A stretch of 62,822 bases of DNA, counting the filler, from Sanchytrium tribonematis (Eukaryota): assembly GCA_018985235.1 (NCBI GenBank). It is 5 parts of 5 records of this genome, joined end to end, with 100 filler letters (N's around TTAATTAATTAA, not from the genome) between each part and the next. Parts side by side here need not be neighbours in the genome. Positions count along the whole stretch, not along the records: positions 1 to 12,556 come from JADGIG010000212.1; positions 12,657 to 25,139 come from JADGIG010000214.1; positions 25,240 to 37,718 come from JADGIG010000215.1; positions 37,819 to 50,282 come from JADGIG010000216.1; positions 50,383 to 62,822 come from JADGIG010000217.1. One strand, given 5' to 3'. The notes under the pieces are model-generated. The model worked only from the letters and a program-made list of their open reading frames with translations. It did no database searches and was not told the origin of the DNA. The position numbers and the translations under genes were made by a program. The first letter of the stretch is position 1, and every line of letters starts with the position of its first letter. Positions 1 to 62,822 of the stretch are shown in pieces.

Positions 1-219
1 ATTATTGCATTCAAAGTTTGCACAAGGAAAAGCATTAACACAAAAAGGACATTCATAATCCTCATCTTTGGGAATCACTCGCAAATTCCCATTAACACAA
101 GCATCGTGATACCAATTCGAGCATTTGATGCACAGTACATACGGCATATTATCACCTGGCTTGTCGCAAATACAATATTTTTTGCGAAGACCTTCTAATT
201 GGAATCCAACTTCTGACAT
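1..219 (-). CDS. PHD-finger protein, 5' part (Spp1/CFP1-like), runs off window
   Basis: Not in ORF track; manual translation MSEVGFQLEGLRKKYCICDKPGDNMPYVLCIKCSNWYHDACV...YECPFC gives a C4HC3 PHD finger followed by a further CxxxxC. Confidence 0.75.
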   Translation of the reverse strand, partial: MSEVGFQLEGLRKKYCICDKPGDNMPYVLCIKCSNWYHDACVNGNLRVIPKDEDYECPFCVNAFPCANFECNN

Positions 220-364
220 GGAGTTTTCTCGTTTTTATTAATTAAAACATATTGATGATATTAGTTTACCAAAAATACTGTTCAATGTACTACCAATCAA
301 GAGTATTGATTTCACAATTTGATTTTTGGGATTCTAAAGGGATTCAAGGAGAACACACAATAGA

Positions 365-2077
365 ATGCCGTCCACTACAATAACAACTGATCAAGTTCTA
401 AGTTATTTGAAAGAAAAATTACCGGCCACTGATTACGATCACGTCTCTTCTTTGTTGACAGTTGATTCGCATCAAATGAAATCTTTAAGTGATGAGGAAA
501 TGCAAGAAGTGTTGAGTCAATCTTCTTCTTCTAGTTCATCGTCATCGAGTGACTCTTCTTCTGATGAGGAAGATACCAATGATAAAAAAGTTTCAGTGCA
601 ATCAAAAGCATCGTCGTCATCCTCCAGCTCAAGCGAGGAAAGTTCTGAAGATGAGGCCAAAAAAATGTTAAAGTCTGCTCAAATACAGGTTAAAACTACT
701 GCCGCAACTGACAGTAGCTCTGACAGTTCCGACAGTAGCAATTCTGAATCTCCAATGAAATTGAATACAGTGCCAAAAGCATTATCCTCGTCGTCAGAAT
801 CAAGTACCAGCGAAAGCGACTCAGAAATGGAAGAAGCCGAAATTAAGACCAATACAGATAATAAAGTTGAAGATAAGTCGTCGTCGTCCTCAAGCTCGTG
901 TTCATCTGATTCAGATGCGGAAACCACTCCCAAAACCACAGTCGTCCAACCATTAAAATCCATGCTTGACACTAGCTCAGATTCTAGCAGCGAATCTAGT
1001 TCCGCTTCTCCAGTTAAAAACTTGCAACTTAAGGATGGAAAACAAATTTCAGCATCCTCATCGTCATCTTCATCATCTTCCGATAGTAGTGATGATGAAA
1101 TTACTAAGAAACCTTCTCCTAAAAAAATTGTCTCCAAGTCAAAGATGGTTTCTTCGTCGTCTGAAAGCTCTTCGTCAAGTAGTGAAAGCGAATTGGAGAA
1201 TGTGCCTGCTGTAGCTGTTCTAGCAACAATTTCTTCCAGTTCTGATACAGACTCAAGTAGCAGTAGCGATGAGAGCGACACCGAACAACGTAATGCCACT
1301 AAAATTAAGTCTGATATCAAAAAGGGAACTTCAAGCTCATCTTCCGATAGCTCAGAGGATGAAGTAGAAAAGCCAGTTGCTGTCATAGCAAACAAATTAT
1401 CGAATTCTTCTTCCAGCGACTCAAGTAGCAGCTCTTCAGAAGAATCCGATGTAGAGGATAACAGTGTTGTAGTTAAGAGCAAAACGATTGCACTTGTTAA
1501 TGTGTCTAGTTCTTCAAGTTCCTCTGACTCATCAAGCTCTGAAGACGAGGCTAACACTAAAGTTGTCGCAAAGATGTCTCTAGATGCGAACAGTTCGTCT
1601 TCTTCTTCGTCGTCGTCCTCTTCTTCGTCTGATGAAGAACCAATTGTAAAAATTAAAACTGAAGAAAGTAAAGCGTCTCCATCCAGCAGTAGCTCTAGTA
1701 GTTCCGAAGATAGCGATGATGAGATGTCAGAATCTGAAGACGTCAAGGATGTTATAAAGCCAGCTAAAGCTGTGTATGAGTATCCAAAATCTGGAGAAAA
1801 ACGAAAAGCTGAACCAATTTCCCACTCAACAAAGCAGAAAAAAGGCAACAATGCTGAAGGTAGATTTCAAAGAATCAAAAATGTCGTTGTGGAACATGAG
1901 CAACTAAAAGATAACACATATCAAGGTGACCGAGGTGAATTTGGCTTCGAGGCGGCCAAAAAGTTAGGTACTACCAAAGGTAAGAGCTTTAGACACGAGA
2001 AGAATAAGAAGAAAAGAGGCGGTTATAAAGGTGGATTTATAGACACCTCTGTTAAAAGTTTTAAGTATCCTGAGTAA
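365..2077 (+). CDS. SRP40: Srp40/Nopp140 nucleolar phosphoprotein
   Basis: Alternating Ser/acidic and Lys-rich tracts; C-terminal RFQRI...KGKSFRHEKNKKKRGGYKGG.ID.SV.SFK SRP40_C motif. Confidence 0.92.
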   Translation: MPSTTITTDQVLSYLKEKLPATDYDHVSSLLTVDSHQMKSLSDEEMQEVLSQSSSSSSSSSSDSSSDEEDTNDKKVSVQSKASSSSSSSSEESSEDEAKKMLKSAQIQVKTTAATDSSSDSSDSSNSESPMKLNTVPKALSSSSESSTSESDSEMEEAEIKTNTDNKVEDKSSSSSSSCSSDSDAETTPKTTVVQPLKSMLDTSSDSSSESSSASPVKNLQLKDGKQISASSSSSSSSSDSSDDEITKKPSPKKIVSKSKMVSSSSESSSSSSESELENVPAVAVLATISSSSDTDSSSSSDESDTEQRNATKIKSDIKKGTSSSSSDSSEDEVEKPVAVIANKLSNSSSSDSSSSSSEESDVEDNSVVVKSKTIALVNVSSSSSSSDSSSSEDEANTKVVAKMSLDANSSSSSSSSSSSSSDEEPIVKIKTEESKASPSSSSSSSSEDSDDEMSESEDVKDVIKPAKAVYEYPKSGEKRKAEPISHSTKQKKGNNAEGRFQRIKNVVVEHEQLKDNTYQGDRGEFGFEAAKKLGTTKGKSFRHEKNKKKRGGYKGGFIDTSVKSFKYPE

Positions 2078-2083
2078 TAAATT

Positions 2084-3058
2084 TTATTTATAATATTGTT
2101 TAATATCGTCTGTTGTTATGTCACATTCCTTAGCACAAGTAGTTCCACATTTTTTGTACCTGACAAAAGAGTCTTTTAACCCTTTCAGTGACATATTATG
2201 AATCAAAAAGGCCTTTTTACTACATTTGTTAGCCCAAGGTGAGTCGAGTTTCTTCCCATGCCGGCCAATTTGTGGAAGTATGTAAGGTGTGTCAATTATT
2301 CGCACATTTAAGCCAGCGAGCCATATACCAACCAAGGCATCTTCATTTGGCATAATTTTAAGCATTCCGAGCTTGAAATTTTCACCAATCCAAGAAACTA
2401 TATCAATTGTCAGGCCATAACCTGCACCGGCATTGTAATGTGGATATTTGATAGAAGTATAATCCGGGTTAGCCCATGCGCCGCGTCTGAGAACTCCAGC
2501 CTCTGTGTTCATACTTCCGATCCACAATCTTTCGCTTGGTAAATTTTTGATGATGCTGAAAAAGCCAGTAGGATTAAACCAAACATCAGTATCAGTTTTG
2601 AATATCCATTTCAAATTTGGATATGTATTTTGGCTGGATTCATAAATCCACTGATAAATCATTGCCATTTTCAAACTCAAATCCTTATAAGACTCTTTAA
2701 AATTCAACTTGATGATGTCGCCAAATTCAGCAATTTCATCGTCTATTTGATCTAATTCCCATCTATAATGACCTTTGATGCCTAGAAAAAATAATAATTT
2801 GGTATTCTCAGGAAGTGTTTTTTTCCAAGTATTTCTAATAAACTCTCTATACTCTTTCTCGATATCAGTATTAGTAATAGGTATGACAACTAACATGGAT
2901 ATCCCAGGATTTAGCACAAGTCTTGGATTGCCATCTATAATAGTCCCAGTTTGTTTTACGATTTCTGCCTTGTATTGAATTAATATTAGAATGACAATAA
3001 AATAAAACAAGGAAGGAATACAACTAAATCTTTGTTTCATTAAATTTCTGATCTGCAT
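2084..3058 (-). CDS. GT31 beta-1,3-galactosyltransferase-family glycosyltransferase
   Basis: N-terminal TM; R..IRNTW, GDII..F.ESY..L..K, KTDTDVW, YPHYNAGAGY and EDALVGIW motifs; start at ATG 3058 or 3040. Confidence 0.85.
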   Translation of the reverse strand: MQIRNLMKQRFSCIPSLFYFIVILILIQYKAEIVKQTGTIIDGNPRLVLNPGISMLVVIPITNTDIEKEYREFIRNTWKKTLPENTKLLFFLGIKGHYRWELDQIDDEIAEFGDIIKLNFKESYKDLSLKMAMIYQWIYESSQNTYPNLKWIFKTDTDVWFNPTGFFSIIKNLPSERLWIGSMNTEAGVLRRGAWANPDYTSIKYPHYNAGAGYGLTIDIVSWIGENFKLGMLKIMPNEDALVGIWLAGLNVRIIDTPYILPQIGRHGKKLDSPWANKCSKKAFLIHNMSLKGLKDSFVRYKKCGTTCAKECDITTDDIKQYYK

Positions 3059-3109
3059 TACAATTTTATTAAAAGAATTGTGAATGAAAATTTCCCCAAT
3101 CAAAACGAA

Positions 3110-3850
3110 ATGACTGATTCAATTTTGTCGATTCAGAGCCAAGTGATACATGGCTGTGTAGGAAATCAAGCAGCGTCGCATGTTGCTCATATATTGGATA
3201 CGCAAATATCATGTATTCCCACAGCCATTTTTTCAAATCACAAAGGCCATAAATTTTACACCCAAAATTCAATAGATTTAGAGTCATTAATCGACGGATT
3301 GCGTCAGAATGGATTTATGAAATTTACCAAAGTGATCGTTGGATACTTAGGAACGTTAGATGTTGCAAAAATTATATTTAATTTAATAATTGAGATTAAA
3401 GCCTTGAATCCCAAATGCCTGCTTATTATAGATCCTGTTATGGGTGACAATGACCGATTGTACGTTCAAAAAGACCTGGTTGAATTTTACAGATGCACTT
3501 TATGCCCTTTAGCAGACATCATAACGCCAAATGATTTTGAGTCGAATTTATTAAGCGACATGAAATCAGGGCCAATCGTAATAACTACATCGCGCATTGT
3601 GTCTAATGATACTTTATCTTTGATTTGTACATTGAAAGATAAATCATTCTCGTTCAATTTTCCAAGAATTGATGGATGGTTTTGCGGAACTGGGGATATT
3701 TTTTCGAGTATAATTGCTTGCAAGATAAAAGATTTAAATATCAATGATCTGGAAATTACTTGCAAGTATGCAGTCAACTGCTTGCACAATATTTTGATGG
3801 ACAATTTGCATACTAAAGATCTAAAGTTGAAACTAAATCATTTTCAATAA
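3110..3850 (+). CDS. Pyridoxal kinase (Bud16/PdxK)
   Basis: ILSIQSQVIHGCVGNQAA, FSNHKG, DPVMGD, TPNDFE, FCGTGD; first ATG at 3110. Confidence 0.92.
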   Translation: MTDSILSIQSQVIHGCVGNQAASHVAHILDTQISCIPTAIFSNHKGHKFYTQNSIDLESLIDGLRQNGFMKFTKVIVGYLGTLDVAKIIFNLIIEIKALNPKCLLIIDPVMGDNDRLYVQKDLVEFYRCTLCPLADIITPNDFESNLLSDMKSGPIVITTSRIVSNDTLSLICTLKDKSFSFNFPRIDGWFCGTGDIFSSIIACKIKDLNINDLEITCKYAVNCLHNILMDNLHTKDLKLKLNHFQ

Positions 3851-3999
3851 AGAATCAACATTTAATTGAGAGCCAAATTGTTTGCAATTGTCATACCTTG
3901 TTCGCCTAAAATTAATAACGTGATATTAGGGAGATATTCTATTGGTGTTTGTATCAAAGAGGCCAAAACAAACTCGTATTTCTCCTTTTTTCGAGTCCA

Positions 4000-5215
4000 A
4001 TGAATCAAGAAAACCAGCCTCAACGAGTCTTAGCAGATAAAAGCAATATCAAGCCAGAATATGTTCAAGGCAAAAAGAGGGCTCATGCAGTCATGTTTCT
4101 CGATGCGAAAAAGACTAAAAAGAATAGAATTGATGCAGAGAATCAAGAAAATGCAGAGCCTCCCAAAAAAGTCGCGGAGAAGCCGAAAATTGCTAAAATC
4201 AAACCCATTATTCCTATACCAGTCAAAGAGACAGTTAAAGTAATAGAAAAGGTAACGAAAGAAGTAAAAGTAGTCGTCGAGTCTAAAATTTTACCGGACG
4301 AAAATCAAGAAAATGTTGCTCCTATTAATCCTTTTATCAAGGCAGAATTCGAAAATGATGAGGACGATGACCCTTTGATGTGCGCTGAATATATTTTAGA
4401 TATATTATCCTATCTTCGCAAACAAGAAGTGAAAACCCTCGCAAACGATTACACACATGCTAGTATTTCTACAACTGACAGGTTTCGTATTTCAAACGAT
4501 CTTATTGAAACTCATTATATGTTCAAGCTTTTACCCGAAACTATTTACCTCGCCTGCAACATTTTTGACCGAGTAGTCACTAGCTCAAAAGTATCTCGTG
4601 ACCAAGCAACCGCAGTAATGTTAGTAAGTTTATTAATCGCAGGAAAATACGACGAAGTCTCTCCTCCAACAGTCAGACATATTGTAAGAAGAGCTCATGA
4701 CCTTGGCTTAAAATTTCTTACTCAAGAAAAAGTCTATGATATGGAGAATGAAATTCTCGGCGCAGTTAGTTTTGACTTATCATATCCTAATCCGTTTAAT
4801 TTCTTGCGTCGTGCTTCAAAGGCAGATGATTACAATAGCGAAACAAGAACTGTTGCAAAATATTTTATGGAATTGTCAATTGTCGATCATCGATTGGTTG
4901 CGTATGCACCTTCTCGAATTGCCGCTGCTTCATTTTGGTGTGCTACCATGATCTTGCTAAAATGCAAGTGGGTATATTTAATTTATTTAGTCGGAGCAAT
5001 ATGAGTACTATTCGGGATACACTGAGGCTGCACTTTCAGAACCCGTCAATATTATGTTTGATTGTGTCAAATTTCTGCCGGAAAGATCAGTTCTTTACAA
5101 AAAATACAGCAACAAAAGATACCACAGAGTTGGTTTGTTTGTTAATAATTATGTCCAAGATTATTTGGCAAATGAAATTGATTATTTCGAGGCTATAAAA
5201 AAATTGGTATGTTAG
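4000..5215 (+). CDS. B-type cyclin, join(4000..4971,4991..5215)
   Basis: DPLMCAEY, LLPETIYLACNIFDR, KYDE, YPNPFNFLRRASKAD; removing the 19-nt intron adds the cyclin-B tail W|SEQYEYYSGYTE...KKYSNKRY. Confidence 0.9.
4972..4990 (+). other. 19-nt spliceosomal intron, phase 0 (GTATATTTAATTTATTTAG)
   Basis: GT-AG; removal restores the conserved cyclin C-terminal YYSGYTE/KKYS segment in frame. Confidence 0.88.
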
Positions 5216-5249
5216 TTAAAGGCAAGTAAGTAAATCATGTTTTATACAT

Positions 5250-6044
5250 ATGAAACCTAAGTTTGTGTTAAGGGGACACAAAGGTGCTGTCAAGTCGATT
5301 GACTTGCTAGGCAGCAATTTAATTTCATTTGGATTTGACGGAAATATACTTAATTGGAATCTCAAAACCCGCCGACAAACTGAAATGTGTTATGTGGGAG
5401 AAATAAGATTTGCGAAGGTATGGAAAACTTACATTGTTGTTTTAAACCATGAGAGCTTTAAAACTATTGCCCAAAATGGAGATCTTATAAACGAGATCAA
5501 AATTTTGCCTTCTATCACAAATTTTGATATTTTTGGTAGCACAGCTATATTAAATTTGAATGATACTATTGCTCTTGTAGACCTAAATAATATGAACGTG
5601 TTATCAAGTATCAAACCAGAAATTCCTCCAAGCTCATTTTTATTATTGGATGACTTGATTATTATTGGCCAAGAGGATGGCTCAGTGATGCTGACCGATC
5701 GCAACTTAAGATGCATTAAAATTCAAAATTGTCATGTCGAACCTGTTCTTGCGTTATGCTTTCACGAAGGCGTTGTTTTTTCTGGTGGACCCGACTATTT
5801 TATTTCCAAATATACTCAAGGTTCAACCGATCAAATTGTACTTCCGAGTAACGGAACTAGTGCTATAGCATTTGACGGCCAATTTGTATATGTATCTGGA
5901 TGGAAAGGCTTGTACGTTTTAAACAACTCCGGGGTGGTGGATTTCTTTCCAACAAAGCAGCCCTGTACAGTCATCAAAATCATTGACAATTTATTAATTT
6001 TGGCATGTGAAGACTCAAGAATATACGCATTTGATTTACTGTAA
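5250..6044 (+). CDS. WD40-repeat protein (Asa1/GNB1L-like)
   Basis: N-terminal PKFVLRGHKGAV, WD repeats, C-terminal LACEDSRI. Confidence 0.6.
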   Translation: MKPKFVLRGHKGAVKSIDLLGSNLISFGFDGNILNWNLKTRRQTEMCYVGEIRFAKVWKTYIVVLNHESFKTIAQNGDLINEIKILPSITNFDIFGSTAILNLNDTIALVDLNNMNVLSSIKPEIPPSSFLLLDDLIIIGQEDGSVMLTDRNLRCIKIQNCHVEPVLALCFHEGVVFSGGPDYFISKYTQGSTDQIVLPSNGTSAIAFDGQFVYVSGWKGLYVLNNSGVVDFFPTKQPCTVIKIIDNLLILACEDSRIYAFDLL

Positions 6045-6548
6045 GCTATACTCTATCAGATTTTCAAGCTGGCTGAAATTTGTACCATATGAGACTCCAG
6101 TATCTATAGTTTCCATCTCTCCACTTAGTTTGAGTGCCTGTATATGGTCTGATGTAAAAATGATACCTGAATCCATTTCGGGTTCCGCTTTGTGAAAATT
6201 AGTGCTGCTGATGATGTTTTGAATTTTAGGGAAATTGGGCTTTAATTGAAGCAAATAAAGCTCATAATATTGAATGACTTTTTCACAGTAATCGATTTCT
6301 GTTTTTGACATGTTGTGCTTGAAATTTTCAAGTAAATAATAAGGATATTTTTCAATCTTCTGCGTTCTGGTTACTTTGTATTGATTTATCAGATACTCAT
6401 TTCGCAAAATATCGTATTGAAGCACATCGTCATCTATTCTATCAGTGTTGAGTTTGGCTTTATCAATTCTTTGCTCAAGTTCCTCGACATCTTTGTGGTA
6501 CGGTTCAAGATGAGGATGTAATCTTTCATGATGAAGTGCTGCAAACAT
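6036..6548 (-). CDS. SLD5: GINS complex subunit Sld5
   Basis: ERLHPHLEPY (E..AP.LLPY-like) and YLINQYKVTRTQKIEKY (Y.R.R..KIEK) pattern; shortened and divergent. Confidence 0.7.
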   Translation of the reverse strand: MFAALHHERLHPHLEPYHKDVEELEQRIDKAKLNTDRIDDDVLQYDILRNEYLINQYKVTRTQKIEKYPYYLLENFKHNMSKTEIDYCEKVIQYYELYLLQLKPNFPKIQNIISSTNFHKAEPEMDSGIIFTSDHIQALKLSGEMETIDTGVSYGTNFSQLENLIEYSLQ

Positions 6549-6683
6549 TGGGGGTGATGGCGAAAACCTATTTGAATTATTTACGGCTTTTGCAAAGTGA
6601 GGAAGTGGTCCGAAAATTAGTCATAATGCCTCAATGAGCCATTGTCGAAAAACGATAATATTCAATTCCTAGGTTAGTTTTAC

Positions 6684-7166
6684 ATGACAAAGGAGGTACA
6701 GCTGGCATCTGTGAATCTTTATGGGGAAGCCATAACTATGAAAATTCCTAAACAATACTATTCTATTGCACAAATAAGACAAGTCCCTGATAATCAAGAA
6801 GTTTATGTATATGAGGATGACAGTATTATTATCGAGCTGTTAGAATGTGCCGAGAAAAATACTGCTACAGAAGCTATCAGTTTTCATTTTGACGTCATAA
6901 AAGAGGATAATGAAGCAACTGATTCAAAAGTGGATCTATTGGAAGAAATCGCGGTTCCGATAATCGAACAGGGTGGTTTCGGGGCCGTATTAATCGGACA
7001 TCAAGTGGTAAATGAGAAAGAAATTGAAATGGGGATTGTTATGCTGAGGATTCATAATGTAGAAACGGATATAGTGATTACTTGGCATTCCAAGGAAGTC
7101 TCCAGGGATGTTTTAATGCAATTTGCTGAATCAATGGTGATCAATGACTGGAATTTATTTCAGTAA
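6684..7166 (+). CDS. MOG1: Ran guanine nucleotide release factor Mog1
   Basis: LYGEAI..IP, RQVPDNQEV, SIIIELLE, TDIVIT. Confidence 0.9.
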   Translation: MTKEVQLASVNLYGEAITMKIPKQYYSIAQIRQVPDNQEVYVYEDDSIIIELLECAEKNTATEAISFHFDVIKEDNEATDSKVDLLEEIAVPIIEQGGFGAVLIGHQVVNEKEIEMGIVMLRIHNVETDIVITWHSKEVSRDVLMQFAESMVINDWNLFQ

Positions 7167-8577
7167 ATCGTTTTCTCTTCCATTGACCATCTAAATAGTT
7201 TTTGGCTCTCTTTTCAAATTCAAAGTGTAGAAAGGAAGCTAAACCAACTTGAGCAAGTAATATCAGCCAAACTTGAAAGTAATTTGTAACCATTGGCACA
7301 AATTTATAATGAATTAAGATATTATAAATAACCAATGTGGTGTGATGAGATAGATAAAGTGCAAAAGAGATTGTCCCTAGAAATTTAAATAATTTCAAGC
7401 TTAAAAACTTTTTCCAAAGAAAACTTTGATTCAAAAGCATGATTAACGCTATTGCGAAATAAGTCATATGTCTTGTAGTAAGTTTAAGATCTGATATAAA
7501 TTGCAGATCTTCATCCACAAACACCCAATATACGCAGTTCAGTAAAGCAAATAATGTTGCAAGATCTACCACAATTTTTATCACTTTGCTTTTAATATCA
7601 ACCCATGAAAAAACCTTGTAGACCAAAACTCCCAAAAAAAAGGAATAAAAAATTGCTATAGATCTGGAAGTACCAAGCAAATCATTATCAACTGCAAAAT
7701 AACCGAGGAATGCAAAACATTCAAATGTAAATAGCGACCAAGAAATTGGAAAATATCTAATCGAGATAAACATGATTAAATTCATGAGCAACTCGACGCT
7801 GAGAGACCAACTAGGTCCATTGCAAACCGAAATGTATCCAGTTGGATGTGGAATAAATGACCAAATATGAGTAAGCGAAATACACTTTGCAAAATCAGCA
7901 ACAATTAATTCTTCTTTCTTCTTAGTATTAAAGTGCAAAATATAGTAACTTGATACTGCTACGTAGCATAGTTCTGTCACAACATGTAGCGGGAAAAATC
8001 TAGTTAATCTATTCATAATTAGTGTATAAATATTATTGCTTCGCTTTTCATTCCAATAAACTTTTGCCATTATAAAGCCAGAGAGTACAACAAATACTTC
8101 CACCATGGTGTATCCGTACCATTTGATTAAAAATGAAAGAGATCCATTACTTGTTTGTATTGAGGTAAACATATCCGGACCTATGTAGTCCTCTGTAAAT
8201 AGGTGGTGGGAAGCAATTATCAAACTAGCTATGCCTCTGAGTGCGTCTAACTGTAGTAACCTGTCATCTTCTGAAGACACTTCTCTGCTACCAAGTAGGA
8301 TTTCAGAAAAACGAATACCAAGAGTTTTTCTAATTAAATTCATACCTCTTGTCAGTGTTGTTTGGAGAACAGTCCAATAACCAAAAATTAAGTCGTATTC
8401 CTTTATAAACCAGCAAAATTTTGCTGTTGTCATAAGAATAACGATCCACATGGGTATTTCAAACCAAACGTAAAATATTAGGCTCATCATCATTAATATT
8501 ATGAAGTATCCGTATAACTGCACGAAGTTATAATTCGGCATAGATGAACCATCTAATGGGAGGTATTGGTAGGACAT
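7141..8577 (-). CDS. Acyltransferase-3 (OafA/YrhL-like) polytopic membrane O-acyltransferase
   Basis: LDALRGIA...HH, VEVFVVLSGF, R..R..PL, WSLSVE, LGTISFALYLSH. Confidence 0.88.
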   Translation of the reverse strand: MSYQYLPLDGSSMPNYNFVQLYGYFIILMMMSLIFYVWFEIPMWIVILMTTAKFCWFIKEYDLIFGYWTVLQTTLTRGMNLIRKTLGIRFSEILLGSREVSSEDDRLLQLDALRGIASLIIASHHLFTEDYIGPDMFTSIQTSNGSLSFLIKWYGYTMVEVFVVLSGFIMAKVYWNEKRSNNIYTLIMNRLTRFFPLHVVTELCYVAVSSYYILHFNTKKKEELIVADFAKCISLTHIWSFIPHPTGYISVCNGPSWSLSVELLMNLIMFISIRYFPISWSLFTFECFAFLGYFAVDNDLLGTSRSIAIFYSFFLGVLVYKVFSWVDIKSKVIKIVVDLATLFALLNCVYWVFVDEDLQFISDLKLTTRHMTYFAIALIMLLNQSFLWKKFLSLKLFKFLGTISFALYLSHHTTLVIYNILIHYKFVPMVTNYFQVWLILLAQVGLASFLHFEFEKRAKNYLDGQWKRKRFTEINSSH

Positions 8578-8735
8578 TTCTCCGTTGTACTGGAAGATAA
8601 CTTTATGAACAGAACAGACAAATTGCTGTTATATGATTGGACAGAAATTCTGTGATGTCTGCAATTTTCTTGGCGATGGATTGGTACAAGAGTCGTTTAC
8701 CAAAAAAGTGCTTAGAATCTATTTTTCGGACTAGT

Positions 8736-11294
8736 TTATTCAAAAAGCTTAGGACACTCTTTCCAATCTTGTTCTTCTCGTCTTTTCCAATAATCACCAG
8801 TAAATGTCCATTCCATCTGCCCAGTTAGTTTATTTTGCTCCAATTTAAACCATTTTGGTGAATAGGTACCATTGGACTCCTCCAATTGCTTTCTTCTAGC
8901 TCGTTGAAGCTCCTCGAGACGTTGCTTCTCCAAATTTGCATCGTCATACCTTCCTTCTTCCATGGCTCTTTGATCTGGCCGCCAGCGGCAATCTGTAGGA
9001 CAAAGAAAAGGTTTCAACTCTTCGTTGAGTTCGTTCAATTTGATTGCAAATGGAGTTAAATTAAAATCTGCGCTACTTTGCTCAGAATTGTGATACTTCC
9101 AAATTGTAGTGGATTTGCCAGTTAAATTATCATGATAGATCATGCTATCATTCCATTGTCCATCAAATGTTCCTATCAGATTATCATTTTGGTAAAATTC
9201 CCCAGTGACTTTCATGTAGCCCTGCATTCTCCATCCTGCACCATGATAGTGAAGAATTACTTTTTTGTTGGAATTAAATTCGGTAATCTCCATATCGCCC
9301 GTGTGATCAATGTACATTTTCCCTAAAAGCAAATTATTCACTGATGTGGTCACTTTTTGATAAGTAAATTCCTTTACGATGCTTCCATTTTGAAGCTTAA
9401 TGCGATTCCATCCCTTGGGGACAATATTTAGACTTGTACCTCCAAATTGACTCAAAACTTCAATTGTACCAGCAAATTCCCAAGAAACGTCACTAGACAC
9501 TGAATTTGAAAGATGACAAGCGCTAATGGGAGGATGATGACTCACTTGTTCGCTAACAAAAGAATAGTTTTGGCAATACTCAAACGTTTCTCCCAAAAGT
9601 GGATTAAATGGCTTTCCAAGCCTTCCAACAGTGCTTGCATATCCAGAAAGTGCATAGGCAGCTATATAAACAATCGAATCAATTCCTTCGTTTGACTTGA
9701 TTACGTTTGCAGCTTGGTCGAGTAAATTGACATACTCAATTTCCTCGCAAGTTCTCTGCAGCAAGCTTATAGGTTCGTTAAAAAACACAGGCAAAGTTAT
9801 TCGCGTCAAATCTTGCCCTATGGCATCCTTTAAAAGTTTAATGATTGAATACTTGATGGGTTTGTGAGTAATTGGTAAATGTGCCCTAGGGAACGCAGGA
9901 TAGCCTGAAACGGCCACCAAATGCGAATTTGCATCAAAAAATTCATCATCGGATGACACATCAGAATCCGGATTCGACTGCAGAGTTTCTGACGATTTTG
10001 CATCAAAATTTTGAGAATCTTGAAAATCCTTGATCTCTGTAATCTTCCTAGATAAGGAATCTGATGGCATTAAAGGTGTCAAATGATTCATTCTTTCTCT
10101 TTCAAGTTCGCTTGAGTTGTAATGATGCCTTTGCTCATACGCGTCTATTAAATTTTTAAGGCTTGACTCTAGTTGGCTTAATATTTGAGCATATTTGCTA
10201 TCATTATTTGTTTTCAATAATAAAATATAATGTTCCACTTGTGCCTGATAGTTGGAGATGGCCATCGTTATTTTGGAGATATCATTGACTTCGACCTTTT
10301 CGTTTGTATTATGATCCTTAACATTTGAAATTTCGCTAGAAGCCAGCTCATCCTTGGCAATTTTTTGAGCATGAAGAATATGAAGCACCCATTTTTGGGC
10401 CTCACTTGGGTATTCTGCCTTGAGATGCCATTTTACACGCTTAGTTGAAATGGTAAATTTTCTGACATCATGTACATCAGGGACACATTTAATATTAATA
10501 AGAGGAAATTTCCCGCGAATGTGATTATGCGACTTGTTTTTCTTATAGTAAATCATATCGTTGTGAAGTATAAGCCATCTAGGTTGATAACCGGTAGCTA
10601 AATTGACGTATTTGAGAACGACACCACTTGTATTGAGTTGAGGTGATAGTTTTGGAACAATTTCCATTTGTTTTTTTAATAAAGCTGCCATTTCTTTGTC
10701 TGTCGTTGAGTTTTTCAGCAAGTCAATTGGTAACAAGCCTTGGTCATTTCGAATCAGAGGGTCGCAAAATGGCAATATGTGTTGCAGAATTGGAACTTGA
10801 TGATTGATAATACATACGTGTAGTAAGGTTTGTCCTTTGTAAATTTGATTAAAATCAAAAGAAGCGATACATTTGGGGGTTAGCAGCTGCTTCACCTGAT
10901 GAAGTTGTCCCATTTGAATGTAGCTATGGAACTGTTGAATGACATGGAGTTGAAATGCATTCTGCTGATTTAATATAGATTGTTTAATAGTGATTCCAAG
11001 TACAGAATCATCACAATAATCAATAGCCAACCTTGTTTCTACATTTCGAAGTGCGTCATGAATATCGAAATTGTATAAGTGAGGTATAATATTTAACTTT
11101 TTCTGCATAACGGCTAAATGTAGTAAACTATTTCCTTTTTCATCCTGATCGTTCACATGATCTGAAAACTGCTTTAGCATTTGGATAAATTTATCTTGTG
11201 TACAAAGCACAAGTGCTAGGTGTAATAAGTTTGGCTGATAATCTGTAATAGGTTGATTATCCTTCAGCTTCTGAGTTAAGATAAATGAATCCAT
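8736..11294 (-). CDS. Oxysterol-binding protein homolog with ankyrin, PH, FFAT and ORD domains (Osh1/Osh2-like)
   Basis: Ankyrin repeats, PH (KYVNLATGYQPRW), FFAT DDEFFDA, KPFNPLLGETFE, EQVSHHPP, PTDCRWRPDQ. Confidence 0.95.
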   Translation of the reverse strand: MDSFILTQKLKDNQPITDYQPNLLHLALVLCTQDKFIQMLKQFSDHVNDQDEKGNSLLHLAVMQKKLNIIPHLYNFDIHDALRNVETRLAIDYCDDSVLGITIKQSILNQQNAFQLHVIQQFHSYIQMGQLHQVKQLLTPKCIASFDFNQIYKGQTLLHVCIINHQVPILQHILPFCDPLIRNDQGLLPIDLLKNSTTDKEMAALLKKQMEIVPKLSPQLNTSGVVLKYVNLATGYQPRWLILHNDMIYYKKNKSHNHIRGKFPLINIKCVPDVHDVRKFTISTKRVKWHLKAEYPSEAQKWVLHILHAQKIAKDELASSEISNVKDHNTNEKVEVNDISKITMAISNYQAQVEHYILLLKTNNDSKYAQILSQLESSLKNLIDAYEQRHHYNSSELERERMNHLTPLMPSDSLSRKITEIKDFQDSQNFDAKSSETLQSNPDSDVSSDDEFFDANSHLVAVSGYPAFPRAHLPITHKPIKYSIIKLLKDAIGQDLTRITLPVFFNEPISLLQRTCEEIEYVNLLDQAANVIKSNEGIDSIVYIAAYALSGYASTVGRLGKPFNPLLGETFEYCQNYSFVSEQVSHHPPISACHLSNSVSSDVSWEFAGTIEVLSQFGGTSLNIVPKGWNRIKLQNGSIVKEFTYQKVTTSVNNLLLGKMYIDHTGDMEITEFNSNKKVILHYHGAGWRMQGYMKVTGEFYQNDNLIGTFDGQWNDSMIYHDNLTGKSTTIWKYHNSEQSSADFNLTPFAIKLNELNEELKPFLCPTDCRWRPDQRAMEEGRYDDANLEKQRLEELQRARRKQLEESNGTYSPKWFKLEQNKLTGQMEWTFTGDYWKRREEQDWKECPKLFE

Positions 11295-11316
11295 AATATA
11301 AAACAGGGGAAAATAA

Positions 11317-12183
11317 TCAGGATTTATTTGGTAATGGCGGAGCCAAGTCGGAACTGAGATTCCTTCGAAGAGACTCTACTATTTCCACATAATCTTGGTC
11401 TGAATCCGGAGTTACTATGCCATGGCGAATTAAAAAATCAATAACTACAAGAGCACAGTTTGGTTTGAATTGGTCAGTCAAAATAAGATCTTGAACTTTC
11501 TCTATTGGCAAAAGCATGAATTCTTCTACCTCTCCATCGTTTGGCCTGGGATTGAAACTAATTGGAAGCTCAAGATCATAGCAATATTGTGTTTCTGGAC
11601 AATATCCTAAGTCTCCAAGTAGAAAATAAGAGATTAACCCTACCGAAGTTGCTCTTTCAGCTAAAGATTGCGGGATACTAGCTTCCTCTTCGCACTCTCG
11701 TAAGACAGCATCCTTAATTTTTTGGCCAGATGGAATTCCTCCTGCCGCTACCTGATCCATGAACCCTGGCCATGTTTGTTTATTTTTCGACCTTTTCGCA
11801 ACCCACATCTTGATGCAGCCATCCTCAACCATATAGCCATTAATGTGTACTCCATAAGTTCGAAGTCCAAATAACCCACTTCCACTTCTTTCTATTGTAC
11901 CAAGAAATTTTTGTCTTGAGTAAATCGGATATAGTTCGTTCCTCCACCCTTTGAGGCAAAGAAACGCTTCATCATTTCTCCATTTATCGAGTAATTGATT
12001 TAATAGCCTAATATCTTGTAAAATAATTTTGTCTGACAATATTTCTAAAGGGAGGTCCTTTTCTCTTTTTAACATTTCTACAACTTCAGGAAGGCAGTAG
12101 CCAATCTTTTCACTTTTAAACCATAAGGGGAGGGTTCCGATCTGAAATTTGGTTATGTTGCATGATTGTATGATTCTCAACAT
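11317..12183 (-). CDS. Nudix hydrolase, YJR142W/NUDT20-like (thiamine-pyrophosphokinase-related)
   Basis: GWRNELY, ERS...FG..TYGVHINGY, RECEEEA, P.DGEVE.F, FKPNC..V.IDFLIRHG. Confidence 0.9.
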   Translation of the reverse strand: MLRIIQSCNITKFQIGTLPLWFKSEKIGYCLPEVVEMLKREKDLPLEILSDKIILQDIRLLNQLLDKWRNDEAFLCLKGWRNELYPIYSRQKFLGTIERSGSGLFGLRTYGVHINGYMVEDGCIKMWVAKRSKNKQTWPGFMDQVAAGGIPSGQKIKDAVLRECEEEASIPQSLAERATSVGLISYFLLGDLGYCPETQYCYDLELPISFNPRPNDGEVEEFMLLPIEKVQDLILTDQFKPNCALVVIDFLIRHGIVTPDSDQDYVEIVESLRRNLSSDLAPPLPNKS

Positions 12184-12211
12184 TGAAAATCAAGGGGTCT
12201 GAAGCTGATAC

Positions 12212-12469
12212 ATGACAAATGAAGATATTACACCGACTCCAAAAGGGAGGTCGTTGCGTAGACACAAGACACCAAAAGCTGCTAGAAAAGAACCCTTCGA
12301 AGATGAAGGATTTTCGGAGATCGAAAATGTAAAATTTTTTGATTTTATAACTAGTTTAATTTTAATTACAGCTGTAGTGTTTGGATGGTATATTATCATT
12401 AAATTCATCAATTTATGGGATATAGATATCATCGAATACTTCACAACTAGCACTTTGGAAAATCACTAG
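12212..12469 (+). CDS. Small hypothetical single-pass membrane protein
   Basis: 85-aa ORF with one hydrophobic helix filling the space divergent from the Nudix gene; no family recognised. Confidence 0.5.
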   Translation: MTNEDITPTPKGRSLRRHKTPKAARKEPFEDEGFSEIENVKFFDFITSLILITAVVFGWYIIIKFINLWDIDIIEYFTTSTLENH

Positions 12470-12556
12470 AATTTTTCTCACTATAATATGATGATACCCA
12501 CATTCCGAAAAAAATTAATAAAATTAATCCAAAATGTTTTCTTTTTTCAGCAGATC

Positions 12557-12656
12557 NNNNNNNNNNNNNNNNNNNNNNNNNNNNNNNNNNNNNNNNNNNN
12601 TTAATTAATTAANNNNNNNNNNNNNNNNNNNNNNNNNNNNNNNNNNNNNNNNNNNN
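12557..12656. other. Artificial contig spacer N44-TTAATTAATTAA-N44
   Basis: Identical 100-nt spacer with a six-frame stop linker, repeated four times in the window. Confidence 0.97.
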
Positions 12657-12782
12657 CTGAGTCAGATATAGATGGAGATGGTAAGCTTTCATATGCAGAA
12701 TTTGAGCATGTCATTCAGAGGTCTCCAAATTTTAGGAAGTAACTTTATTTAATTCAGCACTTTTACAATAAGACTCGTGTAA
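12657..12782 (+). CDS. CIB-family (calcium- and integrin-binding-like) EF-hand protein, 3' end only, join(<12657..12738,12758..12782)
   Basis: Not in ORF track; spliced translation ESDIDGDGKLSYAEFEHVIQRSPNFRNTFTIRLV* is an EF-hand plus CIB-type tail. Confidence 0.8.
12739..12757 (+). other. 19-nt spliceosomal intron, phase 2 (GTAACTTTATTTAATTCAG)
   Basis: Contains in-frame TAA; removal yields the CIB-type C-terminus SPNFRNTFTIRL. Confidence 0.82.
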
Positions 12783-12787
12783 ATAAA

Positions 12788-13494
12788 TCAGTTCATGTTA
12801 ATTTTTTTAAACGACAATGCTTTATAGTTTTCATAAAGAGAGTCTATAAACTCATGGTCCTAAATTAATAACATAGCACCTGTAATATCCGGATCAATTC
12901 GCTTTCGAAGGAATATCGATCAAGTGGATTATAGTAATTTACCATGTATTCTGCCACATTAGATTTGACCACCTTTTGAATCTTTTCAGGCTCTGTTTCT
13001 AGTTCGACTTGTACTTTCGATTTTGCTCGTTGTAAAAGATCCATCAAAACATTACTGTTATCAGATCGATCTTCAAAGCCGGGAGGCCTATCCATTTCTG
13101 GTGTGGGTGGGTTCTCTGCCATTGTAATACCTTTCTGGGTGAACGAATACATCGTTTCTCTTTCTATGGAGTCGTGAATCCAAATTCCATATATTTTTTC
13201 TTTATCTTGAATCATAATATAGGGATCTTTATAGGTTACAACACAGTTTAAAAGTTCCATTTCAAAGTTTTCTAGATCCAATCTATTGAGCAAAAATAAA
13301 CCCGTATAGGAAATCTGACTTTTTCTGTATATAAACATTGGTCCTTCAATATTTAATTTTGACCACTGATTCTCATCTGTCATAAATTCATAAAGTACGG
13401 CATGTGATGCAGTATTCAAAATAGAAAGTATTTGTGCATTGAGACGCTTCAGAACACGCAAATTGATTTGGTATCGCAAATTGGGATGGACCAT
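12788..13494 (-). CDS. DCP1: mRNA decapping factor Dcp1, join(13494..12880,12859..12788)
   Basis: INLRVLKR, ASHAVLYEF, WSKLNIEGPMFIY, LNRL, IYGIW EVH1 domain; spliced tail LIRILQ|DHEFIDSLYENY resembles the Dcp1 C-terminal trimerisation helix. Confidence 0.9.
12860..12879 (-). other. 20-nt spliceosomal intron, phase 0 (GTGCTATGTTATTAATTTAG)
   Basis: CAG|GT donor, same TAATTTAG 3' end as the 19-nt class, in-frame TAA inside; removal restores the D..F+..LY..Y helix. Confidence 0.78.
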
Positions 13495-13535
13495 TGAGAA
13501 TTAGTTTCAAAAAAAGAAAGCCAAAAACGGCCAAA

Positions 13536-13766
13536 ATGAGTTCAAATAGTATTTTGGTCATTGAGAAAAAGAGAGAACTGAGCGAGCTGAAAAAGGAATA
13601 CGAGAATTATTTAACATATCAACAGCTGATTATTCAAAATCAAAAAATAGAAAAAGAAATGCAACAAGTAACAAATCAACTATATGACGAGAAAAAGAAG
13701 TTAAGAAAATTAAAAGAAAAAGTCAATGAAGAATCCGCCAAAATTGCAGCAAGTTGTGGTCAATAA
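13536..13766 (+). CDS. Small coiled-coil hypothetical protein
   Basis: ATG at 13536, E/K/Q-rich heptads, stop inside AATAAA. Confidence 0.5.
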   Translation: MSSNSILVIEKKRELSELKKEYENYLTYQQLIIQNQKIEKEMQQVTNQLYDEKKKLRKLKEKVNEESAKIAASCGQ

Positions 13767-13799
13767 ACTATTTAGTATTATAAAACCTCAATCTTGGCA

Positions 13800-14267
13800 A
13801 TGGATGTCACTGTAAAGAAGAAATTGAAGACTATTCTAGTCAATGATAAAGGTTGCATATTTCAAGTAACCACAAGAGTCTCTAGTGGCTTGAATTTTCA
13901 AACTAATGTAGTAATTGACTTGATAGCAAATAATCAATTTTTTTATGAAGATGAATTGTGCAATATTAGAATTTCTAAAAAACCTTATCTGCTAAGCAAC
14001 AGACTTGTGGTTTACAATAAGGGTAAAAAATGTCGAGTGTCTATGTTCAAATTTATAGTTGACATTTCAGAAAATAGCCATAATTTTACCGAGCTTTTTT
14101 TCAAAAAAGGAGACGAGTCAGCAGAATTTTCACAAAGCACTGAATTGGAACTCAGCCTAGATTTGACTTTAAACCAATGCAGAGATGACGCGGAGTTGCC
14201 ATGGTGGAAATACGCTTGGGAGATGTTAAAATCTCCAATTGTATCGAAACAAGAGTTAATTGAATAA
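13800..14267 (+). CDS. Hypothetical protein
   Basis: 155-aa ORF from ATG 13800; stop inside AATAAA; no family recognised. Confidence 0.5.
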   Translation: MDVTVKKKLKTILVNDKGCIFQVTTRVSSGLNFQTNVVIDLIANNQFFYEDELCNIRISKKPYLLSNRLVVYNKGKKCRVSMFKFIVDISENSHNFTELFFKKGDESAEFSQSTELELSLDLTLNQCRDDAELPWWKYAWEMLKSPIVSKQELIE

Positions 14268-14365
14268 AAGATATGACTCTAACTTTTGCCTAACTTAACC
14301 TCAGGGCGCAACCGTAGAATTACGCTTCCAATTTAGGATTTTCTTTACTCAAAACATCGAAAAAT

Positions 14366-14677
14366 ATGGGAGTATTACATCTTGGTGAAAACGAACAAAA
14401 AGTTTATGAGTCTGTGATTGAAGCTGTCATTGAAGACTTAGTTCATTCTATAGTGAAAGAAAAAAGAAGAAAATGCTCCAAATGTGGAACGCCTTGTCAC
14501 TTGCATCAATTTAAGTTGGCATCAGGAGGAAATGAGAGATTTTCTTGCCCAAGTTGCTACAGGACATTCGTGAGCACAAGATTCGCTCAGCATTTAGAAA
14601 AGTGTCTCGGCCTGGCTGCCAGTAAGCCGAGGAAGAAGAAAGACTCGCAATCTCCAAGTAAATCAACAACTGCGTAA
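14366..14677 (+). CDS. SGF11: SAGA deubiquitination module subunit Sgf11
   Basis: CPSCYRTFVSTRFAQHLEKCLG zinc finger. Confidence 0.9.
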   Translation: MGVLHLGENEQKVYESVIEAVIEDLVHSIVKEKRRKCSKCGTPCHLHQFKLASGGNERFSCPSCYRTFVSTRFAQHLEKCLGLAASKPRKKKDSQSPSKSTTA

Positions 14678-15112
14678 TTATAATTTATTTTCTAACTCTA
14701 ACTTTATATTTCGAAGAATGTCTTTATCCGTGTCGTAAGTTAAAGAATTTATGGCTTCGTCAAATGGCAAAAATTTGTATTCTAATATTTCAGATTCTTG
14801 AACTTTCAATTTGGACTCATCTTCAATTATCCCACAAAAAAATATATTGGTCTTATCGATTGTGTCATTTTTTCTTCGAAATTGATAGTGATTTTCAAAT
14901 GTCTTCTGGCTAAATAGAAAGCTTTTTATCTTCAAATTCGTTTCTTCATGCAATTCTCTTTTTGCTGTATTTATGTGCCCTCCATCGCTTTCCTCAATAT
15001 GGCCCTTACAAAGCGTCCAATGGTTTCCACTGGACTGCTTTATTATCAAAACTTGAAAGCAATCTTGCTTTTTTAAAAGTGCCACAATCCCACATGAAAT
15101 TTCTCTACGCAT
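14678..15112 (-). CDS. Nudix hydrolase, Ap4A-hydrolase (NUDT2)-like
   Basis: SCGIV, HWTLCKGHIE...AKRELHEET Nudix box. Confidence 0.85.
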   Translation of the reverse strand: MRREISCGIVALLKKQDCFQVLIIKQSSGNHWTLCKGHIEESDGGHINTAKRELHEETNLKIKSFLFSQKTFENHYQFRRKNDTIDKTNIFFCGIIEDESKLKVQESEILEYKFLPFDEAINSLTYDTDKDILRNIKLELENKL

Positions 15113-15133
15113 TTTGAGTTGAAACTCCCCAAG

Positions 15134-17300
15134 ATGTCTCTTGAAGATTTGACAGCCCCATTGTTATCTCCAAGCCTCAATGACAAGCCTAAAATAGAGC
15201 CATTTAATTCAAAAAGAAAAAATACCATTCAGAAGTTTAAAGGCTTGATTTCGATAATGTTTGGCAAGATTGAAATTGGTATTTTGATTTTGCATTCACT
15301 CTTATTAATATATAGATCTATATTGTCAGTTCAGGTTGCCCAACTTGATGGCTACATCGCAAATTATTTAATTAATCGTAAACTCAACAAATTTCTAGTT
15401 CACATTGGTTATTGGATGATTCTAAGTATCCCTGCAACTTTAACAAATTCGCTGCTCAACTATTTCCAAAACTACTTATCGTTGAGACTAAGAAATAATT
15501 TGACTCATCACATCCACAGCGTATATTTAAAAGATAAACTATTCTACAAAGTTTCTAATCTGGATGATAGAATTAAGAATGTTGATCAGCTAATAACGCA
15601 AGATGTCCTGCTTTTTACAAATCAAATAACAATGGTTTATAGTAATATTTTGAAGCCAGTTTTTGATGTCATAATGTACATGAGGCAATTAAGTTTAAGA
15701 GTTGGGCGGAATAGTGTGCTAGGTATTTTCGGCTGGGTTAATGCAACCTCAGTTATTCTGTATGCAATATCACCGGCATTTGGGTACTTGGTGAAGAAGG
15801 AGCAAATGCTAGAAGGAGAGTACCGTTATACTCATGCGAGATTAATCGAAAATCATGAGGAAATCGCATTGTTTTCTGGATATTATCAAGAAAGAAACAT
15901 ATTAATACGGTCATTTCAACAGCTAATGAAGCATGTCAAAACTATTTACTATAAAAGACTATTCTACACAAGTTTTGAGGAATTCATCATTAAGTATCTA
16001 TGGGGATGTGCTGGACTCATTATGTGTGGTTATCCGGTTTTTGAAAAGCAAATCAATTTTTTCATTCAATTGTTCTCTACCCAATTTAAAACCAACGGCT
16101 TTGCAGGAATTTGGAACGTATTAGGAAATGTGTCACAATTATCAAAATATATGAAAGACAGCAAACAGGGCAAAACTAGAGAGGCTCAAATGGAGATGGT
16201 AGCAAATAGAATGGAGCAATTTACTACAAACAGGCGTCTACTAATGAATGCAAGTGATGCCTTTGGAAGGATTCTGTATAGCTTTAAAGATGTTGCTGAA
16301 CTTAAAGGCTACACTGAACGCGTTCATGAACTAGTGAATGTTTTGGATGATGTAAGCAGAGGTCAGACAGTAAAACAGCTTGTTGGAGGTGACACTCTGA
16401 CAATTGCCAAGAGGAAGCTTTATCTGAGCAGCAGCGACAATTTGCAAAATACTCAACGGGACATTTCTAAATTTGATATTTTGAGAAATCGGGGTACTAT
16501 CAAAGACTCTGAGTATATTCAATTTGACCAGGTCCCTGTAATTTCACCTAATGGTGATGTTTTGCTTCGGTCCTTGAGCTGTTTTATAAAGAGTGGAACA
16601 CATGTTTTAATTATAGGACCAAACGGATGTGGAAAGTCGAGTTTATTTAGAATTTTAGGTGGTCTCTGGCCAGTATACGGAGGAGTTTTGTATAAACCTA
16701 CGGCTCAAGCCTTTTTTTATATTCCCCAACGTCCTTATCTTTCTGCTGGTACTTTCAGAGACCAAATAATTTATCCCCATACTCAAGCTGATATGAAGGA
16801 ATGTACTTTTCTTTAATTTAGTTGGTAAAACTGACACCGATTTGTATAATATTTTAAAAGTTCTCCAAATCGAAGGGTTAGCTGATAAGGAAAAATGGGA
16901 TACTGAAAAAGACTGGAAAGATGTTCTTAGTGGTGGTGATAAACAAAGGATAGCAGCAGCTCGTTTATTTTATCACAGTCCGAAGTTTGCTATTTTAGAC
17001 GAATGTACGAGCGCAGTATCAATGGACGTTGAGAGAATCATATACACTCATGCTAAGAAACTTGGCATAACATTGATGACTGTGAGTCATAGATCTTCGC
17101 TTTGGAAATACCATAATTATGTTTTGCAATATGATGGTAGTGGTGGTTATGTATTTTGTGAGTTGGATGCTGAAAAGAGACTTGCACTTCAGGAAGAAAA
17201 ACAATCAATAGAGCATCAGTTAGCAGGAATTCCAAAAATTGAACAACGTCTTCTTGAATTAACGCAAATGCTTCATGAAAGAAGAAATTCTCCAGTCTAA
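15134..17300 (+). CDS. Peroxisomal ABCD half transporter (Pxa1/Pxa2-like), join(15134..16802,16822..17300)
   Basis: [18 protein letters not shown]...EEIA, Walker [34 protein letters not shown]; the two ORFs are joined by a 19-nt intron. Confidence 0.95.
16803..16821 (+). other. 19-nt spliceosomal intron, phase 1 (GTACTTTTCTTTAATTTAG)
   Basis: In-frame TAA inside; removal gives [21 protein letters not shown] and joins the two halves of the NBD. Confidence 0.92.
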
Positions 17301-17301
17301 T

Positions 17302-19467
17302 TTACTTAATAAAATTAATCATTGCGGACATAAGCTGGACGCAAGCATTCGAGATTCTTTTTTCCAAGACTTTCGGCCGAATCCAATCATCCAAGTCGCT
17401 AAATTGTGACTGAGATGTTCCAGGGATATCTGTAAGCAAACGGGCAGAGTCATTTAAGACCAGATTGATAGTAAGTTTATAATTGTGCTCTTGTTCACTT
17501 AAAACCGACAAAATAGCTTTTTGAGGCGAAAAAGGTATATGCCGAGCTTGCAATTTGGACAAGCATTCTAGGGATGGATAACCATTAAAACTACTGTTTT
17601 TGCAAAGTTTCATTTCTTTAGTATCACGAAGTTCCAAATCATATTCAGCAGAAGTGTCCATGACTTCTCTAAGTTTGAGAGTCCTATTAACAATTCTTTC
17701 AATTTTCGAGACTTTAAATAGCTCACTTTGTACGAATGATACTTCATTCATTTCAGAAGTACTGAAATAATAAATGCTATTAACAAATTGTTCATAGAAC
17801 GCTTTGTCAAAATGATCAATTGGCTCCTTTCTATCTGATGCTATTTTTACAAAATAACTGAGATGAGGGACTTCTTGATTTTCCAAGTTAAATCGAAAGG
17901 CACATTCTGTCCAATCTCGCATAAAAATCTCAAATTTAACCGGCACAAAACCTCCATCATCTAGCTTTTTTGACAAAAGCACTTGTATTTTGAGATCTCT
18001 ACTCTTAAAATTATCGCGGCCATAGAATAGAAGAATGACTTCCTTTTCAATGCTGTTTTTTATAAAGCGTATGGTGGGAACGCTGCTAAGTTTCTCAATT
18101 TGCTTATATTTAAATTGGCCATTCTTGAAAAGTCCAGGGTTTCCGACTCGTCGAACGTGATACCCTAGATAAATTGGATCTTTTGATTCGCCTTCGCTGC
18201 GGAGCACTAATTCAATTTTGGCTTGAATCTTTCCAGGAAAATAAGTCAAATGTTTAAGTTGTTTTCTTAAAGAGGTCATGGCTTCGCTTTCAAGAAGTAG
18301 GCATTTAAATATTGCCTTAGAATATTTATCCAATGACATGTCAAAGTCATTTGAAAATGTAACTTGATTGTTACATCGAGACAAGTCATCCAGAAAAACC
18401 CCGTCTCCGATATTTTTTAAATAATGGAATGCTTCAAGATTTTCCGAATTTCGAGTTTTCAAATACGGTTCAGATTTAGAAGAAACATTAATTTGACTAA
18501 ATGCTAAGTCATTGAATTGCAGCAAATTTTTATAAAATTTGGTAAATTGGTTTAGACCTTCAGGAGTTTTGCAAGTTAGAGTATGAAAATTCAGTATTTT
18601 GTTTTTCTGCAGGTACAGCAATTTTGAGACAGGGTCTGATGGAAATCCAATCTCTGAACCTTTAGATTCATCTTCCTCATCACTACTTGCGTCACTATCA
18701 ACGTCCATATCAACCGCAACGTCCAATTGAACATTTGCTAGATTGAGATTCAATACAAAGGAACATTTATCTTCACCTTCTGTCTTATAACATTTCAAAA
18801 TATTGACGATGTCATTTGATATGGCTATTTCTTCCATGAAAAAATCCATATAAGGAAAAACTTCGTTCTTCGTAAAACCGTAATTGTATAGGCCCTTGTT
18901 CTTCTCGTACTCTATTTGTTTAAACATGTAAATAAGAAAATCCACGAGTCGCCTTGTAGCACCTTCCTTTTGCGGCAAATCGTAAGTTATTTCGAAAGTA
19001 GAATCGAGAGGAATTACCACAACCCCCCCTATATTTTGACAAATAAGCAATGAAAAAAACCGCATAATTTGAATGTAATTATCTTTAGATAATTCTCCAT
19101 GACCAGTGGCTGGGTAATAATTTGATTTATACAACAATTTTTTGATTTGAATATTTTTTTGTGGTTCTGGGTGTTTTTCCTTTTCAAAATAAATAATTTT
19201 GTAATCTCTCCAAAATTTTCTGAGTTTGCCGCAGCAATATAGCAAGAGCTCATCGCACTTATGCAGCCGAAATGAATCTGCATACGCTGTGTGGTCAAAT
19301 TTATCATTTGTTTCCTTCGTTCTTTCGTTGCCATTTTCGAGAGACTGAATTAAATGGTCAAATCTTTTTCTGTATATTCGATTCGAAGACATCTCCGGCT
19401 TAATTATGGCTGCTGTTGGCAAATTATTCTCGTGCTCCCGATTAAATAAATTGGGCTCTTTTGGCAT
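17302..19467 (-). CDS. Hypothetical protein (721 aa)
   Basis: Long ORF with upstream TTTCCCC motif; no recognisable domain. Confidence 0.75.
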   Translation of the reverse strand: MPKEPNLFNREHENNLPTAAIIKPEMSSNRIYRKRFDHLIQSLENGNERTKETNDKFDHTAYADSFRLHKCDELLLYCCGKLRKFWRDYKIIYFEKEKHPEPQKNIQIKKLLYKSNYYPATGHGELSKDNYIQIMRFFSLLICQNIGGVVVIPLDSTFEITYDLPQKEGATRRLVDFLIYMFKQIEYEKNKGLYNYGFTKNEVFPYMDFFMEEIAISNDIVNILKCYKTEGEDKCSFVLNLNLANVQLDVAVDMDVDSDASSDEEDESKGSEIGFPSDPVSKLLYLQKNKILNFHTLTCKTPEGLNQFTKFYKNLLQFNDLAFSQINVSSKSEPYLKTRNSENLEAFHYLKNIGDGVFLDDLSRCNNQVTFSNDFDMSLDKYSKAIFKCLLLESEAMTSLRKQLKHLTYFPGKIQAKIELVLRSEGESKDPIYLGYHVRRVGNPGLFKNGQFKYKQIEKLSSVPTIRFIKNSIEKEVILLFYGRDNFKSRDLKIQVLLSKKLDDGGFVPVKFEIFMRDWTECAFRFNLENQEVPHLSYFVKIASDRKEPIDHFDKAFYEQFVNSIYYFSTSEMNEVSFVQSELFKVSKIERIVNRTLKLREVMDTSAEYDLELRDTKEMKLCKNSSFNGYPSLECLSKLQARHIPFSPQKAILSVLSEQEHNYKLTINLVLNDSARLLTDIPGTSQSQFSDLDDWIRPKVLEKRISNACVQLMSAMINFIK

Positions 19468-19496
19468 TGAAATTTAAGAGGGGAAAAGCTATAAAT

Positions 19497-20921
19497 TTAT
19501 TCATCCCATTCATCTCTTTTCCTTTTCTTAGTTTCAATCTCACCTTCACTCAAATCATCTACTAAAATAATTTCGTCAGAATGCTGTCTTTTCTTAGGAA
19601 TTCTGTAAGGCTCTTCATTTTCTGATAAATTTAATTCAATGTCCTCAATTACAGAAGGACTGTCGAATGACAAATTTGCAACTCCAATTTTTTCGATGCC
19701 GTTGTAGATTCTATGAATGGTCTTGTGCCATTTGTGAATGTCAGCGCCAGTATTTAACACATACCCTAGAATTGTTTTGGGGAGGGGGCAGCCTTTCAAT
19801 GGTGGAGGATCGTCTACGAATATCATATTATAATTTAATCCTTGGTCATTTGTTTGAGTAATTTTGTCATAAAACCACCTTAATTGAGAGGTGTGAATAT
19901 AAATAGCATCAGTTAATTGAATAAATGCAAGATGTAAAGCAGCTTTTACGGAGTATATGCTAAAACTGCCACCAGTAACATTATTGCTTTTCATATCTGG
20001 GTCTCTAACGAGTAGCCTGCTACTATTCTCACTGTTATTGATAAATCCGTTAAGAGATACCCCACAATATCTAGAATTGATATTTTTACCGTAACATTCA
20101 AGAAATTCCAATAACATGACGCCCAAATTTGCAGTCATGTCGAAACCGGGATTGCTAGCTATCGGATGAGAGTTCAAAAATCCTGCAAGCATTATGGTCA
20201 AAGCAAAACTACCAATTCCGCCAGTTCTAACTTCATTGAGATTATGCTGCCTTAAAAGCGACTTTAAAACGTACAACAATGGATGAAAAGGCCTATCTTT
20301 AAGAATGGCATTCATGGAATTTGCAGCGGTAATCCCATTGCTTTGATCACACGATATGTCAACGCTTATCCCTGACATTTGATGAACGAATTTGACAATT
20401 GGCACCTTTGCTTTGTCAATCAGTTGAACTTTGATAAATTCTTTGTGCCTTCTCAAATGTGAATGTAGTTTTCTCAAAGTTCCAGACACAACGTCTTTTT
20501 GGGACACTTTATTTAAAATTACGAGGTCTATATCCCCTTTTGCCAAGACAGTCTTTGTAGCAGTAGATCCGAAAGCATGGAGACTAGCGTCTTTAAACAA
20601 ACTTTTAACCAGATCTTGCAAAATAGACATAATATGTTCTCTAATTTTCAGTTCTGCTTCAGATGGTTTAATAAACTCAGCGTAAGCGATAATTTCCTTT
20701 GTGAGAAAATCAATTAGATTGACAGATTTGCAAGTTATCCTCCAATGTGGCGCTGGACATTTTAATGGAACTGCACCTAAGGTGTGTCGTTTCGACAAAT
20801 GTCTAGGAAAGTTTTCCTTTCTAATTTTTTTCATTTGGATTTGAAAACAGTTTTCAATATTCTGATCATCCTCATTGTCGCTGGAAAAATACATGGTATC
20901 TTCAAATTCAATTTTTTCCAT
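19497..20921 (-). CDS. Non-canonical poly(A) polymerase Trf4/Trf5 (TRAMP)
   Basis: FGSTAT...GDIDLV, AKVPIVKF, VDIS, LNEVRTGGIGSF, NLGVMLLEFLECYG. Confidence 0.92.
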   Translation of the reverse strand: MEKIEFEDTMYFSSDNEDDQNIENCFQIQMKKIRKENFPRHLSKRHTLGAVPLKCPAPHWRITCKSVNLIDFLTKEIIAYAEFIKPSEAELKIREHIMSILQDLVKSLFKDASLHAFGSTATKTVLAKGDIDLVILNKVSQKDVVSGTLRKLHSHLRRHKEFIKVQLIDKAKVPIVKFVHQMSGISVDISCDQSNGITAANSMNAILKDRPFHPLLYVLKSLLRQHNLNEVRTGGIGSFALTIMLAGFLNSHPIASNPGFDMTANLGVMLLEFLECYGKNINSRYCGVSLNGFINNSENSSRLLVRDPDMKSNNVTGGSFSIYSVKAALHLAFIQLTDAIYIHTSQLRWFYDKITQTNDQGLNYNMIFVDDPPPLKGCPLPKTILGYVLNTGADIHKWHKTIHRIYNGIEKIGVANLSFDSPSVIEDIELNLSENEEPYRIPKKRQHSDEIILVDDLSEGEIETKKRKRDEWDE

Positions 20922-20968
20922 GTGAAAAATTATTTGAAGGGGATATTGTCAAATTGACATTTATTTGA

Positions 20969-22096
20969 TCACTTATTCTTTTGGTCTTTAGGATATGCTC
21001 CCAAGTAATGCAAATCCAGACAAAAAGTTGCCAACTCGGTCTGCCGGGTGAGTTCTAATATTTCAAAGACATTTCCATGACACTCCACGAAAAACCAATA
21101 ATGCCATGGTACCTTTCCACTTGGCCTTGAATCAATTTTTGTAAGATTTAAACCGTTTTCTTTGAAAAAACCAAGAGCATCCACCAGAGCTCCAGGCTTT
21201 CTATGGTCGACAGTAAACATAATCAAAGATTTCAGATTTTCTTTAGGAGTCGTTGAAAGTGAAGCCAAAAGTGTCTTAAGATCTTTTTTCGGTTGAATGA
21301 TGAAAAAACGGGTTGTGTTCGGATAGTTGCTGGCATGTTCTTCAATATCTTTAGCGACAATTTGTAACTTATATTTTTCTGCAAGTGACTCGTGGCAAAT
21401 TGCAGCAGAATTGGGATCTCTTGATGCTAACTCAGCACCATGAGCTGTTGAGGAAACTGGACATCTTTGAGCATTAGGCAAATTTTGTGAAAGCCATTGA
21501 CCGCATTGTTGCAATGCTTCTGGATGAGAATAAACCTTTAAAATTCTATTGGCATCTGGGGACACACTAACTATAGAATGGTGTATCTCTATGGAAGTCT
21601 CACCGATAACATAAATGTTGTGGTCAGGGAAACAATCTAATGATTCTTGAACGCTGCCTTTGTAACTATTTTCAAATGGAATTAGACCATATGTGGCTTG
21701 ATTTGTTTCCACTGCTTTGAACACGTCCCTAATAGAGGGTAGAGGAAGGTATGTAACGCTATCTCCAAATCTGCCTTTAGCAGCGGTGTGGGAGAATGTA
21801 CCAATGGGACCCAAACAAGCAATTGTGGTGTCTCGTTGCATATTAATGGAAGCAGACATGATCTCCCTGTATATTGCGATTAAATTTTCAGTCAACATCG
21901 GACCTGAATTGAGTTTGGCTAGCTTTTCAAAAATTTGTTGTTCTCTAGCAGGATAATAAACTGGTGCATCAGAGTCATTATTAATTTGTTTCTTAGCAGC
22001 ACCTATTCGCAAGGATACTTGGGCTCTTTCATTAAGCAGTTGTATGATACGCTGGTCGACCACGTCTATAGTTTCTCTTAAATTATTAAGATCCAT
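20969..22096 (-). CDS. pheA: Bifunctional chorismate mutase (AroQ)/prephenate dehydratase with ACT domain (P-protein)
   Basis: LRETIDVVD..I..LLNERA...PARE; LGPIGTFS, PFENS..GSV, SHPEALQQC, NTTRF; PGAL...NLTKIDSRP. Confidence 0.93.
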   Translation of the reverse strand: MDLNNLRETIDVVDQRIIQLLNERAQVSLRIGAAKKQINNDSDAPVYYPAREQQIFEKLAKLNSGPMLTENLIAIYREIMSASINMQRDTTIACLGPIGTFSHTAAKGRFGDSVTYLPLPSIRDVFKAVETNQATYGLIPFENSYKGSVQESLDCFPDHNIYVIGETSIEIHHSIVSVSPDANRILKVYSHPEALQQCGQWLSQNLPNAQRCPVSSTAHGAELASRDPNSAAICHESLAEKYKLQIVAKDIEEHASNYPNTTRFFIIQPKKDLKTLLASLSTTPKENLKSLIMFTVDHRKPGALVDALGFFKENGLNLTKIDSRPSGKVPWHYWFFVECHGNVFEILELTRQTELATFCLDLHYLGAYPKDQKNK

Positions 22097-22145
22097 TGTG
22101 AAAGTACGAAGATTTGTAACAAGGAAAATTTATTGCCAATTGAAT

Positions 22146-22721
22146 TCACTGCTCAGCTTTATATTCTACGGTAGTCTTGATGTCATGGTTGGTTGTTGAA
22201 AACGATTTCAAATTCACATTCTCACCATTACAAATATCATGATTTGTAGATTTGATCCATTGTTGAGGCACTGAAGCGTCTGAATGAGTATGACATAAAA
22301 CATGGATCGTATGCTCACCCTCCAATATAGGAAGTGAGGTGCAGCTACTGACAATTTGCTTCAATATATATTGTATATTTTTGCAAATTTCTCGTTCTGA
22401 AATGTCTTCATTTTCTCTCTCAGATACATTAACATGAAATTCCCACTTTTCCACAGTTTCCATAGACTGTTTACTTATTATCGCTAAGACTAATTTTTGC
22501 AAGTGGCCGGTTTCAATCCAATCCTTGACTTTACCCAATATTGAAAATAAATATTTTTGCAAAGAGTCATCTTCAGATTTTAAGATTTGAATGCCATATT
22601 TTCGAACAAGGGAAAACATCTCATTTGGGTAAATGTTTCTTTGGTATAATATCATATTCATGGCATATTCAAAGTATTCAACGCATATTTTGACAGACCC
22701 AGATAATTTAACAGTTGACAT
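22146..22721 (-). CDS. MAD2: Spindle checkpoint HORMA protein Mad2
   Basis: LSGSV..VEYFEY...ILYQRNIYP..F..V.KYG, EKWEF, QIVSS...LP, SFST..H. Confidence 0.9.
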   Translation of the reverse strand: MSTVKLSGSVKICVEYFEYAMNMILYQRNIYPNEMFSLVRKYGIQILKSEDDSLQKYLFSILGKVKDWIETGHLQKLVLAIISKQSMETVEKWEFHVNVSERENEDISEREICKNIQYILKQIVSSCTSLPILEGEHTIHVLCHTHSDASVPQQWIKSTNHDICNGENVNLKSFSTTNHDIKTTVEYKAEQ

Positions 22722-22751
22722 GAGAAGGAGAGTTTTGAAAATATCTTGAAT

Positions 22752-24852
<2,101 letters not shown>

Positions 24853-25139
24853 TTACCTCCGACCAATTTCGTTTAGATTTGATATCCATCATATCAAATA
24901 ATCAGCGTGGTTACACAATCATTGGAGCTGCAGCTGTTGTAATTTAGCTACTGAAATGAAAAATAACACTTTTCTCTTTGTAATGCGTTGCCGGAAAATG
25001 AATTCTCCAGATTCGAGACCTGATGCAAAATTTCATCGCCCAAAATTTTTCAACCTTGCAAGAACTTCATCCGTTCGAGCGTCCTCATAGACCAGCGGAA
25101 ATTAAACAAAGAGCGATTCGTTATAATGTTAATGTACGA

Positions 25140-25239
25140 NNNNNNNNNNNNNNNNNNNNNNNNNNNNNNNNNNNNNNNNNNNNTTAATTAATTAANNNNN
25201 NNNNNNNNNNNNNNNNNNNNNNNNNNNNNNNNNNNNNNN
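25140..25239. other. Artificial contig spacer N44-TTAATTAATTAA-N44
   Basis: Same spacer sequence. Confidence 0.97.
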
Positions 25240-26274
25240 TTTCTTCCACTTTCGTGGTCTCCAGTGACCAGGAAGATTCTTATACGTGGAATTTGGCAAC
25301 GGAGTGTGTCCTGCAATAGGAAAGGCATGAGGAGAGAACTGCTTGATATCATATCCATCTGTAGGCAAAATAGATGGCGAGCTCGACTTTCTTAACGGCA
25401 ATTTTGGAGCGATCAATGAGGATCTAGAATTACTGACATTGTTTAATTCTAAGGAAGTACTACTCATCATTCTTTGCAAATCTTGGCCGGTTGTCTTCTT
25501 TAAAGAAGTTTTTAGCCAATCTTCATATAGTCGCTCTAAAGCTACGATCGCGTTGTACCTGCGCTTAATAATTTTCAGTAAGGAGCTAAAGTTTCTAAAT
25601 ACTATGACTTGATCAACTTCACCAATGTTGATACTGTTGAAAAATTGATTGAGGTAAGGACCAGATCTCATCGCATGCGGAATGCCTTGAACCAAAATAC
25701 TCCTGGAATTGACATAATTTCGTTTTGCTGACAACATTAAATGTTTTTGTCGAAATTCAATGAACATAGAGTTAACTTTAAATATAAAAAAATAAAGAGA
25801 GAAAGATATTGCATAAAAATAAGTAAAGTGTGCATACCAAGCGTTTGAATCGTCAGGGATTTGTTCGGGCGTCGTGTAAAATTCGTTTTGCTTTTTGGAC
25901 TCCTCGCTCGCAAAGTAGTTGTGCACAAATAGCAACGGCACACTTGCAAATATGGTCCAAAAAATACAAAGTCGACCTGCAAGGCTCAATACTTTAATGA
26001 GACAAAACGCATCTAGACCAACAGATTCAAGAAATACCTCGTCGGGAATATCGATTATATCTGTGAACCATCTCCAGCCAGGTGATAGTAGTGGAAGTGT
26101 ATTTTTGACATGCTCAATTCCAAATTCTTTTCTTGGTGAGTAGAAATTTTTTAATTTTTCCCTAAAAGCACTGAAAAAACCGATTAAAATTATAAACGCT
26201 AGGAGCCAGATTAAATTGTTTTTGATGGAATCAAGAGTATTTAACGGAATTGTAGTTGCAGCGGAATCGGTCAT
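25240..26274 (-). CDS. OSCA/TMEM63 (Csc1/Rsn1/Phm7) channel, 5' part truncated by contig end
   Basis: FYSPR, GLDAF, SRSILVQGIP, V..FRN...L..I..R. Confidence 0.85.
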
Positions 26275-26284
26275 TTAAATTACT

Positions 26285-26578
26285 ATGGATCCGGTTTGGG
26301 AGGAGAATTTGAGGGATTTGCTTGCAACAAATAGCTACTTATTGGATAGACATGAGGATTTTATAAACAGACAATCTCAAATGGAACCCACACTAGATGT
26401 AAACCAAATGTTGATGGATACATTGATGGTAAAGCCGATAAAAAAAATTGTGCCAAAGGCTGCCTCTAAAAGAAATACAGTTATTAAAGACGAGGAAGTT
26501 GATTTACCTAGTAATAAAGATATTCTCGAAATGATGAAACCGCTGAAAGATTTGATAGCAATTAGGAAGCTGAAATAA
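26285..26578 (+). CDS. Small hypothetical protein
   Basis: 97-aa ATG ORF ending in AATAAA-embedded stop; no family recognised. Confidence 0.55.
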   Translation: MDPVWEENLRDLLATNSYLLDRHEDFINRQSQMEPTLDVNQMLMDTLMVKPIKKIVPKAASKRNTVIKDEEVDLPSNKDILEMMKPLKDLIAIRKLK

Positions 26579-26640
26579 AAATTATACAATTGTTGAAAAA
26601 AATTCTTGGTTTTCTACTTTCCTCCGGCTTTCTCCTTGAA

Positions 26641-27885
26641 ATGTCATCTATTGGAACTCTTTACGCCTGGCCGCATGACCCTAGACAACAGAAAGCAAGT
26701 ATTACTGCCGAGTATTGCAACAAGCATATCAAGGTTGTACAAGATAGTCATTTTGACAAAAGCAGTGAATTTAGCAAAACATTCACAAAAGGAACCAAAG
26801 TTCCTGCATTCTATGACAGCGTTCAAAAAGTCAACGTGATGGAAAGTACCGGTATTGCTTATCATATTGCCAAGTTCTACGATCAAACCAACAAATTATT
26901 GGGCAACACTAAGTTGGAAGAATCCACAATTGCTCAATGGTTATTTTATTCTGATACAAATGTTTGGGCAGCCTCTTTTGGTATCGCCACCATGTATTAC
27001 GGATATAACCCACATGACAAGAAGAAAGAAGAAGAATTACTAACAAAATTGAAGAGTAATCTTGTCTACTTGGATAAGTATCTTTTACATAATACTTACT
27101 TGGGATCTGAAAATATTTCTTTGGCAGACATCGTAATGACAGGCTCATTGGCATGGGCATTTGCTCAATATCTAGAGGAGAAAGACCGACGAGAATATGC
27201 AAATGTTATGAGATGGTTTAATACTTGTATTAATCAACCTCAATTCAAGAAGTATTATCCGGAATATAAACTTTGTGAAAAAAGAGCTGCCGTGTCAAAG
27301 CAACCACCACAAGCTCCAAAATCTGAAGCAAAAGATTCCAAGAAGAGTGTCAAACCTACGGCTAAACCTGCAGCGAAAATTGAAGAGGCTCCAAAGAAGG
27401 AAGAAAAAAAGAAGCACCCTTGTGAAGAGCTTCCTCCTACCTCTATGAATTTGGATGCCTGGAAACGAGAATACTCTAACAATGATACACGCCCGGTAGC
27501 TTTGAAATGGTTTTGGGATAATTTTGATTCTCAAGGTTACAGTGTTTGGCATGTCACCTATAAGTACAATGATGAATTAACTATGACGTTTATGTCCTCC
27601 AATTTAGTTGGTGGATTTTACCAAAGAATCGAGCGAGCAAGAAAGTACGCATTTGGAACCATGCTGGTTTTAGGTGAAAACAATAACAATCAGATTGAAG
27701 GATTTTTTGTGTGCAGAGGACAAGAAATTGTACCTGAAATTGTCGATGCTGCTGACTTTCCTAGTTATGAATTTACTAAAATCAATGTGTTGGACAAGAA
27801 ATGGAAAACTAAATTCGAAGACTTTTTGGCTTGGGATGGTCATTTAGACGGCAAAAAGTTTGCTGATGGTAAAATTTTCAAGTAA
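26641..27885 (+). CDS. Translation elongation factor eEF1B gamma
   Basis: GST-like N-domain; KHP...LDAWKREYSN.DTR, FMSSNLVGGFYQR, GKIFK end; first ATG 26641. Confidence 0.96.
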   Translation: MSSIGTLYAWPHDPRQQKASITAEYCNKHIKVVQDSHFDKSSEFSKTFTKGTKVPAFYDSVQKVNVMESTGIAYHIAKFYDQTNKLLGNTKLEESTIAQWLFYSDTNVWAASFGIATMYYGYNPHDKKKEEELLTKLKSNLVYLDKYLLHNTYLGSENISLADIVMTGSLAWAFAQYLEEKDRREYANVMRWFNTCINQPQFKKYYPEYKLCEKRAAVSKQPPQAPKSEAKDSKKSVKPTAKPAAKIEEAPKKEEKKKHPCEELPPTSMNLDAWKREYSNNDTRPVALKWFWDNFDSQGYSVWHVTYKYNDELTMTFMSSNLVGGFYQRIERARKYAFGTMLVLGENNNNQIEGFFVCRGQEIVPEIVDAADFPSYEFTKINVLDKKWKTKFEDFLAWDGHLDGKKFADGKIFK

Positions 27886-27899
27886 ATAGTACCGTTACA

Positions 27900-29093
27900 T
27901 TACTCCCACAATTTTAAAGTCTTATCCCAACTAGCAGTCAAAACTTTTGAGGACTCTTGAGGGTGCCATGCACAATCCATGACAACGTCATTGTGTTGCT
28001 TCAATTGCGATACTACTTTTTGTGTCTTCCAGCTCCAAAAGAATAATTTGCCATGAGAATCGCCACTCAATATAAATTTTCCATCCGGCGAAACATTAAT
28101 GTTGCAGCCATAACCTGCAATATCGTGGCCAGAAAATACTCTCTTTTTGGAAATTCTAAATTTATCTTTAGTGCCATAAACTAAAATATTATTTGAGAAT
28201 GATTGGCACAACATCCAATTACCTTCAGGATGCACAACGATGTTCGAAATCGAATTCAAGCCTGGCTCACTTTGATACGAAATTGCCAATGGAACATCGA
28301 ATTCAAAAACCCTCATTGTTTTGTCGTCTGCAGAAGACACAAATCGATTACCTTCATCCAAGAAAGTTAAAGAATTAATTTGTCCCTTGTGTTCTGCGTA
28401 TGTATGAATAATTTCATTTGCTCGAACATCAATTTGATAAATTTTCCTATCACTACATCCAACAAGTAATAGGTTTTCTTTTTGTGGATGGAACTTAGCT
28501 ACGTAGGGAATGCGATCAATTGTCCACGTAAAAATAGATTTTTCTTTCGAAATATCAAATATTTTGACATACTTATCAAAGGAAGCGCTTACAATCTTAT
28601 TTCCAGTGTGACTCCAATTTACATCTCGGACTCCCTTATTGTGACCAGCAATTGTAATGAGACATTGTCTTTCTTTATATATTTCCCATAATTTAATAGT
28701 ACAATCCATCGATGCAGAAGCAAATATATGACCATAGTTTGGGATAAATCTAGAGCAATTTACACCTTTCTTGTGACCTTTATAAGTAAATATACATTTT
28801 CTAGGCAATGTGCAAACTTGTTCATTTCCCACAGGTTTGAAATGATATTCCGATTTAGGCAGTTCAAGAACTGGTACATCGAAATGCTTTATATACTGTT
28901 CACTACCAGGTGTTATGTTTTGCTTTGATACTTGGACTTTCTCTGATTTAATGGTGTCAATCATAATCTCCTGTTCGATTTCTCGTTTCTTGTTGCGTTG
29001 CATAAGATTATACAGCTTGGGATTCATATTTACAAATTGATTACTTTGCTGTTGCTCTTCTTCTGAACTTGAGTAACCAACGATATTCATCAA
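27900..29093 (-). CDS. CDC40: Pre-mRNA splicing factor Prp17/Cdc40 (WD40)
   Basis: LPRKCIFTYKGH, RFVSSADDK, FSGHDIAGYGC, WHPQESSKVLTASWD. Confidence 0.93.
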   Translation of the reverse strand: MMNIVGYSSSEEEQQQSNQFVNMNPKLYNLMQRNKKREIEQEIMIDTIKSEKVQVSKQNITPGSEQYIKHFDVPVLELPKSEYHFKPVGNEQVCTLPRKCIFTYKGHKKGVNCSRFIPNYGHIFASASMDCTIKLWEIYKERQCLITIAGHNKGVRDVNWSHTGNKIVSASFDKYVKIFDISKEKSIFTWTIDRIPYVAKFHPQKENLLLVGCSDRKIYQIDVRANEIIHTYAEHKGQINSLTFLDEGNRFVSSADDKTMRVFEFDVPLAISYQSEPGLNSISNIVVHPEGNWMLCQSFSNNILVYGTKDKFRISKKRVFSGHDIAGYGCNINVSPDGKFILSGDSHGKLFFWSWKTQKVVSQLKQHNDVVMDCAWHPQESSKVLTASWDKTLKLWE

Positions 29094-29126
29094 TCAAAAT
29101 AATAACAAACAAGTGGGGAAATAGTA

Positions 29127-29969
29127 ATGAATGTAGAGGCTCATCGAAGCAAATGCTTGCAAGACGATGACGAAGAAGTAATTCTGTCGACATCTGCTGT
29201 GACACAGTATATTTCCGAATGCTACTTACTGGTGCTGCGATCTCTAATTGTAGTTTTACAAACTCAAATTATTGGATATATCGAATTGCAACTAGTAGCT
29301 CGAAAAAATGGGTGGAGACCAAGACTTGGAGATTTAAATCTCTGCAATTTCAATCCTTATTTCTATATACATCGACTACAAACCAGTGAATTGTTAGACT
29401 TGAGGCTGGAATTGGTAAATATAGAAACGACAGTGGGAAATTTGATCGTTTTAATAGGTGCTTTTATATGGAATACATATAGATTTTACAAATATAAATA
29501 TTTGCAAAAGAGCAAAATTATCCAAACATTATCCTACATGACGGACGAGGATCAGATTCAGCAAATTTGTAAACAGATGTATATTCTTTCTTTAAATTCA
29601 TCATGTAATGATCAATTAAAAGTGCTGTCCACGCAATTATTCAAGGATTTGAATACCATTCAATTAAGAGACAAAAAGGACGAAGCGAAAGAATTACACG
29701 ATATTTGTATTAGTGAATTAAATAGAAGTTTTCCCGAGTATTTTGAAAGCTTAATTGATGTACCTGAGTCAATTGAAAGCCCATTGACAGATATAGAGTT
29801 GGACTTTACAATAGAATATAAAGATAAAGAAACACAGAAGGTTAACCATACTGCATTTATGTATAGTATGCTTCAGAATCAAAACATATTTGCAGAATTG
29901 ACAAATGATTTATTGAAATCAACTAATGCCAACATAAACCCTCCCGTCAACTGCATCAAGCCAACCTAG
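29127..29969 (+). CDS. Hypothetical protein
   Basis: 280-aa ORF with hydrophobic segments; no family recognised. Confidence 0.55.
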   Translation: MNVEAHRSKCLQDDDEEVILSTSAVTQYISECYLLVLRSLIVVLQTQIIGYIELQLVARKNGWRPRLGDLNLCNFNPYFYIHRLQTSELLDLRLELVNIETTVGNLIVLIGAFIWNTYRFYKYKYLQKSKIIQTLSYMTDEDQIQQICKQMYILSLNSSCNDQLKVLSTQLFKDLNTIQLRDKKDEAKELHDICISELNRSFPEYFESLIDVPESIESPLTDIELDFTIEYKDKETQKVNHTAFMYSMLQNQNIFAELTNDLLKSTNANINPPVNCIKPT

Positions 29970-30566
29970 ACCACTTCTTATCAATTCTTCCAAGTAAGTT
30001 TGAGCAAGAAGTTCACTCAAATTAAAATATTCCTTAATCTCGCTCAGATTCCATGATTTTTTGACCAGTAATTGAACATGGTCCAGTGAAATGGTACAGA
30101 AGTATTCCTTTTCCTGGATAATTATGGTATTTATGTCTCCCAAGGGCTTTAATGATTTTATACATTGGTCGACATCTTTTAGGCTTATATCTTGTTTAGT
30201 TAATTCGGAAAGTTGCCTCGCCAATTCGCTTTTCTCAATCACTTGGTGTTCCTTAAGTTGTTGAATTAAAAGTACTGAAAGTTGTAAATAAAAATTCCCA
30301 ATAGTCCGATGAAATGCATTTTTCTTGGCTAAAATATTAATGTTGAATTTGTTACATATTAAAGTCATTTTAGCTCTAAGTTCAGGATTTTTAGCAATCT
30401 CATTGTAATGTTTATTTGCAAAATCTTCAAGCTGAATTTCAAATTCAGAAAAAGCTTGTTCCAAATCTTCCTTTTCTTTCGTCTGAATAACAGTACCTTG
30501 TTCCGCATAAACGGCCCTGACTTTTTGTTGAGACTGCAATCCAGAAATACCAACCCCTCGTCTCAT
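29919..30566 (-). CDS. SNF8: ESCRT-II subunit Vps22/Snf8
   Basis: MRRGVGI, LEDFA.KH..EI..NPE.R, IGNFYLQL, G..WLD. Confidence 0.9.
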   Translation of the reverse strand: MRRGVGISGLQSQQKVRAVYAEQGTVIQTKEKEDLEQAFSEFEIQLEDFANKHYNEIAKNPELRAKMTLICNKFNINILAKKNAFHRTIGNFYLQLSVLLIQQLKEHQVIEKSELARQLSELTKQDISLKDVDQCIKSLKPLGDINTIIIQEKEYFCTISLDHVQLLVKKSWNLSEIKEYFNLSELLAQTYLEELIRSGLGWLDAVDGRVYVGIS

Positions 30567-30569
30567 AAC

Positions 30570-33111
30570 TTACACTCTTGCCATGTCAGAAATAACTTGA
30601 AGCACATCTGGTATTCCAAATTCAATATCAATCCCACTATTAGGATAGCATTCCACTAAATTTTTGCTTATTCTTTCATGTTGAAAAAGAATGCCTTCTT
30701 GAAAACTTCTCCAAACCACTTGAAGTAACAATCCATGCTCACTAAATTGTTTTTCAACTTTTTTGTAAATACTTTCAACAGCTTTTTTAAACTCTTTTAA
30801 AGAAAAAGAATTTAAAATTCTTTTGGCTTGAGGCTTACTAAACTCTGCCTGATAGGACAATTCATGTGGTGGACAGTTGAGTTTTGCTGCCTCTAATTTA
30901 TCAAAAAATTCAAAAAGTTTTCCAAAACTCTTTTTCAACATACTTTGAACATATTGGTCTAATGATTTGGAATAGATTCCATGAGAAATTTTTGTAAAAT
31001 TGTCCAATGTTTGTATTTTTTTCGAATATGGCCTCAAAGTTGAATGAAGCTCATGCATGTTCGCTAAATGAATAAAAATTACTCATAGATAAAATTTGTG
31101 CATCAAAAGCATCCTTCTCGCAATCTACCGCTAGTTCTATTAATTTTACAAATTCTTTTCCTAAAATTTCATATGCATGAGCCGCCATACCTGTTATGCT
31201 TTGGTCTTGGTTGAAAACTAGATAGCTCTCAATTTTTTCAATAAATACTCCCAAAATTTGGATCGACGGGAAAACATCACTGTCTTTTTTCTTCCTCCAA
31301 TCTTCATATTTCGACTGAATGTGACCCAGCTGACGTCGAAGAAAATCATCCCAAGCACTTAGTAATCTAGATTTTACGTTATTGAGCCAATCTTGATAAA
31401 ATATAACATTGCAGCCTGAAAAGTCTTTGTATTTCGAAGAAATGATAACTATAAACTGAAAGATTGAAATTTCGTCATGCTTAATACCCTCGTCTATAAT
31501 TCTGTTGATTTCATTTAATAATGTGGGAAATATAGTCTGCATCAACGAGGAAAGGCGCTTCTCCACCTTGATATTTTCTTGCCTAGGTCTCTTTTCTCCT
31601 AATTTTTCTGTTGATAGCAAAATATTTTGCTCGACTATCTTGTTGAACGAGATATCACTTGAAAAGAAGAAAAGATCATCAAAAAAATTATGCTGACGTA
31701 CCAGCTTTGATGATATTGATGAAAGTAATTGATTTAAAACTTCTTCGTAAGGAATCAAATCTTTCGACTCTTCTAAAGTTGTGGAGCCTTTGTCATTATC
31801 TTTTCTCTTCTTGATTCGATCGATGGGCTTTTGTTTCTCAAGACCTTCAAATAAAATTGTTTTAATGAGAGTATTCACCTTTGACATTCGAGATTGTACG
31901 AACCGTTGGATGTCGTTTTGCCAAACACCATTCAAAACTTTCGCGACGTCCATATACAATTCTGAAAATTGTGAGGGATTTACTTCATTCATCCAATTAA
32001 GTAACTGATAGTACTGAGACAAAAATTCTTCCATTTCCACCATTGCTCGAAAAGTGTTGCCTGCGTTTCTTTTGGGATCTTCCAGATATCTTTTGGAGAT
32101 TGATTTTCCTCCATCAACTATGTGCCGAGAAAGGCGAACTGAGAGTTGAACATTGTAGGCATTTAAGTCAGACAACTTTTCTTGAACGCATTTTAACTTA
32201 AATTCATCTTGGGGTTTATGTAATTTTTGATAAATACTAACAACCACTGCTTTTACAGAGCCAAGATCGTCAGAAAGGTCTGCATTTTGAATCAGATATT
32301 TCTCTCTTTCGTCAATGTCAATACTTCCTAGCATTTCTTTCAGAGTTTTTAAAAGACTAGCTCGATTGGCAAACAAAATTTGAATTTTTTTATGTTCAGA
32401 TTCGATTGTGTTAACATTTTTAGAAAGATCCATTACTCTGGCATAGTAAGCCTCCAACCAAATCCCCATCCCGTTAAGATCGTCCATAGTTTCACTAAGC
32501 TGGTGCTGTAATTTTTTCTTGTTCTCTAATATTTCGACCATTGAATGAACATTAGCTGCTTGCAGCTGGTCCAATTCTTGATCGAGCTTATTTTTCATAG
32601 ATTCATAGCCATCACCATCTTGCCATATTTCACTCAATACAGAGTAATCCACTTTTGCAGCAGCATTTTCTACTTGGTCATCTTCCACCAAATTCTGAAA
32701 AACGTTAATCCGCTGAATTGAAACCTTGTCTTTAACAAGAGGCGGAACTTTAGCATACTTTTGACACAATTTTATCAGTTTTCCCATAAAGTGCTTCAAT
32801 TGTTGGGTATCATCTGTACAGAAAAACGCAGTCCGACTCAAGTGAAGCGCAAACGCAATGGGGTGAGTATATTCAATACTTTTTATATCATCGACGCTCC
32901 ATGTAGTGGAACTCTCCAAATCTTTGTCGGTTGGCTTTAATTTCACTAATAGCACTCTGTGCCCTCTACTAATTAAAACCAAAGTTCTTGAGTCTAAGGT
33001 CTTGGCAGTTTGAATAACTTGGTTTGGTTTCCTTCCCTTTGTGACATCTTTCCATATTTTGATGTGTGACTGAATATCCGTATTGCTTGGAAAAAGGGCT
33101 TTGTAATTCAT
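30570..33111 (-). CDS. SEC3: Exocyst subunit Sec3, join(33111..31083,31063..30570)
   Basis: N-terminal PIP2-binding-like domain (TWSVDD), EL..L..AN+.S, GKLFEFF, IYKKVEKQF..LLQVVWR..Q, CYP; two ORFs joined by a 19-nt intron. Confidence 0.9.
31064..31082 (-). other. 19-nt spliceosomal intron, phase 1 (GTAATTTTTATTCATTTAG)
   Basis: Removal gives QILSMTNMHEL, fusing the 693-aa and 162-aa ORFs into one Sec3. Confidence 0.9.
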
Positions 33112-33274
33112 GGAAATTTTGATATGTTTCAAATCTATTTATAAAAGACAAAATTTTTGCTTACACTCACACTCAACTAAAACATCTTATGCTGCATTTT
33201 TGAACCAAATGTAATTTTTGCAGCGAAATTGCAAATCAAGAAAAATTTATATTAGAAACAAGGATCATTACTTT

Positions 33275-36200
33275 ATGGATAGGTTGAAAACAACAATGGA
33301 AAAGGATGACCGAGGGTTGTTATTTGTTCAAAAAACACTTCGGAAAGAAGGAAACGATTCTATTTACCAGAAAACTAGGGATTACGTGGGTAGACTTGGC
33401 AATTTATCAAATATACTGACATATACATCGGTGAAGGAAACTAAAGCTGAATATGAATTTGAAAGACCATATATCTACACTAATTTATACGAAAGACTCA
33501 GTACTCGTCCTTTTCTTGTAAAAAATGAGAAGTTATGGATTTCATTTCAAATTCTTTACGGCATGTCAAAAGTGCACGAATTAGGTCTTGTTCACGGGGA
33601 TCTAAAGCTTGAAAATATTTTAGTTACATCTTGGTATTGGGTTTATGTAACTGATTTTGCATCCCACAAGCCAACCGTGTTGCCAGAGGACGATCCATAT
33701 ACTTTCTCCCATCAGTTTGACAGCTCGTACAGACATTGCTGCAACCTTTCACCGGAAAGATTTGCCGATTATAATGTTTCTTTGAGTAATGACACAAAAC
33801 TTAGCTCGAAGATGGACATTTTCTCATTAGGCTGTATTCTCGCTGAAATTTATACCGAATCGCCCCTATTTTCCTACTCTCAACTTATTTTGTATAGAAG
33901 GAAGAAATTTGATCCATCTGCTAAGTTGCAAAATATCGAAGATGAAGAGCTCAGACATCTTGTGACTCGAATGATTGACATCGATTCAGAAAAAAGGCCA
34001 GATTTAAGTGAAATTCTTGTTGAATATCGCAAAAAAATATTTTGTGACTATTTTTACAAAACTTTTCATGGATATTGCAATGGTTTGAATGATTTTGATT
34101 TTCACCATTTTTTAAACTGGAGTGTGGACCATTCTGATGTATTTGAGAATCTGATGGTCGGCAATGTAATACCAAGCGTCGGAGATTGCAAAATTATGAA
34201 GCTAGTGAATGATGCGGACATAATTGTTTACCAAAATGAGACCAATTATTCTATCGAAAATCGAGCTCAATTGTATTGCTCGCTTGTGCTTCCTTGGATC
34301 CGCAATACAAGTTCGAAAGTTGCCCAATCGCACGGATTTTCTTTAATTGGAAAATTGAGCGACCTGTTACCAGATTCTTACAAGTTGGAACGAATTTTGC
34401 CTTATTTAAGTTGTTTTGCCAAGGACAAATCGAATTATTTGCGAAGCATGGCGTTAAGGTTGATGGTTGGACTTTTGAAGAGTATCAACGAGGTAAGTCC
34501 AAGTGAGGCAAATATATTCTCTGCATATTTAATTCCCACTTTTCAAATTATCAGCAAAGACGGTAGCGAACTTAGTAGATGTACACTGAGTGCAATTTTG
34601 GGTGAACTTAGTAGAATAAGCAAAGTTTTCATTGACTACATCGATGACGAATTTAACGAAAACCAGTTCACGGAAGAACTATTTACTTATGATGCTTCTC
34701 TTTTAGACCTTAAAGATAGTATACAAGATATTTTTGTTAATTTGATCACTAAAAATTCTAAACATTCCAAAATTTCGCTAATGCGACATTCTTATGAATC
34801 ACTTTCTTTATTTTTTGGGAAAGAAATAACTGATAATCTTTTGACAGCTCATCTGGTAACATTCATGAGCGATCCCTACGTTGAAGTCAGATCGGAACTG
34901 CAGAGTTGTATACTGCCTTTAATTCAGCACTATAATGATACTAATTTAGAATCTTTAACAGAAACGGTGCTTACAAATGGCCTTGGTGATAAAAATTGCT
35001 TTGTCATACTTAACTCAATTCAGTCTTGCCTAGCACTAAAAGACAAATTGAAAAGAGAGACTCAATTATCTATGCTGACACTAGCTTGTCCATTTCTATT
35101 ACATTATTTTGAGAGGCTGAGGTTATCGGTTAGAGACTTTGTATTGACTGTATTAGAAAATTTGACTTACGCAGACTGTCTCACACTATTACTTACGACT
35201 CTAAAACCATTTTTAAATGTTGGAATCTTTGAACCAAAGTACTTTTGTGATGTGATCATCGAACCCTTACCTTTGCTAGTATGGAACAAAATCTACCAGA
35301 TTATTGAAAAAGATAAGAGGTTGCTACAAATGCTAAAGTCTTTTCAAAATGATGATGTTTTTTCAGAGATCAGTGAAGAAATCACGCCTTTATCAAATTT
35401 CCATTTCTCCAAAATGGAGGCTCTCTTGTTGTATTATGGTCGCCACCATTTCATCAATTGTCTAAATGATAAACTCAATCATGAATTCGAAATTTTGGAA
35501 CGCTCTCTTAAAAATTATACCGTTTTATTAAGTGACGATTTTGGCGAAACTTTAGAAAATGTTGGGGAAGAACTGATTTTTCGTTACATTGGCAAATCGA
35601 GCAATTCCTTGCATACTGATATGACTGCCTTTTTGGACATGTCATCATTTGAATATTACGGTATGAATAAGTCAGTTAAGACTTATTTAATTCTAAAGTA
35701 TAATGAGTATTTTTCGCAATTTAGGTATTTGCTTGGAATTTCCTCAAGTCAAACAAACAAAATAAGCTATAGCCTAAAGGGAGTGCGCATCGGTAAACTA
35801 CTGGAACATAATGGAAGTGTCAACTGTCTTCGAATGTCACAAGACGGTTCTTTTTTCACATCGTGTAGCTCAGATGGAACTGTCAAAGTCTGGGATTGCA
35901 AAAGATTGGAGAGAAATGTCGCGAATTCTTCCAGGGCTACTGCAGTTGTTGGTGGGAATGTAAATTGCTTAGATTTTTGCCAGGGGTCAAATTCAATTGT
36001 ATGTGCATCTGATAATGGTACAATTCTTTTTCACAAGATTGAATATTGTGGTAGTTACAAATATACAATATCAAATGCTTTAAAAATAATTGATAATGAA
36101 AATCAGGAATGTATGGCGTTGCAGCAATATTGCATGAATCAAGCTCCTTTACTAACTTTCGCTACAATTCAAAATAATTTAAAGTTTGTTGACTTGAGAA

Positions 36201-36835
36201 TCGATGTGGCGAATAATTTTAAAATACCCTCTTGCTTTGGTCTGTCGACTGCTTTAAGTATAAATCAACACACTGTATCTGTTGGTACATCTCGTGGCAA
36301 TATATTGAGTTACGACATGAGATTTCTTAAAGATTTTTCGGACTTTTGTATTCCTTCGAAAAAGCGAATCACATCCTTAAAGTACTACAACTCGCTTCTA
36401 TATGCGTCAAGTTCAAGTGGAGAATTGAGTATTTGGGATATTTATGAAAAAAATTGCCTTAAATACTTTAATTCCAAAATGCTAGATTCTAAAGCATTAC
36501 CATTGATTGGAAGGGACGATTTCATTGCTAATAGATTAGAGAATGAAGAATTTGGAGGACTAATGGATATTCTTTGCCTCGAAAATACAATAATTGCGGC
36601 AGGTGCAGATGGAACTGTTAAAGTTGTTCCTGAAAATCCTATTTGTAATGAAAAGCAAGAATATAGTGATGCGTTTAATTCTAAATACAAAGTATATCCT
36701 CCACATTACATTCAGCAAATTTCAACCGGTCAAATCCTTCACGAAGACGCAATTAATTCTCTATGTTATACCAACAACCCATATAATATTCTAATGACTG
36801 CTAGTCAAAATGGTTCAATATGTTTGTGGAAATAA
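33275..36835 (+). CDS. VPS15: Vps15/PIK3R4 pseudokinase-HEAT-WD40 PI3K regulatory subunit
   Basis: NLYERLSTRPFL..EKLWISFQ, HGDLKLEN, TDFASHKP..LPEDDP, HEAT repeats, WD40 with VKVWDC.RLE.N; start uncertain. Confidence 0.95.
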   Translation: MDRLKTTMEKDDRGLLFVQKTLRKEGNDSIYQKTRDYVGRLGNLSNILTYTSVKETKAEYEFERPYIYTNLYERLSTRPFLVKNEKLWISFQILYGMSKVHELGLVHGDLKLENILVTSWYWVYVTDFASHKPTVLPEDDPYTFSHQFDSSYRHCCNLSPERFADYNVSLSNDTKLSSKMDIFSLGCILAEIYTESPLFSYSQLILYRRKKFDPSAKLQNIEDEELRHLVTRMIDIDSEKRPDLSEILVEYRKKIFCDYFYKTFHGYCNGLNDFDFHHFLNWSVDHSDVFENLMVGNVIPSVGDCKIMKLVNDADIIVYQNETNYSIENRAQLYCSLVLPWIRNTSSKVAQSHGFSLIGKLSDLLPDSYKLERILPYLSCFAKDKSNYLRSMALRLMVGLLKSINEVSPSEANIFSAYLIPTFQIISKDGSELSRCTLSAILGELSRISKVFIDYIDDEFNENQFTEELFTYDASLLDLKDSIQDIFVNLITKNSKHSKISLMRHSYESLSLFFGKEITDNLLTAHLVTFMSDPYVEVRSELQSCILPLIQHYNDTNLESLTETVLTNGLGDKNCFVILNSIQSCLALKDKLKRETQLSMLTLACPFLLHYFERLRLSVRDFVLTVLENLTYADCLTLLLTTLKPFLNVGIFEPKYFCDVIIEPLPLLVWNKIYQIIEKDKRLLQMLKSFQNDDVFSEISEEITPLSNFHFSKMEALLLYYGRHHFINCLNDKLNHEFEILERSLKNYTVLLSDDFGETLENVGEELIFRYIGKSSNSLHTDMTAFLDMSSFEYYGMNKSVKTYLILKYNEYFSQFRYLLGISSSQTNKISYSLKGVRIGKLLEHNGSVNCLRMSQDGSFFTSCSSDGTVKVWDCKRLERNVANSSRATAVVGGNVNCLDFCQGSNSIVCASDNGTILFHKIEYCGSYKYTISNALKIIDNENQECMALQQYCMNQAPLLTFATIQNNLKFVDLRIDVANNFKIPSCFGLSTALSINQHTVSVGTSRGNILSYDMRFLKDFSDFCIPSKKRITSLKYYNSLLYASSSSGELSIWDIYEKNCLKYFNSKMLDSKALPLIGRDDFIANRLENEEFGGLMDILCLENTIIAAGADGTVKVVPENPICNEKQEYSDAFNSKYKVYPPHYIQQISTGQILHEDAINSLCYTNNPYNILMTASQNGSICLWK

Positions 36836-36875
36836 ATTTCAATTTGAAACATTTATTTAAATAAACTGCGATCTA

Positions 36876-37499
36876 ATGATTGCAATTGGTTCAATATTCC
36901 TAGGACTATTTTTCTACTCCTTGAGGCTACCGAAAGAAATTCCTAGTCACATATTTGACAAATCATTTAGAAAGGAAAATAGCAAAACGAATTTCAATTT
37001 GAGTCCAACTCTGAAATTGCTTGAAAATAGTCAGTATAATTATACCTTGAATACTTTAGAAGGAATGACTCATTACCTTTTCATCAAAAAACCATCTCTT
37101 GTTTGTATAAAATCAGTTGAATCTTTGCTTTTAAAATTGCCACCTTGTAGTATCTACACAAACATTCATTTTAATTCTATGCCTAGAGAATATTATAAAC
37201 GTTTATTCAAAGAGATGCCTTATCTAGACTATGTATTTTCCACTTCCTTTACTATTATCGATAATTGCATTGTAGAACAGATCAAGTCCGCTAATTTAAA
37301 GCAGTTCAGTTTTTCATTTCTACACCATTTGAGCCTATATTCAACTGTGTTAGACTGGAATATATACAACGATCAAAACTATTTAGCCAAAGTCAACTCT
37401 AAGGATATTTGCAACTACTACATCTACCGATATCCATCAGAAGAAATGAATATTGAAGATTCGACTCAGATCAATGTAAAGCTTGTGAGATACCAATAA
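36876..37499 (+). CDS. Hypothetical protein with N-terminal hydrophobic segment
   Basis: 207-aa ORF; stop inside AATAAA. Confidence 0.55.
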   Translation: MIAIGSIFLGLFFYSLRLPKEIPSHIFDKSFRKENSKTNFNLSPTLKLLENSQYNYTLNTLEGMTHYLFIKKPSLVCIKSVESLLLKLPPCSIYTNIHFNSMPREYYKRLFKEMPYLDYVFSTSFTIIDNCIVEQIKSANLKQFSFSFLHHLSLYSTVLDWNIYNDQNYLAKVNSKDICNYYIYRYPSEEMNIEDSTQINVKLVRYQ

Positions 37500-37539
37500 A
37501 TATTGAAAAAGTGTAGTAAAATTTTCTGAAACTAATAAC

Positions 37540-37718
37540 ATGGCTTCAAATGAATCCGATGTATTAATGAGAAAATACGTCAGACATGCCTTATTCGAAG
37601 AGAGCAAAATTATCATAAGCAAGCAGCAAATTTCTAATTACCAAAAATCAAAACAATTCATTAAATTTGTAGATTACATCGAAAAATTGAGCTTTAATTT
37701 AGACCCTCTTCTTTTAAA
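37540..37718 (+). CDS. Hypothetical protein, 5' fragment truncated by contig end
   Basis: ATG-initiated frame open up to the spacer. Confidence 0.4.
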
Positions 37719-37818
37719 NNNNNNNNNNNNNNNNNNNNNNNNNNNNNNNNNNNNNNNNNNNNTTAATTAATTAANNNNNNNNNNNNNNNNNNNNNNNNNN
37801 NNNNNNNNNNNNNNNNNN
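37719..37818. other. Artificial contig spacer N44-TTAATTAATTAA-N44
   Basis: Same spacer sequence. Confidence 0.97.
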
Positions 37819-38309
37819 TGGAATACATCAGCAACAAAATCCAAGTTTAAGTTTGATACTGAGTTGTCTGCAAGATTGCATGAATTCTCATATATGCTTA
37901 GCAACTCTAGATTTAATTTCTCAATTTTAATATCAAAGGTAAAATTTTGAGGTAATTTGCCCGCTGCTTCCTCATTTACATCCGCAGCCTGATTTTTGTT
38001 TTCCAAGCTTGAAGTCAAAGGGGATACCTCGAGATGTTGGGTATCTTCAATTTTCTTTTCTTTGTGATAGATTTCTGTTCTTAAAAAGTTTCCATCCTTA
38101 TCCACAAAGGTAACTTCCACCTCTTCTGGCTGCAAGGGCTTGTCTGGAATGTGAACCTCAGCCTCACTCAGCTTAACTATAATTTGAACATCCAAATTCA
38201 AAAAGGTTTTGACTCTTTCCATGAATCCCACTCTAGGTTCAGTTCTATTTCCAAATCTTCTTTCCCTCCACTTAGTAAATTTGCTACTTATTGCCTTAAG
38301 TAATTTCAT
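37819..38309 (-). CDS. Hypothetical protein, 5' part truncated by contig end
   Basis: Frame open from ATG 38309 to the spacer. Confidence 0.55.
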
Positions 38310-38538
38310 TATAAAGCAGAGTGGCCTCAACAAAAAACGGAAAATTCAGAGAAATTCAAGCCACTTGCAAAAATTAGTTGAAACACAAATTTCCCAGTCT
38401 TGCTGCTATTCCGAACAAAGAGAGCACCTTAATCTGTTTTAAAAATATGAGGCAAAACATTGTTCAGTCTTGGAATAAATTTATTGCTTTGTTAATGAGT
38501 TACTCCAGTCAGTAAATTCTATGTCTCAATATTTAAAA

Positions 38539-39825
38539 TTATTCTATCGGGATATCTAGCATCTCCATAACACCTCCAACCAGGTGCAAACTCCCTGTGC
38601 ATAAAACATCTACAAAATCTTTTGATTTGAGAATTTCTATTGCTTCTTCAATAGAATCAGTCACCACCGAATTAGGAAAATGCTCTTGCAACTGCAAAAA
38701 ATGAGTCGATTGATACACTACATTGTGATTGTGCAAATCTTTCGTATACCCCTGTCTTTTAGTTTTATTGTGAGTGAAAATGACCAAGTCCCATTCAATT
38801 GCTTTTAATAAACTCATTAAAGTTGCATTTAATCTTTCTGGTGTGCAATTAAATAACAGAATATGAGGCTTCATAGAATTTTCTTGATACCAGTTGATAC
38901 AGTATGATAGTGACTCCACAGTGTGCGCACCATCTAAAAAATAATTTACATTCTCAATTTTAATGACTTGATTTCTACCAGGCCAATTTGTTGCATTAAT
39001 TGCCTGAATCGATTTTTCATTATTAGTTGCCTTATTGAGTGCATTCATGCAATGTTCAAATGTATACATGGCAGTAGTTGCATTTTGAATTTGATGTTCT
39101 AATTTTAATTCGCACTTATTTATAATTGGATGATTTTGGACACACTTGATTAATTTTGCTTGTTTTTCTGAACATTCATCTTCAATTACTCTGAATGATT
39201 CATCAAATTGTTCACTGCAGAATACAGTTGATTTTTGTTTTATAATGCCTGCTTTGTGGTATGCAATTTTGCTTAAAGTATCACCCAGGGTTGCCACATG
39301 ATCCATTCCAATAGGTGTAATTACACAGGCTAAGGGGCTAGTAAATATATTAGTCCCATCGTACCTTCCACCGACTCCGACTTCAATTACGCAAACATCG
39401 CAAGATTCTTGAATAAATGTGTGAAATCCCATCAAGGTTAGAAATCTGAAGTAAGATGGCCTAGTAGTATCTAATTTGTTCCAAATTTGATTAAAATTAT
39501 TCTGAAATTGTTCATTGGAAATGGGTTTGCCATTAATCCTGATTCGCTCATTTACATGCCTTAAATGTGGAGAAGTGAATAGGCCAGTTTTTAAACCATG
39601 GTGTCTGAATAAAGATTCAATAAAGGCTGCTGTACTACCCTTACCTTTTGTGCCAGCAACATGAATTACCTTCAAATTCTGAATTTGTTCCATATTTAGT
39701 ACTTGATGGCAAAATTGATTCATTTCACTGATACTAGTTGCATTCATTTTGTTGCCAGATTTTCGCAAAAGCTCCAGCGTTTTTGCATTGCTTTGTAGAG
39801 AATTTAATCTCGACAAATAGTCCAT
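38539..39825 (-). CDS. Folylpolyglutamate synthase (Met7/FPGS)
   Basis: LNSLQSN, IHVAGTKGKGST, TSPHL..V.ERI, EVGVGGRYDGTN, WPGR, LDGAHT, TGSLHLVG. Confidence 0.95.
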   Translation of the reverse strand: MDYLSRLNSLQSNAKTLELLRKSGNKMNATSISEMNQFCHQVLNMEQIQNLKVIHVAGTKGKGSTAAFIESLFRHHGLKTGLFTSPHLRHVNERIRINGKPISNEQFQNNFNQIWNKLDTTRPSYFRFLTLMGFHTFIQESCDVCVIEVGVGGRYDGTNIFTSPLACVITPIGMDHVATLGDTLSKIAYHKAGIIKQKSTVFCSEQFDESFRVIEDECSEKQAKLIKCVQNHPIINKCELKLEHQIQNATTAMYTFEHCMNALNKATNNEKSIQAINATNWPGRNQVIKIENVNYFLDGAHTVESLSYCINWYQENSMKPHILLFNCTPERLNATLMSLLKAIEWDLVIFTHNKTKRQGYTKDLHNHNVVYQSTHFLQLQEHFPNSVVTDSIEEAIEILKSKDFVDVLCTGSLHLVGGVMEMLDIPIE

Positions 39826-39909
39826 TGTTTCAAAAAAGTCTCAAGGATTTCCTTGATTGAAATTCAGGTGCGGTCAATAAAATCAAAATGACAATTATAC
39901 TAAATTTTA

Positions 39910-40743
39910 TTAAGGGATCATATGCGAGTTTTTCGAGAAAGGATTCTTTTCATCTGGCTTCATGACAGAGAACGAGTGATTCACATGTGAATGTGTTGCT
40001 TCATCAGCTCGAATTGCATAAATTACATCTTTCATTGTAGCGTCTTTTTCCAATCTCCAATAGTGGATAGCAATCTCGGGCGCTGCACGATCTTTCCATA
40101 AATTGCCTTCCTCAATGTCTTTTAACGCATGAGTGTATGTTTTCACAGCTTCTTCTTCCAAATACCCTACCATCGCGTGGCAAACTTTGGGACTTAACAA
40201 ATATGCCAAAAAATAAATGTTATAGAATAACCCTTGGGTCAAAATCACCATTGCGCGAAATACGCCAGTGGGTTGCTTGATTTTAAGGAAAGTAAGAAGA
40301 TGCATTCTCTCATTTTCTGCTTCCTCTAATAAAGTGTGAATCCAAGCATTGTCTCTTTTCATCAATCTTAAACTTCTCAAGTGTCTTAATGATGCAGCTA
40401 CCATACCAGGGCAGCCTGCCACTGTTTCTAAGAAAATCATTCTTTGAAGCCATTTGTGTTCATTCATGTTCTTAGGGTAGCCTGTAGCCAAGTCAAATGA
40501 TCCACGAAGCAGCTTAATACCATAAAATCCGACTTTTTGATGCCATTTCTCTGGCTTGAGATGTTTAGGCTTGATACTTTTTACATAATCCGTAGAATAG
40601 ACTGGGTGCATCAACAAATAATCTTCCTCTACAGGTGCTACTTTATTTTCCTGTGTAGCTACCTTATGGATCTGATTGAATCTCTTCTGAGTCAGGCTTA
40701 AAGCACTTGGACTATAAATTTTAGGAAAAAGTGAACGAAACAT
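39910..40743 (-). CDS. AOX: Mitochondrial alternative oxidase
   Basis: LETVAG.PGMV, EAENERMHL, LEEEAV.TY, RADEA.H diiron motifs; presequence-like start MFRSLF at 40743. Confidence 0.97.
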   Translation of the reverse strand: MFRSLFPKIYSPSALSLTQKRFNQIHKVATQENKVAPVEEDYLLMHPVYSTDYVKSIKPKHLKPEKWHQKVGFYGIKLLRGSFDLATGYPKNMNEHKWLQRMIFLETVAGCPGMVAASLRHLRSLRLMKRDNAWIHTLLEEAENERMHLLTFLKIKQPTGVFRAMVILTQGLFYNIYFLAYLLSPKVCHAMVGYLEEEAVKTYTHALKDIEEGNLWKDRAAPEIAIHYWRLEKDATMKDVIYAIRADEATHSHVNHSFSVMKPDEKNPFSKNSHMIP

Positions 40744-40840
40744 TGGATATCTTGTTTCACAAGAATCCGAATGGAGTTTCTCTTTCACGCGATGCCGATG
40801 CCTGTTCCGAATCTACTTGTCAACGTACGAAATCAATTGT

Positions 40841-41977
40841 TTATTTGAGCATATCAAAAAGCCAAGCCAAAATAGAAATAAATAAAGAATAATTTAACAA
40901 AATGAAAATCGCACCAATATTTGATACATTGATAGTGTCAATTCCTAAATTGATCAGGCCTGTTAAAAGATTTGCAATTAAAAACAATGGCAACAAATAC
41001 TTGTTAATTTTTTGCAACAGTCCAGAGGTGGGAATATCTTTAGAATGCAAAATGTATAAAAATATGTCACTGACAGAACATACCCAAGCAATGAAAGGTA
41101 AATTACACGCTCGTCTGCTAACACTATCTACGAAATAGAGTGCCGAATTGATGACAAGTCTAACTAGAATGATCTTTGGTAGATTTGGGCGATTTAGATA
41201 CTTTGAAAAGTCAGCAGCTAACAACCACAAAGCTGTGTATCCAATACAACTTAAAATCCCTTCCCTGTTTTGAGAAAACAAATTATCTCGTTTTGAAAAG
41301 AAAATGTAATCCGAAAGACCAAAATGTAGCGCAACTTGATAAAATACCGCAACAAAATATCCAGTCAAAGCAAGCGAGTTTGTGCACTTTTGAATCAAAG
41401 AAGAAATGATTGGAATTGTTCCTAAAGTTAGAAAAAAGTTCCAATGAACTCCATATTCACTCACATGTTCATGGTATCCACTTAGACGAACTGCAGCTAA
41501 TCTACCAATACCAAGAATCCAAACGGGTATTGCTTTTTGAAATGTATCCTTTACATTGTTGCTTTTACGCAAGCCAAACATTAGACCACCTGAATAAATA
41601 AAGGTACCTACTCCAATGTCCATTAAAGATGTTCCATAAGATTCTGTTTTTGCATACCTTCGCTCAAAAACTTGAAAATCTACTGCCAAAATACAAAGAA
41701 TGGTCATAATCATCATCAATGATTTAAAATTGGTAATTGATTGATATGGTGGTGCCTGATTTCTACTTGAAGGCAGATTATACCACTTTTGTGCTCCAGC
41801 AAGTACAAAAGCAAAGGTAATAGGAGTCGGCAAAATTGTAATTCCAAACAAGAACAATATCCAAGGACCTAATTCGTGTATCTTGTATATTGCTGCGACT
41901 ACAGGTAGCAATATTAATGCATGTATTTCCCAAATATTACCGCCCATCAAATTCTCGTAAAAAGATGATTTTTCCAT
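40841..41977 (-). CDS. GWT1: GPI inositol acyltransferase Gwt1/PIG-W
   Basis: ILAVDF..F.RR.AKTE.YGTSLMD.GVG, EHVSEYGVHWNFF.TL, NREG, SRR..N, FLIANLLTGLIN. Confidence 0.95.
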   Translation of the reverse strand: MEKSSFYENLMGGNIWEIHALILLPVVAAIYKIHELGPWILFLFGITILPTPITFAFVLAGAQKWYNLPSSRNQAPPYQSITNFKSLMMIMTILCILAVDFQVFERRYAKTESYGTSLMDIGVGTFIYSGGLMFGLRKSNNVKDTFQKAIPVWILGIGRLAAVRLSGYHEHVSEYGVHWNFFLTLGTIPIISSLIQKCTNSLALTGYFVAVFYQVALHFGLSDYIFFSKRDNLFSQNREGILSCIGYTALWLLAADFSKYLNRPNLPKIILVRLVINSALYFVDSVSRRACNLPFIAWVCSVSDIFLYILHSKDIPTSGLLQKINKYLLPLFLIANLLTGLINLGIDTINVSNIGAIFILLNYSLFISILAWLFDMLK

Positions 41978-42006
41978 GTTTTAAAGAAATAGACCGAGTG
42001 GTAAAT

Positions 42007-42975
42007 ATGCGGTTCCCCTTTGCAACGAGAATGATACGGCGGCAAGCAATTTCACCTGAATATTTAGATAAGTACAGTAAGGAACAATTAATTGCCATAT
42101 TGTCCGCGTATGGTAAAAATTGCACCAAAAGATCCACATTTGACCTTAAAAGTATGCTTCTCAGCTTAGTCAACAAAAATCATGAAATCACTCATGAAAT
42201 TCTTGATTTGGCATCTGACTGTCAATATAAAATAGATGCCATCGTGGGTCATAGAATTGGAATCATGAATGGAGAATTGAGGCTTTTGTATAAAATTAAA
42301 TGGACTTCTTTCGCAGATTTGACTGAAGAAGACGAGGACAACTCAACTATCAAAGAGCATATTTTACAATATTACCACATAATAGGAAGTACTGAAGAAG
42401 AAGTGAAGCATAAATTATATTCTTCTGCTTTGCATCAAATTGGAGAAATAAGTCTGATTTTTGTAAAGAAATCGTCCGGATCCAGACCAATGTTAAACAT
42501 TCCTTGCAAATGGAAAGTTAGAGGTAAAATTATATCCACCATTGAAAATGAGGATTTGTTGACCAAGAAATGTTTAAAGAAAGTAATCGAGGCCAAAATT
42601 AGAACTAGTTTTTTAGACAAGTTGGATCAGCTTTTAAATAGTACCGTAAATACTATTTTAAGCTCAAACTCTGATAGGGATGAGTATTTAGTGCAGCTTA
42701 ACAGGAAGCCGAACAAAGCAATACTTCCGAGGAAATATCTTTATAACACATTGGCATGGGCAGATAGCGAATTTAATGTAAAAGCACAAGCGGCTGCCAG
42801 CTTTAGTCCATTGGTAGCTAAAAAGCGACTAGAGCTCATTGAAGATGCTTACAAGTATGAGAGAGAAGAAGAACAATTTTGCGATCCCTTGATCGATTTC
42901 GATAAAATTGTAAAGTCCTGCAAACTGGGAGTTCCATTTTCATGTTCCAAGTCACAATTTATTTTTCAAGGTTGA
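42007..42975 (+). CDS. Protein with SAP-like helix-extension-helix and chromodomain-like region
   Basis: LDKYSKEQLIAILSAYG...DL..ML; YKIDAIVGHR...YKIKWTSF..T.E.E.N. Confidence 0.55.
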   Translation: MRFPFATRMIRRQAISPEYLDKYSKEQLIAILSAYGKNCTKRSTFDLKSMLLSLVNKNHEITHEILDLASDCQYKIDAIVGHRIGIMNGELRLLYKIKWTSFADLTEEDEDNSTIKEHILQYYHIIGSTEEEVKHKLYSSALHQIGEISLIFVKKSSGSRPMLNIPCKWKVRGKIISTIENEDLLTKKCLKKVIEAKIRTSFLDKLDQLLNSTVNTILSSNSDRDEYLVQLNRKPNKAILPRKYLYNTLAWADSEFNVKAQAAASFSPLVAKKRLELIEDAYKYEREEEQFCDPLIDFDKIVKSCKLGVPFSCSKSQFIFQG

Positions 42976-44086
42976 AAATTTTCACTTTTTTAATGAATAT
43001 AATACATCTGTCATCACGCTTATCAGAAGTGCAAGTAAGTCTTCCCTGACATGCCAATTTCTCAAAATCATTCAATGCGCTTTCAGTAAATCCATCAGTG
43101 GCCAATGTTAATTTATCTAGCTCGCTAAGATGTAATTTTTTAATGAAGGAGTCTCTAATAAACACTTCATCAGATAATTTCTTCAATTTAAACGAGTTTT
43201 TTTGAAAAAGTGATTTAACTATGAATTCGGTATTTCTATTTGGATGATCCAAGTCAGCAAATTTGAAAATATGTCTCTTTAATTCTACATTCTCTTGGTC
43301 ATTTTGATAGTCACAAACCATGTTGAATAAATCCATGTCTTCTAAAAAATCTCCTACACAGCCATACATTCTATAGCCACCTAGTCCCAGTCTAGTTCGG
43401 TAATACTGTACTCTTTCATAATTGTACGAATAACACACGTCATTTCCAAATAAAGCATTTTTGCTTGTCATTACAGACGCAATGTCACTCAAGTCATCAC
43501 AAGAATGCGCAATGATTGTCTCATTATTAACTCGTATAAAAGAATCACCACATGTTCCAACGTAGATCATTTCATTTTTGTGTGTAAATAGGGCAAACGT
43601 GAATGTACTCCCTCCTTGAAAGTTGTGCATAGCTTCACTTTCCAAAATTTCATCTTTCAAAGTAGTGTGCAAAAATTCGCTGAATTTGGTCAGGTGTTTC
43701 TCTAAAGCTATTGACTCTTCTTTTTTATATAAAAAAACTGGCAGTAGTGAAATAGCGAATTTTTCGATATAACGGACAACATAATACTTTCCATGTCCAT
43801 CGCAAACACTAAAAAACGAAATATCCGAAAAGTCATTTTCGATAAATTTTTTCAATTCTTTCCAATCTACATGTGACAAAATTGAACAATTTGGCATTGA
43901 TAAATCAATTTCATGTTTGGCCTTTTTATTTGATTCGTTTTCTTTATCCTTAATATCGATATAATCTATCAAGGAATTACAACAGAATTTTCTGTCTTCC
44001 CCACAAAAATTATTCCATATACCGCTATAAATTACAAAATTTTGATCCCCAATTTTAAGTTGGCCTTTACCAGGTACGTCTACCAT
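42959..44086 (-). CDS. Divergent PP2C/PPM-family phosphatase
   Basis: ED, VCDGHG, GGST, CGDS, LATDG, DDR motifs; first ATG 44086. Confidence 0.8.
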   Translation of the reverse strand: MVDVPGKGQLKIGDQNFVIYSGIWNNFCGEDRKFCCNSLIDYIDIKDKENESNKKAKHEIDLSMPNCSILSHVDWKELKKFIENDFSDISFFSVCDGHGKYYVVRYIEKFAISLLPVFLYKKEESIALEKHLTKFSEFLHTTLKDEILESEAMHNFQGGSTFTFALFTHKNEMIYVGTCGDSFIRVNNETIIAHSCDDLSDIASVMTSKNALFGNDVCYSYNYERVQYYRTRLGLGGYRMYGCVGDFLEDMDLFNMVCDYQNDQENVELKRHIFKFADLDHPNRNTEFIVKSLFQKNSFKLKKLSDEVFIRDSFIKKLHLSELDKLTLATDGFTESALNDFEKLACQGRLTCTSDKRDDRCIIFIKKVKIFNLEK

Positions 44087-44151
44087 AACTCCTAATAAAA
44101 TAAAGATGGCGAAATATATAGTCTCCAAGTTTTGTGAAAATGGTTCTCGAG

Positions 44152-44469
44152 TCACTGTTTATTGGTCAATTGATATAAAACTGGTACATCTGCAGCAGAT
44201 AAATTGAGATGTTCAGCGATTACATTTGGATCCTGTTTCTGACTACCAGATTCACTTTTAAATACACTGAGTGTGTGAACGTAACCATGGAAACTCAAAT
44301 ATTCGTAAATTAGACTATTTATCAATTCAGAGGAAGTGTCAGTATCTACTGGATCGTGTTCCTGAAGTAGCAACTGAAAAGCTTGCTGTTTTAAAGAAGC
44401 CTGTATCTTGTTCCATTCACCATTTAATTTCAAATGATTTCGAAATGAATTTTCAAATTCGTTTGACAT
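44152..44469 (-). CDS. LisH/FOP-dimerisation centriolar protein FOR20 (FOPNL/CEP20)
   Basis: L...G...KI.A.L....F..L; LINSLIYEYLSFHGY.HTLSVFKSESG; VPVLY. Confidence 0.82.
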   Translation of the reverse strand: MSNEFENSFRNHLKLNGEWNKIQASLKQQAFQLLLQEHDPVDTDTSSELINSLIYEYLSFHGYVHTLSVFKSESGSQKQDPNVIAEHLNLSAADVPVLYQLTNKQ

Positions 44470-44494
44470 TCGTTTGGGTTTCAGTTAATTTTAA

Positions 44495-44689
44495 ATGAAA
44501 ATTGCAGAAGAATTGAATCGCTGGTGGAATCAAGAGTCCTACTTTATAACCAGACAATCTAAAAAGAATGGAGTCTCACTAGAAATGATTGAGGCTGGTT
44601 TAAAAGAAAAGCATGAATTTCAGAAGAATTTGCAGAGCTACCGAAATCCTCTTAAATCTGATTCCTTTTGGTCTTTGAATGATTCTTGA
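44495..44689 (+). CDS. Small hypothetical protein
   Basis: 64-aa ATG ORF exactly filling the gap, followed by AATAAA. Confidence 0.4.
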   Translation: MKIAEELNRWWNQESYFITRQSKKNGVSLEMIEAGLKEKHEFQKNLQSYRNPLKSDSFWSLNDS

Positions 44690-44707
44690 TAAATAAAATT
44701 ATTTTTC

Positions 44708-46093
44708 ATGTTGAAAGGAGTAATGAGGCTTTCCAAATCGCTTTTAAGCAACGAAGATGCTAAATGGATTCAATTATCGAAGCTTAGCTACGGGATGAAG
44801 GGCAAGACTCATTTATGGGAAATGGCTGAACGAAAACATAAAAAAGCTGAAGTAGATGCGATTATAATTGCACCAATCTTGGTAAATAATGGACCACCTA
44901 AAACAATTTTGGCTTTACAATATAGACCACCTATTGATAAAATAAGTGTCGAATTTCCTGCTGGATTGACCGATGAAGGAGAGTCTCCAGAAACTACGGC
45001 ATTAAGAGAATTAAAGGAAGAGACAGGATATTCTGGAAAAGTTATTGCAACTAGTCCTGTTCTAAGCAGCGATCCGGGGCTTTGCAATTCTTTATTTCAA
45101 ATTGTTACGATTCAGGTAGATCTGAAGCATCCTGATAATTTAAATCCCACTCAATCCTTACAAGGTGATGAAAACATCGAACTAGAAATTATAGAGGTTG
45201 AAAAATTGTGGAAAACTCTGAACTCCTATAGTGATAAATACTGTGTGGATGGAAAGCTTTACCAATTCGCAATGACAATGAAACCTTTTCAATTAAATGA
45301 CACCCAATTACAATTTTATGAAGAAAATGGATACTTAGTAATAGAAGATGCTTTGCCAAACCATCAAAAATACCTTCAACACGCTATTCAGCTTTCACAA
45401 AATTTCGATCCTGATGAAACAACAGTTTTTTCTACTGATGAGTCTCAGCATACAAGAGACAAATTTTTTCTAAATTCTCACAATCAGATTAAATACTTTC
45501 TTGAAGAGAATGCTACGAAAGAACTTTTAAAAAGCGATAAAGGGAAGTGCGTCAACAAAATAGGACATGCCTTACATGCATTGGATTCAAAGTTTAAAGA
45601 ATTGAGTGATTCTGCTTTAGTTTATACGATCAGTCAGCAACTTGGTTTTAAGGATCCCAGCATTATGCAAAGTATGATAATCTACAAGCAGCCAAATATT
45701 GGTGGGAAAGTGAATCCACATCAAGACGGAACTTTTCTACATTGTGAAAAATTAGTGGGCTTTTGGTATCCTCTGCAAGACACAACTACTGAAAATGGTT
45801 GTATATATGTTGCACCCAAAAGCCACAAACATCCCGTGTCTAAGATTTTTGAAAGAAAAGGAGATTCTGTTGAATTTAAGGAACAATCGAAGCAATTGGA
45901 TCTCGAATATATTCCAGTTCCCATGAAAAAGGGCTCGCTTTTATTGATCCATGGCAATCTATATCATCACTCCAAGGAAAATAATTCAGATATGTCTAGA
46001 ATAGCATATACATTTCATGTTGCTGACGGAAAGTGGGAAGATTCTAATTGGATTAAAAAATCAGGGACTTCTTATTCATTAAATAAAATTTAA
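44708..46093 (+). CDS. Fusion: ADP-ribose pyrophosphatase (NUDT5/Ysa1-like) + phytanoyl-CoA dioxygenase-family (PHYHD1-like) domain
   Basis: QYRPP..EFPAGL.D.GE...ALRELKEETGY, DPG; then FYEENGYLVI, NKIGHALH, QSM.IYKQP.IGG.V.PHQD, H.S..N.S..R. Confidence 0.9.
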   Translation: MLKGVMRLSKSLLSNEDAKWIQLSKLSYGMKGKTHLWEMAERKHKKAEVDAIIIAPILVNNGPPKTILALQYRPPIDKISVEFPAGLTDEGESPETTALRELKEETGYSGKVIATSPVLSSDPGLCNSLFQIVTIQVDLKHPDNLNPTQSLQGDENIELEIIEVEKLWKTLNSYSDKYCVDGKLYQFAMTMKPFQLNDTQLQFYEENGYLVIEDALPNHQKYLQHAIQLSQNFDPDETTVFSTDESQHTRDKFFLNSHNQIKYFLEENATKELLKSDKGKCVNKIGHALHALDSKFKELSDSALVYTISQQLGFKDPSIMQSMIIYKQPNIGGKVNPHQDGTFLHCEKLVGFWYPLQDTTTENGCIYVAPKSHKHPVSKIFERKGDSVEFKEQSKQLDLEYIPVPMKKGSLLLIHGNLYHHSKENNSDMSRIAYTFHVADGKWEDSNWIKKSGTSYSLNKI

Positions 46094-46117
46094 AATCCAA
46101 AAAAGGCAATAGCAATT

Positions 46118-46585
46118 TTAGTTTATTTTGCAAAAACTTTTGGGAACTTGGAAGAGTGCAACATTGCAAGCAACTAATCCAACTATACTGAATCCAACTC
46201 TAGCCCAATGAGTAAAAGTGAAATTTTCAACTTGTTTATGTAATTCTTCTTGATCCGAGTTCATTAAATTGGAAATATCTTCGCCCATCACAAAACCAGT
46301 CCACAAAAAAGTAGAAAGATATGAAGCTGCGGATAGCAACCAGTAATAGTTACGGTTCAAATAAAATGCAGTAGAACTTAGTATGAACCCACCAAGTTGT
46401 AGAGGGACCATGAGTGAGGCACCTTTAGGCCACCATTGTTGAAAGTATTGCTTTACTACAGCGTCATTCTTTTTCTCTAATAACTGCTTTAATGCTTTAC
46501 CATCTACAAAACCAACGAACAGCAATGCACCACAGGCCATTCCATTAAATGAAGTTGATAATTGAAATATTGTAGAAGAATTCAT
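46118..46585 (-). CDS. Four-TM membrane protein, DUF1772/anthrone-oxygenase-like
   Basis: Four hydrophobic helices, WT..VM...I..L, H..R near the C-terminus. Confidence 0.6.
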   Translation of the reverse strand: MNSSTIFQLSTSFNGMACGALLFVGFVDGKALKQLLEKKNDAVVKQYFQQWWPKGASLMVPLQLGGFILSSTAFYLNRNYYWLLSAASYLSTFLWTGFVMGEDISNLMNSDQEELHKQVENFTFTHWARVGFSIVGLVACNVALFQVPKSFCKIN

Positions 46586-46667
46586 TTCGAGGGGAATTCG
46601 GAAAAGGATTCGCTCATGCTTTACAAATTTACATTTAAAATTTATTGTGCATATGTAGGTATTTAGT

Positions 46668-47456
46668 TTAATCTAAAAATTCCAAGGATTTCTCATCTTG
46701 TGCAGAGTCGAATCTACTTGGCAGTCTCGACAAGTATGACTTGTTCACTTCTTCTAAAAGCTCATCGTAAAACCTAATTAGCATGTATAGTCGTAATAGA
46801 TACGAGAATGGTCTTAAACTCTTGTCAATATTATTAGCTGCTGCTTTGGATATAATTAATAGCAAATCTATCGTGATTAACAAGATTAAAGAAGCACTCA
46901 GTTCATAGATTAATTTTTTCTTTGCATCATTCCTGTATTCTAATATTTCCATGAGCTTTTGAAACAAAATTGAATACAGAAATATTTCCAAGACTGCAAT
47001 CAAAACACTAAATGTTATCGCTATTATATAAGATACATATTTTAAAGAGCTGCCAACATCCCCATCAATGTATAAACTAGTAGTTCCGATTGTATTATTT
47101 GGTATCATGATGATCAACATAATCCATGGTGTCCAGGAAACCAATTTATCATATTTGTTATTCAGTCCCAAAGATTTAATTCTCATGGCATACAAATAAT
47201 TGGAACAGAATATCATTAAATACCATGCAATAGATCCAAATATGGAATGAAATATGCCTGGAACACCCAAATAAATAGTGATAGTCACCATTGTTCCATG
47301 CAATATGGCCGCAATCAAACCAATGATAATCAAAATAAAAAATTTTCTGCCTTTGTTTGGAAATACAATAAGTGCTTTACATAGAGCTTGTAAAAATAGG
47401 AGCACGTCTGCTCCATAAATAGCAAATGCTATAATGAAATTGGCATCTGGAATCAT
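46668..47456 (-). CDS. Putative seven-transmembrane receptor-like protein
   Basis: About seven hydrophobic segments, R after TM3 (YAMRI), basic loop after TM5; first ATG 47456. Confidence 0.6.
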   Translation of the reverse strand: MIPDANFIIAFAIYGADVLLFLQALCKALIVFPNKGRKFFILIIIGLIAAILHGTMVTITIYLGVPGIFHSIFGSIAWYLMIFCSNYLYAMRIKSLGLNNKYDKLVSWTPWIMLIIMIPNNTIGTTSLYIDGDVGSSLKYVSYIIAITFSVLIAVLEIFLYSILFQKLMEILEYRNDAKKKLIYELSASLILLITIDLLLIISKAAANNIDKSLRPFSYLLRLYMLIRFYDELLEEVNKSYLSRLPSRFDSAQDEKSLEFLD

Positions 47457-48549
47457 AATTACTGTTTCAAGGAACTGTCTATGAATGGAACATTTGAAGG
47501 AATAGTCAGGCAATCAACAGGTGCAACAAACATATGCTGAATTACCGATGGCTAATATATCAATCGGCAGGCTATAATATCAGATTATCGTTATTTTTGA
47601 ACCAAATGAGCTAAAAGAGAAAGCCACTAGTCTATTCTCAGACTGCTACGATATTTACAATCGAACTTTAAAATTTTGAAAAGATTTTATTGATTTTGAA
47701 CTAGGAAACGAGAGTTGTAGCTGTAATTATTTTTTGGTGTCTGACCAAAAGTTTGTAAAAAGTACAACAGATTGGAGAAGCATTAAACAAAAATTCATTC
47801 GATATTTCTAAACACGTTTGACTAAAAGTTCGCCTTCTACTATGCCTTCTCTTCACCTTTGAATTAAATTTATTATTATTTGTGAATGTTTAAAATCGTT
47901 TAATATTTCATGGATACGACAGATTTCTTGAGTCTTAATGAATTGTTAAAAGGCCCCTACCTAATTTGTTTTTCATATCTCTGAACGACGTGGCATCCAT
48001 ATTTCGCTTTGTCAAAATGATAAAGGAAATGATTTCGTACAACTCCGGGAACATTTACAAGTATTGAGGTGTGTCTCCACAGCCAAAAAAACCAGTTGGC
48101 GATCAAGTGGTATTTCATTCTAACAGATTTCACAAGTGTCAAATCAGATATATAACTAAATATTACGTATTCTATACCGGGTAAAAAATAAATTTAAAGA
48201 TTTTGTTCTCTTAAAAATTAATTATGATGTTCAAATCGGATATGAAGTGAGCCTGCATGGTCAATAAGAAGCTTCACCGGCATATTTTTCGCAAAATGAA
48301 AGTTTGAGGCTCAGGAATATTTTACTAACGTCTCAAGCTGTAATTGAAATGGAAGGCGGGAAACACAATGGTGCATCTCGGACATAGATGACAACGTATC
48401 ACAAAGGTCCGACAAACATAAAATTTTTAAGGTTATACTCGATTTAAAGTAATATTTAATATCATACTCTGATTTAATTGTTTTCAAAAAGAATACCTTT
48501 TAAAAAGTTCCTACAATGGGATATTTGAATCCTTGTAGCAAGCCATGTT

Positions 48550-49401
48550 TTACAAAAAAGTCAAAGTGACAAGAATACCCAAATGGTCAGATGGGTATAA
48601 ATTAGGAATGGTATCAGAAATGAGATAAGTTCCTAAAAACTGAAAATCAGTGACTTTGAAGTACTTATTTTCTCTAAAAAGAAGTCGATCAATTCGTCTA
48701 TAATCCATTTCTTTAAGCGGCTGAAATTTGCCAAAGGTGAATCCATTTTCATTACCACCAATCTGATTTTTGTCCCGACATTCCCAACAGTCTTTCCATC
48801 CCAAACTGTACAAATAATCTGATTCTACTTGATCATTGTAAATATTAAAATCTCCACACAGTAAGCTGGTGTCATTATTCAGTAGACTTGCGGATTGATC
48901 CCACTGTGACTTTCTCTTTTCAAAATCTACTTCATTGGATTCAAAGTGCGAAGTTCCCACACTAAATTCCAAATTCCTGAAAGAAAAGGTCGCAACGAGA
49001 AGCGATCGACCCATTGCTGTAAGAACGAAATCATATTTTTTAAAGTTCAAAAGAGCAATTTCTCTTCTGATCAAAATAGCGCAACCATACCAATTTCCAA
49101 ATTGATTATCGTCTATTCCCGATAAGATGTACCTTTTTTGAATGACCGGCGACTGAGATAATATAGACAGAAATCCACTTGTGCATTCTTGAAGTGCAAC
49201 AATATCTGCATCTGTACTTTCAATTTCAGAAATTATTTTAGGAAATCTAATTTTGGAAGTTGATGCATCAAACCAAATATTCCAGCTTAATATTTTTAGT
49301 CGATCGCTAGAAAAATTTGTCTGCTTATAGTTATATTCTGACCACCCACTCTTTTTTATGGGTAAAAAACTATTTTTCCAAATCATTGGTTGCAATTGCA
49401 T
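48550..49401 (-). CDS. EEP-family phosphodiesterase (TDP2-like)
   Basis: ILSWNIWF, DIVALQE, MGR, SHFES, CGDFN, DCW, RIDR, PSDHLG; start uncertain (ATG 49401 or further upstream). Confidence 0.85.
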   Translation of the reverse strand: MQLQPMIWKNSFLPIKKSGWSEYNYKQTNFSSDRLKILSWNIWFDASTSKIRFPKIISEIESTDADIVALQECTSGFLSILSQSPVIQKRYILSGIDDNQFGNWYGCAILIRREIALLNFKKYDFVLTAMGRSLLVATFSFRNLEFSVGTSHFESNEVDFEKRKSQWDQSASLLNNDTSLLCGDFNIYNDQVESDYLYSLGWKDCWECRDKNQIGGNENGFTFGKFQPLKEMDYRRIDRLLFRENKYFKVTDFQFLGTYLISDTIPNLYPSDHLGILVTLTFL

Positions 49402-49703
49402 CTTTTGTTCTCCAAGAATTTCAAAAAATAACCACATATTGCGCAATGGTATCTGATCCAAAAAGAGGTATTTATCGAAATGATGCACTTGTATGTAAAT
49501 AATTGCTAATATACATAGCATAACCCATCGAGACTGTTTAATCACAAGCACTAGTTTATTAAGAAAGGCAACAAGTACTGAATACTGAAAACAAGGATCT
49601 CTCGCTACCTCATAGCAGATATCCTCAAATTTACAGTCCTGTCCTTGAGCTGTTGCAATAACTTTAAAAAAAACTCAAAATTCTCAACAATTTTCAAAAC
49701 ACA

Positions 49704-50282
49704 ATGTTATCCAAAGCTTTATTGAATATAACTTATAGGTTAGATCAAAAAATTGGAATTATATCCATGAATTATCCACCAACAAATACATTGACTAAAG
49801 CTTTCGTCGAAAATTGCCACAACATTTTGGATGTTGTTGAGGAAAAACCGCCTTTAGTTATTGTTATGGAATCAGCAGCAAAACATTTCTGCGCTGGAGC
49901 TGATTTGAAAGAGAGAAGAAAAATGGATCATGTGGAGGTAAAACTTTTCGTTGACTCTTTAAGACAACTAACTCGACGAATTTTCGAGCTTCCATGTCCG
50001 ACTATTGCTGCAGTTCATGGAAGTGCTCTGGGAGGTGGTTTAGAACTGGCTTTATCATGTGATTTGAGAGTTTTTCAAGAAGATGCAAAAGTTGGGGTTC
50101 CAGAAGTGGGTTTAGCGATTATTCCTGGTGCATTAGGTACTCAATTTTTAACGCGATTAGGGGTTGGACTTGCCACTGAAATGATTTTAACAGGCAGAAT
50201 AATAAGCGGGAAAGAGGCATTAAGTAAAGGCCTTTGTCATTTTTCGGCAGAAAACGCAAAAGAAGAGGCCATACATCTAGCC
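49704..50282 (+). CDS. Enoyl-CoA hydratase / methylglutaconyl-CoA hydratase (AUH-like), truncated by contig end
   Basis: FCAGADLKER, PTIAA..G.ALGGGLELAL.CDLR, PE..LAIIPGA.GTQ. Confidence 0.92.
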
Positions 50283-50382
50283 NNNNNNNNNNNNNNNNNN
50301 NNNNNNNNNNNNNNNNNNNNNNNNNNTTAATTAATTAANNNNNNNNNNNNNNNNNNNNNNNNNNNNNNNNNNNNNNNNNNNN
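50283..50382. other. Artificial contig spacer N44-TTAATTAATTAA-N44
   Basis: Same spacer sequence. Confidence 0.97.
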
Positions 50383-51028
50383 TTTAACGAATGCTGGTCA
50401 AAATTGCTGCAAACCGTCGTTAATATTTGTGCCAAAATCAATTTATGAGAAATTTGAAATATCTTTATGCAATTTTTGTGAAAAATACCCAATTATTCCG
50501 CTCTCAAATGAAGTTGTATTTGACAAATTTAACTTAGATACAAAAAATTTAGAATTGCATCCTGCTGTGAAAAAAATAGTGGTGAAATCTCAATTTTTAC
50601 AGAATCACGTTTTCTCAACAAACCCCATTTTGTATAAATTCAACGAATGTATAGAAGACAAGGCACCATTGTTTAAGGAGATTTTTGGACCAACTACAAC
50701 CTTAATTCTATATGACAATTTGACGGAAGTCTTGAAAATACTTGAAACCAACAAATACAAATTAGCTTTAGGCGTTTTTAGCTCAAATACCGCCTGGGCG
50801 CTTGATATTATATCTAAACTTAAATATGGGATGAACTGGATCAACGCGTACAACAACTGTCCTCCTGATTTAAGTTTTGGGGGTTCTGAATTTAGTGGAA
50901 CTGTTTGGTCTAAAGATTTAGGACGTCAGTCAATGTACTGCTTGACAAAACAAATCTCAGTCTATAATACATTTATTGATACAAAAAGAAATGGAAATGA
51001 TAGGGAATTAGTCGATGACAATTCTTGA
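50383..51028 (+). CDS. Aldehyde dehydrogenase family protein, 3' part
   Basis: Frame opens at the contig start with LTNAGQNCC (catalytic Cys), then EIFGP, Y.L..GVFS, G..WIN, SFGG...SG. Confidence 0.85.
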
Positions 51029-51300
51029 ATTTCGTTGCATTTTTCTATAGTCACAACTGGGTATTTGAACTCAAATTGACATATTTTGCTGGACAAATAT
51101 ATGTTTGCAATGTCTTTTACTCCATGTTTATCGCAAATGTTGTAATCTTTATTTTCAAGTACTTTATCAAAATAGGTTTTGACATACAAAGTCTCATTTC
51201 CTGATTTGCACAAAGACTGAATCTCCAATGATCTCATTGGAATCCCTAATGCATTTATTTGTACGAATATGGGATAAATGTTGCACAGTAATAAAAACAT
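50962..51300 (-). CDS. Small hypothetical protein, possibly secreted
   Basis: Hydrophobic N-terminus, several Cys, upstream TTCCC motif. Confidence 0.45.
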   Translation of the reverse strand: MFLLLCNIYPIFVQINALGIPMRSLEIQSLCKSGNETLYVKTYFDKVLENKDYNICDKHGVKDIANIYLSSKICQFEFKYPVVTIEKCNEIQELSSTNSLSFPFLFVSINVL

Positions 51301-51391
51301 TCAAAATGATAGGGAATTTTATTTTATCCCCATTCAAACCCCATTTTTATGCGCAACTAATATTGATTGGGCCCATTTTTTAGCGTGACAA

Positions 51392-52243
51392 TCACAATTC
51401 TTCCTGATTGGTGTTTGGCAGACTTTGGTTTTTTGGCAATGCTTCATCGAAAATCGAGTTCCATGCATATTCTATTGTGGAACTTATAATGGTAGTCACT
51501 TTTGGCTTATTTGAGTTTGGAAATTTGCTTATTGCAATATAGGTTATCATAAAAATTACAATAACAAAAATAAACATTAACAGCATATAACATGTTGTCC
51601 GCCAAGTATCAGAATGCACCTTTTTAAGTTTCAACTGCTCTTCAGTCAAAGAGGCGGTATTTGCAGTCATTAAAAATTGAGTATCAAATATTGTTGTTGA
51701 ATCTTTTTGAAGGATTTGATTGAATCTCAGTTGCGATTCCTTTAAATCATTACCCATTCCTCGCATTTGCAGAAGGACCTGTTCCTCAAGTTCACTCTTT
51801 AATTTTTCCAGCTCCACTAAATCAAGTTCGTCTTCCTTTAATAATTGCTCTGATTTCGACTTTGGCTTTTCTTCTGTTATCTCAGAGTTATCGTTCTCTA
51901 TTGAGCTTGGTGAATGATTTTCCAAAAGTTCCTTTCGTTGTTCAGCTGCAATCTGAGCATTGAGTTGAATCTCCCTTTTAATTAATTCCATATTCACCTT
52001 TTTTGGCTTAGTTTTGATTTTCTTGAAATGTAAATTAAATAAATCTAAACAACGTTGCTTTAAAGGCGAAGCAGAATGTTGAACATGGTAGTACAATTTC
52101 ATTAATAATATTTTATCAGGTTTCCCCAAAAGCAATTCCTCTATGTACATCATTTTCAATTGCTCTTTTTTCTCAAAAAAATTTGAGTCTTGCTCAATAC
52201 TTTGCTTTAAAATTTCAGTTAAGGCTGGGGAAATGTTCGCCAT
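51392..52243 (-). CDS. Use1-like ER SNARE
   Basis: Heptad motif with LK.....F...L..D and N...L..E..KL followed by a TM helix. Confidence 0.7.
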   Translation of the reverse strand: MANISPALTEILKQSIEQDSNFFEKKEQLKMMYIEELLLGKPDKILLMKLYYHVQHSASPLKQRCLDLFNLHFKKIKTKPKKVNMELIKREIQLNAQIAAEQRKELLENHSPSSIENDNSEITEEKPKSKSEQLLKEDELDLVELEKLKSELEEQVLLQMRGMGNDLKESQLRFNQILQKDSTTIFDTQFLMTANTASLTEEQLKLKKVHSDTWRTTCYMLLMFIFVIVIFMITYIAISKFPNSNKPKVTTIISSTIEYAWNSIFDEALPKNQSLPNTNQEEL

Positions 52244-52302
52244 GTTACAAAATAAAATTGCAACTTAAAAATGTAATCCCTATTTTTTTGAAACAAGTCG
52301 AA

Positions 52303-54571
52303 ATGGCAACAACCGCCAGTAAGAATTTTAAAAATCAAACAAATGCTGTTGAGGATGGTGATTTAAACCACTCTCCTGTCTATCGAGCAAATCCACAAAA
52401 TATGAATGGACAAGGCGCAACCTTAACCAGCAAATTATACAAAGCTCATCCCACCATGGAAAATGTAGACTCAATTCACACAGCCTTTAAATATGGATAC
52501 AATTTGGGCCCTAACAATCGATGTCTGGGAAGAAGGCAGGCAAATGGCTCTGATTTTTTGAAAAAATACAAGTGGTATTCATATGATGACATTGAAATTC
52601 TTCGAAATGCCTTAGGGAGCGGATTGATGCAACTAAGTGAAAACTACTGTGCTAATAATTTACCAGATTCAAAAAAATTCGAAAAAGGAAAAGAATTGAC
52701 GTCTGAAGCTTTAAGAAACATAGGAATCATGAGTATCAATAAGCCAGAATGGACAGTTTTTGATTTGGCATGTGCGGCCTACTCTAGGGTTAATGTTCCT
52801 ATATATGACACTTTTGGAGAAGATGCTATTGAACACATTATCAATCACGCAAACTTGGGAATTGTCTTGGCCACAGCAGACAAGCTTCAAAGCATCCTAT
52901 CTTGTGCAAAAAAATGTCCTTGCCTTAAGGTAGTAGTCTGCATTGATTCCTTTAGTGAGGCAGATCAGCTTGAGAGCTTTTTGAAGCTAGATAACTCTCA
53001 CCTTCAAATTTTCAAAAACGGAAAAATCTCATCTCCAAAATATAGCTCTGTATATAAAACACCATCTGAAACTGTTCCGCTGACGTCTGCTAAATTGAAG
53101 GACTACCTTCTGCTTCTAAAATCTTGGGCCATTAGCAATAATGTAAAATTTCTTACCTTTGAGGAAGTTTTACATTTAGGTCGCAACAAGCCTGTTCCAC
53201 ATATACCTCCTCTTCCAACAGACATTGCTACAATTTCTTATACCTCTGGTACAACTGGTATGCCTAAAGGTGTAATTTTATCACACCTAAATTTTGCATC
53301 GACCATTCAGTTTCCAGTCTTTGCGAATTTTAAATTTATGCCCGAAGAAGATTGCTTAATAAGCTATTTACCCCTAGCACATATTTTCGGTCGAGTTTGT
53401 GAGCTGTCTATTCTTGTTTGCGGTGCAAGGGTTGGATATTATAGTGGCGATGTTCTCCGTTTAGTTGAAGATATTCAAATTTTGCAACCAACATTTTTTC
53501 CTTCAGTTCCTAGACTACTGAATAGAATATACATACAAATACAGGAAGCTACAGTGAAAAGATCTGGAATTCTGGGATATTTGTTCAGAAATGCATTTGC
53601 TACTAAGATTGAAAATTTGAAACATAGGCAAAATTGGCACACTCTTATCGATAATTCACCTCTTTTTTCCAAGTTAAGAGCAATTCTTGGTGGTAAATTG
53701 AAGGTGGTAATTACAGGAAGCGCACCTATCGATGACTCTGTATTGACTTTTCTAAGAGCTTGTTTTGGATGTATATTTGTACAAGGGTATTTGTATTTAA
53801 TGAAGTTATGGGCAAACAGAAACATGTGCCGGAAGTTGCGTCTCTCTTCTTGATGATTATGATGCAGGACACACAGGGGTCCCAATTCCCTGCAATGAAA
53901 TTCGATTAGAAAGTGTACCGGAAATGAACTATAATGTTACAGATAAGCCTTTTCCTAGAGGTGAAATTCTGTACAGAGGCTACAACGTATTTAGTGGTTA
54001 CTGGAGGGATCCTCAGAAAACGAAAGAAGCACTCAAGGATGGATGGCTTTATTCTGGTGATATTGGCTCAATGGATAAATACGGAAGACTCCGAATCATT
54101 GATCGAAAAAAAAATATTTTCAAGCTTTCTCAAGGAGAGTATATTGCTGTAGAGAAAATTGAGGGTGTTTATGCAAAAAATAGTAACGTCATGCAAATTT
54201 TTATTTACGGGGACTCATTGGAAAGTTATTTAGTGGCAATTGTTGTTCCAAACCCTCCCGTGTTTGCTCAGTTGGTTCAAAAATTAAAGAATGTGACAAT
54301 TTCAGTACCACTAGATGCCACCAAGGCATATTTAGAAACTAACTTTCAAAAAATGTGCGAAGATCCAGCAATATCTGATGCCATTTTCGCTTCACTAAGT
54401 GAAACAGGCTCTAAAGCTAGTTTGAAAGGATTTGAGCAGATTAAAAAGATAAAATTGATTGCGGAACCGTTTTCAATCGAGAATGGGTTGATGACACCAT
54501 CATTCAAAACTAAAAGAAATGAAGCCAAAGTTTTTTTTCAAAACCAAATCAAAGAAATGTACGGAAAATAA
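52303..54571 (+). CDS. Long-chain acyl-CoA synthetase, join(52303..53786,53806..54571)
   Basis: YTSGTTGMPKG, SYLPLAH, TGSAP, QGYGQTE (after splicing), PRGEI, GWLYSGDIG, IIDRKKNIFKLSQGEYIA. Confidence 0.96.
53787..53805 (+). other. 19-nt spliceosomal intron, phase 2 (GTATTTGTATTTAATGAAG)
   Basis: Removal rebuilds the adenylation motif QG|YGQTE. Confidence 0.95.
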
Positions 54572-54579
54572 ATTTATTA

Positions 54580-56490
54580 CTATAATGATTTGCAGAACAT
54601 AGTATAAAGCTCCTTAAAAGTTTCTTGATTGTGGTTCATTAGCTTTTTAATTTTAGACGACAGTTCAATTAATTCTTCTTTTAGTTCCAAGGAATTAGAT
54701 CTCTTTAATTTGCTCTCGTTGAATCGGGATTCCATCATATATTCCAACACGTTTTCGGAAACTCTTTTCTGAATAACAAGGTAAACTTCGCTATCAACAG
54801 ACAATGTACGATCCACAAGTTGGTTCAATATTTTCTTTTCTAAATTTGTTAAAGGAAACCCTCTTACAATGCCCGCGTCATTCGCCAATTGGGTTGTCAC
54901 ATTATCCATTGTGGTTTGTGCATCATTAAGAATCAACCATAAAATCTTCTTTAATTTTTGCAAATGCTCAGTGGTGCATTTTCTTGATGCAAACTGTTTA
55001 AATAGTATTAGTAATGTGTTCATAATGGAAATATCTTGCCAATCGTTATGTAATTGATTTAAACGAATTTGGTCAAATCTGAAAGTCTCAGGTAGTCCTT
55101 GAAAAGTCTCACACATGTACGAATTTGTGATTATTTTCATTATTGCAAAGTCATAGAAATTTGATTTGTCCAATTTTTCAAGTTTAAAGTCATTCAGAGA
55201 TTGTTTTATCCAATTTTTGGTCAAAACTGTGGATATCTGATTAGTTTCCAATTGTTGTTTAAAATACCTCCATTCAAATTCTGGTGCTCGTAATGCTATT
55301 AATGGTCTTAGCTTTCTCAAATTGTGATTAGCGAAATCTAACCTCATATGTTCTAAAATAGCCAAGCACTTGTTGAGAGCGTCGACATGAAATCTCGCTT
55401 GGTACAACGCCACCATATCGTCGATTAATTCATCGCGACAAGGGGCGCAGTAAATGTGCATTATCTTGGCCAATGAGAATATATAAGGCACTCCATTATC
55501 CATGTCATCTGAAAGACGTTCCACTATTGCATCGACATCCCAACTTTTGAGCTCGGCTTCCACGTCCTCTGCATCAGGAAACATTTCCAGCATAATTTCC
55601 TTAATCTCTCTGATCAAAATTGGCATTCTGACAAATTCACCTGAATTATTATTAACAGCAAAAATCTCTTTTTCGATTTGATTCCAATATTGTGTGGCTC
55701 GAATTGACTTGACTGAACCCTTTTCACCTTCTGTATTTGGACGAAACTGTAGATCCTGGTCAAATATTAAATCATGTCTTAATTGCATGTTTGAATATAT
55801 CTCAGTAACATCCAATTCTCGAAGTGTGAACCTCGAAATTGGTGGCATCAAATGTTTTAAATCTAAAGGTGCCTTTTCTCTGCATTTTTCAGTCTTAGTG
55901 TATGAGGCTATGATTTCAGAATTATCGTTGAGTTTTTTGACAGTATTTTTTGAATTTTGGCGGCCAATTGCCTGTGCTTTTTGAAGTTTTCTCAAATTAC
56001 AAATAGTAATTGCCTTTTCAACTGCACTCGCGGATTTTTCAACACGTCTCCACAAATACGTCTGTCTTCTCAAATATGCCAAGCTTTGCTTGTATTCCAT
56101 ATCTGCTTTGATTTGTACTAGTCTTTGGTTTTTTCTATGTTGAAATAATATTAGTCTTTTTCTGATTTCAACTTGCTTCCAAGACAGCTGCATTATACGA
56201 TCCGAAATAAAATTCAATCTCTTGAAAGCAGCACGAACTAGTTTGGAAGAAATTGGCAACATTATAGATTTAGCGTGCTTCTTTTCTGGAAAGCGTCCTA
56301 AGTGTAAAGGCATCATACGCATTTCTTCAATATCATAGAAATATCCAACTGACTTACCATAAACTTTTTTCACAGTTCTAGTTTTCTTAGGCCTGAAACT
56401 GTCCGCAACTTTGCGAGCTGGCATTGGGTACAACTTAGTTGCAGAATAGGTAGCTTCAACTGGACTAGACAATTGGGTTGATGGAATCAT
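54580..56490 (-). CDS. TCP11/Sok1-family protein
   Basis: LRHDLIFD..LQFRPN..G..G..K...A..YW, CAP.RD, M.LD.AN..L..LRP, LPETF.FD..RL. Confidence 0.9.
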   Translation of the reverse strand: MIPSTQLSSPVEATYSATKLYPMPARKVADSFRPKKTRTVKKVYGKSVGYFYDIEEMRMMPLHLGRFPEKKHAKSIMLPISSKLVRAAFKRLNFISDRIMQLSWKQVEIRKRLILFQHRKNQRLVQIKADMEYKQSLAYLRRQTYLWRRVEKSASAVEKAITICNLRKLQKAQAIGRQNSKNTVKKLNDNSEIIASYTKTEKCREKAPLDLKHLMPPISRFTLRELDVTEIYSNMQLRHDLIFDQDLQFRPNTEGEKGSVKSIRATQYWNQIEKEIFAVNNNSGEFVRMPILIREIKEIMLEMFPDAEDVEAELKSWDVDAIVERLSDDMDNGVPYIFSLAKIMHIYCAPCRDELIDDMVALYQARFHVDALNKCLAILEHMRLDFANHNLRKLRPLIALRAPEFEWRYFKQQLETNQISTVLTKNWIKQSLNDFKLEKLDKSNFYDFAIMKIITNSYMCETFQGLPETFRFDQIRLNQLHNDWQDISIMNTLLILFKQFASRKCTTEHLQKLKKILWLILNDAQTTMDNVTTQLANDAGIVRGFPLTNLEKKILNQLVDRTLSVDSEVYLVIQKRVSENVLEYMMESRFNESKLKRSNSLELKEELIELSSKIKKLMNHNQETFKELYTMFCKSL

Positions 56491-56536
56491 CAATTGCAAA
56501 ATTCCAACACATATTTAAATTATGAATTTGCGCATT

Positions 56537-56617
56537 TGATTGGAAATGTATGATTGGACACGGAACAATTATTGTTGTCGGGAATTTAAAACAAAGGTAT
56601 TTGTACTCAATGATTGG
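56537..56617. promoter_or_regulatory. Three inverted CCAAT boxes (TGATTGG) in a divergent promoter
   Basis: TGATTGG at 56537, 56551 and 56611, matching the NF-Y/Hap consensus CCAATCA. Confidence 0.5.
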
Positions 56618-56703
56618 GTGGTAATTTGGACTTCAACGATATACAATAGCTTCTAATTTTGGGATATTTGATTCTTTCATGAATACTCCTAATTTCATAT
56701 TTT

Positions 56704-58429
56704 ATGTCAGACAAAATAGAGGTTGTCAATAATGAGAAAGAAAATATTAGTCTTTCTAAAAGCAAGCGGCAAGAATTTATAAACCAAATGAATAGTCTTT
56801 TTGAAGATGGACAAAACTATGTGCAAGTAATGAAGGATCTGCAATCAACCATCGAAGAACCCAAGGCGAAAAAAGTAAAGAAAGAGTCCTCATTTGATGG
56901 AACGTTAATGGATTTTCAAGAACTGGGTCTCAAATTTTTGTATAATAGCTGGATGTGTGGCATGAATGGAATTCTTGCGGATGATATGGGTTTAGGTAAG
57001 ACAATTCAATGCTTGGCATTTTTTGCAAAACTTTTTGATGGGAACACAATGGGAAGGGTACTAGTTATTTGTCCTAGTGCTGTTGTCTATAATTGGGTAT
57101 CTGAGGCAGAAAGATTCACGCCAGACATTCCAGTAATTATGTATTTAGGAAACAAAGCTGAGAGAAAAGCACTTTTTGGTAAAATGCCAAAAGATTGTAT
57201 CCTTGTCACTTCTTATCAGATTTACATGAACGATGCCAGTGTTATGAATGCTAGACGATATAATATTTGTGTCGTGGATGAGGCACACAGACTCAAAAAT
57301 CATAGATGTAAACTATCAACATTGATGGATGGAATGATAGCAGACGATAAAATCCTACTTACTGGAACTCCTTTACAAAATGACATTGTGGAATTATGGT
57401 CTCTTTTAAAATTTTGCCTTCCAAATATATTCGATAAGAGTTTCCATATCTTCGAAGATTGGATGGAGGAAATCAAAGATACCAAAGCCAAATCAAAGAG
57501 CGAGCTTGTATTTAAAATGAAAAAAATAATTGAGCCGCATCTTCTACGAAGAATCAAAAAAGATGTGTTTCCGGACATGTTAAACAAAAAGAGTTTCTTG
57601 GTTTATTGTCCAATGACAAAACATCAAAAGCACTTATACGACTCCACTTCAGACGGAGAAAAATTGAAGTCCTGCATACTCGAATATTTGGGATCATATG
57701 ACAAATTGGAAAGAACTTTGAAAGTGGCATTTGGAAAAATTAAAGCTGCTTCAGAAACTATGAGACAATTAAAAATTTGTTGCCATCCATTTTTGTACCC
57801 TGTTCTAGACATTAAAAGACCATTTGAATTGTATGAGGGGAGTGGGAAGTTCTGTGTATTGTTCCAGCTTCTAAGAAACTTGTTTGAAGATAAGGAAAAC
57901 AAAGTTATTATTTTTACTCAATTTGTTGACATAATTTACCTTATCGGAGAGGCCTGCGATTCTTTGGACTGGAAATACTCATTTTTAAGTGGCAATACCA
58001 AATTGGATGAGCGAGAGATTCAGATTGAAAATTTTCAAAATGATCCAGAAAATAGAATTTTCATTGCGACCACTCGAAGCGGTGGTTTGGGATTGAATCT
58101 AACATCAGCAAATCATGTAGTGCTCTATGATCTTGATTGGTATAATTTTATAATTTAGGAACCCACAAATGGACTGTCAAGGTGAAGATCGGGCTCACCG
58201 CTATGGACAGAAGCGGCAAGTATCTGTATATAGATTGATTACAGAAAGTTCGGTAGAAAATAGAAAATTCGACCGCGCCGAATTTAAATTGGAGCTTCAT
58301 AAGCAAATATTGGAAGAAGAGACCGAAAAATACACTATTGTAGGCAAAAAATTTAGAAAACTGCGTAATAATAGCATCGATTTTGAAAATCCTATTCTTG
58401 AAGACGACTTGAAAACGTTATTTATGTAA
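56704..58429 (+). CDS. SNF2-family helicase (HELLS/DDM1/Irc5-like), join(56704..58139,58159..58429)
   Basis: [46 protein letters not shown] (after splicing), EDRAHRYGQ. Confidence 0.9.
58140..58158 (+). other. 19-nt spliceosomal intron, phase 2 (GTATAATTTTATAATTTAG)
   Basis: Removal rebuilds the conserved SNF2 motif YDLDW|NPQMDCQ. Confidence 0.95.
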
Positions 58430-58444
58430 ACTTTGTACAATAAA

Positions 58445-58891
58445 CTATCTTAAAAACAATTTTAATCGAACTGCATCTGAGCCATTCATATAATATCTTT
58501 GCAAATATTTGTCTCTAATGAAACCAAAAGAGGTGTATAATTTCATTGCACCCTTATTTGATAACTCTGTCTCAAGAACTATTTCTTTGACGCCATCAAA
58601 CTTGTGAAAATGTAGTATAGCATGTTTGACTAACTTTTTTGCCAATCCCTGTCTTCTGTAGTGCGGCTCCACTGCCAGCATGGCTATGTACCCACGATTT
58701 CTATCTGATTCCAATCTGCAAATTAATCCTCCTGCCATTTGGTTCTGATCGTCATTGATTATCCAAGTCAATTCGGGCCAATTATGCAAAAAATAGCGGT
58801 ATGTATAAATAGAGTAAGGCTCGCTCAGTGATTTGTTGATAAGATTAACAAGTGGCTCAGTGTCAGTTTGTTGAAATTGCCTAATCTTCAT
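58445..58891 (-). CDS. MAK3: NatC N-terminal acetyltransferase catalytic subunit Mak3/Naa30
   Basis: LSEPYSIYTYRYF..NWP, RGYIAMLAV, LETE..N..A..LY..FGF.RDK.L.RYY.NG.DA.RLKL. Confidence 0.95.
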   Translation of the reverse strand: MKIRQFQQTDTEPLVNLINKSLSEPYSIYTYRYFLHNWPELTWIINDDQNQMAGGLICRLESDRNRGYIAMLAVEPHYRRQGLAKKLVKHAILHFHKFDGVKEIVLETELSNKGAMKLYTSFGFIRDKYLQRYYMNGSDAVRLKLFLR

Positions 58892-58915
58892 AATACAAAG
58901 GAGAAAATACTAGAT

Positions 58916-60263
58916 TTACTGAAAGTGGCTATAAGGTGTTGGGCTACTGGATGTTCGTTTATATTGTTTAGTGGAGTTTTTTGCGGTCAAAACTTTTTTT
59001 GAAGAGGCTCTGGAAGAATTCTTTGAGGGTGGTTTAGGAGTAGGATCATGGTAATCTTGGTTGTAATATAACAGAGGATTTCTGTCAGGTGTCGCATTAA
59101 CTAAGGAAGACGGATCAAAATACGGCACCGGATTCCTGTAAATATCCGGAGAAGACAGTACGGACCCGCCGACTGTTTCTGTTGGTGACGGCATATAATA
59201 TTGAGGCCGCTCACTTTGTATCGGAGAAACTGGCATGTATTGGGGCTGATCAAAAGATGCTGGACCAGGATGTAAATATATATTAGTATCAATAGGTGGA
59301 GGTAATTTTTGATACTGAGGTTGGTACTTATTCAAGGACTGTAAACTTTGCCTTTTGACATCCGCATACTCAAAATATGGATCCTCAACTTGAGGGTACT
59401 TCGGTTGGAGCATTCTTGAATCATTATGCTTCATAAGGTCTCTTTCGCTTATTATGTTGGTTAAACGTTTCTCAATTTTCACTTCTACATATTTCCGAAC
59501 ACTTCCTTGAATCACGCAAAAAAATAAAGGAATCAACAAAATATACGAAATAGCTAAAAATATTAGATTCAACACCCAAGATGCACACACTATTATCATT
59601 GAAAATATCGCCAGATTCTGCGTGTCTGACCAATTATTAGAAATATTCTTGGTGACATCGTATAATACGCCCTGTTTCCACAAAAAATATAGAGCTATAA
59701 AATTAAGAATTCTCCTAGGACCATCAGCTAGCAATAGCCTTAATTAATAATCAATACCGTTTCCAATTGGAAAAGTGGGTGTAAACAAAAAATGCAACAT
59801 GATCCGAAAATGACCTACTTTCTAAAATATGCTTGAAAAAGCAATAATGTTCATATCCCTTAATAGAATAATACCTTTGAGCCAATTTTGATGTGAATGA
59901 CTTTGCAATGTGACCAGACTGAATGATCCGATAAGCACGAATCATGTCAAAGCTTAGTAAAATTAGAGTTATGATAATGCAAAGAATATAAACAGGTGCA
60001 TATAGCATCTTTAAGTAGATTTCAAATGAAAAATTGGAGTTCGTTTTTAATAATGAGTTGAATGAATTCGAGTTAAACGCGGAAATTCCTAAAAATATTC
60101 CAATGAAAATATCGGTCATGAGAATAAATATTGATTTAAATATTAATAGATACATAAATATGTAAGTGATTATGTATTTGAGAGATCTGAAGCGGTCCAA
60201 TTTGATGTCCTCGTATGTATAATTGACTGTGAAATAATTTTTCCATTTATTCACCAAACACAT
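58916..60263 (-). CDS. Kch1/Kch2-like fungal membrane protein, join(60263..59758,59738..58916)
   Basis: A.RII.SG.IA.SF, RYYS...Y..YCFF, VAFFVY..F.NWKR|LLLADGPR..N, I.G....Y...KI.KR; Pro-rich tail. Confidence 0.82.
59739..59757 (-). other. 19-nt spliceosomal intron, phase 2 (GTATTGATTATTAATTAAG)
   Basis: In-frame TGA inside; removal gives NWKRLLLADGPRR and joins two ORFs. Confidence 0.9.
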
Positions 60264-60371
60264 TGTTTCGAATTTATAAACGTGACGGGATTTCTGAATG
60301 CCTTGATAAGAAGGAAAGCGCCATCTAACTCTCAAATTCGAAATCCGCTAGTTTACTCCTCAATTTTTTAA

Positions 60372-60626
60372 ATGAAATTATTATCTAGCCAAATCATTAC
60401 AAATGAAGAAGCGTCGCAATATATGAGAGTAGAATTTGAAAAAAATTGCGCTTCCCTGTACTTTAAATTGAAAGATTACAAATTGGAGCAACACGAATTA
60501 ATCTCTATTTTGAATTTAAAGCCGAATTACATCTGTTTATACAGCATTATTCCTGATCTAGAAAGTCGGTTTAAGTCTGAGGAAATTAAAGAGCTGCTTT
60601 ATTTAATTGAAACATCTAAGGAATAA
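60372..60626 (+). CDS. RNA polymerase III subunit Rpc17/RPC9 (Rpb4 family)
   Basis: MK.L....ITN.E, L...EL..ILNLKP, Y.II.D.E.RF..E.I.ELL. Confidence 0.72.
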   Translation: MKLLSSQIITNEEASQYMRVEFEKNCASLYFKLKDYKLEQHELISILNLKPNYICLYSIIPDLESRFKSEEIKELLYLIETSKE

Positions 60627-60627
60627 A

Positions 60628-62088
60628 CTATTTACCCTTTTTCTTTTTATAGTGCTTTTTTGAATTGGTAATTGTGGAGTTTACTTGACCCTTAAAATCC
60701 TGACTAGCAAAGACACCTTTAGTTTGAGCCTTGACTGCTGCTTTGGGGTCAAAAAATTCATCGTCAAGTATCTCGACATTGGTTTTTTTAGTATATAAAT
60801 TGCCAGATTCATCATAAAAGTTAAATTGACCTTGATATTTTGGTGGCGGCTCTGCGTAGACAAGCTTCCCTTCAACATAATCTTTTAGCAATATTCTAGC
60901 ACTTCTTGAGATATCAGGAACACCAAATCCTGATGTCATGAATCCTCTAGCTCTAGCCAAAACAGAAAGACATTCCTCAGCATCCACTTCTTTTGGTAAC
61001 CGTATTCCGTACATTTTGCTGAAATGTCCCGCTGGTATTCTATTGACAATAAGTGCACATGGAGAAAGATAATCTTTCAAGTTGTCAATCGGAAGGATCC
61101 CGTTGCATACCATATCTGCCCTCGTGGTGGCAAATGATGGGAAAACAAGACCTGGACAATCACAAAGACACAACTGGGAATTAAGCATCAAAGTCTGAAA
61201 ATGTTTGGTCTTTCCAGGAGTGCTGCTTACTGTTACTTTTTTAGAACCTACCATTGCATTAATTGTTGATGATTTACCGACGTTTGGGTGACCACAAAAT
61301 GAAATTGTTTTCATATTTGGTGTCTTAGGAGACGGATGCAAAGGTGGTGGACATCGTTTGTAAAGTTCTGTGATTAATGAATCCACATCAAGCACATCAT
61401 TAAGATGATCTCCTTCCTCTTGTTTAGCCGAGAAAAATACAAACTCAATATTGTTTTTTCTAAAATATTGCTTCCAAATAATCCTTTGATCTTCTGATAA
61501 CAAATCTGCCTTGTTAACTAAGAGTAGATTCTTCTTTCTGCTATCAACCTCATGAACATATTTTTCCAAATCCGAACATCTAAATAGCAAAGGGTTCCTG
61601 GCATCCACGATCTGTACGATGAGATCTCCTCTCTCAACCACTCTCCAAAGTTCTTTCCAAACCATCAGATTTTTCTCAAAAGGCGTCATCAATAGATTAT
61701 GGGTTTCTTCTATTTCTGCAAGTTGGCCTCTCCATTTTAAAAACTCCTCATTCTCAACAGAATGCAGTTCTTCCTTTGATGTATTTGAGTCCCATTTGGG
61801 TCTGCGAGGTAATTTGATGTTAACTTGCAACTTCTCAAAAGATTCTATCATCTTTTGCTCTTCCTCCGGCGTTAGTATATTATATTTTTTCTTTTTAACG
61901 ACTGTCTGAGAAATAAATTTAACATGAAGTTTTTCTGATTCAAAATTGGTTCCATCCAAAGAAGCTTGTGCTAAAAAGTCATCTAATTCATTTTCTTTTG
62001 TATTACTCATGAGCTCATTTTTTCCTGGAAGAGGATCCAATTTCTGTTTTCGTTGTCTATTAATCAGCGCCTTTCCCAAATCTGACAT
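60628..62088 (-). CDS. LSG1: 60S export GTPase Lsg1
   Basis: LG.ALI, PRRP.W, TPFEKN..VW..LWRV.ER.D..VQIVDARNPL, NKADLL, GHPNVGKSSTIN, TPGKTKHFQT, DCPGLVFP. Confidence 0.96.
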   Translation of the reverse strand: MSDLGKALINRQRKQKLDPLPGKNELMSNTKENELDDFLAQASLDGTNFESEKLHVKFISQTVVKKKKYNILTPEEEQKMIESFEKLQVNIKLPRRPKWDSNTSKEELHSVENEEFLKWRGQLAEIEETHNLLMTPFEKNLMVWKELWRVVERGDLIVQIVDARNPLLFRCSDLEKYVHEVDSRKKNLLLVNKADLLSEDQRIIWKQYFRKNNIEFVFFSAKQEEGDHLNDVLDVDSLITELYKRCPPPLHPSPKTPNMKTISFCGHPNVGKSSTINAMVGSKKVTVSSTPGKTKHFQTLMLNSQLCLCDCPGLVFPSFATTRADMVCNGILPIDNLKDYLSPCALIVNRIPAGHFSKMYGIRLPKEVDAEECLSVLARARGFMTSGFGVPDISRSARILLKDYVEGKLVYAEPPPKYQGQFNFYDESGNLYTKKTNVEILDDEFFDPKAAVKAQTKGVFASQDFKGQVNSTITNSKKHYKKKKGK

Positions 62089-62134
62089 TATACTCTCCTA
62101 GTGTTAGCCTTTTTTTGCAAATGATTTTTGTAAC

Positions 62135-62818
62135 ATGAATTTTAATTCATACATTAATGAATCAGCAAAGTACATGTTACCTGCCTCGTCTGAGTATTGG
62201 ACGGAAAAGCAAGTTTTTTTTAATAGCCAAGTACAGTTGGAAATTAATTCAAAATACTTTGGGGCAATAGTAAACGAAAATTATGGCCTTGTATACGGAT
62301 TGACGCTTCACAAGAGCAGTCATTATGACCATTATATTAATGCTTTCTGTCTATATAAATTAGGCAATGCCGATGGATGTGCCAAAGAACTTGAGGAATT
62401 GTTACCCAAAATCCCAACAAACCAAAAAGTCTTTTTAAGTGCTATCCATTATTATTTAGGTGTTTGTTATATTAGTACTCCAAAATTAAAGCTGTATGTT
62501 TTGCAGTCCTTTGAATTATGGTGTGGCAATTACGATGCTTTTGATTACTTACTTCGATACGACATCATACCTTCTCAAGAGAAAACCAATTTGGCTCACA
62601 TTATATCACAAATTAATAATGACATTATAAAAGACCTTTACTGGTGTCGACTTGCTTCCTGTGGCCCTGTCATGCTTGAGATATCTAATCTTAATATGCT
62701 TGAAGATGAAGACGATCCAATGGATTCTGATTATACACCATCCACGACCTCCTATACTCAAACTAATGGTAATTCCGAGGTTCCGATCACTCTCACCGAA
62801 GTGCTAGAATATTGCTAA
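62135..62818 (+). CDS. TPR-like hypothetical protein (weak resemblance to the APC6/Cdc16 N-terminus), at contig end
   Basis: A.CLYKLG...C...L, YYLG.CY, ...YDAFDYL helical repeats. Confidence 0.45.
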   Translation: MNFNSYINESAKYMLPASSEYWTEKQVFFNSQVQLEINSKYFGAIVNENYGLVYGLTLHKSSHYDHYINAFCLYKLGNADGCAKELEELLPKIPTNQKVFLSAIHYYLGVCYISTPKLKLYVLQSFELWCGNYDAFDYLLRYDIIPSQEKTNLAHIISQINNDIIKDLYWCRLASCGPVMLEISNLNMLEDEDDPMDSDYTPSTTSYTQTNGNSEVPITLTEVLEYC

Positions 62819-62822
62819 AAGA

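Follow-up and report, generated by a model that had tools for sequence, protein, structure and literature searches.

Very short GT-AG introns with a fixed branch-type A predicted in the sanchytrid fungus Sanchytrium tribonematis

Nine genes in a 62,822-nt stretch of Sanchytrium tribonematis DNA (here called the window) are interrupted by segments of 19 or 20 nt which, judged from the DNA and from homologous proteins, are probably introns that the major spliceosome of a sanchytrid fungus removes; they would have shrunk, in part at least, from older fungal introns into a narrow range near 19 nt. The evidence beyond chance is the homology across the junctions, the break points common to relatives and an invariant A at position -6 from the 3′ end.

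Nine GT-AG segments and their genes

All nine segments (Table 1) start with GT and end with AG on the coding strand, eight having 19 nt and one 20 nt, exactly as the earlier note had described them; its three phases and its spread over four of the five N-separated pieces are also borne out. All nine (n = 9, 62 kb) fall within a few bases of one another, below about 22 nt, and none of the lengths is a multiple of three. With a sample of this size, a small share of longer introns may exist elsewhere in the genome. The G+C content of the segment interiors is 0.096 vs 0.355 for coding DNA.

Table 1. Predicted introns and a splicing-factor gene in the window
Feature	Position	Strand	Phase	Gene (extent)	Fraction along CDS	Predicted branch A
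19-nt intron	4972..4990	+	0	B-type cyclin (4000-5215)	0.81	4985
19-nt intron	12739..12757	+	2	EF-hand, cut by piece end		12752
20-nt intron	12860..12879	-	0	Dcp1 (13494-12788)	0.90	12865
19-nt intron	16803..16821	+	1	Peroxisomal ABCD (PXA-type) transporter (15134-17300)	0.78	16816
19-nt intron	22992..23010	-	0	GFAT (24840-22752)	0.89	22997
19-nt intron	31064..31082	-	1	Sec3 (33111-30570)	0.81	31069
19-nt intron	53787..53805	+	2	Long-chain acyl-CoA ligase (52303-54571)	0.66	53800
19-nt intron	58140..58158	+	2	SNF2-family helicase (56704-58429)	0.84	58153
19-nt intron	59739..59757	-	2	KCH potassium transporter (60263-58916)	0.38	59744
Prp17/CDC40 gene	27903..29090	-		Spliceosome second-step factor; E=6e-103 to residues 211-579 of a 579-aa Prp17 chain		

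Precise removal of the segment restores the homologous protein exactly in seven genes and approximately in Sec3, these being the eight compared with homologues; the exact restoration claimed earlier thus holds for the seven, with Sec3 rough and EF-hand the weakest of the nine cases. After removal, gap-free alignment across the junction was found for 119 of 124 proteins in GFAT, 115 of 121 in ABCD and 111 of 120 in the acyl-CoA ligase. For Dcp1 the count is 13 of 150, only 15 of which extend that far, and the spliced tail matches the helix at the C-terminus of Dcp1 proteins from elsewhere; a PDB search with the last exon of Dcp1 was uninformative. Pfam positions continue exactly in cyclin (Cyclin_C, 64 to 66, the first residue of exon 2 being 65), in KCH (144 to 146, with split codon 145) and in the acyl-CoA ligase (AMP-binding, 314+3 before the junction and 319 after it). 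In SNF2 the Helicase_C match runs up to the last residue of exon 1 and matches to ISWI-family chains start from the first residue of exon 2, these being different chains. Sec3_C-term matches both exons of Sec3 in an approximate register (184+15, then 210). Both SNF2 and Sec3 have a single frame-restoring GT-AG pair within the range searched. The EF-hand intron lies 8 codons before the stop, leaving an 8-codon last exon, and a PDB search gave only calmodulins among the matches listed (best 60).

A blind length scan by itself fails to single out 19 nt. AT-rich GT..AG stretches show a weak 19-nt excess (57 observed vs 45.9±5.5 expected), and GTA..TAG stretches number 12 vs 4.2±2.2 at 19 nt, yet 12 vs 4.1±2.7 at 16 nt. 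The 16-nt GTA..TAG excess is unexplained; it vanishes when the branch motif is required and in coding DNA.

Artefacts of assembly or amplification, as well as frameshifted pseudogenes, could imitate introns in a small AT-rich genome. The earlier note had named absence from genomic reads as the sign of such an artefact, and contigs re-assembled from DNA run X1 (depth 186-380) hold seven of the seven segments compared (all except 4972 and 31064) gap-free, six of them bridged by at least 31 letters on each side, although this run could come from the very sample behind the window, so that the comparison is non-independent and leaves room for artefacts of the library. Against this reading stand also the identical break codons in separately assembled relatives, the conservation of both exons and the GT-AG ends with A at -6 in every segment. 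It is already largely refuted, and we regard it as extremely improbable.

A branch-type A at a fixed distance from the 3′ end

Every one of the nine introns has A at -6 and T at both -5 and -8. On shuffling the interiors, a column of A alone at any position has P = 0.00027, and three invariant columns with an A column among them have P = 0.00001. The invariant A is read here as a predicted branch-point signature at a fixed distance from AG. The earlier note did not contain a branch-type motif. In relatives, A at -6 is independently forced by two read-through peptides, P0001 with none of 12 codons mismatched at 19 nt and P0123 with one of 21 mismatched at 22 nt, and the residues of P0366, treated by hand, also give it (19 nt; a score reached by 1 of 300 shuffles). 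A motif scan (8 vs 1.1±1.4 at 19 nt) is circular and was excluded from the evidence. As a marker of introns the motif alone was rejected, matching 18-nt stretches in GFAT, GWT1 and Prp17 being aligned as coding sequence. Other in-frame matches occur at 10796, 15038, 21658 and 57508, and a further one at 62439 has no PDB match.

Could the segments instead be kept in mRNA and bypassed in translation, or be excised by a nuclease outside the spliceosome, for instance IRE1? Fungal IRE1-type introns are roughly 20 nt, a similar size, and the nine non-multiples of three would also suit this explanation. GT-AG ends with a branch-type A in nine of nine cases, a position common with a conventional 52-nt intron and the occurrence in nine unrelated housekeeping genes speak against it, and we give it hardly any credence.

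For the spliceosomal introns that we prefer, a plausible course of splicing can be proposed. The short GTA donor would be recognised by U1/U6, and U2 would pair with the T-rich T-N-A-T site with the A at -6 bulged. Branching would then leave a 14-nt lariat loop and a 5-nt tail, and the AG immediately behind the branch site would be used, there being no room for a pyrimidine tract. The total length would be the sum of a fixed 3′ module and the loop from the 5′ site to the branch, which deletion bias may push towards a floor set by steric limits (14-17 nt when relatives are compared) with no exact ruler. The organism encodes a spliceosome, as judged from the Prp17 gene of the window (Table 1), which is without much of the usual N-terminal part, and from the A. 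gromovi annotation, which includes Prp8, U2AF, BBP and SNRNP40 (PMC8371127 supplement). Within the window there is no snRNA gene, Rfam match or tRNA match.

A spliceosome that accepts only 19 (+1) nt, acting on the same introns, would be a stricter proposal. In its favour, a uniform distribution of lengths from 18 to 22 nt would give eight of nine at 19 nt with P about 0.0001, and 19 nt is deduced also for P0001 and the distant P0366. The homologous introns of relatives, however, do not have one length: they come to 19, 19 and 22 nt, with ambiguous cases of 18/19 and 21/22, as deduced from peptides rather than DNA. P0123 is compatible with 22 nt only and A. gromovi P0122, at the homologous site, with 21 or 22 nt, and one intron of the window itself has 20 nt. 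Nor did 54 coding sequences, set beside their synonymous shuffles, show a depletion of cryptic 19-nt sites (6 vs 4.9±2.0; 1 vs 3.0±1.5), the comparison being of low power. The length-measuring spliceosome of the earlier note is therefore not upheld, and a strict ruler is unlikely. Length is narrow but not rigid, and the distance from branch point to AG is what stays fixed. Natural 19-22-nt variants of one homologous intron permit a direct comparison between ruler and floor.

Intron positions in relatives

Single-gene trees group the window with Amoeboradix gromovi (Sanchytriomycota), an algal parasite, and this placement supports the claim that a fungal nuclear genome contains tiny introns of spliceosomal type. 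Since these trees leave the sister group open and the ABCD tree shows a warning of long-branch attraction, the link to Blastocladiomycota rests on PMC8371127, where sanchytrids are sister to that phylum. The break codon is common to relatives in three genes, namely GFAT (four proteins), ABCD (A. gromovi P0246 and P0248) and Dcp1 (P0365 and P0366). A metagenome scan returned 80 loci, none with more than 73% identity to P0121, and thus no sanchytrid DNA.

At the GFAT site a non-sanchytrid fungus has a conventional 52-nt GT-AG intron in the identical phase (L004, L007). Because of this match the GFAT intron likely shrank rather than arose anew, and it is the only one of the nine for which an ancestral position is established. 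P0347 suggests a shared conventional intron position for ABCD as well. The independent origin in Holomycota proposed in the earlier note stands as a shortening independent of that in ciliates, nucleomorphs and microsporidia, while "origin" is better replaced by shrinkage of old introns, as the 52-nt GFAT intron indicates.

Presence is patchy. P0247 continues through the ABCD site in exact register with the intron absent, and the acyl-CoA ligase site is empty in A. gromovi P0127 and in P0126; the intron here, found only in the window's organism and missing from both relatives seen, could have been gained. P0141 (Blastocladiella, partial) stops near the acyl-CoA ligase junction; it is ambiguous and was not counted. 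Up to the junction P0121 and P0123 differ at 3 of 441 residues, and P0121 is continuous in the spliced form. As precise absence occurs in the clade (P0247; P0126, P0127), P0121 may be an intron-less genomic copy instead of a transcript.

Such patchiness, together with 3′-biased positions unlike those of most surviving old introns, is what recent insertion from a small mobile element (introner-like) or duplication might produce. Near-identical copies and flanking repeats were not found: every pair of introns differs at 4 or more of 15 interior bases, and no repeat is common to their 6-nt flanks. The GFAT position matches the 52-nt intron of another fungus, and shared positions extend to proteins with as little as 51% identity. 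Recent insertion is accordingly very unlikely, and shrinkage, at least in part, from old introns remains our reading.

Location towards the 3′ ends of genes

Seven of the nine introns sit in the final quarter of their gene (P=0.0013), and the skew has a KS P of 0.006 on the 8 whole genes, figures to be taken with the small n and the harder detection of 5′ introns. When 55 start codons were screened for missed 5′ introns, 31 AT-rich GT/GC..AG joins came up, and none of them was convincing on visual inspection. The apparent 3′ bias is opposite to the usual 5′ bias and runs against the usual pattern of intron loss; survivors at the 5′ end, the pattern of reverse-transcriptase loss, are not what the window has. 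It is conceivable, if somewhat short of probable, that no other fungus or animal has spliceosomal introns as short as those of Sanchytriomycota (mode 19 nt, branch A fixed at -6), and that this phylum kept them near gene 3′ ends, unlike the other intron-poor genomes compared. If true, retention near 3′ ends would suggest a pressure contrary to loss driven by reverse transcriptase, a candidate being the coupling of the last intron to 3′-end formation where intergenic DNA is almost nil.

Other organisms with very short introns

The accessible text of PMC9505925 gives 15-16-nt introns for Stentor coeruleus and heterotrich ciliates, with the branch A as the 10th of 15 or 11th of 16 bases. The likeness to the window covers GT-AG ends, AU-richness, the GUA donor, the branch A at -6 with a 5-nt tail, a very narrow length and introns in a minority of genes. 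The differences from Stentor are the 19-20 nt of the window, its predicted lariat loop of 14-15 vs 10-11 nt, its being a fungus, and its 3′-biased introns where those of Stentor are 5′-biased (PMC9505925, same portion). Chlorarachniophyte nucleomorphs have introns of 18-21 nt, about 19, with a GT(A) donor in a compact genome, but are intron-rich and, in the portions available of PMC10245619 and PMC2483917, have no branch-point signature reported. The window has about 0.14 introns per kb of coding DNA and a fixed branch-type A, in the cell's own nucleus. Mikrocytos mackini is likewise a parasite with few introns of uniform tiny size (16-17 nt). It is, however, a rhizarian whose intron sequence is highly conserved and whose introns spare metabolic and transporter genes (PMC10245619, in part), whereas those of the window are in GFAT, the acyl-CoA ligase and two transporters.

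Microsporidia share with the window Holomycota membership, a reduced genome, GT-AG ends and a TAAYTT-like branch sequence. As far as the available parts of PMC6349667 and PMC2483917 go, their introns are longer (about 25 nt in Encephalitozoon cuniculi), and the first-described set is strongly 5′-biased and ribosomal-protein-rich; the lineage is also separate from sanchytrids (PMC8371127). Yarrowia, Trichomonas and Giardia resemble the window in the absent pyrimidine tract and the branch site anchored to AG, in Yarrowia at -6 with 2 nt between branch motif and AG, but have a strong ACTAAC-type consensus, and Yarrowia introns are long (PMC2483917, in the portion seen). Myxobolids and dicyemids are likewise parasites among the opisthokonts, with a GTa donor and without a pyrimidine tract; they differ in their longer introns (median 22-27 nt) and in putative branch As that shift with intron length (PMC13644364, in part). 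From the earlier list of tiny-intron systems the ciliates and nucleomorphs stand, while Mikrocytos (16-17 nt) and the myxozoans (median 22 nt) were missing. The literature search found no paper on sanchytrid introns. If spliced, the introns of the window would be the shortest that we found described in fungi, undercutting the myxozoan animal record (median 22 nt) and the ~25-nt microsporidian introns. As a fungal example that evolved independently, they would join the few systems defining how short a spliced intron can be, with the branch geometry of Stentor repeated in a distant lineage.

Truncated proteins in public sets

That gene callers miss such introns, as the earlier note had expected, is confirmed by EukProt, which has truncated read-through proteins for eight of the eight genes checked. 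The published sanchytrid proteomes were made with an intron-unaware ORF finder, and as a result some 8 of the 54 genes of the window, roughly one in seven, appear in public sets as truncated or split proteins. Truncated proteins of this kind can distort gene-content and gene-loss claims for the phylum.

Frame restoration on removal of the nine segments

The nine GT..AG segments that the earlier note had put forward were all recovered (see table), eight of them 19 nt and one 20 nt long, on four of the five pieces and with all three phases represented. Without splicing, each of the nine frames reaches a stop 1-27 codons further on. Removal of the segment restores the homologous protein exactly in seven genes and roughly in Sec3, the junction being gapless in 119 of 124 proteins for GFAT, 111 of 120 for the acyl-CoA ligase and 115 of 121 for the ABCD transporter. 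For Dcp1 the junction is gapless in 13 of 150 proteins, of which just 15 extend that far; the spliced tail corresponds to the C-terminal helix found in many homologues, whereas the unspliced tail matches two relatives only. Pfam positions run on exactly over the junction in the cyclin, KCH and AMP-binding cases and roughly in Sec3. For Sec3 and SNF2 the proposed GT-AG pair is the sole frame-restoring pair in the range searched. The EF-hand gene, whose product may resemble CIB proteins, has a last exon of 8 codons and is the weakest of the nine cases. Contigs of X1, a DNA sequencing run possibly from the same sample, carry seven of the seven segments checked, gap-free, which excludes an assembler slip, though X1 is not independent evidence. 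A blind GT..AG length scan of the window gave a weak 19-nt excess, with a comparable 16-nt excess for one pattern, and the case for introns therefore rests on homology and on the motif described below. The nine segments are a real feature and very likely spliceosomal introns. X1 also contains three short second-allele contigs with five clustered differences apiece, two of which adjoin a matching contig of 2-3 times greater depth; they represent either mixed individuals or heterozygous patches.

Coordinates of the candidate introns and of other features in the window
Feature	Position (strand)	Size	Relative position along whole gene
Intron, B-type cyclin	4972-4990	19 nt	0.81
Intron, EF-hand	12739-12757	19 nt	8 codons before stop
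Intron, Dcp1	12860-12879	20 nt	0.90
Intron, ABCD (PXA-type) transporter	16803-16821	19 nt	0.78
Intron, GFAT	22992-23010	19 nt	0.89
Intron, Sec3	31064-31082	19 nt	0.81
Intron, long-chain acyl-CoA ligase	53787-53805	19 nt	0.66
Intron, SNF2	58140-58158	19 nt	0.84
Intron, KCH	59739-59757	19 nt	0.38
Prp17 gene	27903-29090 (-)	396 aa	
Kinase-WD40 gene	33275-36835 (+)		
Alternative oxidase gene	39910-40743 (-)		
NUDIX-PhyH ORF	44708-46093 (+)	461 codons	
Stretch without ORF >80 codons	47513-48550	~1 kb	
Acyl-CoA ligase gene	52303-54571 (+)		
X1 second-allele contig	50445-50575		
X1 second-allele contig	54377-54490		
X1 second-allele contig	58291-58412		

Branch-point-type motif and homologous positions

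On aligning the segments at their 3′ ends, T at -8, A at -6 and T at -5 were found in all nine, and a GTA start in eight. In 200,000 trials with shuffled interiors, an all-A column arose at any position in 0.027% of cases, and three invariant columns with A among them in 0.001%. This motif, which the earlier note does not mention and which was detected in the present analysis, places a putative branch-point-type A at a fixed six bases before the intron end. The branch A of Stentor likewise lies six bases from the 3′ end (10th of 15, 11th of 16; PMC9505925), and Yarrowia has its branch A anchored at this same distance (PMC2483917).

Proteins called from the genomes of relatives are broken at the identical codon in GFAT (P0001, P0122, P0123 and P0124), ABCD (P0246 from Amoeboradix gromovi, and P0248) and Dcp1 (P0365 and P0366), and the first residue after each break is compatible with a GT donor in the correct phase. 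Intron lengths in the relatives were estimated by matching their read-through peptides against exon 2; applied to the window itself as a control, the procedure recovered 19 nt. For P0001 the length came out at 19 nt with no mismatch in 12 codons, for P0123 at 22 nt with one mismatch in 21 codons, for P0122 at 21 or 22 nt and for P0124 at 18 or 19 nt; the Dcp1 intron of P0366 came out at 19 nt (1 of 300 shuffles equally good). The peptides require an A at -6 in P0001, in P0123, in both readings of P0124 and in P0122 if its intron is 21 nt long; a 22-nt intron in P0122 would lack it. P0121, encoded on a contig of 1,663 nt, has 3 differences from P0123 over 441 residues and continues across the junction in the spliced form; it derives from a transcript or from a copy that lacks the intron. 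The introns are precisely absent from P0247 (ABCD) and from P0126 and P0127 (acyl-CoA ligase). In DNA of a non-sanchytrid fungus (L004/L007) a GT-AG intron of 52 nt occupies the identical GFAT site and phase; on visual inspection this region of L004 contains some six introns, and only the one at this site is retained in the window. These introns of the L004 gene (L004:2500-4420) are short and one is apparently GC-AG. The P0347 sequence hints at a conventional intron at the window's ABCD site.

Proposed splicing and length control

A conventional U2-type spliceosome would excise the segments via a minimal GTA donor, with the branch site fused to the AG, a lariat loop of 14 nt and a tail of 5 nt. 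The loop may have shrunk by deletion bias down to a floor, leaving a sharp length mode with some spread, a model previously proposed for Mikrocytos (PMC10245619). The length-measuring spliceosome suggested earlier is not required, and the 22-nt homologue argues against such an exact ruler. No depletion of cryptic 19-nt sites was seen in the window's coding sequences, a comparison of low power. Nonsense-mediated decay can remove unspliced RNA, and retention of any of the nine segments shifts the frame, which would suit such removal. The Prp17 match in the window is confined to residues 211-579 of the 579-aa Prp17 chain, and this second-step splicing factor appears to be N-terminally reduced. 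The A. gromovi annotation includes the further spliceosome components Prp8, U2AF and BBP (PMC8371127 supplement).

Position along genes

The last quarter of the gene holds seven of the nine introns (P=0.0013; KS P=0.006 for the eight whole genes), in a post hoc test with small n and with lower detectability of 5′ introns. Screening 55 start codons for missed 5′ introns gave no convincing candidate. Intron-poor genomes are usually 5′-biased, as are the introns of Stentor (PMC9505925) and the first-described ones of Encephalitozoon (PMC6349667), whereas those of the window are strongly 3′-biased, an arrangement that is possibly new. Fungal intron loss occurs preferentially at the 3′ side (PMC8476143).

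Annotation and known ultrashort introns

The expectation that gene callers miss these introns was borne out, since EukProt holds a truncated read-through protein for all eight intron-containing genes looked up; the GFAT and ABCD proteins of A. gromovi are also truncated on record. In the sanchytrid genome paper, proteins were called by running TransDecoder on genomic contigs, and the word "intron" appears in one reference title only (PMC8371127). We came across no description of nuclear introns in sanchytrids in the accessible parts of a mainly open-access literature, including PMC10459994 and PMC13262936 by term search, and they are apparently unreported so far. They very likely add a fungal case to the known systems, in which lengths are 15-16 nt in Stentor (PMC9505925), 16-17 nt in Mikrocytos and 18-21 nt in nucleomorphs (PMC10245619), a median of 22-27 nt in myxobolids (PMC13644364) and ~25 nt in Encephalitozoon (PMC6349667).

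Phylogenetic placement and other genes

The five pieces of ~12.5 kb each, with N spacers between, have 35% G+C and are 92% coding (54 modelled coding sequences), intergenic spacers often being <50 nt. The A. gromovi GFAT (P0122, 88% identical) sits in the cluster of the best relatives, and A. gromovi is one of the two nearest relatives for both the ABCD transporter and the acyl-CoA ligase. Trees of GFAT (24 rows) and ABCD (21 rows) join the window to A. gromovi and environmental relatives, each with 100% SH-aLRT. From these relatives and trees, the organism is a sanchytrid (Sanchytriomycota) distinct from A. gromovi. Sanchytriomycota are algal parasites with small genomes, sister to Blastocladiomycota (PMC8371127). 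Environmental sanchytrid-like lineages occur in metagenome assemblies on contigs of up to 77 kb (P0001, P0121, P0123, P0124, P0126, P0247, P0248, P0365 and P0366).

Besides an alternative oxidase gene, the window has an ORF in which a PhyH dioxygenase domain follows a NUDIX domain with no intervening stop (a natural fusion or a lost stop), and a stretch without a long ORF or an Rfam match. In the kinase-WD40 gene, presumably similar to Vps15, the kinase match starts at profile position 22, and none of the upstream intron candidates screened accounts for the absent start. The three sanchytrid acyl-CoA ligases (the window's, P0126 and P0127) have in common a coding insertion of ~45 residues that other fungi lack, a putative clade marker.

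What the first reader, a model, noticed from the sequence alone, without database searches (positions are those of the whole stretch)
4983..59746. Invariant branch-point geometry: T(-8) N A(-6) T(-5) N N A G in all nine introns
Seen: the last 8 nt are TTATTTAG, TAATTCAG, TAATTTAG, TAATTTAG, TAATGTAG, TCATTTAG, TAATGAAG, TAATTTAG and TAATTAAG, so T-8, A-6 and T-5 are invariant. The donor is reduced to GTA (8 of 9) with no conserved +5G, there is no polypyrimidine tract, and AAG acceptors are tolerated. Known: this fits a degenerate YTNAY branch site, and Stentor tiny introns also place a conserved A six nt from the 3' end. Inference: a fused branch point/3' splice site giving a 14-nt lariat loop, convergent with ciliates and implying altered U1/U2/U6 pairing and possible loss of U2AF-type recognition.
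Basis: partly seen in the sequence, partly recalled or inferred. Interest (0 to 1): 0.85.

Follow-up and report, generated by a model that had tools for sequence, protein, structure and literature searches.

The report
Nineteen-base introns in a sanchytrid fungus
A fungus that groups with the sanchytrid algal parasites interrupts about one gene in six with an intron only 19-20 bases long, whose likely branch-point adenine sits a fixed six bases from the end; this layout is known from ciliates and one yeast, but introns this short appear not to have been described in a fungus.

Summary
Observation confirmed. Nine GT-AG introns (eight of 19 nt, one of 20) share T-8, A-6, T-5. The A is significant (P=3.5e-4, shuffles); each T alone is weak. 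The organism groups with the sanchytrid Amoeboradix gromovi (100/100). Relatives' proteins, called from DNA without an intron model, read into the same introns: in 5 of 5 orthologous introns of 19 or 22 nt with a usable register the codon forces A-6 and a pyrimidine at -5, so the signal is anchored to the 3' end. A near-identical relative's record is joined at the predicted junction. Best reading: ordinary U2-type introns with a degenerate branch site fixed just before the AG, as in Yarrowia and Stentor; branching itself is unmapped. U2AF loss is not supported: A. gromovi's annotation lists U2AF65, U2AF35, SF1, U1 proteins; Slu7 and Prp18, yeast's minimum-distance ruler, are not found. snRNA changes are untested. 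Apparently new: this intron size in a fungus, unnoticed because sanchytrid genes were called without splicing, and a 3' positional bias (P about 0.005) opposite to other intron-poor genomes. This scan earlier noted 25-38-nt introns in Rozella and Neolecta, none in sanchytrids.

The parts
4972..4990 (+). 19-nt intron, phase 0, in cyclin B gene (4000-5215); putative branch A at 4985
   Evidence: Frame restored; Pfam Cyclin_C positions 1-64 before, 66-116 after; 4 relatives' proteins break at the same codon
12739..12757 (+). 19-nt intron near the end of a partial EF-hand gene (12657-12781); putative branch A at 12752; weakest-supported intron
   Evidence: Upstream exon is EF-hand-like, below Pfam cut-off; removal extends the frame by a few codons; otherwise motif only
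12860..12879 (-). 20-nt intron with GTG donor, phase 0, in DCP1 gene (12790-13494); putative branch A at 12865
   Evidence: Only the 20-nt removal continues the frame; DCP1 Pfam hit upstream; no Pfam hit for the 22-aa last exon; its likeness to the Dcp1 C-terminal helix is recalled
16803..16821 (+). 19-nt intron, phase 1, in ABCD-type transporter gene (15134-17300); putative branch A at 16816
   Evidence: ABC_tran profile 2-44 before and 82-137 after, in different frames; joined by removal
22992..23010 (-). 19-nt intron, phase 0, in glutamine:fructose-6-phosphate amidotransferase (GFAT) gene (22752-24840); putative branch A at 22997
   Evidence: 119 of 124 fetched homologues align on both sides with a frame change; spliced form aligns without gap to other fungi; same intron in 4 relatives and a joined form in P0241
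31064..31082 (-). 19-nt intron, phase 1, in Sec3 gene (30570-33111); putative branch A at 31069
   Evidence: Sec3_C-term profile 5-214 before and 207-355 after; frame restored
53787..53805 (+). 19-nt intron with AAG acceptor, phase 2, in acyl-CoA synthetase gene (52303-54571); putative branch A at 53800
   Evidence: AMP-binding profile 48-319 before and 319-384 after; frame restored
58140..58158 (+). 19-nt intron, phase 2, in SNF2-family helicase gene (56704-58429); putative branch A at 58153
   Evidence: Helicase_C profile stops at 94 of 110 at the intron; removal continues the frame for 90 codons; last exon alone has no Pfam hit; the restored helicase motif is recalled
59739..59757 (-). 19-nt intron with AAG acceptor, phase 2, in fungal potassium channel (KCH) gene (58916-60263); putative branch A at 59744
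   Evidence: KCH profile 1-145 before and 144-251 after; 68 of 150 homologues align on both sides with a frame change; a relative carries a 7-codon insertion at the same site
27900..29093 (-). WD40 protein, likely the second-step splicing factor Prp17/CDC40; intronless; next to the EF1-gamma gene
   Evidence: WD40 Pfam hits; A. gromovi has PRP17 annotated as the ORF next to its EF1-gamma; likeness to CDC40 sequence is recalled

Best explanation
These are real 19-20-nt GT-AG introns of a fungus that groups with the sanchytrids, likely removed by the major (U2-type) spliceosome, which would use the invariant A six bases from the end as branch point and the only AG, four bases further on, as acceptor. 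Shown: the intervals, their GT-AG ends, frame restoration, conservation of intron position in relatives at 19-22 nt, and conservation of A-6 in 3' register. Inferred: SF1/BBP and U2 read TNAT as the AT-rich form of the standard branch site (G-U wobble where C is usual); the donor needs little beyond GT(A) because the U-rich 10-13 nt between donor and branch fix the pairing of ends; branching gives a 14-nt loop (15 in the 20-nt intron, 17 in the 22-nt orthologues) with a 5-nt tail; the acceptor docks at a distance below yeast's normal minimum, likely helped by loss of the Slu7-Prp18 pair, which would also fit the AAG acceptors. Length may drift by a few bases on the donor side, the branch-to-AG distance may not.
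For: Motif statistics. Pfam halves and homologues joined across the introns. Tree: window with A. gromovi and 4 unnamed records, 100/100. Read-through tails of relatives: register fixed by the next exon in P0121 (19 nt, 11 of 11 residues), P0243 (22 nt, 17 of 20), P0248 (19 nt, 10 of 16), and by the shortest possible AG in P0249 (19) and P0246 (22); in all 5 the codon forces A-6 and a pyrimidine at -5 and allows T-8. In both 22-nt introns position +14 is T, so the A follows the 3' end. A. gromovi GFAT fits 21 nt with T-8, A-6, C-5 if its stop is the acceptor. P0241 is 438 of 441 identical to P0243 upstream and is joined at the predicted junction. A. gromovi annotation lists 15 of 19 spliceosomal factors looked up, including Prp8 and the debranching enzyme; not found: Slu7, Prp18, U1C, SF3B6. 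Yeast: Slu7/Prp18 are dispensable at short branch-to-acceptor distance, Prp18 imposes a 10-nt minimum, and AAG use rises without it.
Against: No RNA reads or lariats were seen; whether P0241 is a transcript or an intronless allele is unknown. Of 10 relatives' tails examined 3 were uninformative or ambiguous (P0244, P0247, P0274); P0244 would have a purine at -5 if it is 18 or 19 nt; P0275 (21 nt) allows but does not force A-6 and has a second TNAY-like candidate further upstream. Orthologous introns are not fully independent. Six 19-20-nt GT..TNATNNAG sites lie in coding sequence that needs no splicing, and their depletion is not significant (6 against 10.8 expected, P=0.06), so the motif alone does not define an intron. 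The protein inventory is from another species, covers only about half of its proteins, and a KO tag alone missed Luc7; the KO and KOG numbers used are recalled.
Confidence: 0.8

Rival explanations
1. One reading: the spliceosome has rewired snRNA pairing (U2 branch-recognition sequence changed to pair Watson-Crick with TTAAT, U1/U6 donor pairing lost) and has dropped U2AF.
For: U at -5 in 9 of 9 and at -9 in 8 of 9, where the standard U2 has G; +5G in 0 of 9. A compensatory U1 change exists in Entamoeba. U1C is not in the A. gromovi annotation.
Against: U2AF65, U2AF35, SF1, U1-70K, U1A/U2B'', Prp40, Luc7 are annotated in A. gromovi. Stentor keeps standard U1, U2, U6 motifs; most lineages with odd donors keep the standard U1. 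The inferred A. gromovi intron has C at -5. 60% T background explains much of the U.
Confidence: 0.12
2. The motif is an extended acceptor read by protein (like the C. elegans TTTCAG) and branching happens at another, variable A (-7, -10 or -11).
For: No branch mapping exists. A at -7 in 7 of 9; an A at -9 to -11 in 7 of 9. U2AF35 and U2AF65 are kept in the relative.
Against: Only -6 is an invariant A, also in 5 of 5 orthologues, where -7 is C, A, A, T, A; T-8 and Y-5 fall in the register of the standard branch motif; two introns have no A from -11 to -8; an earlier branch would make the loop still tighter.
Confidence: 0.07
3. A length ruler from the donor places the acceptor, and the A is simply position +14.
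For: 8 of 9 introns are exactly 19 nt; earlier notes of this scan proposed distance rules for Rozella (unchecked).
Against: Orthologous introns are 19, 21 and 22 nt; in the two 22-nt ones +14 is T and -6 is A; the 20-nt intron keeps the motif in 3' register. A species-level length preference on top of the branch signal remains possible.
Confidence: 0.05
4. The breaks are assembly errors, pseudogene lesions, or non-spliceosomal events.
For: No RNA evidence was obtained; two of the nine rest mainly on the motif.
Against: All nine have GT-AG ends with a single AG; the same positions are interrupted in relatives from separate assemblies with different inserted sequence and length; interiors are not copies of one element (mean 4.8 of 9 matches) and do not fold (MFE -0.7 to -6.6 with flanks); housekeeping genes such as GFAT are otherwise intact.
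Confidence: 0.02

Closest known systems
Stentor coeruleus 15-16-nt introns (PMC9505925, section 2.1 and passages read)
   Same: GUA donor, AU-rich interior, proposed branch A with a 5-nt 3' tail (A at -6), most of the spliceosome kept, under one intron per five genes.
   Different: Stentor: 10-11-nt loop, no branch consensus beyond the A, 5' positional bias, free-living ciliate. Here: 14-15-nt loop, TNAT consensus, 3' bias, a fungus.
Yarrowia lipolytica, Trichomonas, Giardia fused branch point/acceptor (PMC2483917, abstract and sections 9, 10, 15 read)
   Same: Intron-poor genome, no 3' pyrimidine tract, fixed branch-to-AG distance; in Yarrowia 2 nt, which puts the branch A at -6.
   Different: Yarrowia introns are long; that paper expects intron-poor species with short introns to keep strong donor and branch consensus. 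Here the donor is reduced to GTA and the branch to TNAT at 0.16 introns per gene.
Chlorarachniophyte nucleomorph 18-21-nt introns (as summarised in PMC10245619 section 7 and PMC2483917 section 15)
   Same: Same length range, donor largely GT(A).
   Different: Nucleomorph is intron-dense (over 800 introns in about 300 genes) and was reported without branch signature; here introns are sparse with a clear fixed branch motif.
Mikrocytos mackini 16-17-nt introns (PMC10245619, passages and section 7)
   Same: Parasite, very narrow length range, conserved sequence.
   Different: Rhizarian with only 17-19 spliceosomal proteins and no U1 found, no introns in metabolic or transporter genes; the sanchytrid relative keeps U1, U2AF and SF3b proteins, and introns here sit in GFAT, acyl-CoA synthetase and transporters.
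Microsporidian and Rozella short introns (PMC6349667 passages; PMC2483917)
   Same: Nearest lineages with short introns: E. cuniculi mean 35.8 nt, Rozella about 30 nt.
   Different: Longer; E. cuniculi keeps strong donor and branch motifs, and microsporidian introns often lie at 5' ends.
Entamoeba invadens constrained branch point (bioRxiv 10.1101/2022.06.08.495308, passages)
   Same: AT-rich form of the branch motif at a nearly fixed position.
   Different: Branch at -8, strong altered donor with a coevolved U1.

Membership tests
U2-type spliceosomal intron | GT...AG boundaries whose removal restores the reading frame | tested here: met
   9 of 9 GT-AG; frames restored; Pfam or homologue support on both sides for 6 of 9
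U2-type spliceosomal intron | Branch-site motif (YTNAY) upstream of the AG | tested here: met
   TNAT at -8..-5 in 9 of 9, P=3.5e-4 for the A; A-6 and Y-5 forced in 5 of 5 orthologues with usable register
U2-type spliceosomal intron | Removed from the RNA | tested here: inconclusive
   No RNA reads seen; P0241, 438 of 441 identical to an intron-bearing record, is joined at the predicted site, but may be DNA
U2-type spliceosomal intron | 2'-5' lariat at the branch A | not testable with these tools
   Needs lariat sequencing; debranching enzyme is annotated in A. gromovi
U2-type spliceosomal intron | Major spliceosome encoded by the organism | tested here: inconclusive
   Likely Prp17 in the window; 15 of 19 factors in the relative's annotation; no snRNA in the window; own genome not held
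U12-type (minor) intron | Extended conserved donor and branch consensus (recalled) | tested here: not met
   Donor conserved only to +3; two recalled minor-spliceosome KO tags absent from the relative's annotation
Fixed branch-to-AG introns (Yarrowia, Stentor type) | Branch motif at constant distance from the AG whatever the intron length | tested here: met
   Holds at 19, 20 and 22 nt, and fits 21; P0244 and P0275 ambiguous
Intron-poor genomes with transformed signals (Irimia and Roy) | Strong donor consensus | tested here: not met
   4-6 of 8 matches to the standard donor, +5G 0 of 9
Intron-poor genomes with transformed signals (Irimia and Roy) | 5' positional bias of introns (PMC532390) | tested here: not met
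   Relative positions 0.38-0.90, mean 0.76, in the 8 complete genes; P=0.005 against uniform
Sanchytriomycota | Groups with Amoeboradix/Sanchytrium in protein trees | tested here: met
   GFAT tree 100/100 with A. gromovi (one gene, 29 rows chosen from 125); EF1-gamma 62% and cyclin 65% to A. gromovi against 45% or less to named others; EF1-gamma/PRP17 adjacency shared. Species not determined.
Spliceosome with coevolved snRNA (Entamoeba type) | Compensatory change in U1, U2 or U6 recognition sequence | not testable with these tools
   No snRNA in the window; no sanchytrid DNA among 35 metagenome loci

The most novel reading that the evidence does not exclude
Sanchytrids carry the shortest introns of any fungus or animal relative (19-22 nt), spliced by a largely complete spliceosome that has lost the Slu7-Prp18 ruler, so that the acceptor docks five bases after the branch; and, against the rule for intron-poor genomes, their introns are confined to the 3' part of genes (none within 500 nt of a start codon), pointing to a co-transcriptional or selective constraint not described before.
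Probability: 0.3. Interest if true: 0.75.

Novelty: new variant of a known kind. Interest (0 to 1): 0.58.

Why it matters
A 19-nt intron leaves about two bases between the stretch U6 normally pairs with and the stretch U2 pairs with (inference from standard pairing), so it probes the lower size limit of the spliceosome in the same supergroup as yeast and humans, where proteins align well with solved structures. It offers a natural test of the yeast finding that Prp18 sets a minimum branch-to-acceptor distance. It is an exception to two generalisations about intron-poor genomes (strong donors, 5' bias). Practically, the public A. gromovi proteins for GFAT and cyclin B are cut off at these introns, so gene-loss inferences from sanchytrid proteomes called without splicing may include false losses and truncations.

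Tried and rejected
No whole genome is held, so the genome-wide intron logo and snRNA search were not possible. No RNA reads were examined, so splicing is not directly shown. The one metagenome scan gave 35 loci, none close to the clade (best segments 30-47% to the query). Rfam found nothing in the window at E<=1 and two chance hits in the 1.1-kb gap. Motif-bearing candidates rejected as introns because the unspliced frame is the conserved one: 28778-28795-, 41590-41607-, 34908-34927+, 55641-55659-, 62441-62459+, 57133-57148+, 38934-38949-. A search for a one-intron ORF in six of the larger gaps found nothing convincing; in-frame 18- or 21-nt introns without a stop, UTR introns and motif-less 5' introns cannot be excluded. 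Test for avoidance of the motif in coding sequence: not significant. Luc7 first looked absent by KO tag and was then found by name, so I dropped the idea of a stripped U1 snRNP. Tails P0244, P0247, P0274 gave no register; P0273 repeats P0249 and was not counted. Lee et al. 2010 on E. cuniculi introns is not held. Own-genome notes of this scan: none.


Full report
What the window is. Five contig pieces of about 12.5 kb joined by 100-nt spacers, 35% G+C, 92% covered by 56 gene models, median gap 43.5 nt. The genes are eukaryotic and fungal-like. EF1-gamma is 62% and 58% identical to two Amoeboradix gromovi proteins and 45% or less to named proteins of other fungi; cyclin B is 65% to A. gromovi. 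In a GFAT tree of 29 rows (chosen from 125 available: the five closest, and named fungi across phyla) the window, A. gromovi and four unnamed records form a clade at 100/100 on a long branch. EF1-gamma lies next to PRP17 in A. gromovi as in the window. The organism is therefore a sanchytrid or close relative; species not determined.

The observation. Nine GT-AG intervals end in the nine 8-mers listed. Eight are 19 nt, the DCP1 one is 20 nt with a GTG donor. T-8, A-6, T-5 are invariant; each intron holds a single AG; +5 is never G; 2 of 9 acceptors are AAG. Within-intron shuffles (200,000): an invariant A column in 0.035%, three or more invariant columns in 14, at least one invariant column in 13%. 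So the A carries the signal; either T alone could be composition (60% T). In 644 other 19-20-nt GT..AG windows A-6 occurs in 204 and the triple in 14. Independent support for the introns: Pfam profiles continue across the break in cyclin (1-64, 66-116), ABC transporter (2-44, 82-137), Sec3 (5-214, 207-355), acyl-CoA synthetase (48-319, 319-384), KCH (1-145, 144-251); 119 of 124 GFAT, 68 of 150 KCH and 4 of 29 cyclin proteins align on both sides with a frame change. SNF2 rests on a recalled motif; DCP1 and the EF-hand gene on frame extension and the motif itself.

An independent test from relatives. The published sanchytrid proteins were called with TransDecoder on genomic contigs; 'splic' does not occur in that paper's main text and 'intron' only in its references (PMC8371127, passages). 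Such proteins read into introns, so their tails record the intron in codons. Four relatives' GFAT proteins and four cyclin clusters leave the conserved frame at exactly the window's junction, each tail starting with Val; two KCH relatives do likewise. Of these 10 tails, the register is fixed by the next exon read in the shifted frame in three: P0121 19 nt (11 of 11 residues), P0243 22 nt (17 of 20), P0248 19 nt (10 of 16); in two more by the shortest length at which an AG is possible: P0249 19 nt, P0246 22 nt (longer lengths are not excluded). In all five the codon spanning -7..-5 is His, Asn or Tyr, which forces A-6 and a pyrimidine at -5, and T-8 is allowed, while the other intron codons differ between species. 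P0275 has an in-frame 21-nt insertion with T-5 forced and A-6 allowed, but a second candidate motif upstream. A. gromovi GFAT (P0242) fits only 21 nt among 19-22 and then has T-8, A-6, C-5, the standard branch letters; this assumes its stop codon is the acceptor. P0244, P0247 and P0274 are ambiguous; P0244 would break the -5 rule if 18 or 19 nt. In both 22-nt introns +14 is T, so the A is measured from the 3' end. P0241 matches P0243 at 438 of 441 residues upstream and continues straight into the next exon (19 of 20 residues agree with P0243's shifted tail): a spliced or intronless form joined at the predicted site; whether it is RNA is unknown.

The motif is not sufficient. Six 19-20-nt GT..TNATNNAG sites lie in 55.7 kb of coding sequence (10.8 expected from synonymous shuffles, P=0.06); all have four or more G/C inside, true introns three or fewer, and only one starts GTA. 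A U-rich interior appears to be part of the signal.

The machinery. No snRNA is in the window and no genome is held. In Supplementary Data 1 of PMC8371127 (file searched; the A. gromovi sheet of 3,755 rows is held, the second species' sheet is cut at 171 rows; two other supplements were too large to read and may bear on introns) I looked up 19 factors. Found, 15: U2AF65, U2AF35, SF1/BBP (as two adjacent ORFs), U1-70K, SF3B1, Prp8, Prp17, Dbr1, Prp16/22, U1A/U2B'', Prp40, Isy1, Luc7, SF3B2, SF3B4; Cwc22, Cwc25, Snu13, SNRNP40 turned up besides. Not found, 4: Slu7 and Prp18 (by KO, KOG and name), U1C and SF3B6 (by KO and KOG). The tags are recalled, only about half of the proteins are annotated, and small or split genes are easily missed, so absences are leads. 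They fit, though: Slu7 and Prp18 are dispensable at short branch-to-acceptor distance, Prp18 imposes a 10-nt minimum, and without it sites as close as 7 nt and AAG sites gain (PMC10711555 passages; PMC10158995 passages, which also notes both are absent in Cyanidioschyzon without short distances, so loss need not be tied to this geometry).

Mechanism. Shown: boundaries, frames, conserved positions, 3'-anchored A. Inferred: a U2-type reaction with branch at -6, loop of 14-17 nt and 5-nt tail. With the standard U2 sequence (as quoted) the window's branch regions give 2-3 Watson-Crick pairs plus 1-2 G-U wobbles; no change in U2 is needed, though a G-to-A change would turn the wobbles into full pairs and is testable. 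In a 19-mer the standard U6-paired stretch (+1 to +6) and U2-paired stretch (+9 to +15) leave two bases between them, so short donor pairing may be forced by geometry (inference).

Position in genes. In the 8 complete intron-bearing genes (of 49 complete genes; 0.16 introns per gene) relative positions are 0.81, 0.90, 0.78, 0.88, 0.80, 0.66, 0.84, 0.38; P=0.005 for the mean, 0.012 by KS; none lies in the first 500 nt, which hold 42% of the coding sequence (P=0.012). The ninth is 8 codons from a stop. Intron-poor genomes are normally 5'-biased (PMC532390 passages). The test was made after seeing the pattern, n is small, and motif-less 5' introns could be missed; no 19-20-nt motif match sits at a start codon apart from one GC-rich non-GTA site.

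Comparison. Fixed branch-to-AG distance is a known convergence; Yarrowia has the same -6 position and most fungi lack the 3' pyrimidine tract (PMC2483917). Stentor has the same tail with unchanged snRNA motifs (PMC9505925). Introns of 15-21 nt are known from heterotrich ciliates, Mikrocytos and nucleomorphs (PMC10245619). Within fungi and kin the short ones I saw cited are E. cuniculi (mean 35.8 nt; minimum 23 nt recalled) and Rozella (about 30 nt). Nine paper searches (listings only unless cited above; PMC10459994 passages) showed no description of sanchytrid introns or of 19-nt fungal introns; the library lacks most subscription journals.

Verdict. Real and more than chance. It works like the Yarrowia/Stentor fixed-branch introns and is a member of the U2-type class as far as could be tested. 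What appears new is the lineage and size, the weak donor despite intron paucity, the 3' bias, and a possible Slu7-Prp18 loss. New variant of a known kind; interest 0.58.

Noticed in passing
window, nine introns: Introns lie in the 3' part of genes (mean relative position 0.76; none within 500 nt of a start), opposite to the usual 5' bias of intron-poor genomes.
   Followed up: partly
P0121, P0242, P0243, P0246, P0248, P0249, P0275: Intron length at the same position differs among relatives (19, 21, 22 nt), suggesting species-specific preferred lengths; A. gromovi tails allow a more standard donor and branch.
   Followed up: partly
A. gromovi annotation, NODE_116 p11 and p12: SF1/BBP appears as two adjacent ORFs, possibly split by an unrecognised tiny intron.
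   Followed up: no
window 47457-48549: A 1.1-kb stretch without ORF over 80 codons, Pfam or Rfam hit, in a window whose median gap is 43.5 nt; could be a decayed gene or a divergent non-coding RNA.
   Followed up: partly
window 20969-22129 (-): Chorismate mutase, prephenate dehydratase and ACT domain in one ORF; this fusion is typical of bacterial PheA (recalled), so a possible horizontal transfer.
   Followed up: no
window 39910-40812 (-), 44152-44484 (-): Alternative oxidase and a LisH/FOP-domain centrosomal-type protein, in line with an aerobic zoosporic fungus.
   Followed up: no
P0001-P0007; window 26566-27885 (+): The clade has two EF1-gamma types (A. gromovi holds both, P0005 and P0007); the shorter type starts about 120 residues in, which could hide a 5' intron in relatives.
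   Followed up: no
window, about 12.6, 25.2, 37.8 and 50.3 kb: Four 100-nt spacers join five separate pieces; genes next to them are partial and order across them means nothing.
   Followed up: yes
P0253, P0257, P0261, P0266: Four unrelated, unnamed cyclin B proteins (35-42% identity) also leave the conserved frame with a Val right after the same Trp, so this intron position may be old and shared with other fungi.
   Followed up: no
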